64,000 nucleotides of DNA. Source: a virus (taxonomy: Duplodnaviria; Heunggongvirae; Uroviricota; Caudoviricetes). Positions within the stretch are counted from its first letter, which is position 1. Every line of letters starts with the position of its first letter. The translations under genes and the position numbers were made by a program. Below are positions 1 to 64,000 of this stretch, piece by piece. The notes beneath the pieces are model-generated. The model did no database searches. It saw only the letters and a program-made list of their open reading frames with translations, and was not told the origin of the DNA. The stretch lies in IMG/VR virus record IMGVR_UViG_3300027917_000030, one strand, 5' to 3'.

Positions 1-360
1 CAAGTTCTCTGGTTTGATATCAAGATGAATAATTCCTGAATCATGGACAGTGCCGACTCCATAGCAGGCATGTTTAAACAACTTAAGGCCAATATCTCTC
101 CTAGTTTCGAGATCTCTTTCATTTTGTTTAAGCCAATTTCTAAAAGTAACCTTACGCTTAACATCCTTCATGTCATAAGCGTTATAGCACTCCTGGATAA
201 TATCAACCGCATGACTTCCTAACTTATTAGAAATTTCTTTAGGAAGTCCGCCATAATCTGGATAATCAAAATAGAAGTTTGGGTCCTCTAATTGTTTTTT
301 ATTTTCCCAAAGAACATCTACAAGTTCTTCAAACATTTTAACACCAAACTCATCTTTCAT
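1..360 (-). CDS. Protein-kinase-like protein, N-terminal part (3' end runs off the window edge)
   Basis: Minus-strand ORF starting with ATG at 358-360 and a GGAGAAG RBS upstream. Translation ends ...HDSGIIHLDIKPENL, which matches a Ser/Thr kinase catalytic loop (HxDxKPxN). The N-lobe motifs are not clearly visible. Confidence 0.4.
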   Translation of the reverse strand, partial: MKDEFGVKMFEELVDVLWENKKQLEDPNFYFDYPDYGGLPKEISNKLGSHAVDIIQECYNAYDMKDVKRKVTFRNWLKQNERDLETRRDIGLKLFKHACYGVGTVHDSGIIHLDIKPENL

Positions 361-412
361 AATCTTCTCCAATATTAAAAACCAGGAAAAGTTGCAAAAG
401 GCAGAAATACCC

Positions 413-460
413 GAAGGTTTAAGGGATTTGAACCCTTTAGTAATTTACATACAAAGTAAA
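413..460 (-). tRNA. Orphan tRNA 3' portion: anticodon arm (TGT, Thr-like) + variable loop + T-arm + acceptor 3' strand; no matching 5' half nearby
   Basis: Minus-strand RNA reads TTTAC-TTTGTAT-GTAAA-TTACT-AAGGG-TTCAAAT-CCCTT-AAACCTT-C. It has a perfect 5-bp anticodon stem with a U33/purine-37 loop and a canonical T-arm. No complementary acceptor 5' strand (AAGGTTT) or D-arm lies upstream. Motif A directly precedes it. Confidence 0.35.
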
Positions 461-468
461 AACATTAT

Positions 469-493
469 CCGAAGTAGCCTTTTACCGGACCTT
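469..493 (-). repeat. Copy A of the 24-30 nt motif (minus-strand consensus yCAwGGTCCAG-N5-GGmTACTTCAAA)
   Basis: Plus strand CCGAAGTAGCCTTTTACCGGACCTTGG. It lies between the tRNA-Tyr 3' end and the orphan tRNA 3' portion. It is the most diverged copy (CCGG instead of CCAG, TTCGG instead of TTCAA). Confidence 0.5.
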
Positions 494-497
494 GGTT

Positions 498-584
498 TGG
501 TGGGTGCGGGAGGAATCGAACCTCCAAAGCCCGAAGGCCACAGGGTTACAGCCTGCCAAGCTCACCACACTGCTCAACGCACCC
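498..584 (-). tRNA. tRNA-Tyr (anticodon GTA), class II long variable arm, CCA encoded
   Basis: Minus-strand read: GGGTGCG-TT-GAGC-AGTGTGGTGA-GCTT-G-GCAGG-CTGTAAC-CCTGT-GGCCTTCGGGCTT-GGAGG-TTCGATT-CCTCC-CGCACCC-A-CCA. The acceptor stem is 7 bp, the D-stem 4 bp, the anticodon stem 5 bp with loop CTGTAAC (U33, GUA, A37), and the T-arm GGAGG/CCTCC. Confidence 0.85.
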
Positions 585-896
585 TTATCCGATTATATTA
601 CAAAAAGGCCACGATTCTCCTATTTTAGGTTTCTTAAATCTTCTCTGACAATACTCTTTATGATACCTTTCTAACGTCTCTTCATCATTACATATTACTT
701 CGGGAAGATCTGGCCCAACCCATTTTTTAAGATGTAGCCAAAAACCAAAAGTATCCAGTGCTTCACGGGACGCTGGACTACCAGCTTCATTATCATTAAT
801 TCTTACTGTGTCCGTTTCAGTTCTTCCATCCCTATGATCTATTAAAGTAAACTCTATTACATTGCGGGTTTTATCTTTAAAATGTATTTCTATCAT
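585..896 (-). CDS. Hypothetical protein (103 aa)
   Basis: ORF in the minus-strand gene series. No recognisable motif. Confidence 0.35.
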   Translation of the reverse strand: MIEIHFKDKTRNVIEFTLIDHRDGRTETDTVRINDNEAGSPASREALDTFGFWLHLKKWVGPDLPEVICNDEETLERYHKEYCQRRFKKPKIGESWPFCNIIG

Positions 897-905
897 AAAA
901 AGCCC

Positions 906-1181
906 CTAATCATCAAAGAACCTAATATTCGTTACCTTCAGTTCTCCTGTTTCTGGATCCAAAATTTCCTGATTAATGTTGGAAATTCTTGCTACGTCTC
1001 CAGAATAAACATTACAAACTCCCATGTTCGCCCATCGAACCATTGGACCGCCACCATCGCTGTAATGATTGGCTCGCTCAAACACCACACCGAAGGTTCC
1101 CTTGCGAACATTAGCACCGTTGGGATCCAAATGCCTAACAGCGATAACCATATCGCCACGTTCTAAGTCTAATTGCCTCAT
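906..1181 (-). CDS. Hypothetical protein (91 aa)
   Basis: ORF, no recognisable motif. Confidence 0.35.
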   Translation of the reverse strand: MRQLDLERGDMVIAVRHLDPNGANVRKGTFGVVFERANHYSDGGGPMVRWANMGVCNVYSGDVARISNINQEILDPETGELKVTNIRFFDD

Positions 1182-1184
1182 GAT

Positions 1185-1391
1185 TTATATCCTTTTAAAA
1201 CTAACTACACCCTCTTTATTTGTAGTACCTATGCAATCATAACCACCAACATGATATGGAGAATAGTCACCAAATGCACTTTTCAAAAACTCTGTGGCTA
1301 TTTCCACAGCATCATATTCGTCAGTCCCAATTTCGAATGAGAAAATTTCATATGGTGTTTCTAGTTGTACTTGATATAATCTCATAATCAA
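1185..1391 (-). CDS. Hypothetical protein (68 aa)
   Basis: ORF, no recognisable motif. Confidence 0.3.
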   Translation of the reverse strand: MIMRLYQVQLETPYEIFSFEIGTDEYDAVEIATEFLKSAFGDYSPYHVGGYDCIGTTNKEGVVSFKRI

Positions 1392-1684
1392 ATTTTTAAA
1401 ACAAAGACTAAAAATGCTTCCGCTACAAGAACATATACTATAAAAGTTATAAGAAGTGTTAATGCGACTAAACCTACGCCTCTAATTATTTTATTTCTAC
1501 GTTGATCAAGTATTTCATTAATCATCCTTCTTACTTCTTTTTCTTCCATAAAAACTCCAGGAAAATTCGCTTAGGGGTTTATCTGCACCGTGCCTCCCCA
1601 TAATGACCTTTGATGTGATCTCTGGTCAAATGACCATTTACAAATACCCAGTACGGCTCCGATTTTGTAAATGTCCGTATGTCG

Positions 1685-1732
1685 TGGGGAGCCCAGGACT
1701 CGAACCTGAGTGTCAAAAAGTAATCAGCCTTT
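1685..1732 (-). tRNA. Orphan tRNA 3' portion: anticodon arm (GAT, Ile-like, T at position 37) + variable loop + T-arm (TTCGAGT) + acceptor 3' strand GCTCCCC-A; no matching 5' half found
   Basis: Minus read: AAAGG-CTGATTA-CTTTT-TGACA(C)-TCAGG-TTCGAGT-CCTGG-GCTCCCC-A. The acceptor would need GGGGAGC, which is absent upstream. The adjacent 5' half (1808-1839) has CCACGGG and cannot pair with it. Motif B overlaps its 5' end. Confidence 0.35.
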
Positions 1733-1757
1733 GAAGTATCCCTTCGCTGGACCATGG
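1730..1757 (-). repeat. Copy B of the 24-30 nt motif
   Basis: Plus TTTGAAGTATCCCTTCGCTGGACCATGG (minus: CCATGGTCCAGCGAAGGGATACTTCAAA). Confidence 0.6.
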
Positions 1758-1807
1758 ATATATTTTACATACTAAAAGATCAGGAAAAAGTCGAATAGAG
1801 TATCTCT

Positions 1808-1839
1808 CTCGATGCTCTAACCATCTGAGCTACCCGTGG
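1808..1839 (-). tRNA. tRNA 5' half (acceptor 5' strand + D-arm + anticodon-stem 5' strand), apparently the partner of the 3' half at 1963-1997 (permuted order)
   Basis: Minus read CCACGGG-TA-GCTC-AGATGGTTA-GAGC-A-TCGAG. It has a canonical U8-A9, a 4-bp D-stem and a GG-containing 9-nt D-loop. The only complementary acceptor 3' strand (CCCGTGG) lies upstream in transcript orientation. Confidence 0.5.
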
Positions 1840-1962
1840 AATATTAAAAAGGAAGACATTTCACTTTCGGCAGCCATCCCAGTTTTGCCTTTCGCTTTGT
1901 CGGTTAGAGGTAATTTCATCTCTGGGAAGATAAACTACGTATCCTTTCAAAGTCTCCCTTAG

Positions 1963-1997
1963 TCCACGGGGTAGGATTCGAACCTACGACCCTCAAG
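1963..1997 (-). tRNA. tRNA 3' half (anticodon-stem 3' strand + variable loop + T-arm + acceptor 3' strand + discriminator A), partner of the 5' half at 1808-1839
   Basis: Minus read CTTGA-GGGTC-GTAGG-TTCGAAT-CCTAC-CCCGTGG-A. The acceptor is 7/7 complementary to CCACGGG. CTTGA pairs with TCGAG (one G.U). Confidence 0.5.
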
Positions 1998-2002
1998 TTT
2001 TA

Positions 2003-2026
2003 TTTGAAGTATCCCTAGTCTGGACC
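2003..2026 (-). repeat. Copy C of the 24-30 nt motif
   Basis: Plus TTTGAAGTATCCCTAGTCTGGACC (minus CAAGGTCCAGACTAGGGATACTTCAAA). It overlaps the stop codon of the 2015-2287 ORF and sits immediately 5' of the tRNA 3' half. Confidence 0.6.
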
Positions 2027-2287
2027 TTGATCTTCTAGTTCAATAAACCTGTCTATTGCTTTTTCTATTTCATCTAATTTAAAATTTTCAATAGGAACGG
2101 GAATCATTTCCTGTCTGCCCTCAAACTCTTCATAACAGTTTTCACAAACTGAATATCCTATGAGTTTCATGGGCTCATAAATCTTACCCCCATCCATCCA
2201 TAAAAGCATACCCTGTAAAGTATATTTATCACCATATACGATTTGTCTGCTTTTAAGTTTGGATAGTATCTTTTCTTTATCCATCAA
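2015..2287 (-). CDS. Hypothetical protein (90 aa)
   Basis: ORF. It contains a CENC Cys pair. Its C-terminal codons run into motif C. Confidence 0.35.
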   Translation of the reverse strand: MMDKEKILSKLKSRQIVYGDKYTLQGMLLWMDGGKIYEPMKLIGYSVCENCYEEFEGRQEMIPVPIENFKLDEIEKAIDRFIELEDQGPD

Positions 2288-3086
2288 TCAAGAAATGCCA
2301 TGTTTGTTGACCATGAAGCATTGCTCTCCGTATTAGGAATTACTCTATGCCAAAAGGTTAATTCAATAGTGGCGTGATCAGGGTGACTTACTTTTCCCCT
2401 GCAAAACACTGCCGCATCACGCCGCATAACAGTCCAATTCATGGCTTTAGCAGAAGGATCTTTCTTAATCAACTCTTTATATTTCTCTTCAGTGAGTCCA
2501 TCAGGATATTTCCAACACCTATGGACGGTAGTTCCTCCGGAACGAAAAACCTCTTCAACCATATGTGCCTTACCACGTCCGCGTCGAATAGGTTCGTTAC
2601 GGATTATCTTATCTTCACTAACTTCCATATTAGGATGTGGAATGAAGAACCATTCACCCTGGCGAACATAACCCTCGTTATGACGCTTATGCTTTTTCTG
2701 TTTCCTAACACCCTTACGCTCTTGGCTCTCACGAGCCTCGGGGGGTTTCAAGGCTTCCTTAGCCTCCCAGACCGTATTAGCTCCGCCAGGAACAGCAGCA
2801 ACAAACCAACTACGCTCATCGTGACCGCAGAGAAAGCGCTCCTTATTCCCATCAGAGTCCTTGAATAATACAACAAGGTGACGGTCAGCAGGATCTACAT
2901 TAATGATTAGCATCTCAGGATCATCTTCGGGATTATATCCAACGTCGAAGTATTCTCCTTTCTTATCGGTACGAACATCAAGTAGATGGCTGCGACTAGA
3001 GCCCCAGCGTCCAGCGCTCAAGTCACGAACTTTAACTCGTGCGCCCATCTTTGCAAAATGTTTCTCAATAGATTCCTTGTTAAACA
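2284..3086 (-). CDS. Hypothetical protein (about 267 aa; start trimmed to the internal ATG with a GGAG RBS)
   Basis: The ORF track gives 2284-3123 with a GTG-type start. An internal Met (MFNKESIEK...) preceded by GGAGATCTT is a more convincing start. No family recognised. Confidence 0.45.
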
Positions 3087-3105
3087 TAAGATCTCCTCTT
3101 AAAAA

Positions 3106-3125
3106 GAGGTGTTTTAAAAACACCC
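3106..3125 (-). other. Perfect 8-bp hairpin GGTGTTTT/AAAACACC
   Basis: Palindrome ggtgttttaaaaacacc immediately upstream of the 2284-3086 gene. It could be an operator or terminator. Confidence 0.3.
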
Positions 3126-3165
3126 AGGAATGAGTCGTAAAAGGGGTACGGAGTCAAATTAAATG

Positions 3166-3189
3166 TTTGAAGTAGCCTTTTACTGGACC
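3166..3189 (-). repeat. Copy D of the 24-30 nt motif
   Basis: Plus TTTGAAGTAGCCTTTTACTGGACC (minus CCATGGTCCAGTAAAAGGCTACTTCAAA). There is no tRNA part next to it. About 40 nt of the downstream sequence resembles that following copy E (..ATTTGAC..TCC..CTTTTACGA..TTCCTGgG). Confidence 0.6.
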
Positions 3190-3205
3190 ATGGGACTATA
3201 ACATT

Positions 3206-3477
3206 CTATAACGGAGTCACTAACGGTAATCTATCTAGTTCCTCCAAATCAATCTCAATGATTCTCTCCCAACCGCTGCTGTTAAAACCAGGTGCATCAA
3301 ATTGAATACCCACCATACCATTTTTCCATGGAGAGAAATTCAACCCGAACCAAACCTTTTTAAAACCACCAAAATACCATTCTCCAGCAATTTTCACCAA
3401 ATACTTTTTGTTTAAATCAACATCAGGATGGAAGTGTTTTTCAGCTTTGGATAAATCTAAAACTCTTAACATTTTAA
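3206..3477 (-). CDS. Hypothetical protein (about 90 aa; start trimmed so as not to overlap the tRNA)
   Basis: The ORF-track ORF 3206-3583 runs through the tRNA at 3490-3593. The internal Met (MLRVLDLSK...) gives a non-overlapping gene. Confidence 0.3.
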
Positions 3478-3489
3478 GATATCCTTTCT

Positions 3490-3593
3490 TAGCGGAGGTG
3501 GGAATTGAACCCACGTAGCCGAGGTCATGACCCTCGGTCGAGAAGCTTCCCGGCCTAATCCTAGACCGTTCGGCTACCAACACTCTCCCCGCT
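3490..3593 (-). tRNA. Atypical long tRNA (about 104 nt): clear T-arm (GTGGG-TTCAATT-CCCAC), acceptor AGCGGGG/CTCCGCT-A and a 6-bp variable-arm hairpin; the D/anticodon region cannot be folded canonically (possible intron or another split gene)
   Basis: Minus read ...AGCGGGGAGAGTGTTGGTAGCCGAACGGTCTAGGATTAGGCCGGGAAGCTTCTCGACCGAGGGTCATGACCTCGGCTACGTGGGTTCAATTCCCACCTCCGCTA. The acceptor pairs 7/7 with one G.U. The region between the acceptor and T-arm is too long for a class II tRNA. Confidence 0.35.
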
Positions 3594-3641
3594 CATAAAA
3601 AAGCTCAGGAAAAAATCGTAAGAGGAGTTGTCAAATCCCAT

Positions 3642-3665
3642 TTTGAAGTATCCCCTAACTGGACC
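3642..3665 (-). repeat. Copy E of the 24-30 nt motif
   Basis: Plus TTTGAAGTATCCCCTAACTGGACC (minus CAAGGTCCAGTTAGGGGATACTTCAAA). It lies about 50 nt 5' of the long tRNA. Confidence 0.6.
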
Positions 3666-3727
3666 TTGAGCACAGTAGTCAACCAGGAATAACCGCATGA
3701 AGTATAGTCTCGTTTTGAACCCAAATC

Positions 3728-3752
3728 AAATGAAGTAACTCCATACTGGACC
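3728..3752 (-). repeat. Copy F of the 24-30 nt motif
   Basis: Plus AAATGAAGTAACTCCATACTGGACC (minus CAAGGTCCAGTATGGAGTTACTTCATTT). Confidence 0.5.
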
Positions 3753-3864
3753 TTGACTAACCATTTCTAATTATAAGATCATAAACCCAAATATGTCGAC
3801 AATCTTTTTTAAATACTATAAAATTAAAGCGAAATTTCGGTGCGTCGAAAATAAGCGACCGAAA

Positions 3865-3893
3865 ATTTTTTTCGAAAATCACGCGCACGCGTT
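3865..3893. repeat. Copy 1 of a 30-nt motif ATTTTTTTCGAAAAyCACGCGCACG(c/a)(g/a)TT (palindrome TTTTCGAAAA + GC dyad ACGCG-CA-CGCGT)
   Basis: Sequence ATTTTTTTCGAAAATCACGCGCACGCGTT at the 3' end of pyrC. The same block recurs at 33105-33133 and 61737-61766. Confidence 0.6.
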
Positions 3894-4943
3894 CTTTATT
3901 CTCCACTTTAAATATCTACCACAGGAAAACGGGTATGGTATATCAGCAGAAAAGTGAAAATCATGTCGATGTTTCCTTATCATCATATACCATGAATCAT
4001 AGGTATCATCGCCAGAAGCATCATATAGAGTAAGTTGTTTTAATGTAGTCTCCCACCCATAAAATTTTGCGCCATAAATACTTGTAAAACCTTCCAGTCT
4101 ATCCAGTTTGTCCACAGAGTCAAACGCTTCAGCGTAATGCTCAATCGCTGCCGGTGCTGTAAAACAACCAGGAACACCCTGTTCTTCCTTTTTGGATCTT
4201 GGATGTGGTGCACTATCAGTACCCGCAAAAAACCTTGAATTGCCACTTGTGGCTGCTTCCAGTAACGCCTTTCTGTCTGACTCCTTTTTTGCAATGGGCA
4301 AACAAAAATAATGTGGATTAATCATGTTATTTGCAAAAATGGAATCTCTTGAAATTAACAAATGATGTGGTGTTATTGTAGCCCACAAATTCTGGATTAT
4401 GTTATTCTTGATTAAACTAGCAGCATATGCGGTAGTAATGTGTTCCAACACAACGCGTAACTTAGGGTAATCAGCACATAAATTAAACAAATAATTTCGA
4501 ATAAATGCCTCTTCTCGTTCGAATATTCCATATCTTGTATCTTCACCATGTATTAATAAGGGAATGTCTAATCTCTGCATGTGTGCTAATATCCATTTAA
4601 TTTTCTCTATGCTTGTTACTCCGTGCTTGCTATTTACTGTAGCCCCAACAGGATACAACTTGCAACCAGCAAAACATGGATCATTTGACAATGCCTCCAA
4701 GTCTTCTATATTGGTATCGTCTGTTAGATAAAGAGTCATCATGGGGGAAAAGGAAACGTTAAGATCTCTTAATTGTTGACTATAATCTATAACAAGATTC
4801 CGTGTAGTTAGGGGAGGAGTTGTGTTTGGCATTACCACAACCCTATTGAACTGGCGTTCTGAATATGGTACGACCATTCGCATCATCTCATCATTCCTAA
4901 GATGAGCATGACAATCATCTGGCATTTTAATTGTGAATTGCAT
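3879..4943 (-). CDS. pyrC: Dihydroorotase, class II (PyrC)
   Basis: MPDDCHAHLRNDEMMRMVVPYSERQFNRVVVMPNTTPP aligns with E. coli PyrC ([21 protein letters not shown]...AIVMPNLAPP). Full length is about 350 aa. Confidence 0.85.
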   Translation of the reverse strand: MQFTIKMPDDCHAHLRNDEMMRMVVPYSERQFNRVVVMPNTTPPLTTRNLVIDYSQQLRDLNVSFSPMMTLYLTDDTNIEDLEALSNDPCFAGCKLYPVGATVNSKHGVTSIEKIKWILAHMQRLDIPLLIHGEDTRYGIFEREEAFIRNYLFNLCADYPKLRVVLEHITTAYAASLIKNNIIQNLWATITPHHLLISRDSIFANNMINPHYFCLPIAKKESDRKALLEAATSGNSRFFAGTDSAPHPRSKKEEQGVPGCFTAPAAIEHYAEAFDSVDKLDRLEGFTSIYGAKFYGWETTLKQLTLYDASGDDTYDSWYMMIRKHRHDFHFSADIPYPFSCGRYLKWRIKNACA

Positions 4944-4949
4944 CTTGCC

Positions 4950-5480
4950 TCACAAATCTTTCAAAATTGTTTGCATAATTAAATCAATGCACGAATCTAT
5001 ATCATTTTTATCAGTTTCGAGAATAAGATCTGGATTAGACGGATTTTCGTACGGTGCATCTATACCCGTAAGCCCTTTCATTTTGCCGCTACGCTGTTTC
5101 ATATACAAACCTTTCGGATCTCTTTTTTCGCAAATTTCTATCGGGCATTTCACAAAAACCTCTTTAAACTTCGAACCTATTATCTGTCTGGCTGAATCTC
5201 TAGAACCTTGATATGGAGATATAAACGCACAGATAGTAATAATTCCCAGATCTGATATCAATTTCGCAACCTGTGTAACCCTACGTATATTTTCTTCTCT
5301 ATCCTCTTTTGAAAAAGATAGATCGGCATTTAATCCCGTACGCAGTTTGTCACCATCCAATATACAGGTTAAATATCCCAAACCTTTCAATTTAGATTCT
5401 AACGCCTGGGCTATCGTCGATTTTCCTGATCCGCTGAAACCAGTAAGCCAAATTACAGTTCCAGATTTAGCAAGTTTCAT
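4950..5480 (-). CDS. cysC: Adenylylsulfate (APS) kinase
   Basis: P-loop GFSGSGKSTIA, then LDGD, FSKEDREENIRRV and FISPY..R, matching E. coli CysC almost motif for motif. Length 176 aa. Confidence 0.8.
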   Translation of the reverse strand: MKLAKSGTVIWLTGFSGSGKSTIAQALESKLKGLGYLTCILDGDKLRTGLNADLSFSKEDREENIRRVTQVAKLISDLGIITICAFISPYQGSRDSARQIIGSKFKEVFVKCPIEICEKRDPKGLYMKQRSGKMKGLTGIDAPYENPSNPDLILETDKNDIDSCIDLIMQTILKDL

Positions 5481-5615
5481 TACTCGGCTGTTTTCTCCTT
5501 GAGTTTTCTATATCCATATTTGAGTAATTCCCAAGCAAACGGTCCGGCCACCAAGCCAATTGTTAATCCGAAAACAAAATCCATTTTGAAAATCACCTCC
5601 TAAAATAAAGTATAA

Positions 5616-6209
5616 TTATATAATTTTATTAGTAGTTTGCCTAAATTCTGATTTTCTAAATATAGACTTTACTGGAATTCCATATTTATTTTCAATAGTT
5701 TCTTTTCCACCTTCTTGCCTATCCACAAGCACTAAACATCCCGCAGCCTTAAGTCCAATATCAGCCAAACCATCAAGACATACGGCTAACGAACTGCCTG
5801 TGGTAAGCACATCATCTACGACAACCATGTTTGTTGTACCCTTGCTAAACCCAGCCGGCAACTCAACTTTTCTCTTTGTTCCATGTTCTTTTTTGGAATC
5901 ACGCACATGGATTATATGTCCTTGAGCAACCAACGCAGCGGCGCTGGCGATATAGGAACCACCAACTCCAGTTGCTACAAACTGTGCGGCTTCAAACTCA
6001 GCCCAGCATTTAGAAGCAAATATAAAACCCACATCCATGTGACCTTCTGGCGAAAGAATTACAGGTCTACAATCAATATAGAAATCTGATTTCTTTCCAG
6101 AGCGTAACGTAAACTCTCCAAACTTTACAGAATACTTTTCCAACAGAATTTTGATCGAAATACAATGTCCGTTGTATTTTATCTTATGGTCTCTTAATGT
6201 CTGCATCAA
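5616..6209 (-). CDS. pyrE: Orotate phosphoribosyltransferase (type I PRTase)
   Basis: KFGEFTLRSGKKSDFYIDCR (compare E. coli PyrE KFGEFTLKSGRKSPYFFN) and the PRPP-binding loop VVVDDVLTTGSS. Confidence 0.7.
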   Translation of the reverse strand: MMQTLRDHKIKYNGHCISIKILLEKYSVKFGEFTLRSGKKSDFYIDCRPVILSPEGHMDVGFIFASKCWAEFEAAQFVATGVGGSYIASAAALVAQGHIIHVRDSKKEHGTKRKVELPAGFSKGTTNMVVVDDVLTTGSSLAVCLDGLADIGLKAAGCLVLVDRQEGGKETIENKYGIPVKSIFRKSEFRQTTNKII

Positions 6210-6505
6210 CCTCTCCTACCACGCTTCTTAGTATCTCTTGAGCGCCGAGCCTTATGGATAACCCCAAACGGTTTTTTTCTAACCCATTTCAGATATTTAT
6301 AAAACTGTTTGTTGTTTTTAATTGCCTCGACAGTATTTAAAACTTCCGCCAGAATTTTGTTATCAAAAAGAGCATGAAGTTGTCGGTGGCAATCTTTGCA
6401 AACTTTAATTAATTTGTGGCCACCAAGACTGCGAGGTACTACATGATGATCAGTTATTTCAGGAACTATTCTTTCACATAAAGCACAAATATATTCTTCT
6501 TTCAT
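6206..6505 (-). CDS. HNH endonuclease
   Basis: CALCERIVPEITDHHVVPRSLGGHKLIKVCKDCHRQLH. It carries an HNH motif with Cys4 Zn ligands. Confidence 0.7.
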   Translation of the reverse strand: MKEEYICALCERIVPEITDHHVVPRSLGGHKLIKVCKDCHRQLHALFDNKILAEVLNTVEAIKNNKQFYKYLKWVRKKPFGVIHKARRSRDTKKRGRRG

Positions 6506-6597
6506 AATTTTAATTGGTTATGATTATTTCGCAAATTTTTGTTGACAAATTTGAAGTTCAATTTAAGTTAATTACTAAGAAACCGAGAAAAATATTC

Positions 6598-7263
6598 TTA
6601 TTTATAACCTCTTTCATATAACACCTTCTCAAACCCCTTATGCTGAGATCTTGCAAAAACAATCAAAAAGATAAATAAAACCAGCATCCACCACATACTA
6701 AACCACAAAGATACAAGTGCTCCAATACCTGATAATACATAAGAGGTTATCACTGCTATATTCATTGCTTTTTCAGGAGTGGCTTTAAAGGAAAGTAATG
6801 AATACAATACTCTGCCACCGTCAGATGGAAATAATGGTAATAAATTAAATATACAGAAGGCAACATTTATAATAAACAAATATGCAGTAAATGTACTCGG
6901 TAAAAGTATCCAGAAAATACTGCCGATAATTGCAAGAGCCAGTGATCCTCCTGGTCCAGCAAGAGCTACTTTAAGACCAGCCCGCCTGTCAAATAAAATC
7001 CTCTCAGAATCAATTAAAGCCCCTGCACCAAGCGCAAAAACCACAACCTTCTCTACATGCATTTTTTCAGAAATAGCCGCCCATACATGACAATATTCAT
7101 GAATAAGCAATGAAAACATAACCACCAAAAATAAAGCAATGCCCATTATACCTGCTTGTATAAGAAATAGAAACAATAGGATCAGTGCTGACCAATGAAA
7201 CTCGAGCGGAACCTGGAGAGCCCGTTTAAGACTTTTCACTTTTCTTTCCTTCCTCGTACCCAT
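6598..7263 (-). CDS. Membrane metalloprotease, M50 (site-2 protease) family
   Basis: Multi-TM protein with HEYCHVWAA (HExxH) in a TM helix and a downstream LLPLFPSDGG (LDG-like) motif. Confidence 0.6.
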   Translation of the reverse strand: MGTRKERKVKSLKRALQVPLEFHWSALILLFLFLIQAGIMGIALFLVVMFSLLIHEYCHVWAAISEKMHVEKVVVFALGAGALIDSERILFDRRAGLKVALAGPGGSLALAIIGSIFWILLPSTFTAYLFIINVAFCIFNLLPLFPSDGGRVLYSLLSFKATPEKAMNIAVITSYVLSGIGALVSLWFSMWWMLVLFIFLIVFARSQHKGFEKVLYERGYK

Positions 7264-8149
7264 CTACTTCTGGGACAGAAGATGGGGGTACATCTAATTG
7301 TTTAATGATAGCAAATAAAGTTGTTTTTTTACCACTTACATCAACGGCTGCGGCAAAATTGTGACCGCCACCGCCCATAACCTTAGCTAAGTCAGCCAAC
7401 TTGCCAGAATCAATAAGGTTTTGGTTGGATGTTCGTAACCTGGCTTTATTCATTCCATCTACCAAACATACATTTTCGTAATATCGAAATAACGTATCCA
7501 TTATTTCTGATACTACAATTTGATCCTGTTCGTCTACTTCCGCGATCATAAACCCATTACGACACTTATGAAGTTTAGCAGTTTTAAGTCCAAGTAATGC
7601 TTGGCTATATCTTATAGGTCTAATAGATGTTAAAATCTGTTGAGCCTTCTCATTGGTAATATTGAGTTTTCTTCCCACATCCATTATCTCATTCCACTCT
7701 CGCATAAAAAGAGTATCCGTATATAGCCCTACCAAAAGCACATCATCAATAATTCCAAAGTCTAGTGCTAAAATAGCAGCAGTAGAACATCTTTTTATAA
7801 CATAAATTTTCTTTCTGGGATTATGCTCATCAAGTCTGGTATCATGATGGTCTATACATATAAATGGTTCTTTAATTTCAAACCCAATTCTATCTTCCGA
7901 ATAACCTGAATCCAAAACAATTGTTTGTTCAATTTCAGGGATTTCTTTAGGTAAATCATCCTCAGATAAAATCCACGACAAGTGTTCAGGAATTGTACCC
8001 TCAACCTTCGCTACGGCAGTTTTACCATTTGAACGTAAGTGATTGAGAACTGCCTTAATTGAAGATAAAGAGTCCCCATCAGGATTCACATGTCCTACTA
8101 CCAATGAATCCTTCAGAGGTATTTTATATCTTGTCATAATTTCTCCCAA
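7226..8149 (-). CDS. DHH/DHHA1 phosphoesterase (NrnA-like nanoRNase/pAp phosphatase)
   Basis: GHVNPDGDSLSS, ICIDHHDT and the GGGGH DHHA1 motif. Confidence 0.7.
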   Translation of the reverse strand: MGEIMTRYKIPLKDSLVVGHVNPDGDSLSSIKAVLNHLRSNGKTAVAKVEGTIPEHLSWILSEDDLPKEIPEIEQTIVLDSGYSEDRIGFEIKEPFICIDHHDTRLDEHNPRKKIYVIKRCSTAAILALDFGIIDDVLLVGLYTDTLFMREWNEIMDVGRKLNITNEKAQQILTSIRPIRYSQALLGLKTAKLHKCRNGFMIAEVDEQDQIVVSEIMDTLFRYYENVCLVDGMNKARLRTSNQNLIDSGKLADLAKVMGGGGHNFAAAVDVSGKKTTLFAIIKQLDVPPSSVPEVDGYEEGKKSEKS

Positions 8150-8155
8150 AAAACT

Positions 8156-8422
8156 TTATCTTTCTAAGAGGAATCTTCTTACTTGCTCAGGATTAGCCCC
8201 TCCAGTAAGTCTATTAACAACTTCGTTTCCTCTTTTTAAAATAAGGGTAGGAATAGAACGGATACCGTACTCTCTGGCCATATCAGGATCTTCATCTACA
8301 TTTACCTCAACCAAATCTATATAATTTATATCTGACACTATATTTTTAATAATAGGTTCCATGGCTTTACAAGGAGCACACCACGGGGCCTTAAATGTCA
8401 TAAGAATCAGTTTTTCCATCAT
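8156..8422 (-). CDS. trxA: Thioredoxin
   Basis: 88 aa with WCAPCK active site (WCxxC) and a thioredoxin-like overall pattern. Confidence 0.85.
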   Translation of the reverse strand: MMEKLILMTFKAPWCAPCKAMEPIIKNIVSDINYIDLVEVNVDEDPDMAREYGIRSIPTLILKRGNEVVNRLTGGANPEQVRRFLLER

Positions 8423-8549
8423 TTGTTTTCGCTCTCTCCCAAAATTATATTTGTCTTAAGAACATTTTTGTACAGCATTATATTTACTTATTAATAGAAT
8501 TCAATTTGTTATTTTTCTTTAAATTTTAGGTATTTATATGACAGAAGTA

Positions 8550-8909
8550 TTATTTAGAAATGTATGTTTTTCCTATCTTTGGTATTGGTTCTTTATGTCT
8601 TTTTTCTACTTTAGGAACCTGTTTTTTAGGAGGTTTGTTTCTCTTTTTATCCTTAATTTTTACTCTACTATCACCTCGACACTTGCAGTCTGCACATGTA
8701 CCCATATCTCTTTGGTCTGGACCTATTGGACACTCTTTATATGCCATCCCATGATGCCATAAAATATAAGGTGATAGCGGACAAGAAAACTTTGGGGGTT
8801 TAGTAATATACTTAGGCATTCTTTCAGTTTCCACTATAACAGTTTCACCAGAAGAATACAATTGCTTCAACGATAAAGGATTCTTACTCATTTTTATCTC
8901 CCATGACAT
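8550..8909 (-). CDS. Hypothetical Cys-rich basic protein (119 aa)
   Basis: CP...C...CADCKCRG. It carries no signal peptide. Confidence 0.3.
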   Translation of the reverse strand: MSWEIKMSKNPLSLKQLYSSGETVIVETERMPKYITKPPKFSCPLSPYILWHHGMAYKECPIGPDQRDMGTCADCKCRGDSRVKIKDKKRNKPPKKQVPKVEKRHKEPIPKIGKTYISK

Positions 8910-9439
8910 TTCTTGAATTTTATGCGCTTACCATTAATAGTTTTTCCACAAGGGCAGGGATCATTTCTCCCAATCTTATTTTTACCTATAGCGCGGTCAG
9001 TAATTAAGATGCTATCTAAATGATCGCATTCGTGCTGCACCGCAATAGCCACCAACCCTGAAGCAACAAATCCAGCCGGATGAAGATCATCTTTTACGAA
9101 AACTTCTTTAAATCTATGTGTATTAAAACTTTCTCCAGGAAAACTTAAACACCCTTCATCAAAAAAGGTTGTTCCAAAACTCTGATCAATAATTTCAGGA
9201 TTCACTAAATCAACAAATTCTTTTGAATTTTCGTGAGAAATGCGAACTATTGCAACCCGCTTATGAATTCCTATTTGCGGGGCTGCAAGACCTATTCCCG
9301 GTTTATCAGAACTATCAAGAGCAGTTTCTAACTTATCTATAATACTCCGTGCCTCATATGGATCGATCCTGTCATTAGGCCTTCTCAACTCCTCAATATC
9401 AGTGATAATCTTCATAGGATTAGAAATTTTTTCAATCAT
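8894..9439 (-). CDS. def: Peptide deformylase with C-terminal SEC-C-like Zn motif
   Basis: GIGLAAPQIG, EGCLSFPGE and HECDHL are the three PDF motifs. The C-terminus NDPCPCGKTINGKRIKFKKCHGR resembles the SecA/YecA SEC-C metal-binding motif. Confidence 0.8.
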   Translation of the reverse strand: MIEKISNPMKIITDIEELRRPNDRIDPYEARSIIDKLETALDSSDKPGIGLAAPQIGIHKRVAIVRISHENSKEFVDLVNPEIIDQSFGTTFFDEGCLSFPGESFNTHRFKEVFVKDDLHPAGFVASGLVAIAVQHECDHLDSILITDRAIGKNKIGRNDPCPCGKTINGKRIKFKKCHGR

Positions 9440-9975
9440 TTCTTCTCCAAAGCAATGATCATAGTTATCGAGTTACCTTCAATGCGAGCGTTAGAATCTA
9501 TAACGAAAGGAACAGTCACCAGACTAATGAACTTCTCTAACATAGCCCTACCGGTATCCAGCATATGCTCTTGTTCCCTGCCACGAAAATAAACTGCCAA
9601 TTTAACCTTATCACCCTTTTCCATAAATTGCCCAGCACGCTTGGCTCTATACTTCAAATCATTATCGCCAGTTGTAGGTCGAAATTTTAGTTCTTTAATC
9701 TCCTGCCTATGGCTTTTGTTTTTCTTGTTCTTTTTTGATTGCTCATATTTCCATTTTCCCAAGTCCATAATGCGACAGACTGGAACTCCCTTAGAACCTG
9801 AACTAACTTCAACCAAATCTAAACCAACATTCTGAGCCTTATACAGGGCATCACTAATGTTAACATTACCAAAATTATTACCATTTTCATCAATAAGCAA
9901 CACGGTGCGTGCTCTAATCTTGTCATTTACATTATTATTCTGCATTGCTTGAAACTTCCTCCAACGCTTCCTCAA
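9436..9975 (-). CDS. infC: Translation initiation factor IF-3
   Basis: VLLIDENGNNFGNVNISDALYKAQNVGLDLVEVS...PVCRIMDLGKWKYE and a C-terminal domain typical of InfC. Confidence 0.85.
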   Translation of the reverse strand: MRKRWRKFQAMQNNNVNDKIRARTVLLIDENGNNFGNVNISDALYKAQNVGLDLVEVSSGSKGVPVCRIMDLGKWKYEQSKKNKKNKSHRQEIKELKFRPTTGDNDLKYRAKRAGQFMEKGDKVKLAVYFRGREQEHMLDTGRAMLEKFISLVTVPFVIDSNARIEGNSITMIIALEKK

Positions 9976-10621
9976 TCTGATCTACGATCTTTTTAGCCAC
10001 ATCTTCAGGATTAGGGGCTGTACGAATAGGTCTTCCAACTACAATTTTATCTGCTCCATCCAGAATCGCTTTTCTAGGAGTTATTATAACCCTTTGGTCG
10101 TGAACAGCATCTCCTTCTAATCTAATACCTGGCGTAATTAAAATAAAATTTTTCCCTACAACTTGCCTAACAGGCCGTAACATCGACCCTGGACAAATAG
10201 CCCCACTTGCTCCAGCATCTTTTGCGAGTAAAATATTATTCATAAAACGCGGCCGATCTCTTTCTGAAAATGCGGAACTCGTCAAGTGAGATACAGCCAG
10301 AATTTTTAGACTGGGCGTCACTTCTGTTGCTCGCCTAATAGCCTCGTCTGAATCAGCAAACACAGTTAAATATGAAGCACCAAATCCATTAACAACGGCT
10401 GCCGCATTTCCAACGGTATTTGGAATATCATGTAACTTGAGATCCAAAAATACCGGCACATAACCAGATAAAGATTTTACAATGTCGGAACCACACTTAA
10501 GAAACAATTCCAAACCGACTTTAAAAACGCCAACATATGGGTACAGTACTTGTACAAATCTACGAGCCTCACTTTTATCGTTAACATCCAACGCGAAAAT
10601 CAACCTATCTTTAGCCGACAT
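9935..10621 (-). CDS. pyrF: Orotidine 5'-phosphate decarboxylase
   Basis: LIFALDV, FKVGLELF and DLKLHDIPNTV. Confidence 0.8.
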   Translation of the reverse strand: MSAKDRLIFALDVNDKSEARRFVQVLYPYVGVFKVGLELFLKCGSDIVKSLSGYVPVFLDLKLHDIPNTVGNAAAVVNGFGASYLTVFADSDEAIRRATEVTPSLKILAVSHLTSSAFSERDRPRFMNNILLAKDAGASGAICPGSMLRPVRQVVGKNFILITPGIRLEGDAVHDQRVIITPRKAILDGADKIVVGRPIRTAPNPEDVAKKIVDQIEEALEEVSSNAE

Positions 10622-11535
10622 TTAAACCTCTCTACAGTGGTCTTTGTAATCGATGGTGGTGGCCAAACTATATTCCCTAAATCTTTCTTTTCAAATTGTC
10701 TGAAAAATGTTCGAAGAAATCTTTCAGGATCCTTACAAATGTTATTAGCCTTTTGAATATCTACGGGCATATCACCTGGCGGATTTATAAAAACGCTCCA
10801 CATTCCAAAAGTAAACGGACGATATAAAAATATTAAACTTCTATTTGGGTTTCTGCAATCAACTCTTGCTCTATGTAAAGTCTTGTAAGTTGTAGCATAA
10901 TTGTATTCATTTAAAAGCAAAAATCCAAGTTTAAATCTCTCGGCCTCTTGTGGTTGAGAAAACTTAATTACAGGCAAGAGAAAGAATATATCTCCCTTAC
11001 GAGTTTCATCAGGGTTTATATAAACCACTTCTTTTGTGGATAAATAATACCCAAAAAATTTAAATGGCGGTCTGATAGGTTGGACAACCAAACCGTCCTG
11101 TAAAAGGAAAAGTTGTGGTTCGACAAACTCTTTTTTTCCTATCAGAATAGAGGAAAGTTCTTCAATATCAGGCTGTTGGATCCTACCTATAACTTGCTTG
11201 ATATCTTCTATTTTATCTTCACAACAAACTCTCGCTGAGATATAATCTTTACCCAATGATAGAACAAGTGGTTTGCGGATAAATTCTACCGACTTAAGAA
11301 TTCCCGCTGGAATTCTTACTCGCCCCTTACTAACCTTGGTTTTACCAATAGTGAGATTTGATCTGCTTCCACATAGTGTAAGTACTCCAGGTTCTTTAGA
11401 AATAAACACCACCTGTCGTTTATCCCAACCAACAGCCTTAACAAGATTTTGAGGGACCTCTACCCTACCATCACGTTTGGGTTTTACCCTAATCCCATGT
11501 TCACTTGTCAAGAGGTTTACTAATATACTTTCCAT
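10600..11535 (-). CDS. Hypothetical protein with two N-terminal AbrB/SpoVT-like swapped-hairpin repeats (311 aa)
   Basis: GRVEVPQNLVKAVGWDKRQVVFISKEPGVLTL and GRVRIPAGILKSVEFIRKPLVLSLGKDYISARV resemble AbrB-N/MazE modules. The C-terminal two thirds are unknown. Confidence 0.35.
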   Translation of the reverse strand: MESILVNLLTSEHGIRVKPKRDGRVEVPQNLVKAVGWDKRQVVFISKEPGVLTLCGSRSNLTIGKTKVSKGRVRIPAGILKSVEFIRKPLVLSLGKDYISARVCCEDKIEDIKQVIGRIQQPDIEELSSILIGKKEFVEPQLFLLQDGLVVQPIRPPFKFFGYYLSTKEVVYINPDETRKGDIFFLLPVIKFSQPQEAERFKLGFLLLNEYNYATTYKTLHRARVDCRNPNRSLIFLYRPFTFGMWSVFINPPGDMPVDIQKANNICKDPERFLRTFFRQFEKKDLGNIVWPPPSITKTTVERFKCRLKIG

Positions 11536-11549
11536 ATCAATTCCTAAAC

Positions 11550-11580
11550 AAAAGGTCCCAGCATAAAACTGGGACCTTTT
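11550..11580 (-). terminator. Rho-independent terminator-like hairpin after groL
   Basis: AAAAGGTCCCAG-cataaaa-CTGGGACCTTTT, a perfect 12-bp stem flanked by A/T runs, between groL and the next gene. Confidence 0.5.
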
Positions 11581-11600
11581 CGTTAAAAAACAGAATCTTT

Positions 11601-13208
11601 TTATGCAGTTGGAGGATCATTAGATTCTGTTGGATCATCTGCAACCATTGCTTCTGTGGTAATTAACATCGAAGCGACACTTGCAGCATTCTGTAGTGCA
11701 CACCTAACAACCTTTTTGGGATCAATAATACCAGCCGCAACAAGATCTTCATATTTACCCTGTGCTGCATTATATCCAAATTCCAGCCTATCTACATCCA
11801 AAATAGTTTGTTCAACAACATCAGGCTTATCGCCAGCATTCTCTACAATTTTCCTCAAGGGCGCTTTTAAACTATTAAGAATTATTTTGGCCCCCTCGCG
11901 CTCTCCTTTATCAAGTGTTTCTAGTAAGTTAAACACATCCTTAGCACATCTTAACAGTGCTACCCCGCCACCAGGTACAATTCCTTCCTCAACGGCGGCA
12001 CGAGTCGCATGTACAGCATCTTCAACCCTATCTTTCTTTTCCTTCATTTCTGGTTCAGTTGGTGCTCCAACTCTAATAACCGCCACACCACCAATTAATT
12101 TAGCCAATCTATCTTTCAACATCTTCCTATCATATTCGGAATCACAATGTTCAAGGTCTGCACGGATCTGAGAAGCCCTTTCTAAGATTGCTTCTTTCTT
12201 ACCGCCACCACCTACAATAGTTGTATTAGCCCTGTTCACAACAACTTTCCTGGCTTCACCAAGGTGAGATAGTTCAGCACGATCAAATGTCATACCAATA
12301 TCTTTGGAGAAAAGAGTTGCTCCTGTAAGAACACTAAGATCCTTGAGCATTTCTTTCCGTCGCTCCCCAAATCCAGGAGCCTTAATTGGGCAATTAAATA
12401 ACGCCCCGCGTAACTTATTTTGTATTAAGGTTGCCAACACTTTCTGACTGTAATCTTCCGCTATAATAAGAATGGGTTTGCCACTTTTCGAAACCTCCTG
12501 TAAGAGTGGTACAAGAGTTTCAATTTCTTCAAGTCTACCGTCAACAACCAGTACAAATGTTTCCGGGAGTTCCACAATACTTCTATCACCATCTGTAATA
12601 AAGTATGGTGTAATATAGCCTCTGTCAAATTGCATGCCATCCGACAGTTCCAAATATGTCTTAAGTGTTTGAGATTCTTCAATAGTGATTACGCCTTCTT
12701 TTCCAACCTTCTCCATGCCCTCCGCAATAAGTTTCCCGATCTGTTCATCGTTGGCAGAAATTGTTCCTACCTGAGCAATCTCTTCTGGATCTTGTGTAAG
12801 TTTTGTCATGTTGTTTAGAGTTTCCACTACAACATTGACAGCCCTATCAATACCCCTTTTTAAATCCACAGGATTATAACCTGCAGTTAATAATTGAAGA
12901 CCCTCGTTATAAATAGCCTGGGCCAAAACCGTTGCAGTTGTAGTCCCATCGCCCGCTTCATCGCAGGTCTTGGAAGCAGCAGTTTTTACCATCTGCGCTC
13001 CCATATCTTCAAACTGATCCTGCAAGAAGATCTCTTTTGCAATCGTTACCCCATCTCGTGTTACATGTGGTGCTCCCCACGACCTACGTAGTAGAACATG
13101 CCTACCTTTTGGACCCAAAGTAACACATACCGCATTTGTAAGTTTATCAACACCAGATTTTATTAGGGTCCTGGCTTCCGTATTATACTTAACAATTTTA
13201 CTAATCAT
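11601..13208 (-). CDS. groL: Chaperonin GroEL (Hsp60)
   Basis: 535 aa. GPKGRHVLL..GAPHVTRDGVTIAKEI, the AAVEEGIVPGGGVALL equatorial motif, and GDGTTTATVLAQA. It lacks the C-terminal GGM repeats, as phage GroELs often do. Confidence 0.9.
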   Translation of the reverse strand: MISKIVKYNTEARTLIKSGVDKLTNAVCVTLGPKGRHVLLRRSWGAPHVTRDGVTIAKEIFLQDQFEDMGAQMVKTAASKTCDEAGDGTTTATVLAQAIYNEGLQLLTAGYNPVDLKRGIDRAVNVVVETLNNMTKLTQDPEEIAQVGTISANDEQIGKLIAEGMEKVGKEGVITIEESQTLKTYLELSDGMQFDRGYITPYFITDGDRSIVELPETFVLVVDGRLEEIETLVPLLQEVSKSGKPILIIAEDYSQKVLATLIQNKLRGALFNCPIKAPGFGERRKEMLKDLSVLTGATLFSKDIGMTFDRAELSHLGEARKVVVNRANTTIVGGGGKKEAILERASQIRADLEHCDSEYDRKMLKDRLAKLIGGVAVIRVGAPTEPEMKEKKDRVEDAVHATRAAVEEGIVPGGGVALLRCAKDVFNLLETLDKGEREGAKIILNSLKAPLRKIVENAGDKPDVVEQTILDVDRLEFGYNAAQGKYEDLVAAGIIDPKKVVRCALQNAASVASMLITTEAMVADDPTESNDPPTA

Positions 13209-13713
13209 TTAAACCTCCAACTTTTAAACAATCTGGTAGAATACCATCATCTAATTTAGAAGTTTCGGAGTCAAAAGTCAATACATATTTGAACCCTTCT
13301 TCCATTTCTGGCACTTCAAGCCTACCATACATACCTTTCATTACCATATCTGGAACTTTCCTTGAGGGCTCGCGCGATGCGTTGCGTCGTATAGCCTCAT
13401 TAAAAGAAACACGACAATATAAAGCCACCACTTCTGCCCCATATTTCTGAGCCATCCTGATATATTTGCTACGCTTTTTCCGGCCCACAAAGGTAGCATC
13501 AAACACTATTAAACCTTCTTTGTTTATAAGTGCCTCTTTCAATGCTCTATCCGACTCTCTCCAAGCATTGCGTGCTACCTGAGGGGTCCATGGATTTTCT
13601 TTTGTATATCCTATTAAATCGTCTGGGCAGATTAAGACATCTGAGCGAATTTTGCTTCTTAAAGTTGTTTTACCCGAGCCTGGTATTCCGATCATTAAAA
13701 CTAGTACCGACAT
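13201..13713 (-). CDS. P-loop kinase (polynucleotide-kinase/AAA_33-like)
   Basis: VLVLMIGIPGSGKTTL Walker A within a 170-aa protein, in the size and shape of T4 Pnk kinase domain or zeta-like kinases. Confidence 0.5.
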   Translation of the reverse strand: MSVLVLMIGIPGSGKTTLRSKIRSDVLICPDDLIGYTKENPWTPQVARNAWRESDRALKEALINKEGLIVFDATFVGRKKRSKYIRMAQKYGAEVVALYCRVSFNEAIRRNASREPSRKVPDMVMKGMYGRLEVPEMEEGFKYVLTFDSETSKLDDGILPDCLKVGGLND

Positions 13714-13742
13714 TAAACTCTCCTATTCTTTTTAAACCCTTA

Positions 13743-13778
13743 TGCATACACAGCAGAATAAAAACTGCTGTGCATGGT
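13743..13778 (-). terminator. Rho-independent terminator-like hairpin after the SPFH gene
   Basis: ATGCATACACAGCAG-aataaaaa-CTGCTGTGCATGG (12-bp stem, one mismatch) followed by a T-run on the minus strand. Confidence 0.5.
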
Positions 13779-13786
13779 ATAAAGGT

Positions 13787-15034
13787 TTATTTTTTAGTTA
13801 CACTGACACTAACCTCTTTAGCGGTCTTTGCTAAAAGCAGGCTAATCAAGTCTGTAGCAGCTGTCCCTTTTCCATTACTATTACCAATAACAGTCTGTGG
13901 GACAAGCGCACCGGGCTGGGCTTTAGCCAATGCCTGAGCATAATTCTTATGAATATTCTGAAGAGCTTTTAACTTGAGACTTAAAGCACCGTCAGCCTGC
14001 ATGATCAAACGCCTTTTTGCTGCTTCACCCTCACCACGAAGAATCTGAGCCTTCTTTTCCATAGCTGCTGCAGCAAGATCTAATTGAGCAACTTCCTTCT
14101 TCTTTTGTGCCTGAAGAACCGCCTCGGCTTTGTCGGCCTCAGCCTTTACAACACGCTTCGTTTTGGCAACCTCTTCAACAGCGCGAGTTTCAGCAATTTT
14201 CGCTTTCGCTTCAGCCTGAGCCTTTGAGGCGCGAGCTTCAGCCTGTTTAGCTTGAGCTTCCTGGGTAATAATATCCATACGCGCTTTTCTCTGAGTCTCA
14301 ATCTGATTTTTAACTGACTGAGAATATGTGATTTTGTCAATCACCAAGTTGGTAACACGAACTCCAAACTCGTGAAAAGCAGAAGGGTCGCGCCACAAAC
14401 CACCAATACAACTCTTATTATTTGAGGAACTACATCTCTTTTGTTCAAGAACCCAAACTTTCTTCATTTCGCCGGTAATAGGATCTGGCCGTGTTTCTTG
14501 CTTCTTTCGAACAAGAATAGTACCATTAACGAGCTGATCTTCTACCAAACTGGCAAACTCACCACGTCGAGCAGCATAACTTTCAGCAGCACTCATGTGT
14601 GGACCAGTAGTAAACAATGCCTTTCTTACAGCAGGAAGAACGAGTTTCTCTCTAACACCCCTAGCACTCTTAAACTTACGATGAAGTCTAATCAGATCTT
14701 CACAACTCGTGGGCAAAATAATCCGCACAGAACCAGACACTGATGCTGCTGCACCATCATTAAAACGAGTGGGAAGAGACTGATCACGCTTCTCTCCAGT
14801 TTCATGATCAGCGGTAAAAAAGAATGTGGTAGCCTCAGGGTATGTGTGAATATCCCCGAAAAACTGACCATACATACCAGGCTCAAGTCTACAAGTAAGA
14901 TTACCAGTAACAGCCGCCTGTTTTACCTGCAAATAACCAGCACTGTTAGTTTCAAAAAGTCCGCCCATACTCGCTATAAAAATCACCAAAAGTACAAAGG
15001 CAGCCGCCAGAGTAATAATGGTTTTAGTTTTCAT
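13787..15034 (-). CDS. SPFH/band-7 (HflK/C, prohibitin-like) membrane protein
   Basis: N-terminal TM, SPFH-like core, and a long Ala/Lys/Glu coiled coil (KAQAEAKAKIAETRAVEEVAK...). Confidence 0.65.
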   Translation of the reverse strand: MKTKTIITLAAAFVLLVIFIASMGGLFETNSAGYLQVKQAAVTGNLTCRLEPGMYGQFFGDIHTYPEATTFFFTADHETGEKRDQSLPTRFNDGAAASVSGSVRIILPTSCEDLIRLHRKFKSARGVREKLVLPAVRKALFTTGPHMSAAESYAARRGEFASLVEDQLVNGTILVRKKQETRPDPITGEMKKVWVLEQKRCSSSNNKSCIGGLWRDPSAFHEFGVRVTNLVIDKITYSQSVKNQIETQRKARMDIITQEAQAKQAEARASKAQAEAKAKIAETRAVEEVAKTKRVVKAEADKAEAVLQAQKKKEVAQLDLAAAAMEKKAQILRGEGEAAKRRLIMQADGALSLKLKALQNIHKNYAQALAKAQPGALVPQTVIGNSNGKGTAATDLISLLLAKTAKEVSVSVTKK

Positions 15035-15410
15035 TTTTTCTCTCCTGCAATTCCTGTTCTAAAAGTTTATATTCACCAAGTACCGAATCTTCACTGGAAT
15101 TTTGTAGTAGTCTTTTCAGTTCTATTACATCAACATTAGCATTTTCTAATTCAGCCCTAACAGATGGAGATTCCAAAATTCTTGCCGCCTGATCCCGTTC
15201 AATTAATTTTAATTGAATAGATCTCTCGCGATCCCTAATTTGCTTAACTCTTTCTTTTTGTTCAATCGAACCTACAGTCATGATATTACTAAGTAACTTC
15301 TCTCTCTCTTTCCTATCCTTGTCTTCTAAATATTGTCTATAAACTTTAGGGCCAACGATGGACCCAATAAATACTACAGAAAATAAAACAAACAAAACAA
15401 TCAATGTCAT
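15024..15410 (-). CDS. Membrane-anchored coiled-coil protein (128 aa)
   Basis: N-terminal TM helix followed by a charged helical segment. Confidence 0.35.
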   Translation of the reverse strand: MTLIVLFVLFSVVFIGSIVGPKVYRQYLEDKDRKEREKLLSNIMTVGSIEQKERVKQIRDRERSIQLKLIERDQAARILESPSVRAELENANVDVIELKRLLQNSSEDSVLGEYKLLEQELQERKNEN

Positions 15411-15880
15411 CGGAGCCTCCGTAAAATAAAACGATCCTTTTTCTTATGTTCGATGCTCCAATAAATAAAAAGATCCAGTATACTGTCAGCATTATATGAT
15501 ACAGTCTGCCTACCAGAATACAATTCTACCATCAAATAACAATCAAATGCTGAAATTCTTTCAATCTCCCTTGCCAGAAATTGCCGTTCTTTCAAATTCA
15601 TAAAACACAAAAGATAATTACAAAGAATAAAGTCAGCACTTTTATTCGGAAGTGGAATACCATTATAGGAAAGATCAACCTGAGTTCCGTAATCTCCTTT
15701 AAGATCAAAGGCTCTAATATTAGAAAATCCATTCTCCAGCATGAATTTGGAATTGCGACCATTGCCGCAACCCAAATCTACTATTCTGGAATCTTTAGGA
15801 AGGTTTAGTTTCAGTTTAGGCAGCCATTCTCTTAAATATGGTGAAGCCACTTTCCTATTACATCTTATTACTTTATGCAT
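15407..15880 (-). CDS. Class I SAM-dependent methyltransferase (157 aa)
   Basis: IVDLGCGNGRNSKFM motif I. Confidence 0.55.
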   Translation of the reverse strand: MHKVIRCNRKVASPYLREWLPKLKLNLPKDSRIVDLGCGNGRNSKFMLENGFSNIRAFDLKGDYGTQVDLSYNGIPLPNKSADFILCNYLLCFMNLKERQFLAREIERISAFDCYLMVELYSGRQTVSYNADSILDLFIYWSIEHKKKDRFILRRLR

Positions 15881-16754
15881 CCTTTACAATAATATGGTCA
15901 TTTCCCAAAACTACTTCATGATTAAGGCCACTGCCACTCTGGAAACCAGCCTTAACAAAAGCAGTTTTAGGTACTCTTAACCTACCATCAACAATCGTTG
16001 CAGTAGCAAGAACGGTGTCACTAACATCTACCTGATGTGAATTCTTTAAAACAATATCGTTTTCGTGTACGGCATAAATCGTAGATTCTTCAGCCCAACC
16101 CAAATGCCTAACCCAAGTTGCAGGAATTTCCAAACGACAATCACCCTTCTGCCTACGAACCTGCCTGTCGTTAGAACTATTCACAACCTGTACTGTACCG
16201 GCAGTTCTGGCACTACTTGGAATAACCATAGGTGTAGCACTCTGGCTGTCGCTTTGGGTATCCTGACTATCATCATTTTTTGCATCCTGGTCGCTTTGCG
16301 CTGGAGGAATCGCCACCTGAGATCGGCGATCATAGGCTGATGCTGAAACAGACTGATGGTGATATAGATATGCTTGTCTGGTATTACCACTTGAAACGGT
16401 AACATCAATCATAGACCGCTCAAAACCAAAGTCTTCCATGAGTCCTTCAACATACAGAATCCTTACAACATGAGCAATATCACGATGCCTTGTAGAAGCA
16501 AACCCTTGCTGCTTAACCTTATTACTTACATCAAGGCTCGTAAAAGATTGTAGTTTATCACAAAAATCTTCTACTACTTCAGTTACCTTGTCCTTAAGTT
16601 CCATCTTTTTCTCTCCTTTTTTGTTTGTTGTATCAGGCGGTACCAATATTGTTAGTACCGGCGCGAAACCATAACCGTCCAATGGTATGATATTTCGCAT
16701 AAAAACGATATCTCTCCAATCTGGTAAACTATAACCATCTTTATCTTTAGACAT
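15873..16754 (-). CDS. Hypothetical protein with C-terminal tandem AbrB/SpoVT-like repeats (293 aa)
   Basis: DCRLEIPATWVRHLGWAEESTIYAVHENDIVLK and GRLRVPKTAFVKAGFQSGSGLNHEVVLGNDHIIVK. Confidence 0.35.
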   Translation of the reverse strand: MSKDKDGYSLPDWRDIVFMRNIIPLDGYGFAPVLTILVPPDTTNKKGEKKMELKDKVTEVVEDFCDKLQSFTSLDVSNKVKQQGFASTRHRDIAHVVRILYVEGLMEDFGFERSMIDVTVSSGNTRQAYLYHHQSVSASAYDRRSQVAIPPAQSDQDAKNDDSQDTQSDSQSATPMVIPSSARTAGTVQVVNSSNDRQVRRQKGDCRLEIPATWVRHLGWAEESTIYAVHENDIVLKNSHQVDVSDTVLATATIVDGRLRVPKTAFVKAGFQSGSGLNHEVVLGNDHIIVKDA

Positions 16755-16762
16755 CTATTACC

Positions 16763-18241
16763 TCAACAGTTCGATTGAAATTCAACAATATACCTTAATC
16801 TATGTTGTTGTCCTGATCCAGAGCCTGCATAAGTCATATTTTCTGAGTTATAAAGACCACTACCTGGTATTGCATATACACTATGATAACCATGTGGAGG
16901 CTGTCTGAAAAATTGTGATCTGGTAACAACATGTGGTTTACCCACAACAACATCCTCTAAAAATAAAAAGGCCCTATTGCTCTTACTACCACCAGACCAA
17001 TATGCCCCACGGCAACCTGTATAATTCATTGATTTTGTTGAGTTTTCTGCATGGTACAGCGCGTCACCAAACATGGAGCCCGTATAAACTGCACCAGATG
17101 GGCGTATCAACAGGCCACGAGTAATGATACCAACCATATTTTGTGGACGCGTACCATGCCACAACGGCCAAACATTGGCAGTTGTGAAAACTTCTTTTTC
17201 ATCTTCACTCAAATCTGGGCGATTCAATTTAGTAAATTTTGGCTGATATTTAGTTCTTCCTTTCCCAATCTGCTTTGCAACTTTTTCTGCCGTAGCCATG
17301 AAATGGTCAGGCTCACCATTTCGAACAAGTTTGAAAATATTAAATATTTTAACACGCCCCAGAAAACTATGATTTCTTGCTCGAGTTTCGTGGGTTAACA
17401 TTTCAACCCATTTATAAATAGGATCAGAAGGATCAATCCAGTCCAACTCAGCATTTAACTTTCTATATTGTTCATCAACCGCCGTGCCTTTACCTAAAAC
17501 GGAAGCAACATTTTTAGCATCTAAAAAGGTATCCAACGTATCATGCTTTTCCATAACTCGATCAATATTATCGAGCCGCAAAGATGTTGGATCAATCTTA
17601 TGTGGCAAAACGTGTGGTATAAGACTGTAGAACTGTGATGTTAGATTATCATAAGCAGTTACATCTGACCTATTTGCCGAGATTAACTTTTTACATTCAT
17701 CTAAGACTGATCGCCCCTTGTCTATTTGTTCCCTGGTAAGTTGTCCCAGAGGACACTTGAGATTCATCTCGATAAAATGACCCGTAGAACCGAACCAACC
17801 AGACACCAAACGCTGGACTTCGGCATGTAGCACACTGATCCCCTTGCCAGCCTCAATGCCCGTCATAGGCTTTTTGATTTCTTTAGCACCAGCAGAACCA
17901 ACACTGGTGATTGCTAAATCAACTTCCCTATATGGATCCTTCTTGCGGTCTCGCTTCTTTTTAACCAGTGATTCATAATCCGACAAGCAAGCGTCTTCTG
18001 ATGAATAATATCTATATTCCTTCGCAGAAGTCTTACCAACTCTGCCGTACATCGTGAAAATTCTTGCTTTTCCATCGGATGCAACTTGAATCTCAGCATG
18101 ATAAAATTTATTTGAATTTTTTATCACGTCGGTGCAATTCCCTTCCCACCTTTTTGTCACCCTAAAGTCTGATGGAAACGGCGGCTGATTAGCATCACCA
18201 TCTTTCCAAACTTTCGCTTTCATACTTGCGCCCATACTCAC
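16763..18241 (-). CDS. Poly(ADP-ribose) polymerase-like protein: WGR domain + PARP catalytic domain
   Basis: N-terminal W..FY...GRVG (WGR). C-terminal LWHGTRPQNMVGIITRGLLIRP...GSMFGDALYHAENSTKSMNYTG...YIVEF aligns with PARP1 [23 protein letters not shown]...[21 protein letters not shown]...YNEYIVY. The H-Y-E triad is present. Confidence 0.8.
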   Translation of the reverse strand: MSMGASMKAKVWKDGDANQPPFPSDFRVTKRWEGNCTDVIKNSNKFYHAEIQVASDGKARIFTMYGRVGKTSAKEYRYYSSEDACLSDYESLVKKKRDRKKDPYREVDLAITSVGSAGAKEIKKPMTGIEAGKGISVLHAEVQRLVSGWFGSTGHFIEMNLKCPLGQLTREQIDKGRSVLDECKKLISANRSDVTAYDNLTSQFYSLIPHVLPHKIDPTSLRLDNIDRVMEKHDTLDTFLDAKNVASVLGKGTAVDEQYRKLNAELDWIDPSDPIYKWVEMLTHETRARNHSFLGRVKIFNIFKLVRNGEPDHFMATAEKVAKQIGKGRTKYQPKFTKLNRPDLSEDEKEVFTTANVWPLWHGTRPQNMVGIITRGLLIRPSGAVYTGSMFGDALYHAENSTKSMNYTGCRGAYWSGGSKSNRAFLFLEDVVVGKPHVVTRSQFFRQPPHGYHSVYAIPGSGLYNSENMTYAGSGSGQQHRLRYIVEFQSNC

Positions 18242-18498
18242 ACCTTTTCTTTTAGAGATTTAATGTGTACAAGAAGTGCTTTATGCCTCTTGCTATCTGG
18301 CATAATACCTTGTGTCTTGTCAATTTCAACCTTTTTATTCTTTTGTAATTTATAGCGCTTTTTATCCTGCTCGTGAAGTTTAAGAAGTTTCTCCATCTTC
18401 TTTTCACACTTTTTAATTTCTGCGTTAATGCGCCTCAATCTATTTGACTCCGTATTCCGTATTTTAATTTTATTGCTTTTTCCTTTACCCTTGGCCAT
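18238..18498 (-). CDS. Small basic coiled-coil protein (86 aa)
   Basis: Lys/Arg-rich helical ORF. Confidence 0.35.
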   Translation of the reverse strand: MAKGKGKSNKIKIRNTESNRLRRINAEIKKCEKKMEKLLKLHEQDKKRYKLQKNKKVEIDKTQGIMPDSKRHKALLVHIKSLKEKV

Positions 18499-18522
18499 TT
18501 TAAATCTCCCTGAAAATAAAAA

Positions 18523-18544
18523 AAGGGCACAAAAATGTGCCCTT
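18523..18544 (-). terminator. Rho-independent terminator after the serine protease gene
   Basis: AAGGGCACA-aaaa-TGTGCCCTT 9-bp stem followed, on the minus strand, by UUUUUUUAUUUU. Confidence 0.6.
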
Positions 18545-18567
18545 AGAATAATATTATAGTATATCTT

Positions 18568-19290
18568 TTATAAGAATTTTCTAATCATTTCCCAAGCAAT
18601 AGCATAATGTCCACCTGGCTCTATAAGAATACAATGAGCACTCACTCTCAAGAGATGGATAGCATGTAGCACCCCAACAAGTTGGCCTGCTTCATTAAAC
18701 ATTCCACCACCAGAGTTGCCAAAAAACACCTCGGCATCCGTACGATAGAGCAACTTACTTCCCGAAGAAACTTTGTTACTAACTATTCCACGGGTGACCG
18801 TTCGCTTCTCACCAAGTGGCGCACCAATAACCCAAATTCTTTCACCTATTTTTCCACCAACATTAGATACATCTGCATATGGTCCATCGTCCTTTTCTTT
18901 CTCGGTACCTATTAAAAGAGCCAGATCACTTTTAGCGTCATATTTATATATGACCATTTTGCGAATCTCTTTTTTTCTATATAAAATGTTAACTGGCTTA
19001 TCAAATTTTTGCCGATCGTCAACCACATGTGCTGCGGTTAAAACAATCATATAATCGTTACGCTGATTATGAATAATGGTACCAGCCCCCATGACACCGC
19101 CACGATCGTTTAAAACAGAAACGCTTGCAGCGTAAATGCCACGAATTTCTGGGGAAACATCCATGTACATAGATTTAACGCACCCTGTACAGAACAAAGC
19201 CAAAATAATCAGGACAAAAAACTTTTTCATATCCACCTCTCCTTTTTTAACCTGGAAAGCCAGCGAGAGGCGAAACGATTGGCATAGCAC
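18568..19290 (-). CDS. Trypsin-like serine protease (S1/DegP-like), membrane/secreted
   Basis: N-terminal hydrophobic segment, His in LTAAHVV, and the Ser motif GNSGGGMF. Confidence 0.7.
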   Translation of the reverse strand: MLCQSFRLSLAFQVKKGEVDMKKFFVLIILALFCTGCVKSMYMDVSPEIRGIYAASVSVLNDRGGVMGAGTIIHNQRNDYMIVLTAAHVVDDRQKFDKPVNILYRKKEIRKMVIYKYDAKSDLALLIGTEKEKDDGPYADVSNVGGKIGERIWVIGAPLGEKRTVTRGIVSNKVSSGSKLLYRTDAEVFFGNSGGGMFNEAGQLVGVLHAIHLLRVSAHCILIEPGGHYAIAWEMIRKFL

Positions 19291-19712
19291 TCTGCGTCTG
19301 TATAGACAGACCAGCGTTTGTCTTTTTCTCCATACTTATGAAGAGCGTAAAGGTGTCCAAGTTCATGTAAATAATACCAAACTATGCTCTCTCTGGGTTC
19401 CCTATTTAATTGAACTGATACATGAATTGTATCGTCTGAACCATCACAAAATGCAAAAGGAGGGTGCCCAGGATCACCAGGATCCTTCTCATCATCGCTC
19501 CAATAGTAATTGTAGAGTTCTGATAAACTGGAATGTACTACTAAACTTGGCTGAGGATAAGTGTTTGGAAGTCTTTCCAAAAGGTCTCTGTAGATTCTGC
19601 AAACTCCAGTGGACTTTTTCCTGCGAGGCCTCGTCATTCGGCGGCATTTCCTCCATACTTTATATTCGTATGAAAGAAAATTGGCAGAGAGAACAAGACC
19701 TCGCAGGATCAT
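19227..19712 (-). CDS. Putative zinc metallopeptidase (161 aa)
   Basis: YYLHELGHLYALHKYGE (HExxH...H). The start may be shorter than the ORF. Confidence 0.45.
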   Translation of the reverse strand: MILRGLVLSANFLSYEYKVWRKCRRMTRPRRKKSTGVCRIYRDLLERLPNTYPQPSLVVHSSLSELYNYYWSDDEKDPGDPGHPPFAFCDGSDDTIHVSVQLNREPRESIVWYYLHELGHLYALHKYGEKDKRWSVYTDAECYANRFASRWLSRLKKERWI

Positions 19713-19731
19713 TGTAAATAATTACAGCAGT

Positions 19732-20184
19732 TTACCCGCTTTTAATTTTTATTTGCTTCGGAATTTTTTCGGGCTTCTTGGGAATATTTATTGTAAGAAT
19801 TCCATCTTTATGGGTGGCTTCAATCTTTTCAACTTCAACCATAGACGGAAGTGTAAAGGATCTTACAAAAGTTCCTTCAGATCTTTCAACTCTAAAATAC
19901 TCCTTATTTTTATTTTCTTTAATGAGTTTCTTTTCACCCTTAATAGTTAATATCCCACTATCAACAGTGATATCAACATCTTCCTGTTTAACACCAGGCA
20001 GTTCGGCTTCCAGCGTAATCTTCTCCTTATCTTCATACACATCTACGGCTGGCCGCCAATTAGTAACATCAAAATCAAACAAACTTCTCATGTTTCTCTC
20101 AAACCGAGTTAACTCATTAAAAGGGCTCCATTTTACTAACATCTTAACACCTCCTGTTAGAAAAAAAAATTGAAGAACTAACAT
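19732..20184 (-). CDS. Small heat-shock protein Hsp20 (alpha-crystallin domain)
   Basis: WSPFNELTRFERNMRSLFD...WRPAVDVYEDKEKITLEAELPGVKQEDVDITVDSGILTIKGEK. Confidence 0.85.
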   Translation of the reverse strand: MLVLQFFFLTGGVKMLVKWSPFNELTRFERNMRSLFDFDVTNWRPAVDVYEDKEKITLEAELPGVKQEDVDITVDSGILTIKGEKKLIKENKNKEYFRVERSEGTFVRSFTLPSMVEVEKIEATHKDGILTINIPKKPEKIPKQIKIKSG

Positions 20185-20239
20185 GGTTGTAAGATAAACA
20201 TTGCCCGTTTGATGTCAATACTTTTTTCGCAAAAAATTT

Positions 20240-20806
20240 TTAACCGTTTGAGATTCTTGCATTTCTCCGTCGAGTTTCCCAAGCCTTAAGTGCTGCCTCC
20301 CGGCGTTTCGGATCGCGCTGTGGGGCAGCCAATCTGGTACGCATAACTGGATTCCTAATTGAGTCAGGCATATAGCGAGATTTCCTAAACAAAACAGTTT
20401 GCCTGGTCCAAGGAGGAAGGTGTCTTGCCTTCTGTAAATGACGCTCCAATACATTTTTAAGAACCAATGCGGGTTGCAGATCCTCCAATCCAGAGATGTT
20501 CATAACGCCACGCATATGACTTGCTGACGAGGATGATAGGTGCTCTCTTACCAAATTTCTCCCTACCCTCTTAGAAAAGTTATCACGAGGTGAACATAGG
20601 GCAACTGCATAATAGAAATATCTTCCAACACGCAAACCACCAATTGTAGCAAACCCACGATTTAGATTTCTCATCCTGTAGGTACTGAAAGAACTGGGCG
20701 CCGTATCACCACCAATTTGATAGTGTCCATATACAAAATTAGGATCGTGTACCAAAGAACTGTTATACCAGTTATCAAGATTCCAAGAAATTGTTGCTTC
20801 GTGCAT
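20240..20806 (-). CDS. Hypothetical protein (188 aa)
   Basis: ORF, no family recognised. Confidence 0.35.
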   Translation of the reverse strand: MHEATISWNLDNWYNSSLVHDPNFVYGHYQIGGDTAPSSFSTYRMRNLNRGFATIGGLRVGRYFYYAVALCSPRDNFSKRVGRNLVREHLSSSSASHMRGVMNISGLEDLQPALVLKNVLERHLQKARHLPPWTRQTVLFRKSRYMPDSIRNPVMRTRLAAPQRDPKRREAALKAWETRRRNARISNG

Positions 20807-20819
20807 AAGATACTCCTTT

Positions 20820-21347
20820 TCAAATATGGGTTAAAACAAACACTGTTCCAGCAATGTTACAAATTAGAAGATAGATTGTCCAACCAATAACGCTGCCCCT
20901 AATCAGTTTGGGTCTGATATTAGTATACGATTGGAATTTCCAAATATCGGATTCATTTGCAGATTTAAAGATCGCAAGTGCTCCTACAATAAAATCAACA
21001 AAGTTAAACCATGCGAATAGCAATATAACAATAGCGATACTGGGAATGCCTATACTTATGGTCGCCCAAATTTGGGCTTTTAAAACAAAAAGTATATTAG
21101 TAATTTTAGGCATTATAGCAACCAGCGCCATGCCTATCGCACTAATATCCTCCGATCCCTCAGCCTTCTCATATATCACATGAGCAAAAGTAAACCTACC
21201 TAACTTCTTAGATGGAAACGGATAAATAGAGAACTTCCATTTCCACCCAAGCCAGATGGTAAGACCATGTGATAACTCATGTATTACATTTTGCAAAAGC
21301 CATAGGGGGAATATTGCACACAATAGTACAATCCAATGAACTGCCAT
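20820..21347 (-). CDS. Polytopic membrane protein (175 aa), possible intramembrane metalloprotease
   Basis: IHELSHGLT (HExxH-like) in TM helix 1. Confidence 0.35.
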   Translation of the reverse strand: MAVHWIVLLCAIFPLWLLQNVIHELSHGLTIWLGWKWKFSIYPFPSKKLGRFTFAHVIYEKAEGSEDISAIGMALVAIMPKITNILFVLKAQIWATISIGIPSIAIVILLFAWFNFVDFIVGALAIFKSANESDIWKFQSYTNIRPKLIRGSVIGWTIYLLICNIAGTVFVLTHI

Positions 21348-21362
21348 CCTTCCTCCGAAATT

Positions 21363-22409
21363 CTAAAACTGTGGCCCAATACCTAAATTAACAGTCATAC
21401 CTCCACCAGTATCTAAACCCAGTTGGGGGGTTAAGTATAAATTCGTAAATAAAGGCAACGGTTTACCAAGATTAAAAGCAAATGGTGCAAAGGAAAAGTG
21501 CGCCGCTCTTCTCTCTGCATTGTAACCAGCGCCTATTCGGAAGAGTCTAAACCACGAGTCGGCTCGTGTTTCACCATATGATGACAAACTTAAGCCAATA
21601 TCCACACCAATTGAGATAATATTTCCTGGGTTGCCTGGGCCATTCACAAATTCGTATACTTTCCCACCTGCGAAAAAATTTAGGTCGAGGATTGGATTAA
21701 ACCAAAACATTTTACTTTTCAACGGAACCTGCATATAGTCTGAAGACATCAGATCAATTGAATACCATTTTTTTGAATCCTTACTGGGTATAGAATATTC
21801 CAATTTATGATGGAAAGTCAGTTGTCCACTCTCACGCTTGCCTACAACCGTAACTAATTTGTGATCCCTGCGATGTACATCATAACTCCAAGGTTTCCCT
21901 TTAGATGCATCAAATTTTACATCAGCAACTGGCGCTTCTTTAGAATCTTTAAGTTCCTTAATCTGTGGCCTTTTTGTGTATCCATGCACATCGATCAGGC
22001 GTCCATCATCACACTTCACAACTTTGGGGTTTTCTGGACCCTCACTGTCACTTTTCTCCAGACTTGCCACTTTGCGCTTGACAGAACCCATGGTTCTACC
22101 AACAGCGGTAAGCCTGGCATCAAGATCATCCAGATCGTTCTCTAATGCCTTGAAATCTTCCTTTGTTAAAAGATCTTTAGTCTGTGACTCGAGATCGCTT
22201 TTTGTAACCCACTTGTTGCTACTTCTAACCAGAGTTTCTGTTAATTGTTTAAACTCTGTAATTTGACTTTGTAGCCTGGCGTTTTCACTTGTAAGTTTTT
22301 TCCAACCAAAATATCCTACAACAATAAGACCCAATATCAATAATACTCCAACCATTGTCGTAATTGAGTTAAATCTACTGGGTGTTACGATAATTCGTTC
22401 CGTTGACAT
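21363..22409 (-). CDS. Membrane-anchored coiled-coil protein with C-terminal beta-rich domain ending in Phe (348 aa)
   Basis: N-terminal TM, Gln/Glu/Leu coiled coil, then alternating hydrophobic beta-pattern ...VNLGIGPQF-COOH, reminiscent of an OMP-type beta-barrel C-terminus. Confidence 0.35.
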   Translation of the reverse strand: MSTERIIVTPSRFNSITTMVGVLLILGLIVVGYFGWKKLTSENARLQSQITEFKQLTETLVRSSNKWVTKSDLESQTKDLLTKEDFKALENDLDDLDARLTAVGRTMGSVKRKVASLEKSDSEGPENPKVVKCDDGRLIDVHGYTKRPQIKELKDSKEAPVADVKFDASKGKPWSYDVHRRDHKLVTVVGKRESGQLTFHHKLEYSIPSKDSKKWYSIDLMSSDYMQVPLKSKMFWFNPILDLNFFAGGKVYEFVNGPGNPGNIISIGVDIGLSLSSYGETRADSWFRLFRIGAGYNAERRAAHFSFAPFAFNLGKPLPLFTNLYLTPQLGLDTGGGMTVNLGIGPQF

Positions 22410-22422
22410 TTTTCTACCTCTC

Positions 22423-23034
22423 CTAAAGCCTGATGGTTACCATCATATGCTTTGGTATGTATTCGAAGGTAACCCTTCGTATTGGTTTATTATTTTTCTC
22501 TTCCGCTTGATCTAACAACTCTTCAAATTTTTGTTGAGTAAAGAAGTGAACATGATCGGGATTATTATCTGGCTTGGATGGTACAGAAATAATAATGAAT
22601 CTTTTTGCCACCCTTACAATTTCCGAGACAGCCGCACCAGCATTAGGTATATGCTCAATAACTTCTAATGCAGAAACCACATCAAAACTATCATTATCAA
22701 ATAACGTTCCTTCGGAAATGTCTAAATGATGAGTAGTGATTCTATCAACCCCTCCTGCATGCACTGCATAAATTACTTCGTTCCTCCAATCTGATTTCTC
22801 AACACATGTGATTTTCATATCAGGCAAAGCGTTTGCTATAGCCCACAATGCCCTGCCACGTCCGGGACCTACATCCAATAAACTTTCTGGGCGGACACTC
22901 TTTAAAAACCCAATAGTCTTAACAACCCTCGGCAGTTCTTTAGTGTCATATCTCTTAAAATATTTCGCACAATCAATTGGAATGGCTCTAGCACATGCTT
23001 CAGCAAACTCTGTATAATATTTTTCGGAGTCCAT
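22423..23034 (-). CDS. Class I SAM-dependent methyltransferase (203 aa)
   Basis: LLDVGPGRGRALWAIAN motif I and an acidic motif II. Confidence 0.6.
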   Translation of the reverse strand: MDSEKYYTEFAEACARAIPIDCAKYFKRYDTKELPRVVKTIGFLKSVRPESLLDVGPGRGRALWAIANALPDMKITCVEKSDWRNEVIYAVHAGGVDRITTHHLDISEGTLFDNDSFDVVSALEVIEHIPNAGAAVSEIVRVAKRFIIISVPSKPDNNPDHVHFFTQQKFEELLDQAEEKNNKPIRRVTFEYIPKHMMVTIRL

Positions 23035-23187
23035 TTACATTCCTACAAAGTATTTAACGGCAGCATCGATACCTGAAAAGACCATCACTATGATGGTAGC
23101 AGTTGTAAATAAGAGTATACCAGTCCATACTACCGTTTTAGATAATCCCTTACGCCTTTCTTGTTTTAAAAAATCTTCAAATTCCAT
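23035..23187 (-). CDS. Small membrane protein (about 50 aa; trimmed from the 90-aa ORF that overlaps rpsU)
   Basis: MEFEDFLKQERRKGLSKTVVWTGILLFTTATIIVMVF... Confidence 0.25.
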   Translation of the reverse strand: MEFEDFLKQERRKGLSKTVVWTGILLFTTATIIVMVFSGIDAAVKYFVGM

Positions 23188-23188
23188 A

Positions 23189-23479
23189 TTACCCCTTAGG
23201 TTTCCTGGTACTTGCCTGCTGTCTGGCTTTACGACCTCTGGACTTTCGCATTTTCTTAATAGCCTCTCTGTGTTTGCGTCGCTTAACCTCTGAAGGTTTT
23301 TCAGCAAAGCGTCTCTTTTTCAACTCAGTAAGTACGCCTTCCCGTGACATTTTATTCTTAAGATCACGCAGCGCCTTCTCAATGTTGTTATCAAATACTT
23401 CTACTTCTAGTGGACCTACCCGATGCTCTTTCTTTTGCTTCCAGGCTGGACTTCGATTTTGATTATCCATTCTTGCCAT
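23189..23479 (-). CDS. rpsU: Ribosomal protein bS21
   Basis: Compare ...FDNNIEKALRDLKNKMSREGVLTELKKRRFAEKPSEVKRRKHREA with E. coli S21 ...[39 protein letters not shown]. It has a basic tail. Confidence 0.75.
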   Translation of the reverse strand: MARMDNQNRSPAWKQKKEHRVGPLEVEVFDNNIEKALRDLKNKMSREGVLTELKKRRFAEKPSEVKRRKHREAIKKMRKSRGRKARQQASTRKPKG

Positions 23480-23783
23480 TTTTCTGCTTCCTTATTGCTG
23501 AAATAACTAAATATGCGATTAGAAATCCCAAAAAATCACTAATAGAATCACCAACTATTTTATTAATAAATTCTTCTTTACCCGCAAATGGAAATGAGGG
23601 CATGTTGTTTACAACCCAATGTTCAAACATTTCCCAAATAAAAGCAACTGCAAGAGCCGCTGCCCAAACCTTTTTCTTAAATACAGGATAAAGAACAGTA
23701 GTGATTGCTATAAACCAAACTATATGATGTAAAGAGTAAAAATCAAATAAAGTTGTGCCTCCGCTTCCCCATATCCAATTCAT
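23463..23783 (-). CDS. Small polytopic membrane protein (106 aa)
   Basis: Three predicted TM helices. Confidence 0.35.
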   Translation of the reverse strand: MNWIWGSGGTTLFDFYSLHHIVWFIAITTVLYPVFKKKVWAAALAVAFIWEMFEHWVVNNMPSFPFAGKEEFINKIVGDSISDFLGFLIAYLVISAIRKQKNGKNG

Positions 23784-25098
23784 AATCTAAAACCGCCCTT
23801 TCAAATAAATCTTGTAGACTTTTGTGTGGAAAAACAGGTACGGATGTTTTACCACTTGGCACGAGCGAAGCGAGATTTGGGTGTAGAGATAATAAAGCAG
23901 CATTACAATATTTACGCACCACCTTTAAATCCACATCTTCACTCACAGATTCTCCATTATTGATATGGCAATCTAATAAAGGAGTTAGTTTCTCGGAGGG
24001 ATTTACAGCACCATCGACTGCCAATAAGTGCTGCCACTCTCCATCTCGCTGATCTAAAAATATCTGCTTTTTGCCAGGAACAGTCATTGATTGTGGTCTA
24101 ATTATCGGTTTGTCATTTGTATCGTCATAGACCATTTCATATGATATATCCAAGAGCGGAGCATCTCTGGAAGTCACCAAATCCGCACCCACTTCAAAAC
24201 AATCTATTGGCAGACCACAACGAGAGAGTTCATCAATAATATACTCGTTTAAATTCCCAAATACAGTAATGCTAGCATTGGTTTTACCAGCCGCATCTAA
24301 TGTTCTCCGAACATCAGACAATATCTTTGGATCTTTAAACTCAAGTCGCACACCATCCAATCGAGGGCTTTCGGTTGCCAATACCGCACCGTGAACAGGA
24401 TCGTATGTATCGATTAGCAAAACGGGATCCTTGAATGTCCGTTTTATAATCTCATACGCCTCTTGTTCCCTCTTATTAACCATTACCCATGTATGAGACA
24501 TGTCCCCAGTAACAGGGATGTTAAATCTTCTACTGGCTTCAACATTTGATGTAGCCGTGAATCCAGAAATGTATGCAGCACGAACAGCCCGTATCGCAGC
24601 CTCATGATGTGTTCGTTTCGTGCTAGATTCAATCACAGATTTTCCCCTGGCAGCCAAAACAATCCTGGCTGCCTTAGAAGCAATTTTTATATCATGAGAT
24701 AAAACAGACAACACAAAGGTTTCCGCCATATGAACTTCAGGTAATGTACCAGTGATTCTAATTAATGGCTCACCAGTGAAAACAATCTCCCCCTCAGCCA
24801 TCGACCAAAACTCTCCATTAAATTTAAAGTCTTCCAAGAATCTATCAAAATTAGACATATTCATAATACTTTTAAGTATCGGAATATCTTTAAGAAATTT
24901 GATATCATCTTTGGTAAATTTAAGATTTAACAGGAATTCTTTTATCTCTTCTGTTCCAGCCATAACCAAAAATCGACGCTCAGGGGGCAGTTTGTGCACG
25001 AAAGCCTCACATGTTACCACCCTTTTATGCAGCCCTTTATAAAATTGAACTGCCATCATAGCAATTTGGTGTAGGTCAACTTTCAGACTTTCGTGCAT
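23743..25098 (-). CDS. pncB: Nicotinate (or nicotinamide) phosphoribosyltransferase, NAPRTase family
   Basis: FTGEPLIRITGTLPEVHMAETFVLSVLSHDIKIASKAARIV, RAAYISGFTATSNV, IPVTGDMSHTWV, LLIDTYD and GVRLEFKDP track E. coli PncB (LLRIEGPL..ETPLLNLINFQTLIATKAARV; RAAYIGGADATSNV; IPVAGTMAHSFV; LLVDTYD; GVRIDSGD). Confidence 0.75.
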   Translation of the reverse strand: MHESLKVDLHQIAMMAVQFYKGLHKRVVTCEAFVHKLPPERRFLVMAGTEEIKEFLLNLKFTKDDIKFLKDIPILKSIMNMSNFDRFLEDFKFNGEFWSMAEGEIVFTGEPLIRITGTLPEVHMAETFVLSVLSHDIKIASKAARIVLAARGKSVIESSTKRTHHEAAIRAVRAAYISGFTATSNVEASRRFNIPVTGDMSHTWVMVNKREQEAYEIIKRTFKDPVLLIDTYDPVHGAVLATESPRLDGVRLEFKDPKILSDVRRTLDAAGKTNASITVFGNLNEYIIDELSRCGLPIDCFEVGADLVTSRDAPLLDISYEMVYDDTNDKPIIRPQSMTVPGKKQIFLDQRDGEWQHLLAVDGAVNPSEKLTPLLDCHINNGESVSEDVDLKVVRKYCNAALLSLHPNLASLVPSGKTSVPVFPHKSLQDLFERAVLDYELDMGKRRHNFI

Positions 25099-25107
25099 TA
25101 TGAACTC

Positions 25108-25542
25108 CTAAAAATACCAATCTGGATCAGTGTCTCTCTTTTCTCCAAGAATTAACTTCAACTTATCTCGCGAATGAAGAATTTCTTGAATGATTCGAAA
25201 GTATGTATCGCGCCGTCGGCGATAGTCTTCATCATTTTTCACAGGTTTGGGATTATATTCCCCTTCATCCTTGGAACATATGTGTGGTCTATGCGGCGGT
25301 AAATCGATAAACGAACCACCCTCTTTCGGATCAACAGGAGAAATAATTCCACGACGAATCAAATCCTCTCGTAAATTTTTGGAATTTTTCTCAGTAGACA
25401 TCACGGGGGACGCCCTCTTCTTTGAGATAATTCCAGTTTTGTTTGGTGTAATTACACCAAAGGCAATCAGCAGTCGCCGTCGGTTCCTACACTCCTTGTC
25501 TGTTGCAAATGCCAGGTCATTTGAATTAACGGTTTGAACCAT
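25108..25542 (-). CDS. Hypothetical protein (144 aa)
   Basis: ORF downstream of the E1-like gene. No motif recognised. It is not an obvious ubiquitin-like protein and has no C-terminal GG. Confidence 0.3.
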   Translation of the reverse strand: MVQTVNSNDLAFATDKECRNRRRLLIAFGVITPNKTGIISKKRASPVMSTEKNSKNLREDLIRRGIISPVDPKEGGSFIDLPPHRPHICSKDEGEYNPKPVKNDEDYRRRRDTYFRIIQEILHSRDKLKLILGEKRDTDPDWYF

Positions 25543-26377
25543 AGTTTTCCCTTTCTATTTTGCGATCTTGGTTTACAACACTTAAGTTTTCTTTTACATT
25601 AAGCCGTGTTGTAAAAGTGTTTCTAATACTAAACTCCACCCCATGAGATGCTAGGGGCATGCGTAGCAGGACATTTTGTGCATAATTCATAACTGCCGTT
25701 GCAGCCGTAGCGTTTGTCATCATATTCTGTGGAGCAGAAATTGCACGCTCAGCGCAACTCAACTCTGAGTTAAACTTTGATTTATCTGCAAGAATTTCTG
25801 GATAGACTTCGGTGACAACAGGAAGACTAAAGATTCCCTCGGTTTTATCAGAGTCCCGATGTATATTAATGGCTGGGCCATAGTATGTAAGCATTGGTGG
25901 TGCATAGCCACATATAACTTGTCCGTTACACTCTTCATTTCCAGAATCAATCCAAAAAACTGCCTGTGATTGTGGCTTGGTGAAGAATGTTTTATGGATT
26001 AATTTCCTGGACGCATTATTATCAACACATCCAATAATTAAAATAGATTCTCCAGAGAACTTTGGAAAGTCTGAGGCCTTTTCAATATTGTTTGTGATTG
26101 CCGAAACTGATAACCCGAAAGCCGCTGCATACCTTTCCGCCAAAACTTCAGCCTTATTTTTCCCAATATCTCGAGAAATGAAATTTTGTCTAATTAAATT
26201 CTTTTCTTCGACAACATCCCCATCGGCTATAGTAAGATCGGCGATATGCTTTGTGCTAAGAAACCTTGCCAGGTGCCCAATAACAAATGTACCAGTACCT
26301 CCGCAACCTAAAACGAGAACATTCCTTATTGTTGGGTAACCCTTAAGAGTAAAAATTCGTGGTAAACCTTTAATCAT
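25526..26377 (-). CDS. ThiF/MoeB/E1-like adenylyltransferase
   Basis: NVLVLGCGGTGTFVIGHLARF (Rossmann), DGDVVEEKNLIRQNF (the D..E.NL.RQ motif of E1/MoeB), IIGCVDNNASR, and candidate catalytic Cys in NEECNGQVICGY. Confidence 0.75.
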   Translation of the reverse strand: MIKGLPRIFTLKGYPTIRNVLVLGCGGTGTFVIGHLARFLSTKHIADLTIADGDVVEEKNLIRQNFISRDIGKNKAEVLAERYAAAFGLSVSAITNNIEKASDFPKFSGESILIIGCVDNNASRKLIHKTFFTKPQSQAVFWIDSGNEECNGQVICGYAPPMLTYYGPAINIHRDSDKTEGIFSLPVVTEVYPEILADKSKFNSELSCAERAISAPQNMMTNATAATAVMNYAQNVLLRMPLASHGVEFSIRNTFTTRLNVKENLSVVNQDRKIERENYGSNR

Positions 26378-26379
26378 GG

Positions 26380-27408
26380 TTAAAACCTTTTATCTCTCCA
26401 GTTGGTAGTACAGGAAAAATAATCATCACTATCGTCATCGTCATCATCGTCTGGCGTGTGATGATTGCCATCTTCATCTATATAGAACAACTTTTCTCCA
26501 TCCTGAATGAACCACTTTTTATCCCCTTCTTCGAGATAATATTCCCCCTCTTCTGGTACAAAAGCATCATTCGGATATAGATAATCACCACTCAGAAACT
26601 TAGCCACCTCAGAGGGATTTGGTTCCTCCAAGACATGCTGCATTTGTTTTTCAAATAAAGGAAGTTGAGAATGAAAGCGTGAACCAGGAAAAGCAGAGGA
26701 TTTAAATGTCCTAATCTTTTGTTTCTTAACTTTGCGCAACCATTCTTTTGGAAAATCATCACAAAGTTCATTTTCCACATCGAAGATTTCGTCTACATCA
26801 ACTTCGATCTTATGACCACCAATCGAAAGTCTCAACTTGATCTCAGGATAGAACTGTCCGATTTTCCCGACAACACCAAAGAATCTATCATCCTTCTCGT
26901 CGCCATCATCTGTTCCAGAAAAGAATGCTGACATGCCACCGTGGCTATGCATTTCCAGTACTAAGATTTTTTCCGGACTCTCAAAAGATCTGGTGTTTTC
27001 ATATGATACAGAACCCCCAGACACTTTTTGTTTTGGGCAGTTTAAAATATATTCTTCGGCCTTTGTATCATAAAAGAACTGGACATGTGCCTCGCTCTGG
27101 TGTTTCTTATAGATTGCTCTGAAAAATGAAAGTGTTGTCTTTAGTAAGCGTGATGGAACGAGCGGGACATCAAGTTCCCATCCCTCTTCCATGTTAGAAG
27201 GGAGTCCGGGAATTCTGGTTTCTGCCTGATGAATATAGAATGTGCCAATCTTGTTCTTCCTAATCTGCCAGACACCATCTCCCTGCATCAAATATAAAAC
27301 CTTCTTTTTAGAATCTTTTGGAAGTTCCCCAATGTGATGATCAACCAGCATTTTCTGTAACGCAAGTTCCGATACTTCACTTTTTTGCAACGCAAGTTTC
27401 TTACTCAT
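26380..27408 (-). CDS. JAB/JAMM-family metallopeptidase (deubiquitinase-like) with acidic C-terminal tail
   Basis: EMHSHGGMSAFFSGTDDGDE fits HxHx7Sx2D exactly. A conserved Glu lies upstream. The C-terminal tail is DDDDDDSDDYF. Confidence 0.75.
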   Translation of the reverse strand: MSKKLALQKSEVSELALQKMLVDHHIGELPKDSKKKVLYLMQGDGVWQIRKNKIGTFYIHQAETRIPGLPSNMEEGWELDVPLVPSRLLKTTLSFFRAIYKKHQSEAHVQFFYDTKAEEYILNCPKQKVSGGSVSYENTRSFESPEKILVLEMHSHGGMSAFFSGTDDGDEKDDRFFGVVGKIGQFYPEIKLRLSIGGHKIEVDVDEIFDVENELCDDFPKEWLRKVKKQKIRTFKSSAFPGSRFHSQLPLFEKQMQHVLEEPNPSEVAKFLSGDYLYPNDAFVPEEGEYYLEEGDKKWFIQDGEKLFYIDEDGNHHTPDDDDDDDSDDYFSCTTNWRDKRF

Positions 27409-27409
27409 T

Positions 27410-28087
27410 TTAACGCCTCATTTCATTAAGAATTGTTTTGCCGGTTGCCGACAATGCTTCAGGAGGAAACTTTTCCACATCCTTTAAAGCCTTAACAAGA
27501 CTGCGAAATCCTCTGTGTGGTAGGTCCAGAAAATCAAAATCAACGGTGTTTGACTCAAACAAATCACCATTATATGTAGAGTCAAGAAATTGGCTGACCA
27601 ACATGGTAATAGCAAGTGGCGATTCAACTTTTTGTGGCTTCACATCACCCCAACAAACCCTGCCAGAACTACAGTTTGTATTCCCATAAGGGAATGTATA
27701 TAACGGATCCATCTCACCAAAAATTGGTCTTTTGAGAGCATGAACCGATGTGCTTATAACTTTCCTATCTTTCACTCTAAACACAAAAAGACAGGGCGGC
27801 AGAGGTAAATTATATTTTTCGGACTCATTTTTTGCATAATCATAAACCACACATACCTTCACCATAGATGGGGTCTCAACACCAACAAGATATTTTGAGG
27901 GTGTGCCGGTAAAAAACCTTGTGCCGCGAGGCAATATGCCAGTAGAAAATTGATAGGAGTTGGCCAAAGTTGATGTGAGGTCATCTACTCCAACCACTTT
28001 TTTAGCAACAGCCCCATTTTTATTTTTAATGGACATGAGTATATCTGGATTACCAGTTGTAAGTTTAAGTGTTAACACATCACTCAT
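27410..28087 (-). CDS. Hypothetical protein, possible divergent E2-like (UBC-fold) component (225 aa; start trimmed to MSDVLTL with a GGAGGG RBS)
   Basis: By position it is the gene between the candidate Ubl and the JAB/E1 genes. FPYGNTNCSSGRVCWGDV loosely resembles the HPN...C...W core of E2s. This is weak. Confidence 0.3.
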   Translation of the reverse strand: MSDVLTLKLTTGNPDILMSIKNKNGAVAKKVVGVDDLTSTLANSYQFSTGILPRGTRFFTGTPSKYLVGVETPSMVKVCVVYDYAKNESEKYNLPLPPCLFVFRVKDRKVISTSVHALKRPIFGEMDPLYTFPYGNTNCSSGRVCWGDVKPQKVESPLAITMLVSQFLDSTYNGDLFESNTVDFDFLDLPHRGFRSLVKALKDVEKFPPEALSATGKTILNEMRR

Positions 28088-28709
28088 ATTGTAGCCCTCC
28101 CATTTGCTTTGCCAGTGCCTTGTCAAATGCTGCCTGTGTAGCACTCTTCTGTCTTTTTGTTTTAGGTTTCGATCTTGCCTGTTTATCTTTCTCCGTCATT
28201 TCTGTTAACCATGGAATCAGTACATCCCATTTTTGTTTAAATTCTATCGCCGCTTGAGCCGCCTCAAAAAATCTATGTGGAGTTCTACCAGAATATCTAT
28301 CATATCTATAATAATATGTGCGGCCCGTTGTGCTAATAGATATATGTTTATTATACGAGTAAAAATGTGTTTGTAAATAGTTGTTTGTGTTAGAGCACAT
28401 TTCGTCAAAAAGTTGTCTAATTTCCTTCCCTTTCTCTGCCATATTACACTTCTGAATGGCCCCACGCAGTAGGTTAGTATGTTTGTCACTGAAGGTTACA
28501 TGTACATTGGAACCTGAAACTGAAACGGTACCCTCTGGAAAAGTTTTTGTTAGAAAGGTTTTTAACAGGCGTTTGCAACAATCAATAGCCTGAGGTGTTA
28601 GAGCATATTCGTTAGGCATTTTGCGCTTTTTGTTAACATATCCCAATTGCCTACATAGTCTAAATAACCGCAGAAAATCAATATGCAAATATTGAATTGA
28701 TCTATTCAT
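28080..28709 (-). CDS. Hypothetical protein ending ...KQMGG-LQYE (candidate Ubl-type precursor with a GG + 4-aa tail)
   Basis: 209 aa, first gene of the E2?-JAB-E1 string. It has Gly-Gly four residues from the C-terminus, as in Ubl precursors trimmed by JAB peptidases. The beta-grasp fold is not evident by eye. Confidence 0.3.
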   Translation of the reverse strand: MNRSIQYLHIDFLRLFRLCRQLGYVNKKRKMPNEYALTPQAIDCCKRLLKTFLTKTFPEGTVSVSGSNVHVTFSDKHTNLLRGAIQKCNMAEKGKEIRQLFDEMCSNTNNYLQTHFYSYNKHISISTTGRTYYYRYDRYSGRTPHRFFEAAQAAIEFKQKWDVLIPWLTEMTEKDKQARSKPKTKRQKSATQAAFDKALAKQMGGLQYE

Positions 28710-28718
28710 AACTTCCCT

Positions 28719-29042
28719 CTAAATGAAAACGCGAGAGTTGCCCTTAACCGGCGGCAAAGAATTTAAAACGGAGCGAAAGGTTTTAAGTGCAGGAAACTTT
28801 ACATCCAGTCGTTCCATCTCAGTTATAAGATTGTCTAAGTCTTCTTCCGAAATGAAATCGTCTGTGAATTCCATAGGAGATGAGATGGCTAAGATTTTCT
28901 CTAATAGTTTTAAGCCTTCCTCGTTTGCTCCGTCGATTGCAGTACACTCTTCAAAAATCTTTTTAACATTCATTACCATCTCCTTTGCCCACCTAAAGTT
29001 TTTTATTAGGTGGGTTAAACAATTAGCCCTTTGTTCCAGCAC
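28719..29042 (-). CDS. Hypothetical acidic protein (107 aa)
   Basis: ORF, no family recognised. Confidence 0.3.
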   Translation of the reverse strand: MLEQRANCLTHLIKNFRWAKEMVMNVKKIFEECTAIDGANEEGLKLLEKILAISSPMEFTDDFISEEDLDNLITEMERLDVKFPALKTFRSVLNSLPPVKGNSRVFI

Positions 29043-29217
29043 GAACCATGAAGTTTACAGATCCGTCCTCTTGCTCTTCAGCAACTGCATTCTCCAGACC
29101 AGGAAAAACCTCCGCCCATGCTTGGCGAACAGCCTCAGGCGTCAGACTGGCAGGAGCCTCAATTTCTTCACCACCAAAACGATAGGTACGAGTATCAGTA
29201 TCCATTTGTATTCCTCC

Positions 29218-29520
29218 TTATAGGTTATTGAGTCGCTCAAGAAGAGCAACGGCACGATCAAAACCAAGTTCATCCAAGGTTGCCTTAAGCACTCTGGCGG
29301 CACCCTCAACATCTTCATCGCTGTCCTCATAGTTCAGCACAGCATTAATAGCCAGTTCAAGAGCCTCAATGGGATCGCGAGCAACCGCACCACGAGAAAC
29401 GCTGTCGGTCAACAACGTCACGCGAGCCGCATACAACGATTCCTCACCGTCATAAGACGAGCCCATTTCTACTCTCCACTCATCTGTTTCATTTAGTGTT
29501 CTCAAAAGATCTTCCATCAT
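29218..29520 (-). CDS. Hypothetical acidic protein (100 aa) in a locally GC-richer patch
   Basis: ORF. Together with the adjacent 60-aa ORF at 29023-29205 it is visibly GC-richer than the surroundings. Confidence 0.3.
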   Translation of the reverse strand: MMEDLLRTLNETDEWRVEMGSSYDGEESLYAARVTLLTDSVSRGAVARDPIEALELAINAVLNYEDSDEDVEGAARVLKATLDELGFDRAVALLERLNNL

Positions 29521-30916
29521 TTCCTCCTATTAGTTTTTTCCAGTTAAAAACTCTAACAAATACCTTTCTCCTCCATTTACGATGAGCCAACCTATAACGC
29601 TCCGCACACATAACAAATATTTCATCGTGTCTTCTATTACTTATATGTGCAACTTCATGGTATGCCACATCCTCAAGAACCTCTTTTAACTCCTTGAGTT
29701 TTTTTGACGATGTTATATCTTTACACAAAGGGTTGATCAAAATGGTAGGTAATTCTGGTTTACCCATACACAAACCACGGACTTTTTTATTGAATATAAA
29801 GCCAACACGGAAACTATATATGGGGATTTCATTTGCTACTACCACTTCAAAAATCAGGGAACTCCAGATTTTTGCTAATGATTCTGAGATCGGATCAGCC
29901 ATAAACTGTTTTATCACTTCTTTATCGAATGATTTTGACCTCCTTACTATAAACTCATACTTAAAGTTTGGAAAATTAAAAACCGATTTGTTTACATTTG
30001 CTCCCTGAATACCTCCATTAATTGGAACTTGTGAAACAGGAGTATCCCAAAGCATCAACAACGATTTGGGAACAAGAATTCTGTTGCCCCCAATTTCCTC
30101 CTGAATATCTTCATCGAAGTTTTCTGTAGCAGATATAGGGTTGATAGCCAACTCACTCAAAAATCCTTGGATCTCGCAGGAATATTTGTGATTAATGGTA
30201 TCTCTATTTGACACCAACACTTTGGTAGAATATCCATTAAGTTCTGCAATTATTTGATTTTTAAGCCTACTAGTCGTGTAACGCTTGTGCATTTCAAGAC
30301 CATTTACCCTGACACTTACATCTTTAGAAAAGGCATCACAAGTGTATATGGTGCCCCACTTAAACTGTCTCACCTTTTTTTTACTACCAAAAGCATATGA
30401 TACTTTTGATGAATTTAAGTAGATGTCAGCATCAACTTCGTTCCTTGGGAGATACTCTATGGCAGCAGTCAGGGCGGCATTAAACTCCTGCTCATTATAA
30501 AAATATATAACGCATCTAGTACCATTGTAGTATTGACTTACTTCTCTTACAGAGTACTCTGATCCTTCCCCCTCAACAAGCCAGCATTTTGTGTGAATTG
30601 CATAAGAATTCCACGCAAAGAATAATATTTCTTTCGCTTTTCCAAAGCCACCTACGGCACCTTGTTGTTTATGGGATCCTCCCAACGCCAGGAGTTTAGA
30701 TAGAATGATATCCTTATCCATTCCACAACCATCATCCTGGACTACCAACGATAGATGACTTCTACGGAACTTAAACTTAATTGTACTTGAACCCGCATCT
30801 ACAGAGTTTTGCAAAAACTCTCTTATCAATGCACGAGCCCAGAAAACATATTCACGCTTGGCTGTTTTGTTGAAGTAATCTTTAGGTATATTAACCTTTC
30901 CACGGATTATTTCCAC
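29489..30916 (-). CDS. GHKL-superfamily ATPase domain protein with C-terminal HExxH motif (475 aa)
   Basis: N-terminal EFLQNSVDAGSS (N-box) and VVQDDGCGMD (G1 box) as in histidine-kinase/Hsp90/MORC ATPases. The C-terminus has DVAYHEVAHISNRRHDE. Confidence 0.55.
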   Translation of the reverse strand: MEIIRGKVNIPKDYFNKTAKREYVFWARALIREFLQNSVDAGSSTIKFKFRRSHLSLVVQDDGCGMDKDIILSKLLALGGSHKQQGAVGGFGKAKEILFFAWNSYAIHTKCWLVEGEGSEYSVREVSQYYNGTRCVIYFYNEQEFNAALTAAIEYLPRNEVDADIYLNSSKVSYAFGSKKKVRQFKWGTIYTCDAFSKDVSVRVNGLEMHKRYTTSRLKNQIIAELNGYSTKVLVSNRDTINHKYSCEIQGFLSELAINPISATENFDEDIQEEIGGNRILVPKSLLMLWDTPVSQVPINGGIQGANVNKSVFNFPNFKYEFIVRRSKSFDKEVIKQFMADPISESLAKIWSSLIFEVVVANEIPIYSFRVGFIFNKKVRGLCMGKPELPTILINPLCKDITSSKKLKELKEVLEDVAYHEVAHISNRRHDEIFVMCAERYRLAHRKWRRKVFVRVFNWKKLIGGNDGRSFENTK

Positions 30917-30928
30917 GGAAACCTTATG

Positions 30929-31309
30929 TTACTTACCGCCCCTCGAACGACCAGGGGAGTTAGATGTGCCTTCTCTTCTTCTAATTGTTTCCCAATCAAT
31001 CCATTGTCCGGTAGATTCGTCAATAATAACAAGAGCCTGATCTCTGTTAATCCTGCGAACCGGACGACCGGTGAACCTACCACTGGCGGACCTGTTTGCT
31101 CCAGCATATTTCTTGTTATACCTCTTAAGGCTTTCTACTAAAATATGATCCCTATGAGCCTCAAGAATCTTACAACGCATAACCTGTTTGGTTTGATCGA
31201 ACTGAGATGTCTTTCTTGTTGCATAAATAATGTATGTGTGATTGCTTGTAACCACCGATTGATCAGCCATTCTCCCTCCTTTATAATTGATTTTCTTCTT
31301 CGGAAACAA
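30929..31309 (-). CDS. Hypothetical basic protein (126 aa)
   Basis: ORF, no family recognised. Confidence 0.35.
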   Translation of the reverse strand: MFPKKKINYKGGRMADQSVVTSNHTYIIYATRKTSQFDQTKQVMRCKILEAHRDHILVESLKRYNKKYAGANRSASGRFTGRPVRRINRDQALVIIDESTGQWIDWETIRRREGTSNSPGRSRGGK

Positions 31310-31583
31310 ATTTCCTTAATGTGTTAACAAACTTACCCTTTGGAATATCTTCGCGTGCGGCTATAGAAAGTTGATTATCAATGTGAAGCGCCTGCTCTTC
31401 TGTTATAACATCTAACGCCTGCATGGCAAACATCAACTTCTTAGCCGCATATACAAAACCTAGCAAAGCATTTAAGAATGTGTAATCTTCGTTACTGGGC
31501 GTATCTGTAAAACTTTTGAGGAATATTACAGTATACGCACTTGATATCTTTGATATCATTTCAGTATCTAACTTTAGTCTCAC
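31281..31583 (-). CDS. Hypothetical protein (100 aa)
   Basis: ORF, no family recognised. Confidence 0.3.
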   Translation of the reverse strand: MRLKLDTEMISKISSAYTVIFLKSFTDTPSNEDYTFLNALLGFVYAAKKLMFAMQALDVITEEQALHIDNQLSIAAREDIPKGKFVNTLRKFVSEEENQL

Positions 31584-32292
31584 GAGCCACCTCCGATGCC
31601 TTCCTGACCCTGAATCCGTGAGCTGGAAAGCCTACTATAAACTCTCTGTCCCTCCTCCAGCAAAGTGGTCCAGGATTCCCGCCACAACTAGAGCATGTTA
31701 CTTTCTCACTCAACACCGCTGGACAGATAATAATTCTCCTATCCTCAGGCGTTCGAATATCTTTTGTTGATAGATCTTCAGGCAAAGTAACAGACACTGG
31801 ACCAATTCCTAAAGAAAGGAGATAATCGGCATGAGTGGGATTATTAGCACTAAGATTAATAGTAACCCCATTATCATTACAATACCTGATAATATCTCTA
31901 TTCTCTTTCCTATCCATTGGTTTGTGCGTATAGCCAAATGGCATATCAAATGCCGATAAGGATTTTACAAGCCTTTTAACCTGTGCTGTATATATTTGCC
32001 TATTAGGTCCTGGCATATCACCGACCTGCCATAACCTAATTCTGTTTACACCACGCCTTTTAACTCTCTCAGCAACCTTTGGAATTCTTTCAACAAACTC
32101 TCTAAATGTTAGGGCACGATCATCATTGTGTGTGACCTTTTCCCAATGTAACCTTATCGGACCTCCATCTCCATAACAGCCATCATCTTTGAATGGACAA
32201 GTATCAGAACATGTCTTTCTTGAACTGGTGACAACAGGGATGGGTCCTGTCTTCTTATTAGAAGACTTCTCTGTAATGTGGTAATAGATCAT
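31561..32292 (-). CDS. Cys-rich hypothetical protein (243 aa)
   Basis: CSDTCPFKDDGCYGDGG at the N-terminus and CSSCGGNPGPLCW near the C-terminus. These are possible metal-binding clusters. Confidence 0.35.
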   Translation of the reverse strand: MIYYHITEKSSNKKTGPIPVVTSSRKTCSDTCPFKDDGCYGDGGPIRLHWEKVTHNDDRALTFREFVERIPKVAERVKRRGVNRIRLWQVGDMPGPNRQIYTAQVKRLVKSLSAFDMPFGYTHKPMDRKENRDIIRYCNDNGVTINLSANNPTHADYLLSLGIGPVSVTLPEDLSTKDIRTPEDRRIIICPAVLSEKVTCSSCGGNPGPLCWRRDREFIVGFPAHGFRVRKASEVARETKVRY

Positions 32293-32486
32293 TTCTCTCG
32301 TTTAATAAGGTAACCGCTGTTTATAATAATACCTACCAGCGACCAAGCCAATCCCAACAATGAGATATACGTTATCTCTATAGGACCAACTATAACAAAC
32401 ACAATCGCATTCATTGCGAATAATACTGCCAGGGCAATATAAGTTCTATATAAAAACGGCTGAATCTTAGAAAGGTAAGCGAGCAT
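32289..32486 (-). CDS. Small membrane protein (65 aa)
   Basis: Two hydrophobic helices. Confidence 0.3.
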   Translation of the reverse strand: MLAYLSKIQPFLYRTYIALAVLFAMNAIVFVIVGPIEITYISLLGLAWSLVGIIINSGYLIKREK

Positions 32487-32790
32487 TACATTCCATCAGA
32501 CCTTCTAATGATACTTCTTCAACACCAACATCGTCGGAAAAATTTCCTATGTTTTCCAACTTATTGAGAAATTTTTCTATTTCTCCAAGTGAATCTATAG
32601 TATGGAGGAGTTTGGTCATCCAATTTCGAGAGGTGGAAAGGTTTGAAACCTCGCCCCTCATTTCCCTAATTTGCAACAGTGCTTGCGATTCCATTTTGTG
32701 AACGCGTCGCATGTTCCTTGAAAGACCATTTTCAATTCTTTTTAGTTGTTCCTCCAATCGCTTCGTGACTACTACTAAATCATTAATCAT
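32467..32790 (-). CDS. Hypothetical helical protein (107 aa)
   Basis: ORF, no family recognised. Confidence 0.3.
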   Translation of the reverse strand: MINDLVVVTKRLEEQLKRIENGLSRNMRRVHKMESQALLQIREMRGEVSNLSTSRNWMTKLLHTIDSLGEIEKFLNKLENIGNFSDDVGVEEVSLEGLMECNARLPF

Positions 32791-32805
32791 TATTTCTTTC
32801 CTTCC

Positions 32806-33087
32806 CTAATAAAGTTTATCTGCGATAGAGGTGGGTACAACTGGTTCTGGTGGTGCAGGAAAACTGTGTTTCCAAACAGTTCTCCCACATTTTTTGTTTT
32901 TGCACTTCCATGATAGACCACCAGCAGCATCACCACACCCTCGTGCCCTCATTTCATATCCACAATACGGACAACGCTTGGCATGAACATTCATCTTCTT
33001 ACCTTCCCTTTTCTGAAATTCATTTCTCCTGGGCTTCAACTCACGCACTCTTTCCTTTCGTCTTCTGGACATATTTAAACCTTTCAA
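32806..33087 (-). CDS. Small basic zinc-ribbon protein (93 aa)
   Basis: CPYCGYEM...CGD...WKCKNKKCGR, a Cys4 ribbon. Confidence 0.45.
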   Translation of the reverse strand: MKGLNMSRRRKERVRELKPRRNEFQKREGKKMNVHAKRCPYCGYEMRARGCGDAAGGLSWKCKNKKCGRTVWKHSFPAPPEPVVPTSIADKLY

Positions 33088-33104
33088 ATCATAAGCGGCG
33101 CGGA

Positions 33105-33133
33105 ATTTTTTTCGAAAATCACGCGCACGAGTT
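33105..33133. repeat. Copy 2 of the 30-nt TTTTCGAAAA/GC-dyad motif
   Basis: ATTTTTTTCGAAAATCACGCGCACGAGTT overlapping the stop codon region of lon. Confidence 0.6.
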
Positions 33134-35452
33134 TTCTTTGTTCATTAGTAGATGGTTGCCACCACTGGAAGAAATGTCCCCTGCAGATTTCGGACTATCA
33201 TCTACCAGTAATAACTCTAATGCTTCATTAAGACTACCTACTGGTATAAATTTCATATCATCCTTTACATCAGATGGTATTTCTTCAATATCTGCAACAT
33301 TTTGTTTCGGATAAATAACCTCCTGGATACCAGCCCTATGGGCTGCCAACACCTTCTCCTTTAAACCTCCAATTGGTAAAACTCTACCACGAAGAGTAAT
33401 CTCTCCCGTCATGGCAATATTATTGCGCACAGGACGGTTGGTGAATAGGGAAAGCATCGCAGCCGCTACAGCAATGCCAGCACTTGGACCATCTTTCGGT
33501 GTTGCACCAGCAGGAAGGTGGACATGAACATCATTCTTTGATAATTGTTCCAGATCAACACCCAAATTATCTGCGTTTGATTTAATCCATGTGTGCGCAG
33601 CCTTCGCAGATTCCTGTAAGACTTTCCCCAGGTTACCAGTCAGAATAATCTCCCCTTTACCTGGAGTTAAGGATGCCTCGACAAACAATATTGAGCCACC
33701 ATTTCTGCTCCATGCTAGCCCAGCACTAAGTCCAACTTCTGGATTCTCAATAGCCCTCTCAGCATAAATCTTCGGAGCACCTAAGAACTTGGGCACCATA
33801 TCAACCTTAACAACCTTAGCAGGATCTTTACCAGATGCAGCCGTAACAGCCACTTTTCTCATAATTGTACCACATTGTCTTTCCAGGTTTCTTACTCCAG
33901 CCTCGCTCGTATATTCCTCCACTATTCTGGAAATGGCATTTGGAGAGATGGAAACTTCATAATCCTTAAGACCATACTGTTCCTTCTGCTTAGGAATAAG
34001 ATGTTTCTGAGCAATTTTTACCTTATCAAAAGGAGAGTATCCGGGTATTTCAATAATCTCCATCCTATCATACAAGGCTGGAGGAATTGGTGAAGTTTCA
34101 TTGGCGGTCATGATAAACATAACATCTGACAAATCAAATGCTGTGCCGAGAAAATTATCTGTAAACGAATTATTTTGTTCGGGATCCAATACCTCCAATA
34201 AGGCTGATGCCGGATCGCCCCGAAAGTCTTTACTAAGTTTATCGATCTCATCTAATACAAACACAGGATTACGAGAGCCAACTTTTCTAATGTTTTGGAT
34301 AATCTTGCCAGGAAGTGCTCCTACGTATGTGCGCCGATGCCCTCTAATTTCTGCCTCATCGTGTACGCCACCAAGCGATATCCGTACAAATTTTCGTCCA
34401 ACTGCTCTTGCAATACTACGGCAAATCGAGGTTTTTCCTACTCCAGGAGAACCGGTAAAACACAATATTGTTCCCATTTTTCCTGAAGAAAGTTTGCGAA
34501 CTGCCAGAAATTCAATAATGCGCTCTTTGACAGTTTTCAAACCAAAATGATCTTCGTCAAGACAAACCTGGGCTTTTTCTATATCAAGAGAGTCATCAGT
34601 CACAACATTCCACGGAAGTGATGCTAGCCATTCCACGTAATTTAGTGTAACATGAAATTCGGAACTGTGTGGAGACATCATCTTGAGTCGTCGCAGTTCC
34701 TGATTTGCCAAACTGAGGGCTTCGCTTGGAAGATTAGCACCCTCAATCATTTTTTGTAACCGCATCAACTCGCTCGCAATTGATCCATCAGAGCCCGATG
34801 GCTCAGCATCAATTGAAACTGGCGTTTGTTTTGTAAGTTCCGCCATTATAGTCAGAAGTTCTTCAAGCCTTTTGCGTGGATCTTTTATACGCAAAAGTTT
34901 CAATTTCTGTCTACCAACAATCGGAAGTTGAGAAGCAATGCTATCCAAAAAAGCAGATAAGCCCTCTGATGTTATAGGCGTGTTTTCATCGGGCGTAATT
35001 GGCGTATTTTCCGTAACCATTTCTTTTAGTTGACGGATGGAGTTACTAATATGGTCGTCAACACTAAAGGATGGCTCCTTGATAATATCGATTTCTCCAT
35101 ATAGATAGGAACTCTCGGACTCCGCATCTGTACCAACAACTTTAAGCCAGGCCCTACGAGTTCCCATAACATTCACCCGTGCCATGACAGAACCATCTTC
35201 GTTCTTCATTGGTGTGATATGTTTTATTTCTGCTTCGCTACAAATACTGTAGAAATCTTTTGCCTTGGGATCATCGACATTCTCATCCTTTTGCATAGCA
35301 ATGATAATCTTGTTACCATTGTTCTTAGCCCTTTCAATAGCCTTTAATGAGAAGGGTCGCCCTACATCAATCTCACCGAATTGATGTGGAAAGATAACAA
35401 TGTCAGGGTCCCGCATTGGAAGTAGGGGCAGCATAATTCTTTCTTGAGCCAT
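33119..35452 (-). CDS. lon: ATP-dependent Lon protease
   Basis: 777 aa. It has an N-terminal Lon substrate-binding domain, AAA+ Walker A GSPGVGKTS, a sensor/arginine finger region, and the S16 protease motif PKDGPSAGIAVAAAM with the downstream catalytic Lys. Confidence 0.9.
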   Translation of the reverse strand: MAQERIMLPLLPMRDPDIVIFPHQFGEIDVGRPFSLKAIERAKNNGNKIIIAMQKDENVDDPKAKDFYSICSEAEIKHITPMKNEDGSVMARVNVMGTRRAWLKVVGTDAESESSYLYGEIDIIKEPSFSVDDHISNSIRQLKEMVTENTPITPDENTPITSEGLSAFLDSIASQLPIVGRQKLKLLRIKDPRKRLEELLTIMAELTKQTPVSIDAEPSGSDGSIASELMRLQKMIEGANLPSEALSLANQELRRLKMMSPHSSEFHVTLNYVEWLASLPWNVVTDDSLDIEKAQVCLDEDHFGLKTVKERIIEFLAVRKLSSGKMGTILCFTGSPGVGKTSICRSIARAVGRKFVRISLGGVHDEAEIRGHRRTYVGALPGKIIQNIRKVGSRNPVFVLDEIDKLSKDFRGDPASALLEVLDPEQNNSFTDNFLGTAFDLSDVMFIMTANETSPIPPALYDRMEIIEIPGYSPFDKVKIAQKHLIPKQKEQYGLKDYEVSISPNAISRIVEEYTSEAGVRNLERQCGTIMRKVAVTAASGKDPAKVVKVDMVPKFLGAPKIYAERAIENPEVGLSAGLAWSRNGGSILFVEASLTPGKGEIILTGNLGKVLQESAKAAHTWIKSNADNLGVDLEQLSKNDVHVHLPAGATPKDGPSAGIAVAAAMLSLFTNRPVRNNIAMTGEITLRGRVLPIGGLKEKVLAAHRAGIQEVIYPKQNVADIEEIPSDVKDDMKFIPVGSLNEALELLLVDDSPKSAGDISSSGGNHLLMNKENSCA

Positions 35453-35461
35453 AAATCTCTC

Positions 35462-36640
35462 CTATTTTTTGCCCTTTAAAAGTATAAATTTTCTGGAAAG
35501 GGCATGCAATCGGTCATTTTTATCATCATATATACAAAACATAATAGTGCGAATTAAACCCTTTTGAGAACATGCAACTTTAGCAAACTCTTTCCTAACC
35601 GCCGGATCGGTACGATCAGCATCAGGGTGCTCAGTAAAGAACTCATTCGCAAGTATTGTCGCCGAACCCAACAACACAACCCATGCCTGGCAGAAGGAAA
35701 GGTACTGCTCATAAAATTCCTTCGCGGATTCAATAATCTCCCAATCATAATCGCAGGCCTGGAGTTCTGTAACTAGTTGTGACTCATTCTTGATATTCGC
35801 ACTCTCAACAAATTCCACTATTGTTGGATATCTCATCGAAAATTTCATTCGATGATTTGCTAAATAATGAGCGCTCTTTATCTTAACAAAGTTTTGATCT
35901 GGATTTCCCTTTTGATCCTCGCATCTTACAACCACCCCTTCATCCTTCCATACCTTCACCTCTTCTATTAGTTTTATGGGATCGCTGGGCAGTTCATGTA
36001 GCCTTACCAAATTGAGATTACCAACATCAGCAACCTCTTCCAACTCCTCCCATTCCCCAATTCTTAGATCATTGTGCATCACAAAGCCAAGAAAAATCAG
36101 ATCTTCTGATTTATATCTCACTACTATTGTATTACTTGGGGCTACATATTCGAATAACAGCGATCTGTCTGTCAGCCAAGTATTGTCCAATAGTTTTGGA
36201 TATTTTTGGGTGGCAACTAATTTAAATCTTTCTCCAAATGATGGCTCGTCATCGGTGGCTTCTCCGCCAAACATTGTGCCACGCGTTCGGAAGATCACCC
36301 GACCATCTATTATCGACCTAATTGCCAAACTTCCATCCTCTTTATGGCTGAATATCACTGGCCTATTACTTGCCAGGGCGTGATCCAAAGAAGATGTGTC
36401 CGTAACAAACTCTCCATAGTTACCAAACTTTTTCCAAGAACATGAGACAACAAACCCATTATTGTCTACGACCACAGATCGAAGCCACTTCTCGTCTTCT
36501 TCCCAATCCCAAAGATTCTTTTTAGGACAAACTAATGTTAGCCCATCTTGGGTAGCGATTTTGAAATCAGATCGTATCTTACTAATGTCTAACTTTACTC
36601 TATTATTCTCAGTTGTCCACATAGATCTTTCCCTATGCAT
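35462..36640 (-). CDS. ATP-dependent RNA ligase, T4 Rnl1 (RnlA) family
   Basis: Nucleotidyltransferase motif I IFSHKEDGSLAIRSIIDGRVIFRTRG matches T4 Rnl1 [25 protein letters not shown]. Length 392 aa against 374 aa for T4. Confidence 0.7.
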   Translation of the reverse strand: MHRERSMWTTENNRVKLDISKIRSDFKIATQDGLTLVCPKKNLWDWEEDEKWLRSVVVDNNGFVVSCSWKKFGNYGEFVTDTSSLDHALASNRPVIFSHKEDGSLAIRSIIDGRVIFRTRGTMFGGEATDDEPSFGERFKLVATQKYPKLLDNTWLTDRSLLFEYVAPSNTIVVRYKSEDLIFLGFVMHNDLRIGEWEELEEVADVGNLNLVRLHELPSDPIKLIEEVKVWKDEGVVVRCEDQKGNPDQNFVKIKSAHYLANHRMKFSMRYPTIVEFVESANIKNESQLVTELQACDYDWEIIESAKEFYEQYLSFCQAWVVLLGSATILANEFFTEHPDADRTDPAVRKEFAKVACSQKGLIRTIMFCIYDDKNDRLHALSRKFILLKGKK

Positions 36641-37119
36641 TTGTAGTTGATTCTTAGTTTTTGATACTTACGCTGTTTAATTATCTTAAACAGATATGTG
36701 TGACCTTCTAATGCTCTTTTAAGAGCCGCGCTAATCCAGAGTACTCTTAAATGATGAGTTTTGCTAAACCAATTATACCTACGCAACCAATGATGTTTAC
36801 CAGGATCTTTATTCTTAAACCGTGCAAGTTTCCTTGTCCCGGTCTTTATATTACATTTAATTTTAAATGGATTGCACCGATCTCTAATATACTTATAGTG
36901 TAATTGCATGAGCCCAATATCATTAGTTTTGCTTTTCAGTTTTGGTTTAAACCCTGACTCATGAGCAATTAGAGCCGTAACAAGAATTGGATCCAGTTCT
37001 CGCTTTTTGGAATAATAACATGTATGTTTAGCGATGGAGTTGATTGTGCGTTTATGATTATGAGGTGAATAGTGAACTTGATTAATTAAATATACAAGGG
37101 GGACAATACATAAATCCAT
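36595..37119 (-). CDS. Lytic transglycosylase (SLT domain)
   Basis: VTALIAHESGFKPK...NDIGLMQL is the SLT signature, with catalytic Glu in the ES motif. Confidence 0.65.
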   Translation of the reverse strand: MDLCIVPLVYLINQVHYSPHNHKRTINSIAKHTCYYSKKRELDPILVTALIAHESGFKPKLKSKTNDIGLMQLHYKYIRDRCNPFKIKCNIKTGTRKLARFKNKDPGKHHWLRRYNWFSKTHHLRVLWISAALKRALEGHTYLFKIIKQRKYQKLRINYKCIGKDLCGQLRIIE

Positions 37120-37128
37120 AATTTCCTT

Positions 37129-37422
37129 TCAATAAAATAAACAAATTATTACCACATGATAGGCGGCAATCAATCCATAGATAATCATCACAATGGTGCC
37201 TCCAATTTTTGCAATACGATATTTCTTCCAACCAATTGCAACAAGGCTACCTGCAATAAAGCCGATCAGGATTTTTGGAACCAGAAACCAGCCGCCCATT
37301 TTATAAATCAAGAAACTCATCAGAGGGTTGGTCTCAATTGAATCACCAGCCGCTAAAATGAAAAATGTTGCAACACCATCGAAAAGGTTTAGAAGAAAAA
37401 TAAGAAGCCCTACTACCATCAT
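37129..37422 (-). CDS. Small three-TM membrane protein (holin-like by position)
   Basis: 97 aa, three hydrophobic helices, immediately upstream of the transglycosylase. Confidence 0.3.
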   Translation of the reverse strand: MMVVGLLIFLLNLFDGVATFFILAAGDSIETNPLMSFLIYKMGGWFLVPKILIGFIAGSLVAIGWKKYRIAKIGGTIVMIIYGLIAAYHVVIICLFY

Positions 37423-37715
37423 TCATCATCCTTCAGTTCCTCGAGCATTGCTGCATACTCCAGCATTGCAATGCCTTGCTGTTCGGTAAAACCAGCCGAC
37501 AAAGCGGCGCTTTTATACCTCTCTCTCATTTCCGCAATAAGTGCATCTTCTAAAATCATTCCGTCGATCAAATACTTGGAGAGATCTTCTTTTACGGGAG
37601 GTTTGATCTTAGATACAGCCTTTAACAGTTTATTGTATCTTTGGCCGCCCATAGAAAACAAAACCTTGCCAATTTCAAATGCCTTTCTAACCGCGCCTTT
37701 TGTTTCCTCATACAT
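37419..37715 (-). CDS. Hypothetical helical protein (98 aa)
   Basis: ORF. Confidence 0.3.
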   Translation of the reverse strand: MYEETKGAVRKAFEIGKVLFSMGGQRYNKLLKAVSKIKPPVKEDLSKYLIDGMILEDALIAEMRERYKSAALSAGFTEQQGIAMLEYAAMLEELKDDE

Positions 37716-38523
37716 TTAGATCTCCTAAATCTTTATATATATCTGGAAACCTATATGCACTTTCTGCTGTCCATACTCTAAGGTTGGGGAGAATTTGTGC
37801 CTCACCACAACTGTGTGTATGGCCGCAAAGTACCAATAATTGTTTGTCGGGGTTCTTCTGCATTACATCAATAAGTACATCCCCAGATATCTTGGAAGTC
37901 ATAAATGGTTGCCAGATACTTTCGCATAACCTTCCCCTATGCCATGCTGCTTCCACAAAGGGCGGAACATGTGTAACCAAAACCGCCCTATCATGTTTCG
38001 CAAACGCAGCATTCAATGCATCCTCGAAATGCCTTGCTGATTTTTCTGCCTTTTCACGAAAAATATCAATCATTACTTGTTCCACACCGGTAAGATATCC
38101 CAATCTTATATCCTTTACGCTCAGAAAATCATTGAGTATTACATTACCAGTTCTCCCATAATAGCAATCGTACCACCCCTCATGACCAAGAATTGGGATA
38201 TCATTTATGGTGGTGTACTTATCTTTAAGACCGGAAAGCCATATTAGGTTGCGTTTCTTTTTGCAGAGGCATTTAACTATCCCATCCATCTCATCAAAGC
38301 CTCTGCCATAATAATCATGATTACCCAACACAAAATATACCATTGTGTTGCGCAGACTAGAACTTAGTTCGTCAAACCACTTCTTGACGCCATTTCCTAT
38401 ATCGCCACTAATAATGAGCGCCTCAGCCCCTTTGACTTTATTATAGAATTTCTTACGAGCTTCTGGCCCAGCACAATCCAGGTGAATATCGGTTGCCCAA
38501 AGTACTCTCATAGATCTTCCCAT
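37708..38523 (-). CDS. Calcineurin-like metallophosphoesterase
   Basis: LWATDIHLD, GDIGN and GNHDY are the metallophosphoesterase motifs I-III. Confidence 0.65.
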   Translation of the reverse strand: MGRSMRVLWATDIHLDCAGPEARKKFYNKVKGAEALIISGDIGNGVKKWFDELSSSLRNTMVYFVLGNHDYYGRGFDEMDGIVKCLCKKKRNLIWLSGLKDKYTTINDIPILGHEGWYDCYYGRTGNVILNDFLSVKDIRLGYLTGVEQVMIDIFREKAEKSARHFEDALNAAFAKHDRAVLVTHVPPFVEAAWHRGRLCESIWQPFMTSKISGDVLIDVMQKNPDKQLLVLCGHTHSCGEAQILPNLRVWTAESAYRFPDIYKDLGDLNV

Positions 38524-39197
38524 CCCTTACCCTCCTTCACATCAGCTCGCTTTTCTTCAAGTGGAACTGCTGGAGGAAGTTCATCAAATTCTGGCGACAA
38601 ACTGTCGTCGGGAAATTTAACATCATTGAGATTTATAACCTCATATCCCGCGCGACTATAAATCTTATCAGAAATTTTCTGAAATACATTTGCAAGTGCT
38701 TCATAGATATATCGCCATGGTTCATCAAGAATTGACCACATTACAGATAGTGGCCAGTAACACATCCAGGTAATTATTTTCCATTTACACTGACGTGCAG
38801 AAGGCTTAGCTGGTTGTTGGACTTGCCACCGCCTTTTCAGAGCTTTTGGAACTGTTGTGTCAGGATCAGCACTTAATCCTTCAGCTTTCAAAAACTGTTG
38901 CCTTTGCTCTTTATAACGTATGGCTTCTTTATTCACATAGAGAGCCCATTTGGCTATGCTCCAGCCAACTCCGATCACAACATATGCAGGAATCCCTATA
39001 TATAAAATCCACGGTGATTCTTTTATAAGCGTAGGAAATGAAGCATCTCCAAAGATATGAATAATTCCCAGATAAAGGCCAACGGTGATCAAGCCAGCAA
39101 TGGGTCGGTTCCAATGGATCTCCCAGAATAGAAACCCAACAACCACTATAGAGAGGATCCAAAACCAGATCCCGCCAATTATAAAAAACGCTTCCAT
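38508..39197 (-). CDS. Polytopic membrane protein (229 aa)
   Basis: Four N-terminal TM helices and a charged C-terminal domain. Confidence 0.35.
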   Translation of the reverse strand: MEAFFIIGGIWFWILSIVVVGFLFWEIHWNRPIAGLITVGLYLGIIHIFGDASFPTLIKESPWILYIGIPAYVVIGVGWSIAKWALYVNKEAIRYKEQRQQFLKAEGLSADPDTTVPKALKRRWQVQQPAKPSARQCKWKIITWMCYWPLSVMWSILDEPWRYIYEALANVFQKISDKIYSRAGYEVINLNDVKFPDDSLSPEFDELPPAVPLEEKRADVKEGKGWEDL

Positions 39198-39325
39198 TCT
39201 TTTCTCCTATCGAATGCACAAATAAAACGTTAACCCAAATATTACTGTAGTTAGAACTATTAAAATCTGAATTGGCAACATAGTTCGCCAATAAACATAT
39301 AATAATTCACGAAACTCTTTAAAAG

Positions 39326-40600
39326 TCATCTTATTACTTTTTCTACCACTTCCATGCATAACTGATTAATTTTATGATAGTCGGGCGTTCTAGGTAGCGG
39401 CGACAACTTTTCATCATAGATTTTATTAAGTTTTTCCTGCTGTTTATCAGCCCACTCTAACAGTTCGTCAAACTCCCAAGCTCCCTTTCTAATTGACAGT
39501 AATTCTTCAGCATCATGCCGATGAACATTCACAACCCCTTTAGAAAGGATCTCTTCCGCCATCCTCAGCAACCTGACAAGATGAGAGGCGTGCTTTCCAT
39601 CATATCCAAATTGAGCTTCCATCGCAGCACGCGCAGGATTTCTATTAGCTTTCCATTCCTGGTATTGTTTATAGTATTTAAGCGCTCCTTTATATCTGCG
39701 CTCCTTATCAAGTAATTCCAAGAAGTTAGTATTGTATCCTAGCACTCTGCCTGCCGCATTTGATAGTTCACTAACGTTGAAGTCATTAAAATCATCTAAC
39801 GGCGGAATAATCGGTTTGTACGATTCTCCGTCGCGGACATAACAATCCGCTGCTAGCCCTTCCCACATTTCTTTCAGGGCTGAGGCGGTGTTCCTTCTCA
39901 CGGACTCCAGAACCTCCCTGGGAAGCTCGTCCGGAAGTAGGATCCATTCCTCCACCTTCTTCTTGATAAGCCCTTCAGCAGCCTCTCTGTGATCCCTGGA
40001 TAGCAAGCTGCGTTCAGGAAGTCCAAAGTCTGCCCTGGTCGGCTTCGTTTTTGGTGGGTTGAGGAGCCAAGCTCGGTGGGTTTTGATGCGCTTCAGCTGA
40101 GAGAATGCATATCCACAGAATCTAAACTTTGCTTTCGTGGATAGAAATAGATCCCTTTTCTCAAGTATCCTTTTCCAGTGCTCAGAAGAAACAAGATGAT
40201 GCGCCTCATCTGTAAACAGCACCTCAATAATGTTGGGATTACAATCTGCAGCCAGCTTGAAAAACTTTCGGATATCATAGATTGTTGAGTCAATTTGTTC
40301 ATCGGGTGGTATAGAACGCCCGACCGTATCTTCTATTCTCTCAATGAAAGTTTTGTTTTTCCACGAAAGGAGGGGGGGTTGAGGGGAGACTGACCTTGAG
40401 ATAAACCCATCCTGTCCACGAAAATCTCTAGGGAATTGTCCCTCATATTGTTCAAATCGGTTAAAAAACCCATGAAAATATGACTTGGGTGGGACTGCCA
40501 CACCTTTTATATCTACGTCAGATTCTGGACCAGACATACCATAGGCGTGGCTTCCATGAAGAGTTACAAAAATAGTATGATCTTCGATCTTAAATTCCAT
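39326..40600 (-). CDS. Pol-beta-superfamily nucleotidyltransferase (424 aa)
   Basis: VTLHGSHAYGMSGPESDVDIKGV fits hG[GS]-x10-DhDh of minimal nucleotidyltransferases. The C-terminal helical domain is unknown. Confidence 0.5.
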   Translation of the reverse strand: MEFKIEDHTIFVTLHGSHAYGMSGPESDVDIKGVAVPPKSYFHGFFNRFEQYEGQFPRDFRGQDGFISRSVSPQPPLLSWKNKTFIERIEDTVGRSIPPDEQIDSTIYDIRKFFKLAADCNPNIIEVLFTDEAHHLVSSEHWKRILEKRDLFLSTKAKFRFCGYAFSQLKRIKTHRAWLLNPPKTKPTRADFGLPERSLLSRDHREAAEGLIKKKVEEWILLPDELPREVLESVRRNTASALKEMWEGLAADCYVRDGESYKPIIPPLDDFNDFNVSELSNAAGRVLGYNTNFLELLDKERRYKGALKYYKQYQEWKANRNPARAAMEAQFGYDGKHASHLVRLLRMAEEILSKGVVNVHRHDAEELLSIRKGAWEFDELLEWADKQQEKLNKIYDEKLSPLPRTPDYHKINQLCMEVVEKVIR

Positions 40601-40800
40601 TTTCTTTCCTACTCATCCAGAGCTTCCTCTAAAACCTTCTCAATCTCGGCCCACGTATGGGTGTTACAGGCGGAGTGAAATATTACAAGCAAATCGAGGA
40701 AATCATTTTTGTCCAAAAGTAAATCACCACGAACTTTTGACATAACATCCCTTACTATTTCTTTAATTCTAATGGAGTTATACTCCTTATCATCAAGCAC

Positions 40801-41067
40801 TTATTTCTCCTTGATAACAATTACACCCTCAAATACGCCCCACGAGGAACTCTCTTTAAAAGAATAAGTATCAGTAGTTTCACTACTCTTACGGTCGCGA
40901 TAAAGCAACCAGAGATTATCTTCTTTCCAGGTTGCTATAACCAATTTTTTACCAGCCGGAAGTTCAATGGTAGAGGAGCCCCCATATTTCTTGGCACGCT
41001 GCTGTGCTGTACACCCTATCATAATAATCATACAAAAGATTGTTAAGATTGCACGTACCTTCTTCAT
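40801..41067 (-). CDS. Lipoprotein (88 aa)
   Basis: Signal peptide with lipobox MIIMIGC. Confidence 0.45.
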   Translation of the reverse strand: MKKVRAILTIFCMIIMIGCTAQQRAKKYGGSSTIELPAGKKLVIATWKEDNLWLLYRDRKSSETTDTYSFKESSSWGVFEGVIVIKEK

Positions 41068-41245
41068 TCTTCGTCTCCATTTGATAAAGAACTGAGCGTT
41101 TTTCTATAATAGTGAACAGCAAGAATTACCACAGCTGCCAAAATCAAAATAACCACAGCAAGTGTGGGGGACAAGCCAAGAGCTATTAGCAATCTGTGCC
41201 CAAAAAATCCAATAACAAATGCTATCAGAAAAATCAAAAGGTTGG

Positions 41246-42034
41246 TCATCCTCCAAACCCTCCAATTGCAGTTTTGCTAAAGTTAACAGCGCTTTGGCTG
41301 GCCTGCACAGCAGACTGACTAAACACCTGAAATGCCCTGCGAATGTCGCTTTGATTGTTACCCGGAGTCAGAATCCACTCATCTCGCAAACCCATGGAAT
41401 TAAACACACCATTAAAATTGGTGTACCCATCGTCAATTCCCATGGCGGCAACGATATGATTTTCAGACATCAGCATATCGTTAACAATGGTAGAAACATT
41501 TTTTGGAGTAGACCTTCTAGATCCCTGATCACATCCGTCAGTAATAATAAGAGTTACCGTTCTAACCGGCACACCATTGTCAGCAAATTCCTTGGTTTTA
41601 GCTAACACCGTACCGAGTAACACTACTGACTGATCATAAAGTGGCGTGCCAAGATTGGGATTGTAGTTGGAACTATCCATACGCTCCGCCTGATCCAGAG
41701 CACAATATGGATACAAAACATGTCCATTCAGGTACCTACAATGTACAAGAATGTTGTCTTTCTGCTTGGAATCGGAAAGTGCATCCAACACCAGATTATG
41801 CCCATCACGCACTACCTGAGCATTGTTTCCAAACCTAATACTACCGGAGTCATCAGGCATTAAAGTAACGAGAACTACCTCGCTTGCCTGTACATCATCC
41901 ACATCAACTCCCAGTCCGTTCTGGATCTGGGCACCAATATCATGAACTGTTAGGGCCTGTGCAGACTCGGGAGAAATCATCCCCTCATCCTGCGCCTCTT
42001 CGAATAGTGCATTCAAGCTTGCATTATCACTCAT
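41246..42034 (-). CDS. von Willebrand factor A (vWA) domain protein
   Basis: MPDDSGSIRF MIDAS motif (DxSGS) plus downstream T and D MIDAS residues. Confidence 0.6.
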   Translation of the reverse strand: MSDNASLNALFEEAQDEGMISPESAQALTVHDIGAQIQNGLGVDVDDVQASEVVLVTLMPDDSGSIRFGNNAQVVRDGHNLVLDALSDSKQKDNILVHCRYLNGHVLYPYCALDQAERMDSSNYNPNLGTPLYDQSVVLLGTVLAKTKEFADNGVPVRTVTLIITDGCDQGSRRSTPKNVSTIVNDMLMSENHIVAAMGIDDGYTNFNGVFNSMGLRDEWILTPGNNQSDIRRAFQVFSQSAVQASQSAVNFSKTAIGGFGG

Positions 42035-42150
42035 TTTATTCCTCCAAACCTACATTTTGTTGAAGATCGCAACCAAAAAACCGAACCAAACAACTATCGG
42101 CGCGGCAATTAGTATGAGCATCAAAATGATGGTAAATATTTCCCAGTTTC

Positions 42151-43182
42151 TCATAATGTGATACCAGGCCAAGTGTCAACTGGATCAGTAGACTTTACGA
42201 TATGCATTCCAGCATCAGAGAACCGCTTGAATGCATCGTTTGCCTGATCAGTAAAATCGATCACATTTGGGACAACAACTGGTGAAGTGCAGTCTTCCAA
42301 TAGATAAACCTTCTTCGCCAACGTGGGATCTTTAGCAGTAATCTCAGTGAGAAGGTCATCAATAGTCCACGCCACACAATGGCTCTTAGCTTGTCCAGCA
42401 ATCACAACTGCATCAAACTTTAGCAGCCGTTCAATAAACCGAACATTCTTTTGAGCAATCGGCCTACCTTTAGAATCTTCAAGAACCTCCGGACGAAGTA
42501 CCGAATAATTCTCAGTAAGTGGATTCCCTCCCTTGATTTCGTGATTAGTCTGACTATGTCTCGCCATCGCATGGAAAAAGCAAGCCTCATCCACACAAGA
42601 GGCAAGGGCGTGTCCCACACCACCGAGCATTGCATGGTATGGCCAAATACATAGCAGGTACTTACCTTGGTCAGAAAGTGTCTTCACGTAATGCCGTGCA
42701 TACTTTTGGAGTGCAACATAATTGCCACCAACAACACTATGAGCGATTGCTGGATTTACTTTCCATGTTCCCTTATCCACATCGTCAAGAGATATCATGG
42801 TCATAGGTGCCGGACTCTCCCCATCATCGTTAATCCAAAAGATGGGGTGGAAGATCTGCATTGCTTGGTGCGTATCCATTGTGGGGGAAATTTCTGTAAT
42901 AACATGCAGGTTGCGATAGATAAATTCGCAGAGCCGCACGTTATCTTCTACTGCGCCCATACCCGATCGTCCACCAACAAACAGTTCGCCGGTCGGCAAG
43001 CAAAAAGTATTCTGACAATCGATTGCCATTAGGCAAATCTTAGTAGTATCTTTAGCAGCAGGCATAATGTTATGTCGTTTTGCCCAGCCCACTGCTTCTG
43101 CAGCACGATCCCCATATGAAACTTGCCAGATTTCTCCAGTTTTCTTTGAGTCAAAGTGCGATGGAATTGGAAGCTGATTCAT
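42151..43182 (-). CDS. pncA: Isochorismatase-family hydrolase, nicotinamidase (PncA)-like
   Basis: LMAIDCQNTFC (compare PncA LLVDLQNDFC), His-containing IFHPIFW, IWPYHAMLGG (compare FWPDHCVQNS), and catalytic Cys in VVIAGQAKSHCVAWTIDD (compare VMGLATDYCVKFTVLDA). It is larger than bacterial PncA (343 aa). Confidence 0.55.
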   Translation of the reverse strand: MNQLPIPSHFDSKKTGEIWQVSYGDRAAEAVGWAKRHNIMPAAKDTTKICLMAIDCQNTFCLPTGELFVGGRSGMGAVEDNVRLCEFIYRNLHVITEISPTMDTHQAMQIFHPIFWINDDGESPAPMTMISLDDVDKGTWKVNPAIAHSVVGGNYVALQKYARHYVKTLSDQGKYLLCIWPYHAMLGGVGHALASCVDEACFFHAMARHSQTNHEIKGGNPLTENYSVLRPEVLEDSKGRPIAQKNVRFIERLLKFDAVVIAGQAKSHCVAWTIDDLLTEITAKDPTLAKKVYLLEDCTSPVVVPNVIDFTDQANDAFKRFSDAGMHIVKSTDPVDTWPGITL

Positions 43183-43183
43183 T

Positions 43184-43450
43184 TTACTCCTCTACTTTCT
43201 GTTGAGGTGAAAGTTCGCGAACCTTCTGCTTTTGTTCTTCTTCCTCTATTAACTTCATGATTTTTCGAGACGTTTCGTCCTCCATTTTTGCAATCCTATA
43301 CGTGGTAATATTATGAAGTGCCACAAGCGCCCATCCCAGACCGCCAATGAAAGGCATTAAATGACCACTGAAACCCAAGTAGGCTACAAAGGATGCTACA
43401 ATAATCAAGCTAATATACATAATCTTACGCCACAAAGTTAAGTAAATCAT
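43184..43450 (-). CDS. Small two-TM membrane protein (88 aa)
   Basis: ORF with hydrophobic helices. Confidence 0.3.
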   Translation of the reverse strand: MIYLTLWRKIMYISLIIVASFVAYLGFSGHLMPFIGGLGWALVALHNITTYRIAKMEDETSRKIMKLIEEEEQKQKVRELSPQQKVEE

Positions 43451-43459
43451 ATACTCTCC

Positions 43460-45319
43460 TTAAGAAATCTGTAGTGTTTTAATTGTGTTTTTTGACACAA
43501 CATATAAACCACTGTTACCTGGGAAAAGATGACAACCTGAATCAACAAACGGTTCAGTGTCAGGAAATTCTTTAACAATCGAAATGGAATTGCCAGAGGG
43601 CTCTACCCGAACGATTCCCTCATCCGTCGCTGCCAGTAAGAAATTCCCAGCAGCACATTTGCCACGTATTGATCCGAGCCAAGTGCCATCCCCCTCCTTC
43701 GTTTCGGCTATAGCTTTAATTTCTCCTGTAGATTTCAATAGCATACATCTGTTGATAGTCTGCCCCTTTTCTCTTGTCGAGATTATTAACCATGCCCAGT
43801 TGCCAGCAAAGAAACATGTAGAATCAACAAGCTGTCCATGAATTGGCGGCAACTGTACCGAATCATTAATACCAGACGCCCCGTCAGAAAAAACAAAGCC
43901 CACGTTCAAATTGCCCGCACGATAAAATCCAACGCCGAATTTATCACCTACCCAAAATAACGTTTGGTTCTTTAACACATCACCAATATACTTTGAACCA
44001 TATAAATCACTTTTTTGTAATTTTCCATCGTAGATCCAATAATCAGCATGGCTATTACAGTCAAACATAGGGAGTGATCCAAGCCCATCTACCACAACCT
44101 TTTCTGGCTTTTCGCCAGGTGCCAATCTCACAAACTGATCGCGGTCACCTATAAGGGTATACTTTCTACGCAACCTAAATCGCATAGTAGGTTTAATTTG
44201 TCCCTTATAGTTACCTAAATTTTCATCACGTTTGAAATATCCATTTTCATAATATAGATATCGCAGTTTATCATTGTGAAGTGCGGCGTGTAAAATCATA
44301 CCAGAAGTTTGAAAAACTTTTGTACAAGTCACATTGCCCCTCACCGTTTCTGTCACTGCGGCTGGAGCATATTGTGCACAAGATGGGCACGCCTGTCTAG
44401 CATGTACTTTCCCACACTGCGTACACGTTGTCCATCTCATTTCCAGCAAATGCTCAGGAAACTCCAAACGCTTGTCTTCTTTAAACACAACATGAAAATG
44501 CTGCAATAAGCTATCTGGTAAGACACTGAAATGTTCTGCAGGCTTGGGGTATTTAACTTCCGGATCAAAAACCGTTATTCTTTTAAGTGGTCTGGTGGCA
44601 TGATTAACTCTTTTGTTTTTATCGGCCGGTTTATATACACCACCATATGGTCCCACATACAAAAGACTTTGCATCAATAGAATGTTAAATGCGTACCAAT
44701 CAGAATCAAATGTATATGGCCTAGATAGAATCGGCCTTACTGCTGCCGAATCGCTCAAAAGCGGGTCTACAAACTTTTCTGTATATACGCTACACAAGAA
44801 AGGTCCGAACTGAAAGCTATCTGCATCGATGAGGTATGCTTCACCATTGGCAACCATAATATTTAGATCATTGAAATCTCCAATGATAACACCGGCTCGG
44901 TGTACGGCAGAAACCGTCGATCTCAAATCCTTGAAGGTTCGAATGACCATGTCATTATTAACACCAGCCCGCCGAAAATTCCTATCCGAATATCTCAGCA
45001 GAACTTCAAACCCCTTTAGAAATCTCATAGAGTAGCCCAAGATTTTCTTACCAGCCTTGTTAGTGGCTAAGTGTTGTGGGGCAATGACTCTACTAGGCAG
45101 ATTTCTAGGGAATGCTGGAAGCTTCTTCTGATGTTCTAGAATGCGAGCTTCAGCAACCAGCTGATCTTGTTTAAATCCAGTGAAGTCTGGGTGATTCGGT
45201 TGTTTAAAAACCTTAAGCACAAGTCCCGCGCCAATATCGAAGATGTCCGCTTCCCCACCCTTGCCAATCGATTTGGTGGGATCAAGGTTAAGTTTTTTCC
45301 CCTGTAGATAAACTATCAT
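43460..45319 (-). CDS. Protein-kinase-like domain protein with a large C-terminal beta-rich domain (619 aa)
   Basis: Catalytic-loop-like HRAGVIIGDFNDLNIMV and a DFG-like LIDADSFQF. The C-terminal half is Gly/aromatic-rich and repeat-like. Confidence 0.5.
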   Translation of the reverse strand: MIVYLQGKKLNLDPTKSIGKGGEADIFDIGAGLVLKVFKQPNHPDFTGFKQDQLVAEARILEHQKKLPAFPRNLPSRVIAPQHLATNKAGKKILGYSMRFLKGFEVLLRYSDRNFRRAGVNNDMVIRTFKDLRSTVSAVHRAGVIIGDFNDLNIMVANGEAYLIDADSFQFGPFLCSVYTEKFVDPLLSDSAAVRPILSRPYTFDSDWYAFNILLMQSLLYVGPYGGVYKPADKNKRVNHATRPLKRITVFDPEVKYPKPAEHFSVLPDSLLQHFHVVFKEDKRLEFPEHLLEMRWTTCTQCGKVHARQACPSCAQYAPAAVTETVRGNVTCTKVFQTSGMILHAALHNDKLRYLYYENGYFKRDENLGNYKGQIKPTMRFRLRRKYTLIGDRDQFVRLAPGEKPEKVVVDGLGSLPMFDCNSHADYWIYDGKLQKSDLYGSKYIGDVLKNQTLFWVGDKFGVGFYRAGNLNVGFVFSDGASGINDSVQLPPIHGQLVDSTCFFAGNWAWLIISTREKGQTINRCMLLKSTGEIKAIAETKEGDGTWLGSIRGKCAAGNFLLAATDEGIVRVEPSGNSISIVKEFPDTEPFVDSGCHLFPGNSGLYVVSKNTIKTLQIS

Positions 45320-46163
45320 TGTTTTTCCGCCTAATCACAACCAGAGTTGTATCATCTTGCAACCAACCCACCTCACGTTGAATTTTTTGTGCTTTCCTAT
45401 CAAGACGCACGCTGGTTCTATTTACCAGGGCCAACTTTCGGTTAATTGCCTGTTGATTTGAAAAATACCGATCATCAGTCCAGAACTGACTGATTGGTCC
45501 GACCAACTCTTTTTTGCCGGGAATCGCTAGCTCATCAGCCCTTTCAAAATCATCAATGCCGTCAGTAGCAAGCATCAAACTATCAAGTTCATTAGTCGGA
45601 ATAATCCTAACCACTTTAAAATTCAAATCTTTTTCATTTACATTAACAATATATTTCTTTATTAAATTATATGCAATATAGGGCGGAGCATTATTTGCAT
45701 AGGGGCCTAACTTAATGATTTCCCCATTTACCACAACCGTGCCATCGCCTATAGAAATAACGAGAGTGTGCTCGTAACCAATAATGGCAACCAGGCACGT
45801 AAAAAGAAAATATTTCGTAATGCCATTAATTCCTTCAAAAGTGCTCCAGCTGGCTCCTTTTAAATCATTGAGGATTTGTTTTTTCTTATCCTCAAGCTCT
45901 AGATCTAAATCAATCAACCCGGTAGGGTCTATGAAAATATTTGGAGGATTGGAAAATCTTTTCGCAATAATACTTGATCCAAGCTGTGCGCCAACTTCAC
46001 TAAATTCTCCGCTGCCACAACCATCACATACTACCGCTACAATTTCGCCAGCACTCCCATATGCAATCTTAACTGCATCCTGGTTGTTTTTTCCGACATA
46101 CAAATGGTGCCTACCGATCGTAGAACCATGCGCAATTTCAAACAAATCTTTAACTGAAGTCAT
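45288..46163 (-). CDS. PP2C-family Ser/Thr phosphatase
   Basis: AVVCDGCGSGE and LMLATDGIDDF metal-binding aspartate motifs, SpoIIE/PP2C-like. Confidence 0.65.
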   Translation of the reverse strand: MTSVKDLFEIAHGSTIGRHHLYVGKNNQDAVKIAYGSAGEIVAVVCDGCGSGEFSEVGAQLGSSIIAKRFSNPPNIFIDPTGLIDLDLELEDKKKQILNDLKGASWSTFEGINGITKYFLFTCLVAIIGYEHTLVISIGDGTVVVNGEIIKLGPYANNAPPYIAYNLIKKYIVNVNEKDLNFKVVRIIPTNELDSLMLATDGIDDFERADELAIPGKKELVGPISQFWTDDRYFSNQQAINRKLALVNRTSVRLDRKAQKIQREVGWLQDDTTLVVIRRKNNDSLSTGEKT

Positions 46164-47062
46164 TGCACAACCTTTTCGCCGACCAAAGATTCTCTGCTAA
46201 GTGTTGGTGGAAGCTCAGCTTTATGTCTAGTAGCTTTCTCCATTTCACGAACTGCGGCGATTACTTTGCGCTCTTTCGCAGTGTAATCAAGATTGTGAAC
46301 TGGCTCAAATTCTAGCAGACCATCAATAATACCATGTTTATCATTTTCCCTAATCACCCATTCAATAGTTCCCATGGGCTCGTCCGGTCTAGTATACGTT
46401 AGTGGAACTCCGGTCAAATCTTTAAGTTCCTCTTCATCCTTATGGTCGTCACCTGCCCAAAGATCTGGTGTGGGTTCTGCGTCAATCACTTCCTGAGGCA
46501 CTCCGAGATATTTTGCTAGGCTCCACACTTCACTTTTGAACAACCCGGCGATCCAGTTACAATCTACCTCGCCGTCGCCACCCTTTTGATAGAAACGGAT
46601 AAGTTCATCTTCATCCCTGTTACCAGTACCTTGACGAATACCACCTCCAAAAACACGGTTTACAAATCTACCAACAGGAGCACGAAGACAGCTCTTAAAG
46701 CCACCTTCAATAGTCGGATGGTGACCTCTACTCTTGGTTGGTATTCCTAGTCTATCAAATTCTCTATGAACTTTACATATTATACTGTTAAATTCTCCAG
46801 TAAGATCAAGCTCAACCAGCCTAAACTTGAACGTCTCAGAAACAAGTCGTGCAAATTTTTTAGATTCGACTGAAGAATGAATGCAACTATAAACACCAAT
46901 TACATTATCTGGGCCAAATGCTTTACAAGCTAATGCAGCAACTACAGCGCTATCAACACCGCCCGAAATATCAACCTCCGCCTTATCAGTTCCGGCGACT
47001 ACAGCCTGTTCTCTCATTGCCTTAACAACAAGCCTTATAAGTTTCTTGTGATTAGTTATCAT
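46160..47062 (-). CDS. nadE: NH3-dependent NAD+ synthetase
   Basis: PP-loop DISGGVDSAVVAAL (SGGxDS) and C-terminal FYQKGGDGEVD...LTYT. It aligns to E. coli NadE. The start is probably MITNHKK rather than the upstream Met at 47107. Confidence 0.8.
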   Translation of the reverse strand: MITNHKKLIRLVVKAMREQAVVAGTDKAEVDISGGVDSAVVAALACKAFGPDNVIGVYSCIHSSVESKKFARLVSETFKFRLVELDLTGEFNSIICKVHREFDRLGIPTKSRGHHPTIEGGFKSCLRAPVGRFVNRVFGGGIRQGTGNRDEDELIRFYQKGGDGEVDCNWIAGLFKSEVWSLAKYLGVPQEVIDAEPTPDLWAGDDHKDEEELKDLTGVPLTYTRPDEPMGTIEWVIRENDKHGIIDGLLEFEPVHNLDYTAKERKVIAAVREMEKATRHKAELPPTLSRESLVGEKVVQ

Positions 47063-47366
47063 AATCTCTCCCAGACAATGTGCCCGAAACATCAACAGCA
47101 ATATCAATGCCTTTTTTTAATGCTAAAGTCTGGATTTCCTTTAAATCTTTTTCAGAAGTACCTTCAAGATTACTAACTATATAGAGTAATTGAATTCTGG
47201 TTGCTTCGGCTGCAGAATATCCCATGACCAGACCGTTCTTTAAATTTTTCATAATATGTCTGGCATACGTCTGAGCATACGGTTTAAATTCAACTTTGTC
47301 TTCATCTTGCCTATCAACAATATTGATAATTCTACGTTGGAATTCTTCCCACTCTGAAAAATTCAT
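47052..47366 (-). CDS. Hypothetical protein (104 aa)
   Basis: ORF. Confidence 0.3.
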   Translation of the reverse strand: MNFSEWEEFQRRIINIVDRQDEDKVEFKPYAQTYARHIMKNLKNGLVMGYSAAEATRIQLLYIVSNLEGTSEKDLKEIQTLALKKGIDIAVDVSGTLSGRDYDN

Positions 47367-47375
47367 TCGGAACTC

Positions 47376-47978
47376 CTAACTACTAATAATTTCCTGCGCC
47401 TTGTCAGGAAGCTTAGCTTTTACTTTATCAATCCACTGTTGTGTTTTTGCTTTGTACATTACTATCCTAGATTTTTGAATGTTCTTCCCAACAACACCCT
47501 CAAAGGTAACACCCGCAACCTCGTTTTGTCTAACCCTATCTATGAATCCAGGAGTCCAATTAAACTCACCAAGATATTCCGGTCCAAAATCTCCAAACAC
47601 TTTAAGGAACTCCCTTGGTGGCAAAATCCCCTTTCTGTGGATGGAAACATCAAAAACGGTAAGACGCTTTGGATCTCCATCAACATGATATCCAGCAAAA
47701 CTCTCTTTGCCCCAAAATTCTGCAAACACCACGACCTTTTCCCATCTGTTGTCCACGCATATCTTGGCAAGAGGCTCTGCCAACTCTCTGTGGAAAATAG
47801 GAATGGCTTCCCCAAACTGAGGATCAGTCTCGTCAAAGAGCCGGCGCCGGGTTCCAAACTTAAACCACCCGCGTTTCTTTGTCCACTCAAATCGTAAGTT
47901 TGATCCATCGAGTTTATCGAATGTATGAAGTTTTACCAATCCCTTAAGAAACTTAGGAATACTTGGATAGGATTTCAC
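47376..47978 (-). CDS. Rnl2-type RNA ligase adenylyltransferase domain (stand-alone, 200 aa)
   Basis: YPSIPKF (compare T4 Rnl2 YSSLENH), motif I DKLDGSNLRF (Rnl2 EKIHGTNFS), motif III FAEFWG (FGEFAG), VFDV (VFDI), motif IV EGVVGK (EGYVLK), and motif V VMYKAK (AIKCKN). Confidence 0.6.
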   Translation of the reverse strand: MKSYPSIPKFLKGLVKLHTFDKLDGSNLRFEWTKKRGWFKFGTRRRLFDETDPQFGEAIPIFHRELAEPLAKICVDNRWEKVVVFAEFWGKESFAGYHVDGDPKRLTVFDVSIHRKGILPPREFLKVFGDFGPEYLGEFNWTPGFIDRVRQNEVAGVTFEGVVGKNIQKSRIVMYKAKTQQWIDKVKAKLPDKAQEIISS

Positions 47979-48314
47979 CTACTCCTCCAGCAACTTGTCA
48001 AAACCATTCTCAATTTCAAAATCTGTTACCAACTGCTTTACTTTTCTATACTCTGAGAAAGTTTCAACCTTGGCTCCTTTTTTAATAAGTATTGATGGCC
48101 GAGCACCTGTTATTCTTTTGTTTTCAACATATCTTGAAATCACATTAGTGCATGCATAAATAACCAACCCAGGGAGAAAGATGGGCCAAAGTATAGTACT
48201 AAAAATTCTAGCCTCTTCATTCCAGTCAGTATGCTCATCAGCAAAAAACCAAGTAAGGCCAGCCAAGCCGCTATATAATATAAGGGAGCCTGCTATTATA
48301 AAACTAATCATCAT
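47979..48314 (-). CDS. Small membrane protein (111 aa)
   Basis: Two TM helices. Confidence 0.3.
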   Translation of the reverse strand: MMISFIIAGSLILYSGLAGLTWFFADEHTDWNEEARIFSTILWPIFLPGLVIYACTNVISRYVENKRITGARPSILIKKGAKVETFSEYRKVKQLVTDFEIENGFDKLLEE

Positions 48315-48871
48315 ATCTTCTTCTCCCGAACATCTTTCAGAAAATTATCAAACTCGTTTCGTTCTTTATTCTTGGGAAGATCATACACAATCACTCTATG
48401 ATAATCTCCGAGGATTGCCCCAATAATGGGCTCAACTACATCCCAATTACCTCCAGCCAAGCCGCAACCAATTCTTGGCATATGAATTGAGGCGTTTGGG
48501 AGATATGTTTTATCCATTCCCATCTTAACAGTATTAAGACTATCAATCCATTTCTTGAGGTCCGTTAAACAATGAACTAATGCCCCATAGTCAAGAGCGA
48601 CGGGATTGTCTTCAGAAACATACTTATGTTGCGCAGCCATATTGGCTACATATAATCTACCATGTTCATCCTTAACTGGCACCACTTGAACCTCACCAAG
48701 CGTAAGACCCCCCCACGCTCGATAATGGGCTTCTGGCTGTGGCCAGCGTTTAGATAGAGCAACTACAAAGCCCGATCCCCATCCGTGTTGATCATTTACT
48801 ATGTGTGCTATTACGCGTAACCCATCGGTTGCCGTTGGTTTAGTAGCATCACCTGTAACATAATCAATCAT
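48311..48871 (-). CDS. Macro domain protein (ADP-ribose binding/processing)
   Basis: VIAHIVNDQHGWGSGFVVAL and PRIGCGLAGGNWDVV match the macro-domain motifs (..VNCVG..GAGLA.. and ..PLIGAGLGGLDW..) of the DarG/TARG1-like branch. Confidence 0.55.
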   Translation of the reverse strand: MIDYVTGDATKPTATDGLRVIAHIVNDQHGWGSGFVVALSKRWPQPEAHYRAWGGLTLGEVQVVPVKDEHGRLYVANMAAQHKYVSEDNPVALDYGALVHCLTDLKKWIDSLNTVKMGMDKTYLPNASIHMPRIGCGLAGGNWDVVEPIIGAILGDYHRVIVYDLPKNKERNEFDNFLKDVREKKI

Positions 48872-49335
48872 GATTCTTTCCTCACTACCCGCGTCACCAC
48901 TCGACGCTCGTTTTTAATCTCAATGTACAACTCACGCATGGTTTCCTCTTCCTTGACAATTTGCTGCTCAAGGAATGGCTTGTAGCACTCAAGTTTCCGC
49001 TTGTTGCCACTTTCCTCCAACTCTTCAAGTTCTTGTCTCAAATCCTGAAGTTTGTTATTGTGGTAGGCAAATTGAGCCGCCCTGGGGGCGTCAGCAAACT
49101 CCCGCTGGAAATCCAATGATCGTTGCTCTTGCTCGCTTATATCACGAGGCGGGCAGTGTGCAAGTCTGTCTGCACGTGCTCCGCGTTTCATGAGTTGAAA
49201 CAGTCGCTCACTCGCACGGTTTTTGAGATCTGTGGTATCTACCTTTCTTGCTTTCGGCTTAACACTATACCGATACAATATGGCGCCGGGAAGTATTGCA
49301 TGACCCTTGGAATCTCTTTTGATGTTTTTGCTCAT
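48868..49335 (-). CDS. Hypothetical charged protein (155 aa)
   Basis: ORF. Confidence 0.3.
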   Translation of the reverse strand: MSKNIKRDSKGHAILPGAILYRYSVKPKARKVDTTDLKNRASERLFQLMKRGARADRLAHCPPRDISEQEQRSLDFQREFADAPRAAQFAYHNNKLQDLRQELEELEESGNKRKLECYKPFLEQQIVKEEETMRELYIEIKNERRVVTRVVRKES

Positions 49336-50066
49336 TTTTGTCCTATGTCTGGTTTGGAGTCGTCATAAACTCTGTGAGCCTTGACTTGAACAATTTCCAT
49401 TTCAGGATAGCGTAACGATGTTAAATGTCCACCAAAAACACAACCCGTGTCAATCCCGTAAGTTCCGTTTAAAATACGAGGCTCTCTGTACGGCTGATGC
49501 CCGTACACTATAATTGGTTCTGTTTCCTTCCTATCAATTACCCAATCAATACGATCAGGTAGCCCATTAGGTAAGGTCTTGCCTGTGGTAGGAGCATACA
49601 AGCACCATGACCTACACTTCTTATCGAAGGGATCTTTATCCTTTAAACCACTGTGCCAAGCCCCATGAACGGCGATTAACTTTCCTTCATCAAGTAGGTG
49701 GTACATAGGCATGTTACGCAAAAAATTGTAAACTTCCTGCTTGGAAGTAAACAACTTTATCTCTTCTACAGTTTTATCCAGCCCGTGATTTAGAACTACA
49801 TTGTTTCCCTTTGCCCAACGCATGAGCTTATCATCATGATTGCCGCGTGCTAGTAATGCAAAGTCTGCTCGCACCATATTTCTCACCGTACAGAACACAA
49901 CGCCAGATGCTCGCCCACGGTCAATTAAATCACCAAGGAAAACTGCCTTCCTACCTTTAGGGGGGTTATAAACCATGCCAAGTTTTGCTTGCTCATAACC
50001 AAGCTTTTCTAACAGCAAGTGAAGTTCATAAGCACATCCGTGAATATCTCCAATGATGTCATACAT
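49332..50066 (-). CDS. PPP-family metallophosphatase (lambda-phosphatase/ApaH-like)
   Basis: GDIHGCAYEL, FLGDLIDRG and RGNHD are the GDxHG/GDxxDRG/GNHE signature. Confidence 0.7.
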   Translation of the reverse strand: MYDIIGDIHGCAYELHLLLEKLGYEQAKLGMVYNPPKGRKAVFLGDLIDRGRASGVVFCTVRNMVRADFALLARGNHDDKLMRWAKGNNVVLNHGLDKTVEEIKLFTSKQEVYNFLRNMPMYHLLDEGKLIAVHGAWHSGLKDKDPFDKKCRSWCLYAPTTGKTLPNGLPDRIDWVIDRKETEPIIVYGHQPYREPRILNGTYGIDTGCVFGGHLTSLRYPEMEIVQVKAHRVYDDSKPDIGQK

Positions 50067-50234
50067 CTTTAGACTTATCCCAATATTTTGTCGCTTGTGT
50101 TAGGAAATAGAAAGACGCAATTATCCACCCGAGTCCATTTGTAAATGGGTAAGAGGCACTACTAAAACCAAGTACAGCATTAAGAAGTGCACAGATAAAT
50201 CCTATCACCATTGCAATAAACATTAATATCTCCC

Positions 50235-51314
50235 TTAGAAATTAAGCGGATCTTCACAATATTGTCCAGGCATCAATTGCGTTCTACGGATAATTTCCTC
50301 AGCATCAAGTTCATGCATACCTACAACACCAGCCCTAACAGTCTTTTCGTGGACCATAGTGGCTATGGCTGCTACAGTATATCCTGTTGCCTGCGACATC
50401 GCTGAGAATCCAGTGTCACCATCATACTCCCAATAGAACTCCCGTGAAGCCTGAGTATCAAACCCATAAAGACGCACACACAAAATAATCACATCTGGAT
50501 TATCCGGACCAACTTCTTCCAGCATACCATCTAATGTTGCTATCGGATCGGGCTGGCTGAGAATATACTTTTCCAAGTACTCCATATGTCCTGGATATCT
50601 TAAAGTTTTATAACTCAGATTCTTGAGTTTTAAATGTTCTGGTGCAACTGAAAGCCCGCCAGAAGTAACCACAGCCTCTAGTACGCCAAACCCTGGAATA
50701 AACAAAAGTTCCTTGTTACTACGGGCTGGAACATTTACAAGTTTACCATCTCGGATTTCTTGAGCCAATCCGCTAAATTCCTTGATAACTCCAGCAGGAT
50801 AAAACATCTTGCTATAACTTAAAGGGAGTTTGGGAAACTTAGGAATTCCCCCACAAAAGATTTCAATGGAGTCCCAACCCTCTCTCTGATAAAAGCCAGC
50901 CAAAGATGCAACAATGCCTGGAGCCAAACCACAATCTGGAATTATAGTAACCCTGCGCGTTAGAGCCTCAATCTCCTCCTGGAATTGTTGTTTCACTATA
51001 GAAGTAACGCCTCCCAAGTCAACCATATTCCAACCATTCGCTATACATGTTCTGGTAACAGAAAGATTGTATTCAGTCGGCAGGCAACTGATAAGAGTTA
51101 GATTACCAAACTTATCTAAAAGGTCCATTTCCCAACCAGGCCCATGCCAATACTCCAGACGGTCATAATCAGCCCTATGTTTATATTGGTTCGCAATTTT
51201 TTCAGGAAGTGATTTTTTCAGATCAACAATCGTAATATCTTCTTTAGTTTGTGTCATAAGATAGTGCAGAATAGCCTGCCCCTGGATGCCAAGACCACCT
51301 AAAATTAAATACAT
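50235..51314 (-). CDS. Saccharopine-dehydrogenase-like NAD(P)-binding oxidoreductase (possibly carboxynorspermidine/lysine dehydrogenase-like)
   Basis: N-terminal LILGGLGIQGQAIL Rossmann motif and PDCGLAPG. Confidence 0.4.
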   Translation of the reverse strand: MYLILGGLGIQGQAILHYLMTQTKEDITIVDLKKSLPEKIANQYKHRADYDRLEYWHGPGWEMDLLDKFGNLTLISCLPTEYNLSVTRTCIANGWNMVDLGGVTSIVKQQFQEEIEALTRRVTIIPDCGLAPGIVASLAGFYQREGWDSIEIFCGGIPKFPKLPLSYSKMFYPAGVIKEFSGLAQEIRDGKLVNVPARSNKELLFIPGFGVLEAVVTSGGLSVAPEHLKLKNLSYKTLRYPGHMEYLEKYILSQPDPIATLDGMLEEVGPDNPDVIILCVRLYGFDTQASREFYWEYDGDTGFSAMSQATGYTVAAIATMVHEKTVRAGVVGMHELDAEEIIRRTQLMPGQYCEDPLNF

Positions 51315-52666
51315 AACTCTTCTCCATATTCTGTTTCCAATTTGGAAAGCATTTCATCAATTGACATTTGAGTCGTGATTTGCCCATCCAATAACATCTG
51401 ATCCAGCCTATCCTTAATAATACCCACTTTTGGTCCAGGAGAAACCTCGAATCTTTTCATAATCCTCTCGCCAACACCCTTTGGTAATTTAGGGCGAAGA
51501 TCTTCTTCTCGCATATTTCCTAAGGCTTCCTTCAAAAGGCGTGCATGTGCCTGTTGCCTTTCCTGAATGCTCTTTTTCTTCGAGGAACAATCGGCTGCAA
51601 ACAGATCGATCAGATCGTCAATTGAACAATGCCTTTCTTCACAGTCCCTAACCAATCGGCGCAAAGCGTTCTTACTAACGGGCGGATCGTTTCTTCTGGT
51701 TACAATATCCCCAATCCGCTGATGTAAAGCAACAAGACCAATAATTGCACTGGATTGTTCATTGGACATTTTCAACCGTCTCGTTAACCCTTGGACGATT
51801 TCCGCCCCCAAATATTCGTGCTGAAAAAAATGAACTTCCCTTTTATCTTCAAATCGAGTTTGTGGCTTTGCAACATCGTGTAGCAAAGCAGCCCAGCGTA
51901 GATTCAACCTGGAAGAAGTGCCTCCAACCACCTTTTTAGTGTGTAGCCAAAGATCTTTACTGGGTAAATTGCCGTCACTTTTTAGTGTAATTGGAAATAG
52001 TTCTGGCAAAATATAACCAAGCAGTCTGGTTTGATATAACAGTTCCAGACCTTTGACAGCATGTTGCCCAAGCAAGAGTTTATTCATTTCCTCCAACCAC
52101 CGCTCACGACTTACCGACATTATTGCATGTGCGAAGGAACAAAGGATAGACTTGGTGTGCTTGTGCAGATTAAATCCCAACTGAGAAACAAACCTTACAG
52201 CACGCAGCATTCTGAGCGGGTCCTCTCCAAAGCGACTTGCTGGAGAGCCCGTAGTTTTGATCAGCCTATTAGCCAAATCTTTAGCACCATTAAACGGATC
52301 GATAAGGCTGCCCTTCTCATCCATGGCAATACTATTTATCGTGAAGTCGCGTCGCTCCAAATCTGTTTTTAAATTTGTAGTAAAGGAAACCTCTGGATGC
52401 CGACCTGCAGTCATATCCTTACGATGGGTGGTGATCTCTACTTCCATACCGTCTACAAAGGCCGCTATCGTCCCAAATTTTTCTCCTAATGGCCAGTGTT
52501 TAAAGCCATTGGTTTCTAGAATTCTTTGCGTATCTTGTGGCAAAGCATCGGTCGTAAAATCATAATCTTTAGGCTCTCTGCCCAAAAGTACATCTCTGAC
52601 AGATCCACCAACATGGTATAGTTTTTTATTATTTTTACGGAAGGCTTCGAATAATCCCTCAAACAT
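51305..52666 (-). CDS. cca: CCA-adding enzyme / tRNA nucleotidyltransferase with HD domain
   Basis: GGSVRDVLLGREPKDYDFTTDA (head domain), RDFTINSIA, and a C-terminal HD motif (ALLHDVAKP). The start was trimmed to MFEGLFEAF to avoid overlap with the CYTH gene. Confidence 0.8.
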   Translation of the reverse strand: MFEGLFEAFRKNNKKLYHVGGSVRDVLLGREPKDYDFTTDALPQDTQRILETNGFKHWPLGEKFGTIAAFVDGMEVEITTHRKDMTAGRHPEVSFTTNLKTDLERRDFTINSIAMDEKGSLIDPFNGAKDLANRLIKTTGSPASRFGEDPLRMLRAVRFVSQLGFNLHKHTKSILCSFAHAIMSVSRERWLEEMNKLLLGQHAVKGLELLYQTRLLGYILPELFPITLKSDGNLPSKDLWLHTKKVVGGTSSRLNLRWAALLHDVAKPQTRFEDKREVHFFQHEYLGAEIVQGLTRRLKMSNEQSSAIIGLVALHQRIGDIVTRRNDPPVSKNALRRLVRDCEERHCSIDDLIDLFAADCSSKKKSIQERQQAHARLLKEALGNMREEDLRPKLPKGVGERIMKRFEVSPGPKVGIIKDRLDQMLLDGQITTQMSIDEMLSKLETEYGEELCI

Positions 52667-52667
52667 T

Positions 52668-53171
52668 TTACTCTCCAATAAGACCTCCAACATATTTGAG
52701 GCCATCCCGTGCCAGACTATAATTGGAAAATCCTTCATGCTCTGTAACCTCTGCCCCAAGCCAAGATGGAATAAGAAAGGCGTCATCCTCGTGAAATAGT
52801 TCTATCTCCGCCATAATCAATCCATCCAGAGGTCCTTGAAACACATCAACTTCCCATCTATTCCCAACATCACAGGATGATTCGCTTAAATCTATGGTAT
52901 ATCGTATTTTGTGGAGTTCAAATGCACAAACATCGCGCATTAAAATTAGAGCCTCCTCCGTTTTAATTGGAACATTGATCTCCAATCTTTTTCGCATATT
53001 TTTATCAAGAGGCTTACTCTTAATGGTAAGTTCGGCTCCGCGTGAAATCCTAACACGAACGCAAGCATTTTCCGCAGGAATATACCCTTGCGAAATTGGC
53101 TCTACGTGAAGAGGTGGTATGGATCTCCATCCGTCGGAAGCAACCAAAAATTTTCTTTCAATTTCGTACAT
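52668..53171 (-). CDS. CYTH-domain protein (triphosphate tunnel metalloenzyme)
   Basis: N-terminal EIERKFLV signature and downstream acidic EIELF-type motifs. Confidence 0.6.
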   Translation of the reverse strand: MYEIERKFLVASDGWRSIPPLHVEPISQGYIPAENACVRVRISRGAELTIKSKPLDKNMRKRLEINVPIKTEEALILMRDVCAFELHKIRYTIDLSESSCDVGNRWEVDVFQGPLDGLIMAEIELFHEDDAFLIPSWLGAEVTEHEGFSNYSLARDGLKYVGGLIGE

Positions 53172-53172
53172 A

Positions 53173-53613
53173 CTAATCCTTTAAATATCTTTTAACCACC
53201 CGTTTATCACGAATGGTATCGGTTCCATTACTAAAGACTCTTTCTGCCGATTTAGCAGTCTTATGAAGTTCATATGGAGTATGATAACAGGGAGTTAATC
53301 GCCCGCCCCAACGGTTAAGTTTGTCTCCATAACTAAGTTTTCTGACAAAGATCTTCTCTGGTACCCCAAATTGGGTCGCAGTAACATCTATAATTCTACC
53401 ATTATAGACATTAAACATATGACCTTCGCCCTCTGCCATAACAACTTTAATACCTTTTCTTCTACAGGCTAAATAAAGTTGAACAGATGCGCGACCACAA
53501 TATCCGCCAAGATCTCCTGGAACATCCCCATACGAACCTTCCTTTTTCTCGATCTCTTCAAACGCCTTACGGATTTTACGAGCAATTGATTTTACTTCTC
53601 TGAGACTCATCAT
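53173..53613 (-). CDS. Hypothetical protein (146 aa)
   Basis: ORF. Confidence 0.3.
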   Translation of the reverse strand: MMSLREVKSIARKIRKAFEEIEKKEGSYGDVPGDLGGYCGRASVQLYLACRRKGIKVVMAEGEGHMFNVYNGRIIDVTATQFGVPEKIFVRKLSYGDKLNRWGGRLTPCYHTPYELHKTAKSAERVFSNGTDTIRDKRVVKRYLKD

Positions 53614-53838
53614 TATCCCCTTAGTCCCCTGGTTCTACTCACATAAAACCAGGGGGTTAAATTTTACAGACCCAGAGCAGCATAAAGCCGACGAGTCTCC
53701 CAAGCCTTCAGTGCGGCTTGACGACGCTTTCGAGCCTTGGCACGACGAGTGCGCCATGCCTTGCGGGCTGCCTCGCTTCGTACATCCCGTTGTACAGATC
53801 TACTCATGCTTTCCTCCTTTCATCAGATTTGGAGCATA

Positions 53839-54156
53839 TCACTCCAGTTCAAAAGTTTCCTTGAGGATATTACAGATCTTCTGCGCTTCCTCCTTGCTTT
53901 TAATATTAAAATAAGAGAATCTGCTATACATTCCACCAAAGTTTTTAAAACTTGCCAGCATTACCTTCGACGAACTAAATTCATCCTCCTTATCCTGAAA
54001 GACAAACCCCAGAGAAACCCAAGGGCCGCCGCGAGAGATTACATGTTTAAATACCTCGCGACGATGTTGGACCCCCAACTTTTCGTAATTGGCGGATAAT
54101 TCGTCAACTGTTTTTGCCCTCATATGCGTGGTCTTTTTTATAATTGAATCTTTCAT
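53839..54156 (-). CDS. Hypothetical protein (105 aa)
   Basis: ORF. Confidence 0.3.
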   Translation of the reverse strand: MKDSIIKKTTHMRAKTVDELSANYEKLGVQHRREVFKHVISRGGPWVSLGFVFQDKEDEFSSSKVMLASFKNFGGMYSRFSYFNIKSKEEAQKICNILKETFELE

Positions 54157-54355
54157 ACCTTCTCTGGAAAGTCTATTCCAAGTTGACTATTGCTGATGGA
54201 GCGAACGAATAATACCTTTGGCTTGTGACTATTATCGGTCACCCGTAATCGAATCCCACTTTTTGTCCTGGAGACATACAACATATGAATTTTATCCAAC
54301 TTATATATAACCATATCTGGATTAGTCGACGAGATGCTCCAATGACCTTTAGACA

Positions 54356-54637
54356 TTAGTCCCCTTCTTCTGTAATAACTCCATGAATATCTTCAACATC
54401 TACTAAGACGAGATCTTTAGAAAGCCCCAATCCAACTACTTTCCCCAACTCTGTTGGGAAAACTACAATGTGTCCAAGATAACTTTCCATCACGATATCT
54501 GGATCACACTCTACTACTGACCCTTTTGAGTAGTAAGGCTTGTCATCTTCGACTACCATAAATCCGCCAGTGTCTTTTTCTTTCTCACCTTGTACCAACT
54601 TCACAAGGATTTTCGAACCAACAGGTGAAAGTTTCAT
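54356..54637 (-). CDS. groS: Co-chaperonin GroES (Hsp10)
   Basis: 93 aa, MKLSPVGSKILVKL...GEKEKDTGGFMV...GSVVECD, a typical GroES pattern. Confidence 0.8.
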   Translation of the reverse strand: MKLSPVGSKILVKLVQGEKEKDTGGFMVVEDDKPYYSKGSVVECDPDIVMESYLGHIVVFPTELGKVVGLGLSKDLVLVDVEDIHGVITEEGD

Positions 54638-54646
54638 ATAACCTCC

Positions 54647-56200
54647 TTAAAAAGTTCTAAAAGCAGTTCGAATCTGTTCGTATAATAGATCTGAACTTGT
54701 TGTAATATCAAGTGGGATCATTTCCTCAGAGAAAGATGAGGCACCCATCTTCCCGTCAACCAGATCCATATACATGCTAAAAGCACCCTCTTCTTTGTGA
54801 ACGAATATATCCTTCACTCCCTCCGCAGCCAATTCGGTTTCAAAATTATTAGCAAGTGGCGTATCAATTGAAATGTTTGGACACCTATTCCGTTCTCTCA
54901 ATTCCACAATCCTATCAATCCAATCGCTATAATCTCCCTTAGAACGATGGCGCCCTCTGCCAGTTTGCTTGTAATCTAACAGCACGATATCCATCCCATG
55001 ATGATAGGCAGTCTCCAACATTCTCGTGAAGTTATAGTAGGCTACTCCCATCACATAATGTATAACGGGACGCCTGATGCGATTTCCACAATAGACCTTC
55101 AAATAAGCAGCAAGTTCATCTACATCACGCGGACATTCGGTCGAATAAGCAAATGTACCAATGCTATCCAGGATTCTCTCACGCTTTTTATCATCCTTAA
55201 GCCACGAAAGATTCCTGGTAGAAAAATTGGGAGTAATTCCGCTTCTTTTTAGGTCTTCCAAAAATTCGATAAAGTTGGGGTGTTGGGTTGGCTCGCCACC
55301 ACCAATCGCCACCTCAAACACCTTAAGTCTACTCAAAGCATTTGATAGTGCCCATATGTTTCCAGAAGAAAGATCAGCATGTTCTCCCTTCTCGGAAGAT
55401 CCCTGATAGCAAAACGAACATCCTCTTTCACAGTAATCCGTTATCTTTATATCAATGAGGTCTGGCGTAGTAGAGTACTCTGGGTGTAGCACACCTGCTG
55501 TTATTTGACCACTCCACCTCTTCTCAACATCCTTGAGATTTTTCGGAAAAGTCATACGAAGTTTGCCGCCAGTGTTTTTGTTAAATAGTGTCCAGAAACC
55601 CTGCGGATCCTTCTTTGCAATCCAGTTTTTACTAACTCCATCTATATCTATATTCAATACAAAAGCGGTACCATTATCCAAAGGATGTTTTTCACCATCG
55701 TTATCATTACCGCCCAAGATTACAAGATTCCTATTAAGCATAAATTCGCTAAATTCTTTGACAAACTCGTAATCCAACCCATTACCATGCCAGTTATATG
55801 GCAGAGCGTAAACGCTTTGGTGGTCAATATATCCTTCTTTAGACCAGTTCCATGATTTAGTGCCACAGCGTTTGCCAACTAATTGCTGTGTAACGATTGC
55901 TGCTGTTTCCTTATCTACATGTTCTTCAAGAGCAACACCTATGACACTCGCTATATAGGCACGCTTTGTTGAGTCAGAAGCAGCAACAAAGTGATCCCAT
56001 CCAAACTCCAAGTCTTCAACACCTTCATCTTTTTCGTTATACAAAAATATTAAGGAATGGGTTGAACTACTATTAGTTGCAAATCCCAGTCTTATGTTGT
56101 GAATCCTCATCCCTTTTTTCCTTCTTATCGGTGGTCGTGGAAACCTTCTTAGCCTCCTCACGCTTTTTTTGTAATTCTCTTTCATCCACCATTTCACCAC
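54647..56200 (-). CDS. Radical SAM protein with a large unknown N-terminal domain
   Basis: CERGCSFC (CxxxCxxC) about 250 aa in, followed by the GGE motif AIGGGEPT. There is no SPASM-type Cys cluster. The true start may be the internal MRIHN. Confidence 0.6.
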   Translation of the reverse strand: MVKWWMKENYKKSVRRLRRFPRPPIRRKKGMRIHNIRLGFATNSSSTHSLIFLYNEKDEGVEDLEFGWDHFVAASDSTKRAYIASVIGVALEEHVDKETAAIVTQQLVGKRCGTKSWNWSKEGYIDHQSVYALPYNWHGNGLDYEFVKEFSEFMLNRNLVILGGNDNDGEKHPLDNGTAFVLNIDIDGVSKNWIAKKDPQGFWTLFNKNTGGKLRMTFPKNLKDVEKRWSGQITAGVLHPEYSTTPDLIDIKITDYCERGCSFCYQGSSEKGEHADLSSGNIWALSNALSRLKVFEVAIGGGEPTQHPNFIEFLEDLKRSGITPNFSTRNLSWLKDDKKRERILDSIGTFAYSTECPRDVDELAAYLKVYCGNRIRRPVIHYVMGVAYYNFTRMLETAYHHGMDIVLLDYKQTGRGRHRSKGDYSDWIDRIVELRERNRCPNISIDTPLANNFETELAAEGVKDIFVHKEEGAFSMYMDLVDGKMGASSFSEEMIPLDITTSSDLLYEQIRTAFRTF

Positions 56201-56273
56201 AGGCTAAACAAGACCACTCACCTTTATAGTTTAAGAAAAGTGCACCATGTAAACCATTGTTACATTTCATTAT

Positions 56274-56597
56274 TCACTCGCATACGGTGGCTGTTAGAAT
56301 GTCACAATTCTCATCTCTTGTGTCCAGAAAGAAACATTGCTTTACAACATCCTTTCCGCTCGCACAATAGGGGTTCTCTCTCTGAAAACCAATTTCCATT
56401 TCAGGATCACCACCCCAACATTGGCATGGTAATACCATAGACTTACTTACCATTGGTCCTGGAGGCGGAGGAAAACTTTCACACTTTTCTTTCCAGCAAA
56501 AACCAAATAAACCTTCGCAATCCGAGTTGTAAATACACTCTGGATCGCTACCACACGATACAAAAATAATAGCGAATAAAACCAACAGTTTACTCAT
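56274..56597 (-). CDS. Secreted Cys-rich small protein (107 aa), paralog 1
   Basis: Signal peptide, then 12 Cys with the spacing CIYNSDC..G.C..(K)C...P..C.CWGGD...C.SG.D.V..C. Confidence 0.5.
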   Translation of the reverse strand: MSKLLVLFAIIFVSCGSDPECIYNSDCEGLFGFCWKEKCESFPPPPGPMVSKSMVLPCQCWGGDPEMEIGFQRENPYCASGKDVVKQCFFLDTRDENCDILTATVCE

Positions 56598-56710
56598 TTT
56601 CCTCTTCCTCCTCTAACTCTTCCAAGTAATCTTGGGTTCTGAGTTTTCGTTGCCTCTTATCTTTGCGATCTTTATGAGGTCCAGCCTTACCATACTGGTT
56701 GTTTTCTTTT

Positions 56711-57586
56711 CTACTCTGTCGCTTTAGGGCTTTGATCTTGTCGAACTTCTTGTCTTTCTTCATCTTTACACTCGGGCATAAGAATTTGGGACAACCAATC
56801 TCTACCATATTCGCTGGTAAAAATTGGTGCAGCACTATCTTCCCATCGCCGACGCTCCGCCGTCCCATTTTCCGTGGTTACAGTAATCCAATTACGGTAT
56901 GCTACAATTCCTCTTTTAAACTCGGCGGGATAATTGTTCCAATTAACACCAGCCTCAGAAAATAACAACTCTTGTTGCTGATCTTGATTCTTCTTATGCA
57001 TCATCTTTCTGGCGGTACCTTTGCCCACAATCCTACCAACCTCATAATAACAAGCACTACTAATAGAATTCTTAACACAATCTCTCTGTCTCCAGATCAA
57101 ATTGTTCACTACTTCCATCATGCTGGGCATCGGCCAGACGCGACAATCAAAAAATGCTACTCCAGCCCTTTTTGGTTTGGAAAAATCATCAAGGATTACC
57201 TCACCATTTTCATCTTTAAGAACAGGGATAAAATGATTAAATGTGGCTGCCGCTACACTTGCTGCTACAGATACAATTTTTTGAACTCTATTATCAAACC
57301 AAGGGGTAGTTTCTTCGGTTTGATCAGATCTAATTGCAAATGTAATCTCATCTGACTGAGTATAAGCCAGCATACAACCCTGCATCTCACTTGCAACACG
57401 CTTGGCTGTTTCGGTCATCCAAGAAGAGAAACAAATATCATACGGTTTAGCAAGTTTCAATCTTTTTGTCAAGGTGCTAAAGGCTTTTCCATCGATGCGC
57501 ACCATGATCGGTGCACGAGGAATGATCTTAAAATTCGTTGATTCCTCGTATCGCTTCATCCTGTCGCCAAGTGATTCTTTATTCAT
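56711..57586 (-). CDS. Thg1-like protein (tRNA-His guanylyltransferase family, 3'-5' polymerase)
   Basis: IMVRIDGKAFSTLTKRL.LAKPYD and AYTQSDEITFA match the Thg1 signatures VVRLDGRNFHRF..KPND and AYGQSDEYSF. Confidence 0.7.
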   Translation of the reverse strand: MNKESLGDRMKRYEESTNFKIIPRAPIMVRIDGKAFSTLTKRLKLAKPYDICFSSWMTETAKRVASEMQGCMLAYTQSDEITFAIRSDQTEETTPWFDNRVQKIVSVAASVAAATFNHFIPVLKDENGEVILDDFSKPKRAGVAFFDCRVWPMPSMMEVVNNLIWRQRDCVKNSISSACYYEVGRIVGKGTARKMMHKKNQDQQQELLFSEAGVNWNNYPAEFKRGIVAYRNWITVTTENGTAERRRWEDSAAPIFTSEYGRDWLSQILMPECKDEERQEVRQDQSPKATE

Positions 57587-57930
57587 TTTTTCTCTGCCTT
57601 AGCCTCATCCACAAATGCTCTAATTTTGTCTACAGAACCACTTTTTTCCAAAAGTGCTATCCGACGCTCAGCGTCTTTGACTGCACGAGCCCGCATCTCG
57701 GCAACCTCTTCCTCGGACATCCTCTCGAGTTTCATTAAGTACATCGTCATCTCTTCTGCAGCCTGAAGTGCCGCCTGAGTTGACTCCCTTCCCTCAAGAC
57801 CAGCCTGAAGTCCCAGGGAAGAGGCATATATGGACAGTGCACTGGCCAGACCATCAATAACTTCTTCTTTTTTAGGTGGTTGCGTGTAATCCTCTACAAC
57901 TATTTTACCCATGACTTTCTTCCTTTTCAA
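57583..57930 (-). CDS. Hypothetical coiled-coil protein (115 aa)
   Basis: Ala/Glu/Leu-rich helical ORF. Confidence 0.3.
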   Translation of the reverse strand: MKRKKVMGKIVVEDYTQPPKKEEVIDGLASALSIYASSLGLQAGLEGRESTQAALQAAEEMTMYLMKLERMSEEEVAEMRARAVKDAERRIALLEKSGSVDKIRAFVDEAKAEKK

Positions 57931-58420
57931 AAAGAGATTCCAGATAACGCCACATCTTTATGATGCGTTTGTCTTTTTCCGTAGCATCATGTAGTTCTGC
58001 TTCAAATGTCGGCCACTCGCGCTCATACATTTTAACGAAGTTAGTGTTAGATCCCTTACTAAATTCTATATTAGCGATCCTATCAGCCAGTTTAATAATC
58101 AAACCAGGTCTGTTGGCTTTTATCTTTGGGTATGTTTTAGCATACCTTTCCTTTCTGTTACGCCCCATTTCGTTGGTTACGGCATAAACAACATCAGCTA
58201 CATTTTCGCCAAACCCGTGCTTCAATTTGTCGTAGGAAATGCCCGTATCTTCAATCACATCATGAAGCCAGGCAGCGATCTTAAGTTGTTCATCATGGAA
58301 CCCAAACCTATTGAGTACCATTTCCACTTGTTGCAAATGGTAAGTGTAACTGTGAGTTCCATATCTTTGGCCATAATGCACCAAAGCCGCAAATCTTTTA
58401 GCAAACTCATAATCTTCCAT
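57905..58420 (-). CDS. HD-domain hydrolase of the RelA/SpoT (ppGpp hydrolase, small alarmone hydrolase) type
   Basis: H..H early, then IAAWLHDVIEDT, the hallmark HD motif of SpoT/Mesh1 hydrolases, plus a downstream Asp. Length 171 aa. Confidence 0.65.
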   Translation of the reverse strand: MEDYEFAKRFAALVHYGQRYGTHSYTYHLQQVEMVLNRFGFHDEQLKIAAWLHDVIEDTGISYDKLKHGFGENVADVVYAVTNEMGRNRKERYAKTYPKIKANRPGLIIKLADRIANIEFSKGSNTNFVKMYEREWPTFEAELHDATEKDKRIIKMWRYLESLFEKEESHG

Positions 58421-59262
58421 TAGTATTCTCTCCTGGTACCGTCGAGTGCAAGAAACTCATATCTCATGGGAATTATTCGGTCATTGTAACCGCCAGAGAA
58501 TGAATCTATAACACCAACCCCATGTTGACTTAATTCCTCAATAAGTAGGTCGGGCATTATATCTTTGTACTCGCTATTAGTAATCCATCGCCCGACTGTT
58601 GTTGCAACATTAACAACAGCAGGTAAATCCATGGTCCGAGCAACAGTAGCCGCCAACCTTTCCAGTAACCCCTCGGTGTTGACCTGACACATCAGATCAA
58701 AATCAAACACAGAAAACAGTTCACGAGTAGTTTCCAGATATGAGAAGATATCATTCACAATAATCTGGGCGTGCGGCGGTCTGGAAAAATGTCTTTGAAG
58801 ATCTTTCATAAATCGTGCTGTTTGAATATTACGCTCGCAGGCAAACACATTATTTGCACCAAAATCTCTATTTACTAAAAGAATTTGGTTGGCGGGTAAT
58901 CCCACATATTTACCATCTGGATTCGCATAAAACCTACGCCATAGTTCAAACTGCTTGTACATCCCATCTTTTCCATAGCGAGATGAACAATTACCATTAA
59001 ACAACTCGCCGCTAAAACTGGGAGACGACACAGGATCTCGCGTTCCATTCCTGATCTGTGTTTTATAGGATTTCAGGACACCTTCTGATAGATCAATGTC
59101 ATACTCAAGAAGGCGCTGATGTGCTGCAGGCGTCCAGTTTCTTCGCTTGCTCCAAAGAGCACTTATAAACTCTTCATATATGACTTGGTTAATTATTCGA
59201 TGTCTCGTATTCGGACAAACTATCGTAACAGGAAGGTTTCTTGTAACCCTACTTCTTAACAT
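58420..59262 (-). CDS. Hypothetical protein (280 aa)
   Basis: ORF, no family recognised. Confidence 0.35.
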   Translation of the reverse strand: MLRSRVTRNLPVTIVCPNTRHRIINQVIYEEFISALWSKRRNWTPAAHQRLLEYDIDLSEGVLKSYKTQIRNGTRDPVSSPSFSGELFNGNCSSRYGKDGMYKQFELWRRFYANPDGKYVGLPANQILLVNRDFGANNVFACERNIQTARFMKDLQRHFSRPPHAQIIVNDIFSYLETTRELFSVFDFDLMCQVNTEGLLERLAATVARTMDLPAVVNVATTVGRWITNSEYKDIMPDLLIEELSQHGVGVIDSFSGGYNDRIIPMRYEFLALDGTRREY

Positions 59263-59273
59263 TTTTCACCAAC

Positions 59274-59603
59274 TCAAGTACAAAATCTCCCCAACATTGG
59301 CTCGACACATTGTCCACGCCAATACTCACAACACCCTACACACATCTCCACTATGTCCATTCCGCTCTCACATAGGTTGGTGATGCGAGTTTCCCCAATA
59401 AAAATATAGTAGTCTCCCCAGCATTGGCAATCTACGGTTGATTCTCCTGGAAGTAGCGGAATGAAATCGTAGGTACAAAACCCATCTAAACAAATATCAC
59501 CAGGCAGACAGTCTATATCATAGATACAATCTGGAAAAGGTTCTGGGGTAACTTCCACAAGACAGCCTAAAAAGATGGGTAGTAATAATAGTAGTTTTCT
59601 CAT
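59274..59603 (-). CDS. Secreted Cys-rich small protein (109 aa), paralog 2
   Basis: Signal peptide and the same Cys framework as 56274-56597 (CIYDIDC..GDIC.DGFC...P...DCQCWGD...C.SG.D.V..C). Confidence 0.5.
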   Translation of the reverse strand: MRKLLLLLPIFLGCLVEVTPEPFPDCIYDIDCLPGDICLDGFCTYDFIPLLPGESTVDCQCWGDYYIFIGETRITNLCESGMDIVEMCVGCCEYWRGQCVEPMLGRFCT

Positions 59604-59606
59604 TTT

Positions 59607-59867
59607 TCACCTACACAAATAATAAATTCCTGATCCGAATAAAAGCAAAAATCCATTGATTGTTAATGGAATGGTAAAAAGAAAAACAATCCCCAATCCC
59701 CCTGAAGTTCCTCCCTTACTTACAGCGCTTGCTGCTTTAATACTGAGTAAACCTAAAACAAGAGTAAGGGATCCAATAATCACGGCCGGAAGTGCTGTGC
59801 CGACGATGTAGCAGAGAATACCAGCAAAAATTGAAGGTATAAGGAATAGAAGAATACCTTGAAACAT
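59607..59867 (-). CDS. Small membrane protein (86 aa)
   Basis: Three hydrophobic helices. Confidence 0.3.
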   Translation of the reverse strand: MFQGILLFLIPSIFAGILCYIVGTALPAVIIGSLTLVLGLLSIKAASAVSKGGTSGGLGIVFLFTIPLTINGFLLLFGSGIYYLCR

Positions 59868-59880
59868 TATTCACCCCCTT

Positions 59881-59950
59881 GGCTCCTGCAATGGACTCGA
59901 ACCATTGATGTTCCAGAATACCTGGAACTTTACCGTTAAGTTACAGGAGC
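59881..59950 (-). tRNA. tRNA-like gene (70 nt) with perfect acceptor, D- and T-arms but a non-canonical anticodon arm (6-bp stem/5-nt loop or 7-nt loop GGTATTC lacking U33)
   Basis: Minus read GCTCCTG-TA-ACTT-AACGGTA-AAGT-T-TCCAG-GTATT-CTGGA-ACATC-AATGG-TTCGAGT-CCATT-G?-CAGGAGC-C. The acceptor is 7/7, the D-stem 4/4, and the T-loop TTCGAGT. The anticodon hairpin is TTCCAG-gtatt-CTGGAA, and the candidate anticodon is TAT if read as a 7-nt loop. Confidence 0.4.
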
Positions 59951-59973
59951 TGTGGCTTGTGTTTGAAGTTTAA

Positions 59974-60459
59974 TTAAAAATCAAACTCAGCGGACTCATC
60001 GTCGTCCGAGATGGGAGCATCGGTGACAGGAGTCACGCCCGCCTCACACCGCTTGACCAACTCTTCCTGCATCTCCTGACGCTTATCCTTCTTGATACGA
60101 CCCTTGCAGTACGCATCAAGCAGGGCAGAACGAACGACATCATCGTCACGAATATGCGACCAATGCTGGGTCATGAAGGTCTCGATCCGCTGTTGGCGGG
60201 TAGAAGGACCATCATTAGCAGAACCACGCATATCATTTGCAGTACTTAGTGCTGTCTTTACCTTGTCCTTAAGGGCAACGGGATCACTGAGATCTTCACC
60301 ATCAATTACCTCGGAAATCCTGCGAGCAGTAGCCTTGACACCCTCGGTCTCCAGAAGAACTCGCACACACTGAGCAACCTTACGAACCTGCTTCTCATCA
60401 GCCATTTTTTTCCTCCCTTTTCTTTTTGTAAACAACCCATGCTTCGTGAAGTTGGCCAT
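59974..60459 (-). CDS. Hypothetical acidic protein (161 aa) in a GC-rich patch
   Basis: ORF. Local GC is clearly higher than neighbouring genes. Confidence 0.35.
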   Translation of the reverse strand: MANFTKHGLFTKRKGRKKMADEKQVRKVAQCVRVLLETEGVKATARRISEVIDGEDLSDPVALKDKVKTALSTANDMRGSANDGPSTRQQRIETFMTQHWSHIRDDDVVRSALLDAYCKGRIKKDKRQEMQEELVKRCEAGVTPVTDAPISDDDESAEFDF

Positions 60460-60760
60460 TACAACTCAACTCACCTACAGCCAATTTATCCACTTCAGTA
60501 TTTTGTGGAAACCAATTTTCGCCCTCGCTAATATGAAACTCCTTATCTTCTGGGTGCGGATAAGGAACCAACAAAACCCTTGGGAAACCGAGGGAACCTC
60601 CGTCAAGGATATTCAAAATGCTAAACACAAGCCCTTCCAATTTATCTTTGTAATTTTCTTGTTCTATTCTTTCCCAGTATTTGATCATAACATATAACTG
60701 ACTAAAAAACTTTTCCTGAATTTCTTCAGCCGTATATTCCCTGATCGATTTCCCGATCAA
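60398..60760 (-). CDS. Hypothetical protein (120 aa)
   Basis: ORF. Confidence 0.3.
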   Translation of the reverse strand: MIGKSIREYTAEEIQEKFFSQLYVMIKYWERIEQENYKDKLEGLVFSILNILDGGSLGFPRVLLVPYPHPEDKEFHISEGENWFPQNTEVDKLAVGELSCNGQLHEAWVVYKKKREEKNG

Positions 60761-61008
60761 TTCACAACCTTCTTCCTTTTCTTTGGCTTATTAGACACTT
60801 TATCTGTTGGGACATCCCACACGCCCTTAACAAAATCCATAAATCCCTTCTCGCTGCCGCCAACATTAGTGTGGAGGTCAGCAGCAAGGGATATCAGCGC
60901 TACCATTACCTCAGAAAGATATTTCATGCCTTCACGAGCGGCACGCTCGTTTTTCATAAGAACATCTAAAACCTGTTTTCTTAAATCAAAAATAGGATCT
61001 TCTTTCAT
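60757..61008 (-). CDS. Hypothetical protein (83 aa)
   Basis: ORF. Confidence 0.3.
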   Translation of the reverse strand: MKEDPIFDLRKQVLDVLMKNERAAREGMKYLSEVMVALISLAADLHTNVGGSEKGFMDFVKGVWDVPTDKVSNKPKKRKKVVN

Positions 61009-61289
61009 CAGTTTAAAACCTTTCTGCCGGTGTTAATTACATTGCGTAACACCTTTACAAAACGAAATGACGCATAGGCGCCATCTGGCTGACCACGCCA
61101 AAATTTAGGATCTTTAACCCACTTAATCCAAACAAACTGCTTTGCATCCTTTGAGCCAATCTTTGAAAGTAACTTCTTGTATAAATTTGGAAAAGCACTC
61201 TGCCCGTCAACCACCTTGGCAAGTGCCCCAATATCAACCTGATTTTGAATTGGCGGCTTCACAAGCCTCACCAATGAGCCTGGTTTCAT
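61008..61289 (-). CDS. Hypothetical protein (93 aa)
   Basis: ORF. Confidence 0.3.
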   Translation of the reverse strand: MKPGSLVRLVKPPIQNQVDIGALAKVVDGQSAFPNLYKKLLSKIGSKDAKQFVWIKWVKDPKFWRGQPDGAYASFRFVKVLRNVINTGRKVLN

Positions 61290-61485
61290 CTTTCATCCTT
61301 TTATCCAAGATCAATTTACATTCCGTATCAGTCACACATCCGTGGGCTATACAAGATAGTTCCCGTATTAGATAACCCTTATCGACATAATGCCGCATTA
61401 TACCCTCAATGGCCCTACTAAACTCAAGGGAAACCTCAATGGCTTCACTAGTCCATTCTTCACTATCTGTGAACAGTTTCTCCAT
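61234..61485 (-). CDS. Hypothetical protein (83 aa)
   Basis: ORF. Confidence 0.3.
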   Translation of the reverse strand: MEKLFTDSEEWTSEAIEVSLEFSRAIEGIMRHYVDKGYLIRELSCIAHGCVTDTECKLILDKRMKDETRLIGEACEAANSKSG

Positions 61486-61736
61486 AACCCCTCCAAAAAA
61501 ACCCCTTCTTGTTTAGCCATGCAAGGGGTCAGCATGAGCGCTTTTGATAACCAGAGCAACGCCTAACTCGGGGAGCGGAGGAAGCCCCACGACTCGCACC
61601 TCCGCAGAGTCGCCCCCGTATGTTGTTGTCAGCCAAATGACATCTTCGCTGAAATATCAACAACATCCGAACCTAACCGTTGGCGAACTTTTGCCCGCCG
61701 CGACGACGCCCCATATACAAAATAGTATCGACGCAG

Positions 61737-61766
61737 AAATTTTTTCGAAAACCACGCGCACGAATT
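61737..61766. repeat. Copy 3 of the 30-nt TTTTCGAAAA/GC-dyad motif
   Basis: AAATTTTTTCGAAAACCACGCGCACGAATT immediately after the stop codon of the 61765-62169 gene. Confidence 0.6.
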
Positions 61767-62169
61767 ACTTTATCTCTTCTATCTGCTTTTCAACCTCGGC
61801 TATTTGAAGATCTATAATAGGCTCCCTTAACTTCCTTCTCATCACCATGCGCTTCTGCTCAGACCTGGAGTTGTTAACTCTTATATATAGGTCCGCTTTT
61901 GCTTTTCTTAACTTCCTAAGTCTTTCGGATAGGTGCTGTAATTGTTGCCTCTTTGATAGGGAATTGAACCAATTAAGTTCAGCAATATGCTCTCTTTCCC
62001 TATAATCCAGTTTTCGAGCAGGTGTGGCTAGCCTACAGCCATATCTTCCCTTTTCAATAAGATCAACAATCCTATCCGCTGCAGCATTTTTTCGTTCTGT
62101 AGATTTTGGAGCCCGCCTACCACCTTTCGGTCTGATCGGACATCGAATATACTCACCACCAGATGACAT
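61765..62169 (-). CDS. Hypothetical basic protein (134 aa)
   Basis: Arg/Lys-rich ORF. Confidence 0.35.
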   Translation of the reverse strand: MSSGGEYIRCPIRPKGGRRAPKSTERKNAAADRIVDLIEKGRYGCRLATPARKLDYREREHIAELNWFNSLSKRQQLQHLSERLRKLRKAKADLYIRVNNSRSEQKRMVMRRKLREPIIDLQIAEVEKQIEEIK

Positions 62170-62479
62170 TTGTACCTCGATCTGTGGCGTGTTTTGTTAA
62201 ATCCTCATACTTCTCTTTTTGAGAATCTGAAAGTGCTGAATAATGATCGGCCCTCATTATACTCCAGCCGCCTGGATTGGCATGATTTTTGTGGAGGTGA
62301 TCTTGAGCCATTTCTTCAGAACTAAAAGGACCATACGCATCAGCATAGTCAAGCCAATCCCATACACCTTTAGGAGATCCATATTGTTCCAAAATATAGT
62401 ACCACTCTCCCTCAGTTTTTTCCAGGAACATACATTCAAGACCTGTGCTCATGCTCCCATCATCCTTTCCATCATACAC
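62153..62479 (-). CDS. Hypothetical protein (108 aa)
   Basis: ORF. Confidence 0.3.
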   Translation of the reverse strand: MYDGKDDGSMSTGLECMFLEKTEGEWYYILEQYGSPKGVWDWLDYADAYGPFSSEEMAQDHLHKNHANPGGWSIMRADHYSALSDSQKEKYEDLTKHATDRGTNVIWW

Positions 62480-62937
62480 TCGTGAACATAAGCCGCCTCA
62501 TCCCTTGCATCATCATCGATGATCTTAATAAACTCCAGAACCTCTTTCGAAACTCTTGCCTCATCACGAATCAGTTCCGGCACAACATTCTCACCACCAC
62601 ATTCATAACAGACAACATCATATCCGCCACTCATGTACATTTCCTGATCCTCGTAACTCCAATCACGATCCCATTCTTCTGCCGAAATACCGTGAGCATC
62701 AATGCTGGGATTAACATGTTTTCCCTTACCCCTACACAATGTACATACCTCAAATTCGATTGGCAGATCAACACAACCCTCCTCGTCGATCATCTTATAG
62801 GCAGCATCACTAATATCGTGCCATTCCCTAATCTCACCTTCTGGATCAACTTCGACACGAGCAGTCATGTTGTTTCTGTTAATAGACTTATACCACCTTC
62901 TGGTATTGGCTGCTACATCTCGTGAGTCAAAATACAT
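62449..62937 (-). CDS. Hypothetical protein with Cys4 zinc-finger-like pairs (162 aa)
   Basis: CTLCRGKGKH ... CYECGGEN. Confidence 0.35.
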   Translation of the reverse strand: MYFDSRDVAANTRRWYKSINRNNMTARVEVDPEGEIREWHDISDAAYKMIDEEGCVDLPIEFEVCTLCRGKGKHVNPSIDAHGISAEEWDRDWSYEDQEMYMSGGYDVVCYECGGENVVPELIRDEARVSKEVLEFIKIIDDDARDEAAYVHECMMERMMGA

Positions 62938-62939
62938 TT

Positions 62940-63305
62940 TTAAATCTCCGGTCTTGCGTCAGGATCAAAATGATAGGTAACACCATTGTCGTCAATGCAA
63001 ACGAATGCGGGTGGGGGTGGACCATAAAAATCCGACATCGCTTTTAATTCTGCCTTAAAACCTTCTGACGTCGGGCAATAGCAAATGATTTCATCGCCTT
63101 CGGCGAATGTAACAATAAGTCGCTCCTGTAGGTTAACCCACACCCCAAAATACCAGGCATCTTGATCGGTATCATATTGGCTCCAACCTTCATTTGGTGA
63201 ACATAGGTTGAAATCATATTTGTATCGATCCCATGAAACAGAGGCATCGTATATATGATTCCCATGTTCGTTGATGCGGTCAGGAGGTCTATTCGGTATC
63301 TGCAT
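62940..63305 (-). CDS. Hypothetical protein (121 aa)
   Basis: ORF. Confidence 0.3.
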   Translation of the reverse strand: MQIPNRPPDRINEHGNHIYDASVSWDRYKYDFNLCSPNEGWSQYDTDQDAWYFGVWVNLQERLIVTFAEGDEIICYCPTSEGFKAELKAMSDFYGPPPPAFVCIDDNGVTYHFDPDARPEI

Positions 63306-63669
63306 CCTTTACTCCAAAAATAAGTTCGCCTTCTTCATCTAAAGGCTCGCCGTCTTCATTAATAGTACCACGTTCCAGAAAGGCATCCCACGCTTCTGGA
63401 TGTAGAGTAAGTTCGAGATCCCACGGTCCTTCACCTCTTATTTCGGTAACATCAATAACCTCACGCAGATCCCCCTTTGGATTTCTTGAATGGAAAACTG
63501 CACCCCATGAGTGAAGCGGATAGAAACAAATTGCATTATTCTGGAGAACAACTTCCGATTCAGCCTGCCGCACCCAAATCCCCTCTTGTTCTCCGTCAGC
63601 CCGCAGATTAATCTTAAGCAAAGGAAGATCTTCCAATTTATAAGTCTGGTCACCCTTAATGTATTTCAC
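63289..63669 (-). CDS. Hypothetical acidic protein (126 aa)
   Basis: ORF. Confidence 0.3.
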   Translation of the reverse strand: MKYIKGDQTYKLEDLPLLKINLRADGEQEGIWVRQAESEVVLQNNAICFYPLHSWGAVFHSRNPKGDLREVIDVTEIRGEGPWDLELTLHPEAWDAFLERGTINEDGEPLDEEGELIFGVKDADTE

Positions 63670-63998
63670 TTGTCTTTCTCCATATCTGCAATTCGCTTAG
63701 CCAATTTTGCTCGCTCCTTTGCTGCCCCTCGCCCCTCACCGAACATCTCATCCAAACGCTTTAGTTGTTCTTGAGGAGTTCTCTTGGCAGCAATCTCGGC
63801 TCGTTCTTTAGCTCGCTCGACGCGTTCTTGCTTGCCCTTAACTCTACTGCGTGTCATTCGTTTGCTCCGTTTCCTTGGCGCCTTCCAAACAAAATTTCCA
63901 ATAATTACAGTATCTAAAAATTGTTGAGCAAATGTATGGAGTAGTTTCTTAGATAAAGATTTTACTTTTTGGCTTAACATAATGTAGCCATGTGTCAC
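63666..63998 (-). CDS. Hypothetical basic protein (110 aa)
   Basis: Lys/Arg-rich ORF. Confidence 0.3.
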   Translation of the reverse strand: MTHGYIMLSQKVKSLSKKLLHTFAQQFLDTVIIGNFVWKAPRKRSKRMTRSRVKGKQERVERAKERAEIAAKRTPQEQLKRLDEMFGEGRGAAKERAKLAKRIADMEKDK

Positions 63999-64000
63999 TT

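What the first reader, a model, noticed from the sequence alone, without database searches (positions are those of the whole stretch)
1808..1997. Apparent circularly permuted (split) tRNA gene: the 3' half is encoded 115 nt upstream of its 5' half
On the minus strand, 1839->1808 reads CCACGGG-TA-GCTC-AGATGGTTA-GAGC-A-TCGAG. This is a textbook acceptor 5' strand, U8-A9, D-arm and anticodon-stem 5' strand, but no T-arm follows it. Earlier in the same transcript orientation, 1997->1963 reads CTTGA-GGGTC-GTAGG-TTCGAAT-CCTAC-CCCGTGG-A. This is an anticodon-stem 3' strand that pairs with TCGAG, a 5-nt variable loop, a perfect T-arm, and an acceptor 3' strand that is 7/7 complementary to CCACGGG, plus a discriminator. 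Neither half has a contiguous partner. The nearest downstream 3' fragment (1685-1732) has the incompatible acceptor GCTCCCC. Joined in silico, the two halves give a near-ideal cloverleaf except for the anticodon loop, whose residues would come from the junction. A 3'-half-then-5'-half order is the hallmark of the permuted tRNA genes of the red alga Cyanidioschyzon and has not, as far as I know, been described in a phage. The same window encodes a T4 Rnl1-type ligase, an Rnl2-type ligase domain, a PNK-like kinase and phosphoesterases, which could in principle heal and seal such halves.
Basis: seen in the sequence. Interest (0 to 1): 0.7.

Follow-up and report, generated by a model that had tools for sequence, protein, structure and literature searches.

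The report
Phage Y-RNA-like tRNA mimic, not split tRNA
The two "tRNA halves" are real, but they are the two sides of a tRNA-shaped domain inside a larger structured non-coding RNA of the YrlA / Y-RNA type, a class already described as resembling circularly permuted tRNAs; it is one of six related copies in a huge-phage genome and not a split tRNA gene that needs joining.

Summary
On the minus strand, 1997-1963 holds an anticodon-stem strand, variable loop, T arm and acceptor 3' strand. 1839-1808 holds the acceptor 5' strand, D arm and the other anticodon-stem strand. The gap is 123 nt, not 115.

The interpretation as a permuted tRNA gene is not supported. Both halves lie inside one ~259-nt element (2032-1774), one of six paralogous elements at 3758-377. 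All six share a closing module: helix P1, the motif GGUCCAG, helix P2 and a U tail. Covariation across 27 copies from related huge-phage contigs supports P1 and P2.

A related contig (L119) carries the ortholog with the acceptor stem closed by a 6-nt loop. It shows three compensatory acceptor pairs and one in the anticodon-like stem. Rfam YrlA (Y RNA-like) matches that ortholog at E=2.7e-4, and the helix and loop lengths match the YrlA consensus. There is no anticodon loop.

Family members lie 1-3 kb upstream of Ro60/TROVE genes in the three phage loci of the closest Ro clade. No TROVE gene is in this window.

It is most likely a phage Y-RNA-like tRNA mimic, carrying an unusual 123-nt insertion in the acceptor loop.

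The parts
1774..2032 (-). Element E4: the whole structured RNA that contains both 'tRNA halves' (P1, GGUCCAG, P2, tRNA-like domain with insertion, P2', P1', U tail)
   Evidence: Sequence; family definition; the MFE fold forms the outer helix, T arm, acceptor stem and D arm; coordinates
2025..2032 (-). P1 5' strand GATCA-A-GG (one bulged nucleotide)
   Evidence: Pairs with CC-TGATC at 1784-1778. The three variable P1 pairs show double changes in 10-19 of 27 copies
2020..2026 (-). Conserved motif GGUCCAG. The first GG is paired in P1 and UCCAG is a 5-nt internal loop. Proposed Ro60-contact motif
   Evidence: Invariant or nearly invariant in 27 copies. It occupies the same position as gCGAAUG in the Rfam YrlA consensus. 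It resembles the GGUCCGA contacted by Xenopus Ro60 (PMC4201824). Binding is inferred, not tested
2013..2019 (-). P2 5' strand ACTAGGG
   Evidence: Pairs with CTCTATT at 1800-1794. All 7 P2 pairs show double changes across the family
1993..1997 (-). Anticodon-like stem, first strand CTTGA
   Evidence: Pairs with TCGAG at 1812-1808. The ortholog has CTCGT/ACGAG and L072_2189 has CCTGG/CCAGG. An alternative hairpin with the upstream CUUCAA is chosen by the MFE fold
1971..1987 (-). T arm GTAGG-TTCGAAT-CCTAC, preceded by variable loop GGGTC (1992-1988; C48 can pair with G15)
   Evidence: Sequence; partial Rfam tRNA match at 1963-2045; conserved in orthologs
1963..1970 (-). Acceptor 3' strand CCCGTGG plus discriminator-like A; no encoded CCA
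   Evidence: 7/7 complementary to 1839-1833; three compensatory pairs relative to L119 (CCGCTCG/CGAGCGG)
1840..1962 (-). 123-nt insertion that closes the acceptor stem, where the ortholog has a 6-nt loop. It folds into an extended arm (AAGGGAGAC/GUCUUCCUU plus inner hairpins)
   Evidence: Alignment with L119; fold z=-2.35; no similar sequence elsewhere in the window or in held loci; its 3' 81 nt are confirmed by independent contig L280
1833..1839 (-). Acceptor 5' strand CCACGGG, followed by U8-A9 (1832-1831)
   Evidence: Sequence; ARAGORN on the joined construct
1814..1830 (-). D arm GCTC-AGATGGTTA-GAGC (G18 and G19 present)
   Evidence: Sequence; the weak Rfam YrlA match at 1785-1866 is aligned on this arm; invariant TAGCTCAG..GAGC in all four YrlA-type copies
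1808..1812 (-). Anticodon-like stem, second strand TCGAG
   Evidence: See 1993-1997
1794..1800 (-). P2 3' strand CTCTATT, followed by the conserved CGACUUUUU internal loop (1793-1785)
1774..1784 (-). P1 3' strand CCTGATC plus U tail
1550..1759 (-). Element E5: same scaffold. T arm 1709-1693, GCTCCCC-A 1692-1685, 85-nt insertion (1684-1600), GGGGAGG 1599-1593, then a mini D-like GCACGGUGC
   Evidence: ortholog in L119 at +812 with the insertion conserved (83% identity)
377..497 (-). Element E6: same scaffold (GGUCCGG variant) with a tRNA-like part in standard order (anticodon-like hairpin, T arm 437-421)
   Evidence: ARAGORN at lowered threshold
3116..3195 (-). Element E3: minimal copy (P1, P2, one hairpin) with no tRNA-like part
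   Evidence: ortholog in L119 at +23
3597..3671 (-). Element E2: minimal copy
3676..3758 (-). Element E1: first copy of the array, divergent
3770..3799 (-). Sigma-70-like promoter match TCGACA-18-TATAAT just upstream of E1 (consensus match only)
   Evidence: 11/12 matches. The promoter-like count in the region is not above the shuffle expectation

Best explanation
[quoted passage not shown] E4 is one of six paralogous RNAs (E1-E6, 3758-377) that share a closing module: a 7-bp helix P1 formed by the two ends, a 5-nt loop within the conserved motif GGUCCAG, a 7-bp helix P2 and a U tail. In E4 the apical part is a YrlA-type tRNA mimic. The chain enters through an anticodon-like stem, runs through the variable loop, T arm, acceptor stem and D arm, and leaves through the other strand of the anticodon-like stem. 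Because the RNA enters and leaves at the anticodon end and not at the acceptor end, the linear order looks like a circular permutation, and there is no anticodon loop. The acceptor stem is closed by a 6-nt loop in the ortholog and by a 123-nt structured insertion here. These steps are shown by the data. The following steps are inferred by analogy with bacterial and phage Y RNAs. The P1/GGUCCAG module would bind a Ro60 (TROVE) ring protein, encoded elsewhere in the phage genome or by the host. The tRNA-like domain would engage tRNA-recognising enzymes or an effector. The RNP would act in RNA surveillance, repair or decay during infection. E4 has a full 7-bp acceptor stem with an AU-rich 5' leader (UUUUUAAUAUU), like M. 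smegmatis YrlA. It may therefore be cut by RNase P, trimmed at the 3' side and CCA-tailed, giving a two-piece RNA held together by the acceptor stem, P2 and P1. The phage encodes a CCA-adding-type enzyme at 51305-52786. My confidence differs by claim: about 0.9 that this is a tRNA mimic inside a larger RNA family and not a split tRNA gene, about 0.7 that the family is a Y-RNA/Ro60 partner, and about 0.25 that it is processed into two pieces.
For: Six copies share GGTCCRG...TACTTC...TTCCTG-Tn on one strand. A further 21 copies occur in eight related huge-phage contigs. On 27 copies, 94.4% of P1/P2 cells are paired, 10 of 14 pairs carry double changes, and 0 of 500 shuffles reach the observed values. 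The ortholog L119 +370 is 77-91% identical in the flanks. It has acceptor CGAGCGG/CCGCTCG with three compensatory pairs, a 6-nt closing loop, and anticodon-like stem CTCGT/ACGAG. Rfam YrlA (RF02553) matches L119 401-469 at 33.2 bits, E=2.7e-4. It matches L072 2074-2139 at 23.7 bits and L072 2220-2336 at 22.1 bits, and E4 itself at 13.3 bits. The YrlA consensus structure has an outer 6-bp stem, a 5-nt/8-nt internal loop, a 7-bp stem, an inner 4-bp stem, then T, acceptor hairpin, UA, D arm and a U-rich tail. E4 matches this element for element: 7 bp, 5 nt/9 nt, 7 bp, 5 bp, T, acceptor, UA, D, UUUU. The literature says YrlA lacks an anticodon loop and resembles a circularly permuted tRNA. It says the acceptor-stem length varies, that M. 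smegmatis YrlA with a 7-bp stem is cut by RNase P and CCA-tailed, and that YrlA RNAs occur in phages. For Ro60 linkage, family copies lie 1.1-3.9 kb upstream of a TROVE gene in L050/L141, L125 and L142. That is 3 of 3 loci whose Ro is at least 60% identical to L050's, and 0 of 77 more distant phage TROVE loci. None was found in 33 non-TROVE jumbo-phage loci or in cellular genomes. Homologs of the 267-aa ORF inside the array lie next to TROVE in L027 and L028. The window is rich in tRNA/RNA-repair genes: Rnl1, an Rnl2-like ligase, RlaP, a CCA-adding-type enzyme and a Thg1-like protein.
Against: No TROVE/Ro60 gene is in the 64-kb window (tblastn; HMM), and the array sits at the window edge, so the other side is unseen. 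All Rfam YrlA scores are below the gathering score of 69, and only the tRNA-like core aligns. The motif is GGUCCAG, not the bacterial GNCGAAN0-1G or the metazoan GGUCCGA, and its pairing partner differs from that in metazoan Y RNAs. The Rfam Y_RNA model gives no match. The three Ro-linked loci come from related phages, so the linkage could reflect shared ancestry and not function. Two copies (E2, E3) lack any tRNA-like part. The P2 register for the covariation count was chosen among 8 options per copy, which favours pairing. There are no expression, end-mapping or binding data.
Confidence: 0.72

Rival explanations
1. This is a true circularly permuted or split tRNA gene. The transcript is circularised or its ends ligated, for example by the phage Rnl1/Rnl2/PNK-type enzymes. 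RNase P and 3' processing then open the acceptor ends, giving a functional tRNA.
For: The order is 3' half then 5' half. The acceptor stem is a perfect 7 bp, and the D arm, T arm and tertiary-pair nucleotides are canonical. The joined construct is called a tRNA. RNA ligases and a CCA-adding-type enzyme are encoded in the window.
Against: No anticodon loop or U33/R37 context exists at either end of the anticodon-like stem. The sequences flanking the stem are the conserved P2/P1 scaffold shared with 26 other elements, including copies without any tRNA part. The ortholog closes the acceptor stem with a hexaloop. There is no bulge-helix-bulge motif. The architecture equals YrlA.
Confidence: 0.03
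2. These are intergenic structured repeats unrelated to Ro60. The elements would act as transcript-punctuation or stability modules. P1 plus the U tail would serve as a terminator or 3' protector, and the tRNA-like inserts as RNase P or RNase Z cleavage sites that cut polycistronic mRNAs.
For: Every copy lies between ORFs on the coding strand and ends in a U run followed by an RBS and start codon. Only E1 has a promoter-like site. No TROVE gene is in the window. Copies with no tRNA-like part exist.
Against: Single-stranded motifs (GGUCCAG, UACUUC, YGCGAYU) are strictly conserved, which suggests protein recognition beyond a terminator. P1 encloses up to 260 nt and is not a canonical intrinsic terminator, and none was called at these sites. 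The helix and loop lengths match the YrlA consensus. Copies co-occur with one Ro60 clade.
Confidence: 0.17
3. This is a two-piece, chargeable tRNA-like RNA analogous to two-piece tmRNA. The acceptor ends would be opened, CCA added and the RNA aminoacylated for a translation-linked role.
For: E4 has a 7-bp acceptor stem, a discriminator A, a leader and trailer on both sides of the stem, and no encoded CCA. The window has a CCA-adding-type gene. M. smegmatis YrlA provides a precedent.
Against: There is no tag reading frame or pseudoknots, and ARAGORN finds no tmRNA, permuted or otherwise. There is no anticodon for synthetase recognition. The ortholog has only a 6-nt loop. Aminoacylation has not been shown for any YrlA.
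Confidence: 0.06
4. This is an assembly artefact, rearrangement scar or tRNA pseudogene.
For: The upstream junction (3' half to insertion) was not verified independently. The insertion has no homolog.
Against: The scaffold around the halves is intact and orthologous to L119. The permuted order is shared by four YrlA-type copies in three contigs. The downstream junction is reproduced in an independent run assembly. Compensatory changes indicate selection on the stems.
Confidence: 0.02

Closest known systems
[quoted passage not shown] 2014, PMC4201824; crystal structure paper 10.1101/312249)
   Same: A tRNA-like domain in the order anticodon-like stem, (V), T arm, acceptor stem, UA, D arm, anticodon-like stem. 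There is no anticodon loop. The domain is mounted on stacked stems formed by the RNA's two ends with a 5-nt/8-9-nt internal loop and a U-rich tail. The tRNA tertiary-pair nucleotides are kept. The acceptor arm varies in length. The genomic context is RNA repair.
   Different: The conserved 5' motif is GGUCCAG, not GNCGAAN0-1G. Scores are below the Rfam gathering threshold. The junction between P2 and the anticodon-like stem is longer (15 nt/7 nt). A 123-nt insertion closes the acceptor stem. There are six tandem paralogs, some with no tRNA part and some with the tRNA part in standard order. No Ro60 gene is in the window.
Mycobacterium smegmatis YrlA (cut by RNase P, trimmed and CCA-tailed in vivo)
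   Same: A 7-bp acceptor stem, the main RNase P determinant, and no encoded CCA.
   Different: Processing of E4 is untested. E4 has long structured RNA, not a short loop, between the acceptor strands.
Deinococcus radiodurans Yrn1 and metazoan Y RNAs
   Same: A terminal stem made by the 5' and 3' ends, with a GGUCC-containing 5' strand and a bulged nucleotide. There is a U tail and a modular 'effector' part above the stem. Some family copies (E6, L050 +2101, L108 +1130) carry the tRNA-like part in the Yrn1-type standard order.
   Different: The 3'-strand partner and pairing register differ from the metazoan GGUC/GACU helix. There is no Rfam Y_RNA match.
Thermus phage phiLo Yrl1/Yrl2 with phage Ro60 (PMC12135203)
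   Same: Several phage-encoded Y-like RNAs lie upstream of a phage Ro60 gene, as for the relatives L050, L125 and L142.
   Different: The phiLo RNAs were defined by a CGAA motif and are not reported as tRNA-like. Binding was shown there and not here.
Circularly permuted tRNA genes of Cyanidioschyzon merolae and other algae (from my own knowledge)
   Same: The 3' half is encoded upstream of the 5' half, with a linker between the acceptor strands.
   Different: Those precursors form a bulge-helix-bulge at the ends, are circularised, and yield a tRNA with a normal anticodon loop. Here the ends form the conserved P2/P1 scaffold and no anticodon loop exists.
Two-piece tmRNA from permuted ssrA genes (from my own knowledge)
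   Same: Permuted order of the acceptor strands and possible two-piece maturation.
   Different: There is no tag ORF, no pseudoknots and no ARAGORN tmRNA call. A D arm is present.

Membership tests
YrlA-type Y RNA | tRNA-like module with a T stem-loop, an acceptor-like stem and a D stem-loop in that 5'-to-3' order, entered through an anticodon-like stem, with no anticodon loop | tested here: met
   Sequence; alignment with three other copies; the Rfam YrlA model aligns T, acceptor stem and D of the ortholog
YrlA-type Y RNA | Score at or above the Rfam RF02553 gathering threshold (69 bits) | tested here: not met
   E4 scores 13.3 bits. The ortholog L119 scores 33.2 bits, E=2.7e-4, and the L072 copies score 23.7 and 22.1 bits. 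There is no gathering-level hit in the window. Nine other phage TROVE loci also give no gathering-level YrlA hit, so the model appears insensitive for these phages.
YrlA-type Y RNA | Ro60-binding module: a stem formed by the RNA's 5' and 3' ends with the conserved 5'-strand motif GNCGAAN0-1G | tested here: inconclusive
   A terminal stem with covariation is present. The motif at the equivalent position is GGUCCAG, not GNCGAAN0-1G. It resembles the GGUCCGA of metazoan Y RNAs.
YrlA-type Y RNA | Encoded near a Ro60/Rsr (TROVE) gene | tested here: inconclusive
   Not met in the window, although the array is 377 nt from the window edge. Met for relatives L050/L141, L125 and L142, with copies 1.1-3.9 kb upstream of TROVE.
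YrlA-type Y RNA | Bound by Ro60; modified by TruB or DusA | not testable with these tools
   Needs co-IP or EMSA and modification mapping.
Circularly permuted tRNA gene (C. merolae type) | 3' half encoded upstream of the 5' half on one transcript | tested here: met
Circularly permuted tRNA gene (C. merolae type) | Transcript ends that can be joined to form a normal 7-nt anticodon loop (a bulge-helix-bulge or equivalent at the junction) | tested here: not met
   The flanks of the anticodon-like stem are AUACUUCAAAUAAAA and AGAGAUA, followed by the conserved P2/P1 helices. There is no U33-NNN-R37 context and no BHB.
Circularly permuted tRNA gene (C. merolae type) | Mature contiguous tRNA detectable | not testable with these tools
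   Needs RNA sequencing.
Two-piece (permuted) tmRNA | Tag-peptide reading frame and pseudoknots between the acceptor strands or after the 5' strand | tested here: not met
   ARAGORN finds no tmRNA. Rfam tmRNA gives only an 18-nt T-arm match elsewhere, at 3498-3515.
Metazoan-type Y RNA (Rfam RF00019) | Covariance-model match | tested here: not met
   No Y_RNA match at E<=10 in 1-6000 or in 1540-2045.

The most novel reading that the evidence does not exclude
One huge-phage RNA scaffold (P1-GGUCCAG-P2) carries tRNA-like domains in both circular permutations: YrlA-type in E4 and standard order in E6 and relatives. Other copies have only a partial tRNA-like part or none. E4 has a full 7-bp acceptor stem, a leader and a trailer. 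It would be opened by RNase P and 3' trimming and CCA-tailed by the phage's own nucleotidyltransferase, giving a two-piece tRNA mimic with a free, possibly chargeable, acceptor end. This RNA would work with the phage's Thg1-like, Rnl1, Rnl2-like and RlaP tRNA-repair enzymes.
Probability: 0.2. Interest if true: 0.65.

Novelty: new variant of a known kind. Interest (0 to 1): 0.4.

Why it matters
The result removes a false lead. There is no evidence for a permuted tRNA gene in a phage; the pattern is the known signature of YrlA-class tRNA mimics. It also defines a Y-RNA-like family that current Rfam models do not detect at threshold. That family appears confined to huge phages and occurs in arrays of up to six. 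It has a conserved GGUCCAG module and interchangeable apical parts, including tRNA-like domains in both topologies and long insertions in the acceptor loop. If Ro60 binding is confirmed, the family would give a natural series for studying how Y RNAs arise from tRNAs. It would also help show how phages use Ro60 RNPs alongside tRNA-repair enzymes during infection.

Tried and rejected
(1) A group I intron or intron-split tRNA, suggested by the repeated GGGATACTTCAAA upstream of two 3' halves. Rejected because the intervals are too short, Rfam finds no intron, and the repeat is part of the family scaffold.
(2) A Nanoarchaeum-type split tRNA with complementary leader and trailer. Rejected because the flanks are direct repeats (GATACT on both sides), not complementary.
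(3) A permuted tmRNA. Rejected because ARAGORN and Rfam find none.
(4) TTGAC in the elements as a -35 promoter box. Rejected because the insertions would break the spacing, and only E1 has a promoter-like site.
(5) Megablast of 1-6000 against INPHARED phages gave no match.
(6) Looking up the parent contig to see beyond the window start. Small ORFs were not on record, and only short Logan contigs were returned.
(7) A search for a TROVE gene in the window found none.
(8) A relative found through APS kinase in IMG/VR (L281) has no elements and no TROVE gene.
(9) The family pattern in cellular genomes gave 58 matches, none with the 3' module.
(10) The MFE hairpin CUUCAA/UUGAGG as the true partner of CTTGA in E4 remains possible as an alternative conformer. 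Covariation in the YrlA-type copies favours the CTTGA/TCGAG stem.
Full report
**Observation.**
- 1997-1963 reads CTTGA-GGGTC-GTAGG-TTCGAAT-CCTAC-CCCGTGG-A.
- 1839-1808 reads CCACGGG-TA-GCTC-AGATGGTTA-GAGC-A-TCGAG.
- The acceptor strands pair 7/7. U8, A14, G15/C48, G18G19 and the T loop are canonical.
- When the halves are joined through an artificial loop, ARAGORN calls a tRNA. On the native sequence it calls only tRNA-Tyr at 498-584.
- The spacer is 123 nt (1962-1840), not 115.
- T-loop motifs are strongly over-represented in the window: 7 observed against 0.24 expected.
- A Logan contig from another run (L280) is 100% identical to 1920-989. The junction from the insertion to the 5' half is therefore not specific to one assembly.

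**What surrounds the halves.** The halves are not isolated. GGGATACTTCAAA and GGTCCRG recur upstream of several T-arm fragments. This defines six elements, all on the minus strand: E1 3758-3676, E2 3671-3597, E3 3195-3116, E4 2032-1774, E5 1759-1550 and E6 497-377.
- All six share the same plan: NNNCA-N-GG (P1 5'), UCCAG, a 7-nt purine-rich strand (P2 5'), (R)UACUUC, a variable apical part, the P2 3' strand, YGCGAYU-U(n), CC-UGNNN (P1 3') and a U run.
- E2 and E3 have only a small hairpin as the apical part.
- E5 holds the 'incompatible' 3' fragment (T arm 1709-1693, GCTCCCC-A) together with its own partner GGGGAGG (1599-1593), separated by an 85-nt insertion.
- E6 holds a tRNA-like part in standard order.

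**Relatives.**
- A pattern scan of IMG/VR found one true relative, a 318-kb contig (L008/L050). It has two elements 1.1 and 3.9 kb upstream of a gene with TROVE and Ro60-vWA domains.
- A metagenome scan added L066, L070 and L125 (one 27.7-kb contig with five elements and a TROVE gene), L072, L105/L109 (a 460-kb contig), L108 and L119.
- L072 and L109 share APS-kinase and DHH genes with the window in the same neighbourhood, and L108 and L119 are close relatives of it.
- Nothing with the 3' module was found in cellular genomes.

**Structure.** I analysed 27 distinct copies.
- P1 and P2 are 94.4% paired. Ten of 14 pairs carry changes on both sides. No shuffle out of 500 reaches the observed covariation, and slid registers collapse to 18-58% paired.
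- One caveat applies. The P2 register was chosen per copy among eight options.
- With partners swapped among copies, P1 pairing falls from 4.70 to 3.27 of 5, and P2 pairing from 6.52 to 5.67 of 7.

**The ortholog settles the topology.** L119 +370 is the ortholog of E4, with flanks 77-91% identical against 72% for the neighbouring ORF DNA.
- It reads ...CTCGT-AGGTC-T arm-CCGCTCG-A-ATTGA-CGAGCGG-TA-GCTC-AGATGGTA-GAGC-G-ACGAG-AGAGATA-CTCTATT-CGACTTTTT-CCTGGTC-TTTTT.
- The acceptor stem differs from E4 at three base pairs, all compensatory, and is closed by a 6-nt loop.
- The anticodon-like stem has one compensatory pair and one G-U to G-C change.
- L072 +2189 has CCTGG/CCAGG at that stem and a ~57-nt insertion in its acceptor loop. 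L072 +2041 caps the acceptor arm with GAAA.
- The anticodon-like stem leads into P2 and P1, not into an anticodon loop.
- In E4 the MFE fold prefers an alternative hairpin, CUUCAA/UUGAGG. This may be a competing conformer.

**Identity.**
- Rfam's YrlA model (RF02553) matches the L119 ortholog at 33.2 bits, E=2.7e-4, over model positions 23-86. These cover the inner stem, T arm, acceptor hairpin, UA and D arm.
- It matches the two L072 copies at 23.7 and 22.1 bits and E4 itself at 13.3 bits.
- All scores are below the gathering score of 69.
- The YrlA consensus structure printed has a 6-bp outer stem, a 5-nt loop opposite an 8-nt loop, a 7-bp stem, a 4-bp inner stem, T, acceptor hairpin, UA, D arm and a U-rich tail.
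- E4 has 7 bp, 5 nt opposite 9 nt, 7 bp, 5 bp, T, acceptor arm, UA, D arm and UUUU.
- GGUCCAG sits where gCGAAUG, the GNCGAAN0-1G motif, sits in YrlA.

**What the literature says about YrlA** (Chen et al. 2014, PMC4201824; the YrlA structure paper, 10.1101/312249).
- YrlA has T, acceptor-stem and D stem-loops in this order.
- It lacks an anticodon loop and a free CCA end.
- Its acceptor stem varies in length.
- It is found in phages.
- M. smegmatis YrlA, which has a 7-bp stem, is cut by RNase P and CCA-tailed.
- GGUCCGA is the motif contacted by Xenopus Ro60.

**Ro60 linkage.**
- Among 80 phage TROVE loci (1.1 Mb), the family occurs only in L141 (the same contig as L050) and L142, whose Ro is 60% identical. 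L125's Ro is 65% identical.
- All three loci of that Ro clade therefore carry the family 1-3 kb upstream of Ro. None of the 77 more distant loci does.
- None of 33 non-TROVE jumbo-phage loci carries it.
- The window itself has no TROVE gene. The array lies 377 nt from the window edge, and the parent contig could not be extended.
- Rfam finds no gathering-level YrlA in nine other phage TROVE loci either. Low Rfam scores are therefore weak evidence against membership.

**Context.** The window encodes the following:
- Rnl1 (35462-36640)
- an Rnl2-like ligase (47376-47978)
- RlaP (39326-40600)
- a CCA-adding-type nucleotidyltransferase with an HD domain (51305-52786)
- a Thg1-like protein (56711-57586)
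- two calcineurin-like phosphoesterases
- a DHH protein
- GroEL, Lon, PARP, NAPRTase and NAD synthase

This is a huge-phage repertoire rich in tRNA and RNA repair, the setting in which Ro60 and Y RNAs are usually discussed (PMC7824862).

**Mechanism.**
- Shown: E4 is one RNA-structure unit with a YrlA-type tRNA mimic on a conserved two-helix scaffold.
- Inferred: the scaffold binds Ro60, and the tRNA-like domain recruits tRNA-recognising factors.
- Inferred: E4's 7-bp acceptor stem with an AU-rich 5' leader (UUUUUAAUAUU) and no encoded CCA may be opened by RNase P and CCA-tailed, giving a two-piece RNA.
- The function of the 123-nt insertion is unknown. It folds better than shuffles (z=-2.35) and has no homolog.

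**Verdict.** The permuted-tRNA-gene interpretation is not supported. The feature is a new variant of a known kind, a phage Y-RNA-like tRNA mimic.

Noticed in passing
window 3490-3593 (-): A tRNA-like gene that default ARAGORN misses. With the intron option it is called tRNA-Phe(gaa) with a 7-nt insertion in the anticodon region. It has a long variable arm (CCGAGG-GTCATGA-CCTCGG). Rfam gives a weak Tymo_tRNA-like match (29 bits). It is conserved in relative L108.
   Followed up: partly
window 59880-59950 (-): A tRNA-like sequence, GCTCCTG...CAGGAGC-CA, with good acceptor, D and T arms but a 6-bp stem with a 5-nt loop in place of a normal anticodon arm. It is called tRNA-Ile(tat) only at a lowered ARAGORN threshold.
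   Followed up: partly
window 3867-3889, 33107-33129, 61740-61762 (all -): A 23-nt repeat, CGTGCGCGTGRTTTTCGAAAAAA, present three times against 0 expected. One copy lies just upstream of the RNA array. It may be a phage promoter or regulatory site.
   Followed up: partly
window 61500-61740 (-): A GC-rich intergenic stretch of about 240 nt. It follows one copy of the 23-nt repeat and ends in a terminator-like hairpin plus a U run. It has no Rfam match at the gathering threshold and may be another non-coding RNA.
   Followed up: no
window 1600-1684 (-) and L119 ~880-968: The insertion in the acceptor loop of E5 is conserved (83% identity) in the related contig. The E4 insertion, in contrast, is absent from the ortholog.
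   Followed up: partly
window 2284-3087 (-): A 267-aa ORF inside the RNA array with no Pfam domain. It has homologs (24-45% identity) in 33 jumbo-phage contigs, usually inside tRNA arrays and next to TROVE genes in L027 and L028.
   Followed up: partly
L108 1130-1247; L050 2093-2210; L070 5790 and 3768 (-): Family copies in which a nearly complete tRNA in standard order sits inside the same P1/P2 scaffold. The Rfam tRNA model scores 48 bits on L108 1143-1212. The conserved UACUUC serves as part of the acceptor 5' strand.
   Followed up: partly
L147 3119-3207; L150 4379-4455; L146, L147, L150, L154, L027: Type-P5 twister ribozymes and tmRNA genes lie a few kb upstream of phage Ro60 genes in several unrelated viral contigs.
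   Followed up: no
window 16763-18241, 23743-25098, 46160-47107 (-): A PARP-like protein (WGR, regulatory and catalytic domains), together with NAPRTase and NAD synthase genes. This is an NAD-metabolism set in the same phage window.
   Followed up: no

Follow-up and report, generated by a model that had tools for sequence, protein, structure and literature searches.

A window of phage DNA, 64,000 nucleotides long, carries an unusually full set of RNA- and tRNA-end-repair enzymes. The set is probably used to reverse host attacks on tRNA, as judged from the enzyme families encoded. We infer that healing and sealing of damaged tRNA, as a counter-defence, is the best explanation for the set (probability about 0.65). 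What the sequence shows is that the proteins belong to these families with their catalytic motifs intact, that the genes are tightly packed, and that relatives keep their order. The window itself is best explained as coming from an uncultured phage of large or huge size, as part of its unidirectional auxiliary (host-takeover) arm.

Gene inventory and setting

The first-pass annotation had listed 11 enzymes in this DNA. Profile and structure-sequence searches of the window located all of them in place on the minus strand, and the family calls stand throughout (11/11; Pfam, PDB, PHROG, and NCBIfam matches). The features considered here are as follows:

498..584, minus strand: tRNA-Tyr (GTA), CCA encoded (ARAGORN; Rfam tRNA, 50.7 bits)
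7226..8149, minus strand: DHH/DHHA1 NrnA-like phosphoesterase (Pfam DHH, 35 bits)
13201..13713, minus strand: PNK/PSTK-like P-loop kinase, 170 aa (AAA_33, 68 bits; KTI12, 40 bits)
35462..36640, minus strand: T4 Rnl1-family RNA ligase, 392 aa (Pfam RNA_lig_T4_1, 47 bits; cutoff, 28 bits)
37708..38523, minus strand: second calcineurin-like phosphoesterase (Metallophos, 46 bits)
39326..40600, minus strand: RlaP, RNA-ligase-associated Pol-beta nucleotidyltransferase (Pfam RlaP, 65 bits; phrog_388, 213 bits)
47376..47978, minus strand: mini-Rnl, a minimal stand-alone RNA-ligase-type nucleotidyltransferase, 200 aa (Pfam RNA_ligase, 30.3 bits; cutoff, 27 bits)
47979..48314, minus strand: predicted membrane protein, 111 aa (two hydrophobic segments)
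48311..48871, minus strand: macro domain, ALC1/TARG1/Poa1p-like class (PDB 2AFC, 3.5e-31)
48868..49335, minus strand: conserved orf155, 155 aa, between phosphatase and ligase (homologues in relatives)
49332..50066, minus strand: stand-alone bacterial-Pnkp-type binuclear metallophosphoesterase (PDB 4J6O, E=1e-55, full length)
51305..52666, minus strand: class II CCA-adding enzyme with HD domain, 453 aa (PolyA_pol, 114 bits; PolyA_pol_RNAbd, 61 bits; HD, 34 bits)
52668..53171, minus strand: CYTH (triphosphate tunnel) protein (Pfam CYTH, 31 bits, cutoff, 23 bits; phrog_6660, 58 bits)
56711..57586, minus strand: Thg1-like 3'-5' nucleotidyltransferase, 291 aa (Pfam Thg1, 114 bits; Thg1C, 40 bits)
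57905..58420, minus strand: HD_4 (RelA/SpoT-type) small alarmone hydrolase-like protein (Pfam HD_4, 40 bits)

The region comprises about 95 same-strand genes and is not a single operon. Some 14 candidate repair genes are dispersed across 51 kb with about 80 unrelated genes interspersed, a layout at odds with a single compact repair system. The genes around the kit encode chaperones, translation factors, a ubiquitin-like system, and functions in NAD/ADP-ribose metabolism. Gene junctions are tight throughout the region, inside and outside the kit alike. Family searches for Hen1, RtcB, KptA, 2H, and PTH2 found none within the window, which counts against the repair reading.

A tRNA cluster had also been described, and this did not hold. 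Apart from the tRNA-Tyr gene, the window has no bona fide tRNA gene (ARAGORN, Rfam), and the tRNA-Tyr gene lies outside the range covered by the first-pass annotation. Two degenerate tRNA-like remnants (413-481 and 3471-3558) have perfect T-arms and defective acceptor stems.

Ligases, end-healing enzymes, and nucleotidyltransferases

The Rnl1-family protein aligns with T4 Rnl1 (2C5U) at E=7e-5, and its KEDGSL sequence, earlier proposed as motif I, falls on the T4 motif I lysine. Residues 46-376 match phrog_562 (110 bits), and T4-like RnlA covers residues 100-392 (tblastn). The phrog_562 label reads "RNA ligase and tail fiber protein attachment catalyst". Mini-Rnl aligns with positions 3-247 of 341 of phrog_548 ("RNA ligase"), and motifs I, III, IV, and V are recognisable in its sequence. 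The top Foldseek PDB matches of its AF2 model (pLDDT 94.5) are exclusively RNA ligases. Reassignment of these ORFs as DNA ligases or capping enzymes had been named as the outcome that would overturn the ligase calls, and it is not seen. The mini-Rnl family spans 808 clusters at 50% identity, with sizes nearly all between 195 and 220 aa. Its occurrences in GenBank phages are limited to four uncultured phages of 485-642 kb, XacN1, and the Lak phages. Mini-Rnl is without the C-terminal domain present in T4 Rnl2, and this difference counts against a repair role. T4 Rnl2, as Ho et al. reportedly found in 2004, requires that domain for RNA adenylylation.

The phosphoesterase at 49332-50066 is predicted to heal 2',3'-cyclic-phosphate or 3'-phosphate ends. 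It matches positions 182-420 of the 851-position NCBIfam bacter_Pnkp model at 245 bits, and it shares 49% identity with the phosphatase half of a kinase-phosphatase from Treponema (426 aa). Orthologues in relatives L002, L003, and L006 share 53-55% identity. RNA-repair Pnkp and kinase-phosphatase fusions are nearest to it, not protein phosphatases. However, its resemblance to the Ap4A hydrolase PrpE, with a full-length model match of 200 bits, counts against the repair reading.

The kinase at 13201-13713 is a candidate 5'-OH polynucleotide kinase. Its best PDB matches are PSTK (3e-9), the CthPnkp (C. thermocellum) kinase (3.5e-4), and T4 PNK (2e-3), and it also matches the kinase region of NCBIfam bacter_Pnkp (41 bits) and phrog_505 "polynucleotide kinase" (E=2.6e-12). 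Against this role, it is nearest to PSTK/KTI12 and is without the Arg of the Pnkp D-x-x-R element. The gene adjoins GroEL and lies 22-36 kb away from the ligases.

Among the nucleotidyltransferases, the Thg1-like protein has the carboxylate motifs RIDGKAF and QSDE and an orthologue in L002 with 52% identity. The CCA-adding enzyme matches the NCBIfam CCA tRNA nucleotidyltransferase model at 321 bits, with orthologues in L002 and L006 at 57-59% identity. Independent gene calls likewise place its start at 52666, although the ORF could reach 52786. RlaP orthologues in the same two relatives are 49% identical; members of the family add one or two NMP where RNA 3' ends are damaged and are required for repaired tRNA to regain aminoacylation (PMC12776372). 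The HD_4 protein (NCBIfam spoT_relA, 55 bits; phrog_990, 133 bits) is a possible additional part for tRNA 3'-end repair. One small ORF lies between its gene and Thg1, with overlapping junctions.

For four further proteins, the DHH, macro, and CYTH proteins and the phosphoesterase at 37708-38523, the family calls are upheld, and non-repair roles explain them equally well. None of the four has a specific link to RNA repair. The DHH protein, with a GGGH motif and NrnA-like TmPDE TM1595 as best PDB match (6.5e-9), adjoins a thioredoxin gene (8156-8422) near an APS kinase gene (4950-5480), and its membership in the kit is doubtful. The macro domain falls below the Pfam threshold (E=0.2) and matches phrog_335 (113 bits) and the solved macrodomains of SCO6735 (5e-29), CHD1L (7e-9), and yeast Poa1p (1e-5). 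SCO6735, a characterised homologue, undoes DNA ADP-ribosylation by cleaving thymidine-linked ADP-ribose (PMC9411070). The CYTH gene lies directly upstream of the CCA gene, 1 nt from its start, and a 32% identical homologue in Vibrio phage D181 lies 5 kb upstream of that phage's CCA gene. The phosphoesterase at 37708-38523 sits between Rnl1 and RlaP; it has no PDB sequence match, and it matches phrog_1649 (72 bits) and TIGR03729 (46 bits, below cutoff).

A proposed repair pathway and its rivals

Family biochemistry suggests the following pathway. Host anticodon nucleases or other tRNA-damaging effectors would leave 2',3'-cyclic-phosphate and 5'-OH ends, or trimmed ends. The Pnkp-type metallophosphoesterase would turn cyclic-phosphate or 3'-phosphate ends into 3'-OH ends, and the PNK/PSTK-like kinase would phosphorylate the 5'-OH. 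RlaP could then extend the 3'-OH by the one or two nucleotides that were lost. Rnl1 would seal breaks in tRNA anticodon loops, and the minimal Rnl2-like ligase would probably seal nicks in duplex RNA. In separate branches, the CCA-adding enzyme would restore 3'-CCA ends and the Thg1-like enzyme would restore 5' ends. The HD_4 hydrolase may remove 3'-pyrophosphate left by toxSAS/CapRel-type defences, or it may degrade alarmones.

Alternatively, the genes may form no integrated system and constitute a grab-bag of independent auxiliary functions, an explanation we consider unlikely. The phosphatase would then be a PrpE-like Ap4A or protein phosphatase, consistent with the PrpE match, a shared 244-aa architecture, and additional matches to ApaH. 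The substrate of the kinase would be a small molecule. The macro domain would reverse DarT-type DNA ADP-ribosylation, in line with the SCO6735 activity and a weak DarG match, or the products of the phage's own PARP (16763-18241), which is encoded together with NAPRTase and NAD synthase. The DHH protein would degrade pAp, nanoRNA, or dinucleotides, as its thioredoxin and APS kinase neighbours suggest, and HD_4 would be a (p)ppGpp/(p)ppApp hydrolase. Like T4 gp63, Rnl1 would serve as a catalyst of tail-fibre attachment, which fits the phrog_562 annotation. Moreover, macro and CYTH are missing from the syntenic block of L002 and L006, the macro domain at its equivalent position.

Nevertheless, the core block of Thg1, CCA, phosphatase, orf155, mini-ligase, and RlaP is syntenic in these two metagenomic phage contigs (43-70% identity), and its enzymes keep their order and co-occur across relatives. 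Most intervening genes show no detectable conservation there. Within the 39-58 kb stretch, tblastn matches in L002 cover 5/7 kit genes vs 4/17 other genes (Fisher p=0.04), a modest enrichment biased to long, easily detected enzymes. These families also form a tight cluster again in unrelated phages. For the phosphatase, the Pnkp score exceeds that of PrpE, and the cellular proteins nearest to it carry a fused PNK-type kinase.

It is improbable that the enzymes instead mature the phage's own tRNAs, encoded beyond the window, and support phage-biased translation through CCA addition, G-1 or 5'-end completion, and processing, alongside phage IF3, bS21, and peptide deformylase. These three translation-takeover genes do lie in the same arm, and the canonical role of Thg1 is G-1 addition to tRNA-His. 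However, G-1 is normally gene-encoded in bacterial-type tRNA-His. Many tRNAs are common in huge phages (PMC7824862), but the only intact tRNA of the window already encodes its CCA, so the CCA enzyme is unnecessary for its maturation. Normal maturation of bacterial tRNA makes no use of the ligases, the Pnkp-type phosphatase, the PNK-like kinase, or RlaP. The earlier suggestion of a kit for joining phage-encoded split tRNA halves is very hard to sustain: its sole support is the two remnants, which resemble decayed tRNA genes without an identified complementary partner, an Rfam scan with permissive settings across the entire window gave no half-tRNA match, and no splicing endonuclease or RtcB was found.

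Rarity, relatives, and precedent

The kit families are individually rare among 50,697 phage records, with homologue counts of 506 for CCA, 272 for RlaP, 162 for Thg1, 128 for Rnl1, 25 for the Pnkp-type phosphatase, and 20 for the mini-ligase. The match lists of the last two share at least 12 pairs of equal-sized contigs (including 91,229; 144,596; 305,730; 441,904; 75,640; and 316,473), which suggests that both families occur on shared contigs. Their co-location is directly confirmed in L002, L003, and L006.

The combination had been called unusual, and its rarity agrees with this, but precedent exists. Vibrio phage D181, cultured and unrelated, carries CCA, RlaP, Thg1, Rnl1, PNK, and phosphoesterase genes inside 12 kb. 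Jumbo-phage repair kits built from these component families were catalogued by Iyer et al. 2021, and comparative genomics has already led to a heal-and-seal counter-defence proposal for them in jumbo phages (PMC7824862). The healing-and-sealing interpretation retains its family assignments and agrees with this published model, and it loses the tRNA cluster, the split halves, and the compactness. Because similar kits are already described in large phages, the present one illustrates a known kind of system well and does not establish a new one.

It is mildly novel in combining a minimal ligase restricted to huge phages, a linked stand-alone Pnkp-type phosphatase, and conserved small ORFs. The predicted membrane protein, for which no family match was found, abuts the mini-ligase start with a 0-nt gap. 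The orf155 product has no Pfam match; its homologues adjoin the phosphatase in L002 (46%) and L006 (43%), and in L007 (27%) the homologue lies 0.7 kb upstream of the mini-ligase.

Predicted healing and sealing enzymes of the kit

Every enzyme that the first-pass annotation had named as part of an RNA end-repair toolkit proved real in Pfam, PDB, NCBIfam, phrog and Foldseek comparisons. The located members, and the small ORFs lying among them, are listed here.

Candidate kit genes and adjoining small ORFs
7226-8149, minus strand: DHH protein
13201-13713, minus strand: PNK-like kinase
35462-36640, minus strand: Rnl1-type RNA ligase
37708-38523, minus strand: second phosphoesterase
47376-47978, minus strand: mini-ligase, 200 aa
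47979-48314, minus strand: orf111, predicted membrane protein
48311-48871, minus strand: macro domain
48868-49335, minus strand: orf155, 155 aa
49332-50066, minus strand: Pnkp-type phosphatase
56711-57586, minus strand: Thg1-like enzyme
57905-58420, minus strand: HD_4 protein

The phosphatase is the most informative part of the kit. It aligns over its whole length with PDB 4J6O (E=1e-55), which we take to be the phosphatase domain of C. thermocellum Pnkp. Independent support comes from the NCBIfam model bacter_Pnkp (TIGR04075), matched at 245 bits on positions 182-420 of 851, and the sequence carries GDIHG, GDLIDRG, and GNHD motifs. A Treponema kinase-phosphatase fusion of 426 aa shares 49% identity with it in the phosphatase half, and the next best model is the stand-alone Ap4A hydrolase PrpE (200 bits). 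It is itself a stand-alone protein of 244 aa, with a whole-protein score far under the TIGR04075 cutoff of 750 and the kinase gene 36 kb away. That kinase belongs to the AAA_33/KTI12 group. PSTK/KTI12 proteins match it best, with weaker matches to the Pnkp kinase domain of C. thermocellum and to T4 PNK; it has the P-loop GIPGSGKT and an Asp in line with the Pnkp general base, but not the Arg of D-x-x-R. The second phosphoesterase is a generic calcineurin-like protein for which Pfam, PDB, NCBIfam and phrog yielded no informative relative.

Likeness to the bacterial Pnkp/Hen1 system of C. thermocellum is uneven. The binuclear metallophosphoesterase (2',3'-phosphatase) module is matched closely, whereas the kinase is only a distant homologue of the Pnkp kinase domain. 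Bacterial Pnkp joins kinase, phosphatase, and ligase in one polypeptide, while the corresponding domains here are unfused and unlinked. The mini-ligase is not of the Pnkp type either, as the Pnkp ligase structure 3TY5 appears only at rank 39 (E=0.016) in Foldseek. No Hen1 partner was found in the window, where the methyltransferases at 15407-15880 and 22423-23034 match only generic SAM-methyltransferase models and non-Hen1 structures.

Two ligases could perform the sealing. Rnl1 scores above the Pfam RNA_lig_T4_1 cutoff. Its KEDGSL (motif I, with the adenylylated lysine) aligns to T4 Rnl1 residues 99-105, and FEYVAP, EGVVV, and KIKS (motifs III-V) follow in register. Toward the Rnl1-specific C-terminal domain, which confers tRNA specificity, alignments to T4-like RnlA (tblastn) and phrog_562 reach residues 376-392, whereas the PDB alignment extends only to residue 315. 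Compared with the T4 Pnkp and Rnl1 pair that repairs PrrC-cleaved tRNA-Lys, the protein shares the lysine of motif I and aligns with T4-like RnlA in its C-terminal region, at an identity of only about 26% to T4 Rnl1, and the same heal-then-seal logic is proposed. T4 uses a fused kinase-HAD phosphatase, whereas healing here would fall to separate kinase and calcineurin-type phosphatase proteins.

The mini-ligase passes Pfam RNA_ligase only marginally (30.3 against a cutoff of 27). Its motifs I, III, IV, and V (K21-LDGSN, FAEFWG, EGVVGK, and K175-A-K177) are nevertheless invariant across 37 homologues. Because neither a sequence search nor a profile search of the PDB gave a significant match, the fold was assigned by AF2 structure prediction followed by Foldseek. 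The model has a pLDDT of 94.5 and its top 23 matches are all RNA ligases, including T4 Rnl2, archaeal Rnl3, Naegleria Rnl5, T4 Rnl1, and TbREL1. T4 Rnl2 is best at 5.5e-7, with Rnl3, Rnl5, and Rnl1 scoring similarly. DNA ligases score more weakly and no capping enzyme comes near the top, so that a DNA ligase or capping enzyme can be set aside for the mini-ligase; the assignment of both ligase-like ORFs as RNA ligases, for which profile searches had been named as the check, holds.

The mini-ligase lacks an Rnl2-type C-terminal domain. It ends at residue 200 and covers positions 3-247 of the 341-position phrog_548 'RNA ligase'. In T4 Rnl2, the C-terminal domain is needed for RNA adenylylation. 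Clustering at 50% identity divides its discrete family into about 808 clusters, whose members are nearly all stand-alone proteins of 195-220 aa. Among catalogued phages the family is found in huge phages only: 20 of 50,697 phage records, comprising four uncultured phages of 485-642 kb, XacN1, and Lak phages. Across loci, a stand-alone Pnkp-type phosphatase and small, fast-evolving ORFs recur in linkage with the mini-ligase. Homologues of orf155 occur in three related or huge-phage loci (L002, L006, and L007), and a homologue of a second small ORF, orf104, adjoins the phosphatase in the huge-phage locus L003. A set of 5.8 billion proteins returned only 2 matches to orf155, whose evolution is too rapid for the word index. 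The idea that the conserved orf155 and orf104 proteins serve as ligase cofactors is a doubtful one.

Predicted end-rebuilding enzymes and doubtful members

Thg1 exceeds the cutoffs of both Pfam Thg1 and Thg1C, with visible metal-binding carboxylate motifs. In the CCA enzyme, the Pol-beta head (PolyA_pol), the RNA-binding body, and the HD domain all score above Pfam cutoffs, which identifies a class II enzyme with an HD phosphohydrolase; in NCBIfam it matches CCA tRNA nucleotidyltransferase best, reaching 321 bits where the equivalog cutoff is 439. The CYTH protein also lies above its Pfam cutoff. RlaP matches PF10127 at 65 bits (cutoff 23). Within the gene arm that they share, its gene is separated by 2.7 kb from Rnl1 and by 6.8 kb from the mini-ligase, an association kept in the related phage contigs L002 and L006. 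As a PF10127 member near RNA ligases, it corresponds to the RlaP nucleotidyltransferases of Carruthers, Fatma & Huang 2025 (PMC12776372). It differs in being a phage form of 424 aa with an insertion relative to the phrog and Pfam models, and its activity is predicted. Where the window has a single RlaP, L002 (17493-20603) has two paralogues in tandem, with 49% and 27% identity to it.

HD_4 is a hydrolase domain of the RelA/SpoT type, encoded by the last gene in the range of the first-pass annotation and left unnamed there. It may hydrolyze alarmones. Speculatively, its substrate may instead be the 3'-pyrophosphate added to tRNA CCA ends by toxSAS/CapRel defences (10.1101/2021.04.30.441581; PMC9712102).

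Two members fit less securely. The macro domain scores below the Pfam Macro threshold, yet comparison with solved macrodomains, which tested the macro fold and the ADP-ribose site, is unambiguous (up to E=3.5e-31). The protein could clean ADP-ribosylated RNA ends (PMC6582358, PMC11833690). This role in RNA repair is unproven because the characterised homologue SCO6735 reverses DarT-type DNA ADP-ribosylation (PMC9411070) and the phage has its own PARP. The DHH protein, above its Pfam cutoff and NrnA/TmPDE-like (DHH/DHHA1), is followed immediately by thioredoxin (together 7226-8422, minus strand), and an APS kinase gene (4950-5480, minus strand, 215 bits) lies nearby. The vicinity of APS kinase and thioredoxin suggests PAPS/pAp metabolism as an alternative context, and the protein is no less likely to turn over pAp or nanoRNA than to repair RNA.

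Linkage of the kit genes and comparison with known systems

The kit is not an operon in the strict sense. From 7.2 to 58.4 kb, about 80 unrelated genes are interspersed among its candidate parts. The phosphatase, orf155, macro, and orf111 genes overlap successively by 4 nt, and orf111 abuts the mini-ligase. These junctions are no tighter than others in the arm, all of which is equally compact, and they do not mark a dedicated operon.

Three observations argue that the core gene set is probably functionally linked: gene order in relatives, co-occurrence of mini-ligase and phosphatase, and clusters in unrelated phages. In L002 (154.6 kb, ERZ15185488) and L006 (144.6 kb, SRR31558124), the order CCA, phosphatase, orf155, mini-ligase, RlaP is that of the window, with 43-70% identity; within the 20 kb fetched, Thg1 joins this order in L002 only. 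For most intervening genes no homologue was detectable. Between 39 and 58 kb, five of seven kit genes are detectably retained in L002 versus four of 17 others (Fisher p 0.04), in a comparison where long enzymes are easier to detect. The macro and CYTH genes are not in the conserved block of L002 and L006. The mini-ligase and phosphatase families also occur on contigs of matching size in at least 12 cases, including huge-phage contigs of 300-460 kb such as GCA_902730225.1. The window shows the kit to be a conserved trait of an uncultured large-phage lineage.

Bacteria commonly cleave tRNA or modify its ends as a last line of defence, and phage repair kits counter such attacks. For the kit as a whole, we infer a pathway in which the Pnkp-type phosphatase would take 2',3'-cyclic or 3'-phosphates off RNA ends and the PNK-like kinase would phosphorylate 5'-OH ends. 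RlaP would put back one or two lost 3' nucleotides, as shown for Pseudomonas RlaP (PMC12776372). Rnl1 would seal tRNA loop breaks and the mini-ligase probably nicks in duplex RNA, while the CCA enzyme and the Thg1-like enzyme would rebuild 3' and 5' ends, respectively.

A bolder reading, to which we assign roughly one chance in five, concerns the phosphatase neighborhood. Here, the Pnkp-type phosphatase, orf155, perhaps the macro domain, the small membrane ORF, the mini-ligase, and orf104 would form a disarticulated, huge-phage-specific heal-and-seal machine. The mini-ligase, devoid of a substrate-binding C-terminal domain, would rely on orf155 and/or orf104 to adenylylate and seal RNA, much as the Pnkp ligase needs Hen1, and the macro domain would clear ADP-ribosylated RNA ends before ligation. 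If true, this would make the mini-ligases a new minimal family of RNA ligases that depend on a trans-acting activator.

RNA repair kits built from the same component families, with the same proposed logic, are described for jumbo phages (Iyer, Anantharaman, Krishnan, Burroughs & Aravind 2021, Viruses 13:63, PMC7824862). They contain various combinations of Rnl1, Rnl2, and RtcB, along with PNK, Macro, RlaP, CCA enzyme, phosphoesterases of which a minority are calcineurin-like, and, sporadically, Thg1. That survey also notes IF3 and PARP in a few jumbo phages and finds that RlaP mirrors ligases. The present window differs in holding nearly all of these families at once, in a second ligase of minimal 200-aa form, and in a stand-alone bacterial-Pnkp-type phosphatase where most jumbo phages have a HAD phosphatase. 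RtcB, KptA, 2H, and PTH2 were not found in the window.

A tblastn search with the concatenated kit, ranking phages by best local cluster and not by part count, brought up two further clusters. In the cultured, unrelated Vibrio phage D181 (OZ196140.1), 12 kb contain CCA, hydrolase, RlaP, Thg1, Rnl1-type ligase, polynucleotide kinase, and phosphoesterase, and a CYTH homologue lies 5 kb upstream. The RlaP, CCA, Thg1, and CYTH proteins of D181 are 30-32% identical to those of the window, whereas its Rnl1 and PNK are too divergent to match at E=1e-3. The D181 cluster is compact, while the window genes extend across 51 kb, and it lacks the mini-ligase, Pnkp-type phosphatase, and macro domain, all three of which the window has. 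The second, a CCA-RlaP-hydrolase cluster, occurs in PVP-SE1/KB57-like myoviruses.

Occurrence of kit families among 50,697 phage records
CCA: 506 records
RlaP: 272 records
Thg1: 162 records
Rnl1: 128 records
Pnkp-type phosphatase: 25 records, all at 27% identity or less

Caulobacter phage records appear in the Thg1, Rnl1, RlaP, and CCA lists, and Lak phages in the Thg1, CCA, and mini-ligase lists, as compared by phage name. A single-protein scan of IMG/VR found no relatives of the phosphatase. The combination had been called unusual. Its rarity stands, given these low family frequencies, while precedents exist in D181 and in the kits of Iyer et al. 2021 (PMC7824862); it is therefore rare but documented.

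The window holds one of the fuller kits, with two ligase types, kinase, Pnkp-type phosphatase, RlaP, CCA, Thg1, and possibly an alarmone or 3'-pyrophosphate hydrolase and a macro domain. No new question is opened, because the concept and most component combinations are published. The mini-ligase family and its link to a stand-alone Pnkp-type phosphatase and small ORFs are mildly new. Practical value lies in the compact enzymes, a 200-aa ligase and a 244-aa stand-alone Pnkp-type phosphatase, and in an example for asking whether the parts act together.

tRNA genes and the surrounding gene arm

The repair genes had been read together with a tRNA cluster as one tRNA healing and sealing system, an interpretation that is partly supported: the enzymes stand and the cluster does not. 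ARAGORN and Rfam place one intact tRNA in the window, a tRNA-Tyr at 498-584 with encoded CCA. Beyond the window, exact 50-mer scans of JGI metagenome and IMG/VR collections gave nothing, and protein look-ups near the window start gave nothing or only a 1.8-kb contig. The suggestion that the kit joins split tRNA halves encoded by the element falls away, as no half-tRNA matches were seen in the window. Relaxed ARAGORN settings made 40 calls, mostly spurious, with real T-arms only in two elements.

413-481, minus strand: tRNA-like element
3471-3558, minus strand: tRNA-like element

Both have perfect T-arms, defective acceptor stems, and scores below thresholds. One, a 29-bit match to Tymo_tRNA-like, overlaps the start of an ORF at 3206-3583; the other, a 16-bit match to tRNA, adjoins tRNA-Tyr. 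They look like decayed tRNA genes or may be tRNA-like structures.

In Pfam scans of about 95 ORFs, the gene content of the window is that of a typical large-phage auxiliary arm. The minus strand carries every plausible gene, GC is ~0.40, and GC skew is negative throughout. Megablast of 23 kb of the window against 50,697 phage records found no DNA-level similarity; proteins identical to those of the window occur on two metagenomic contigs, ENA ERZ27279932 (59 kb) and a 91-kb JGI contig. The kit genes are interspersed among the other gene groups of the arm.

Other genes of the arm
3879-4943, 5616-6209, and 9935-10621, minus strand: amidohydrolase, phosphoribosyltransferase (PRTase), and OMP decarboxylase
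6598-7263, minus strand: M50 peptidase
8894-9975 and 23189-23479, minus strand: translation factors, namely peptide deformylase, IF3 (both domains), and ribosomal protein bS21 (Pfam)
11601-13208, 54356-54637, 19732-20184, and 33119-35452, minus strand: GroEL, GroES, Hsp20, and full-length Lon protease (Pfam)
13787-15034, minus strand: SPFH protein
16763-18241, minus strand: PARP, 492 aa, with WGR, PARP regulatory (PARP_reg), and PARP catalytic domains in a eukaryote-like architecture
18568-19290, minus strand: trypsin-like protease
23743-25098, minus strand: NAPRTase
25526-26377, minus strand: ThiF-type E1 (Pfam)
26380-27408, minus strand: JAB-domain protein (Pfam)
27410-28144, minus strand: prokaryotic E2 family D protein (Pfam)
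46160-47107, minus strand: NAD synthase

Only a few jumbo phages are reported to carry PARPs of the WGR-PARP type (Iyer et al. 2021, PMC7824862), and NAPRTase and NAD synthase place NAD/ADP-ribose metabolism in the same arm. The amidohydrolase, phosphoribosyltransferase, and OMP decarboxylase may be a partial pyrimidine biosynthesis set; with APS kinase and thioredoxin, they represent nucleotide and sulfur metabolism in the arm. The adjacent E1, JAB, and E2 genes make up a ubiquitin-like conjugation/deconjugation set in a phage. GroEL, GroES, Hsp20, and Lon, along with the trypsin-like protease, M50 peptidase, and SPFH protein, give the phage a proteostasis set of its own. The GroES gene is 41 kb distant from the GroEL gene, and a 517-aa radical-SAM protein (54647-56200, minus strand) is encoded between GroES and Thg1. 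A saccharopine-dehydrogenase-like gene (50235-51314, minus strand) shares 10 nt with the 3' end of the CCA gene; both it and the radical-SAM gene are missing from the syntenic blocks of L002 and L006. Lastly, the start of a PP2C phosphatase gene is overlapped by the gene of a 619-aa protein that weakly resembles protein-kinase/RIO families (E about 0.05-0.1; pair at 43460-46163, minus strand), and in the huge-phage loci L003 and L007 the mini-ligase is also accompanied by PP2C and DnaJ-kinase genes.
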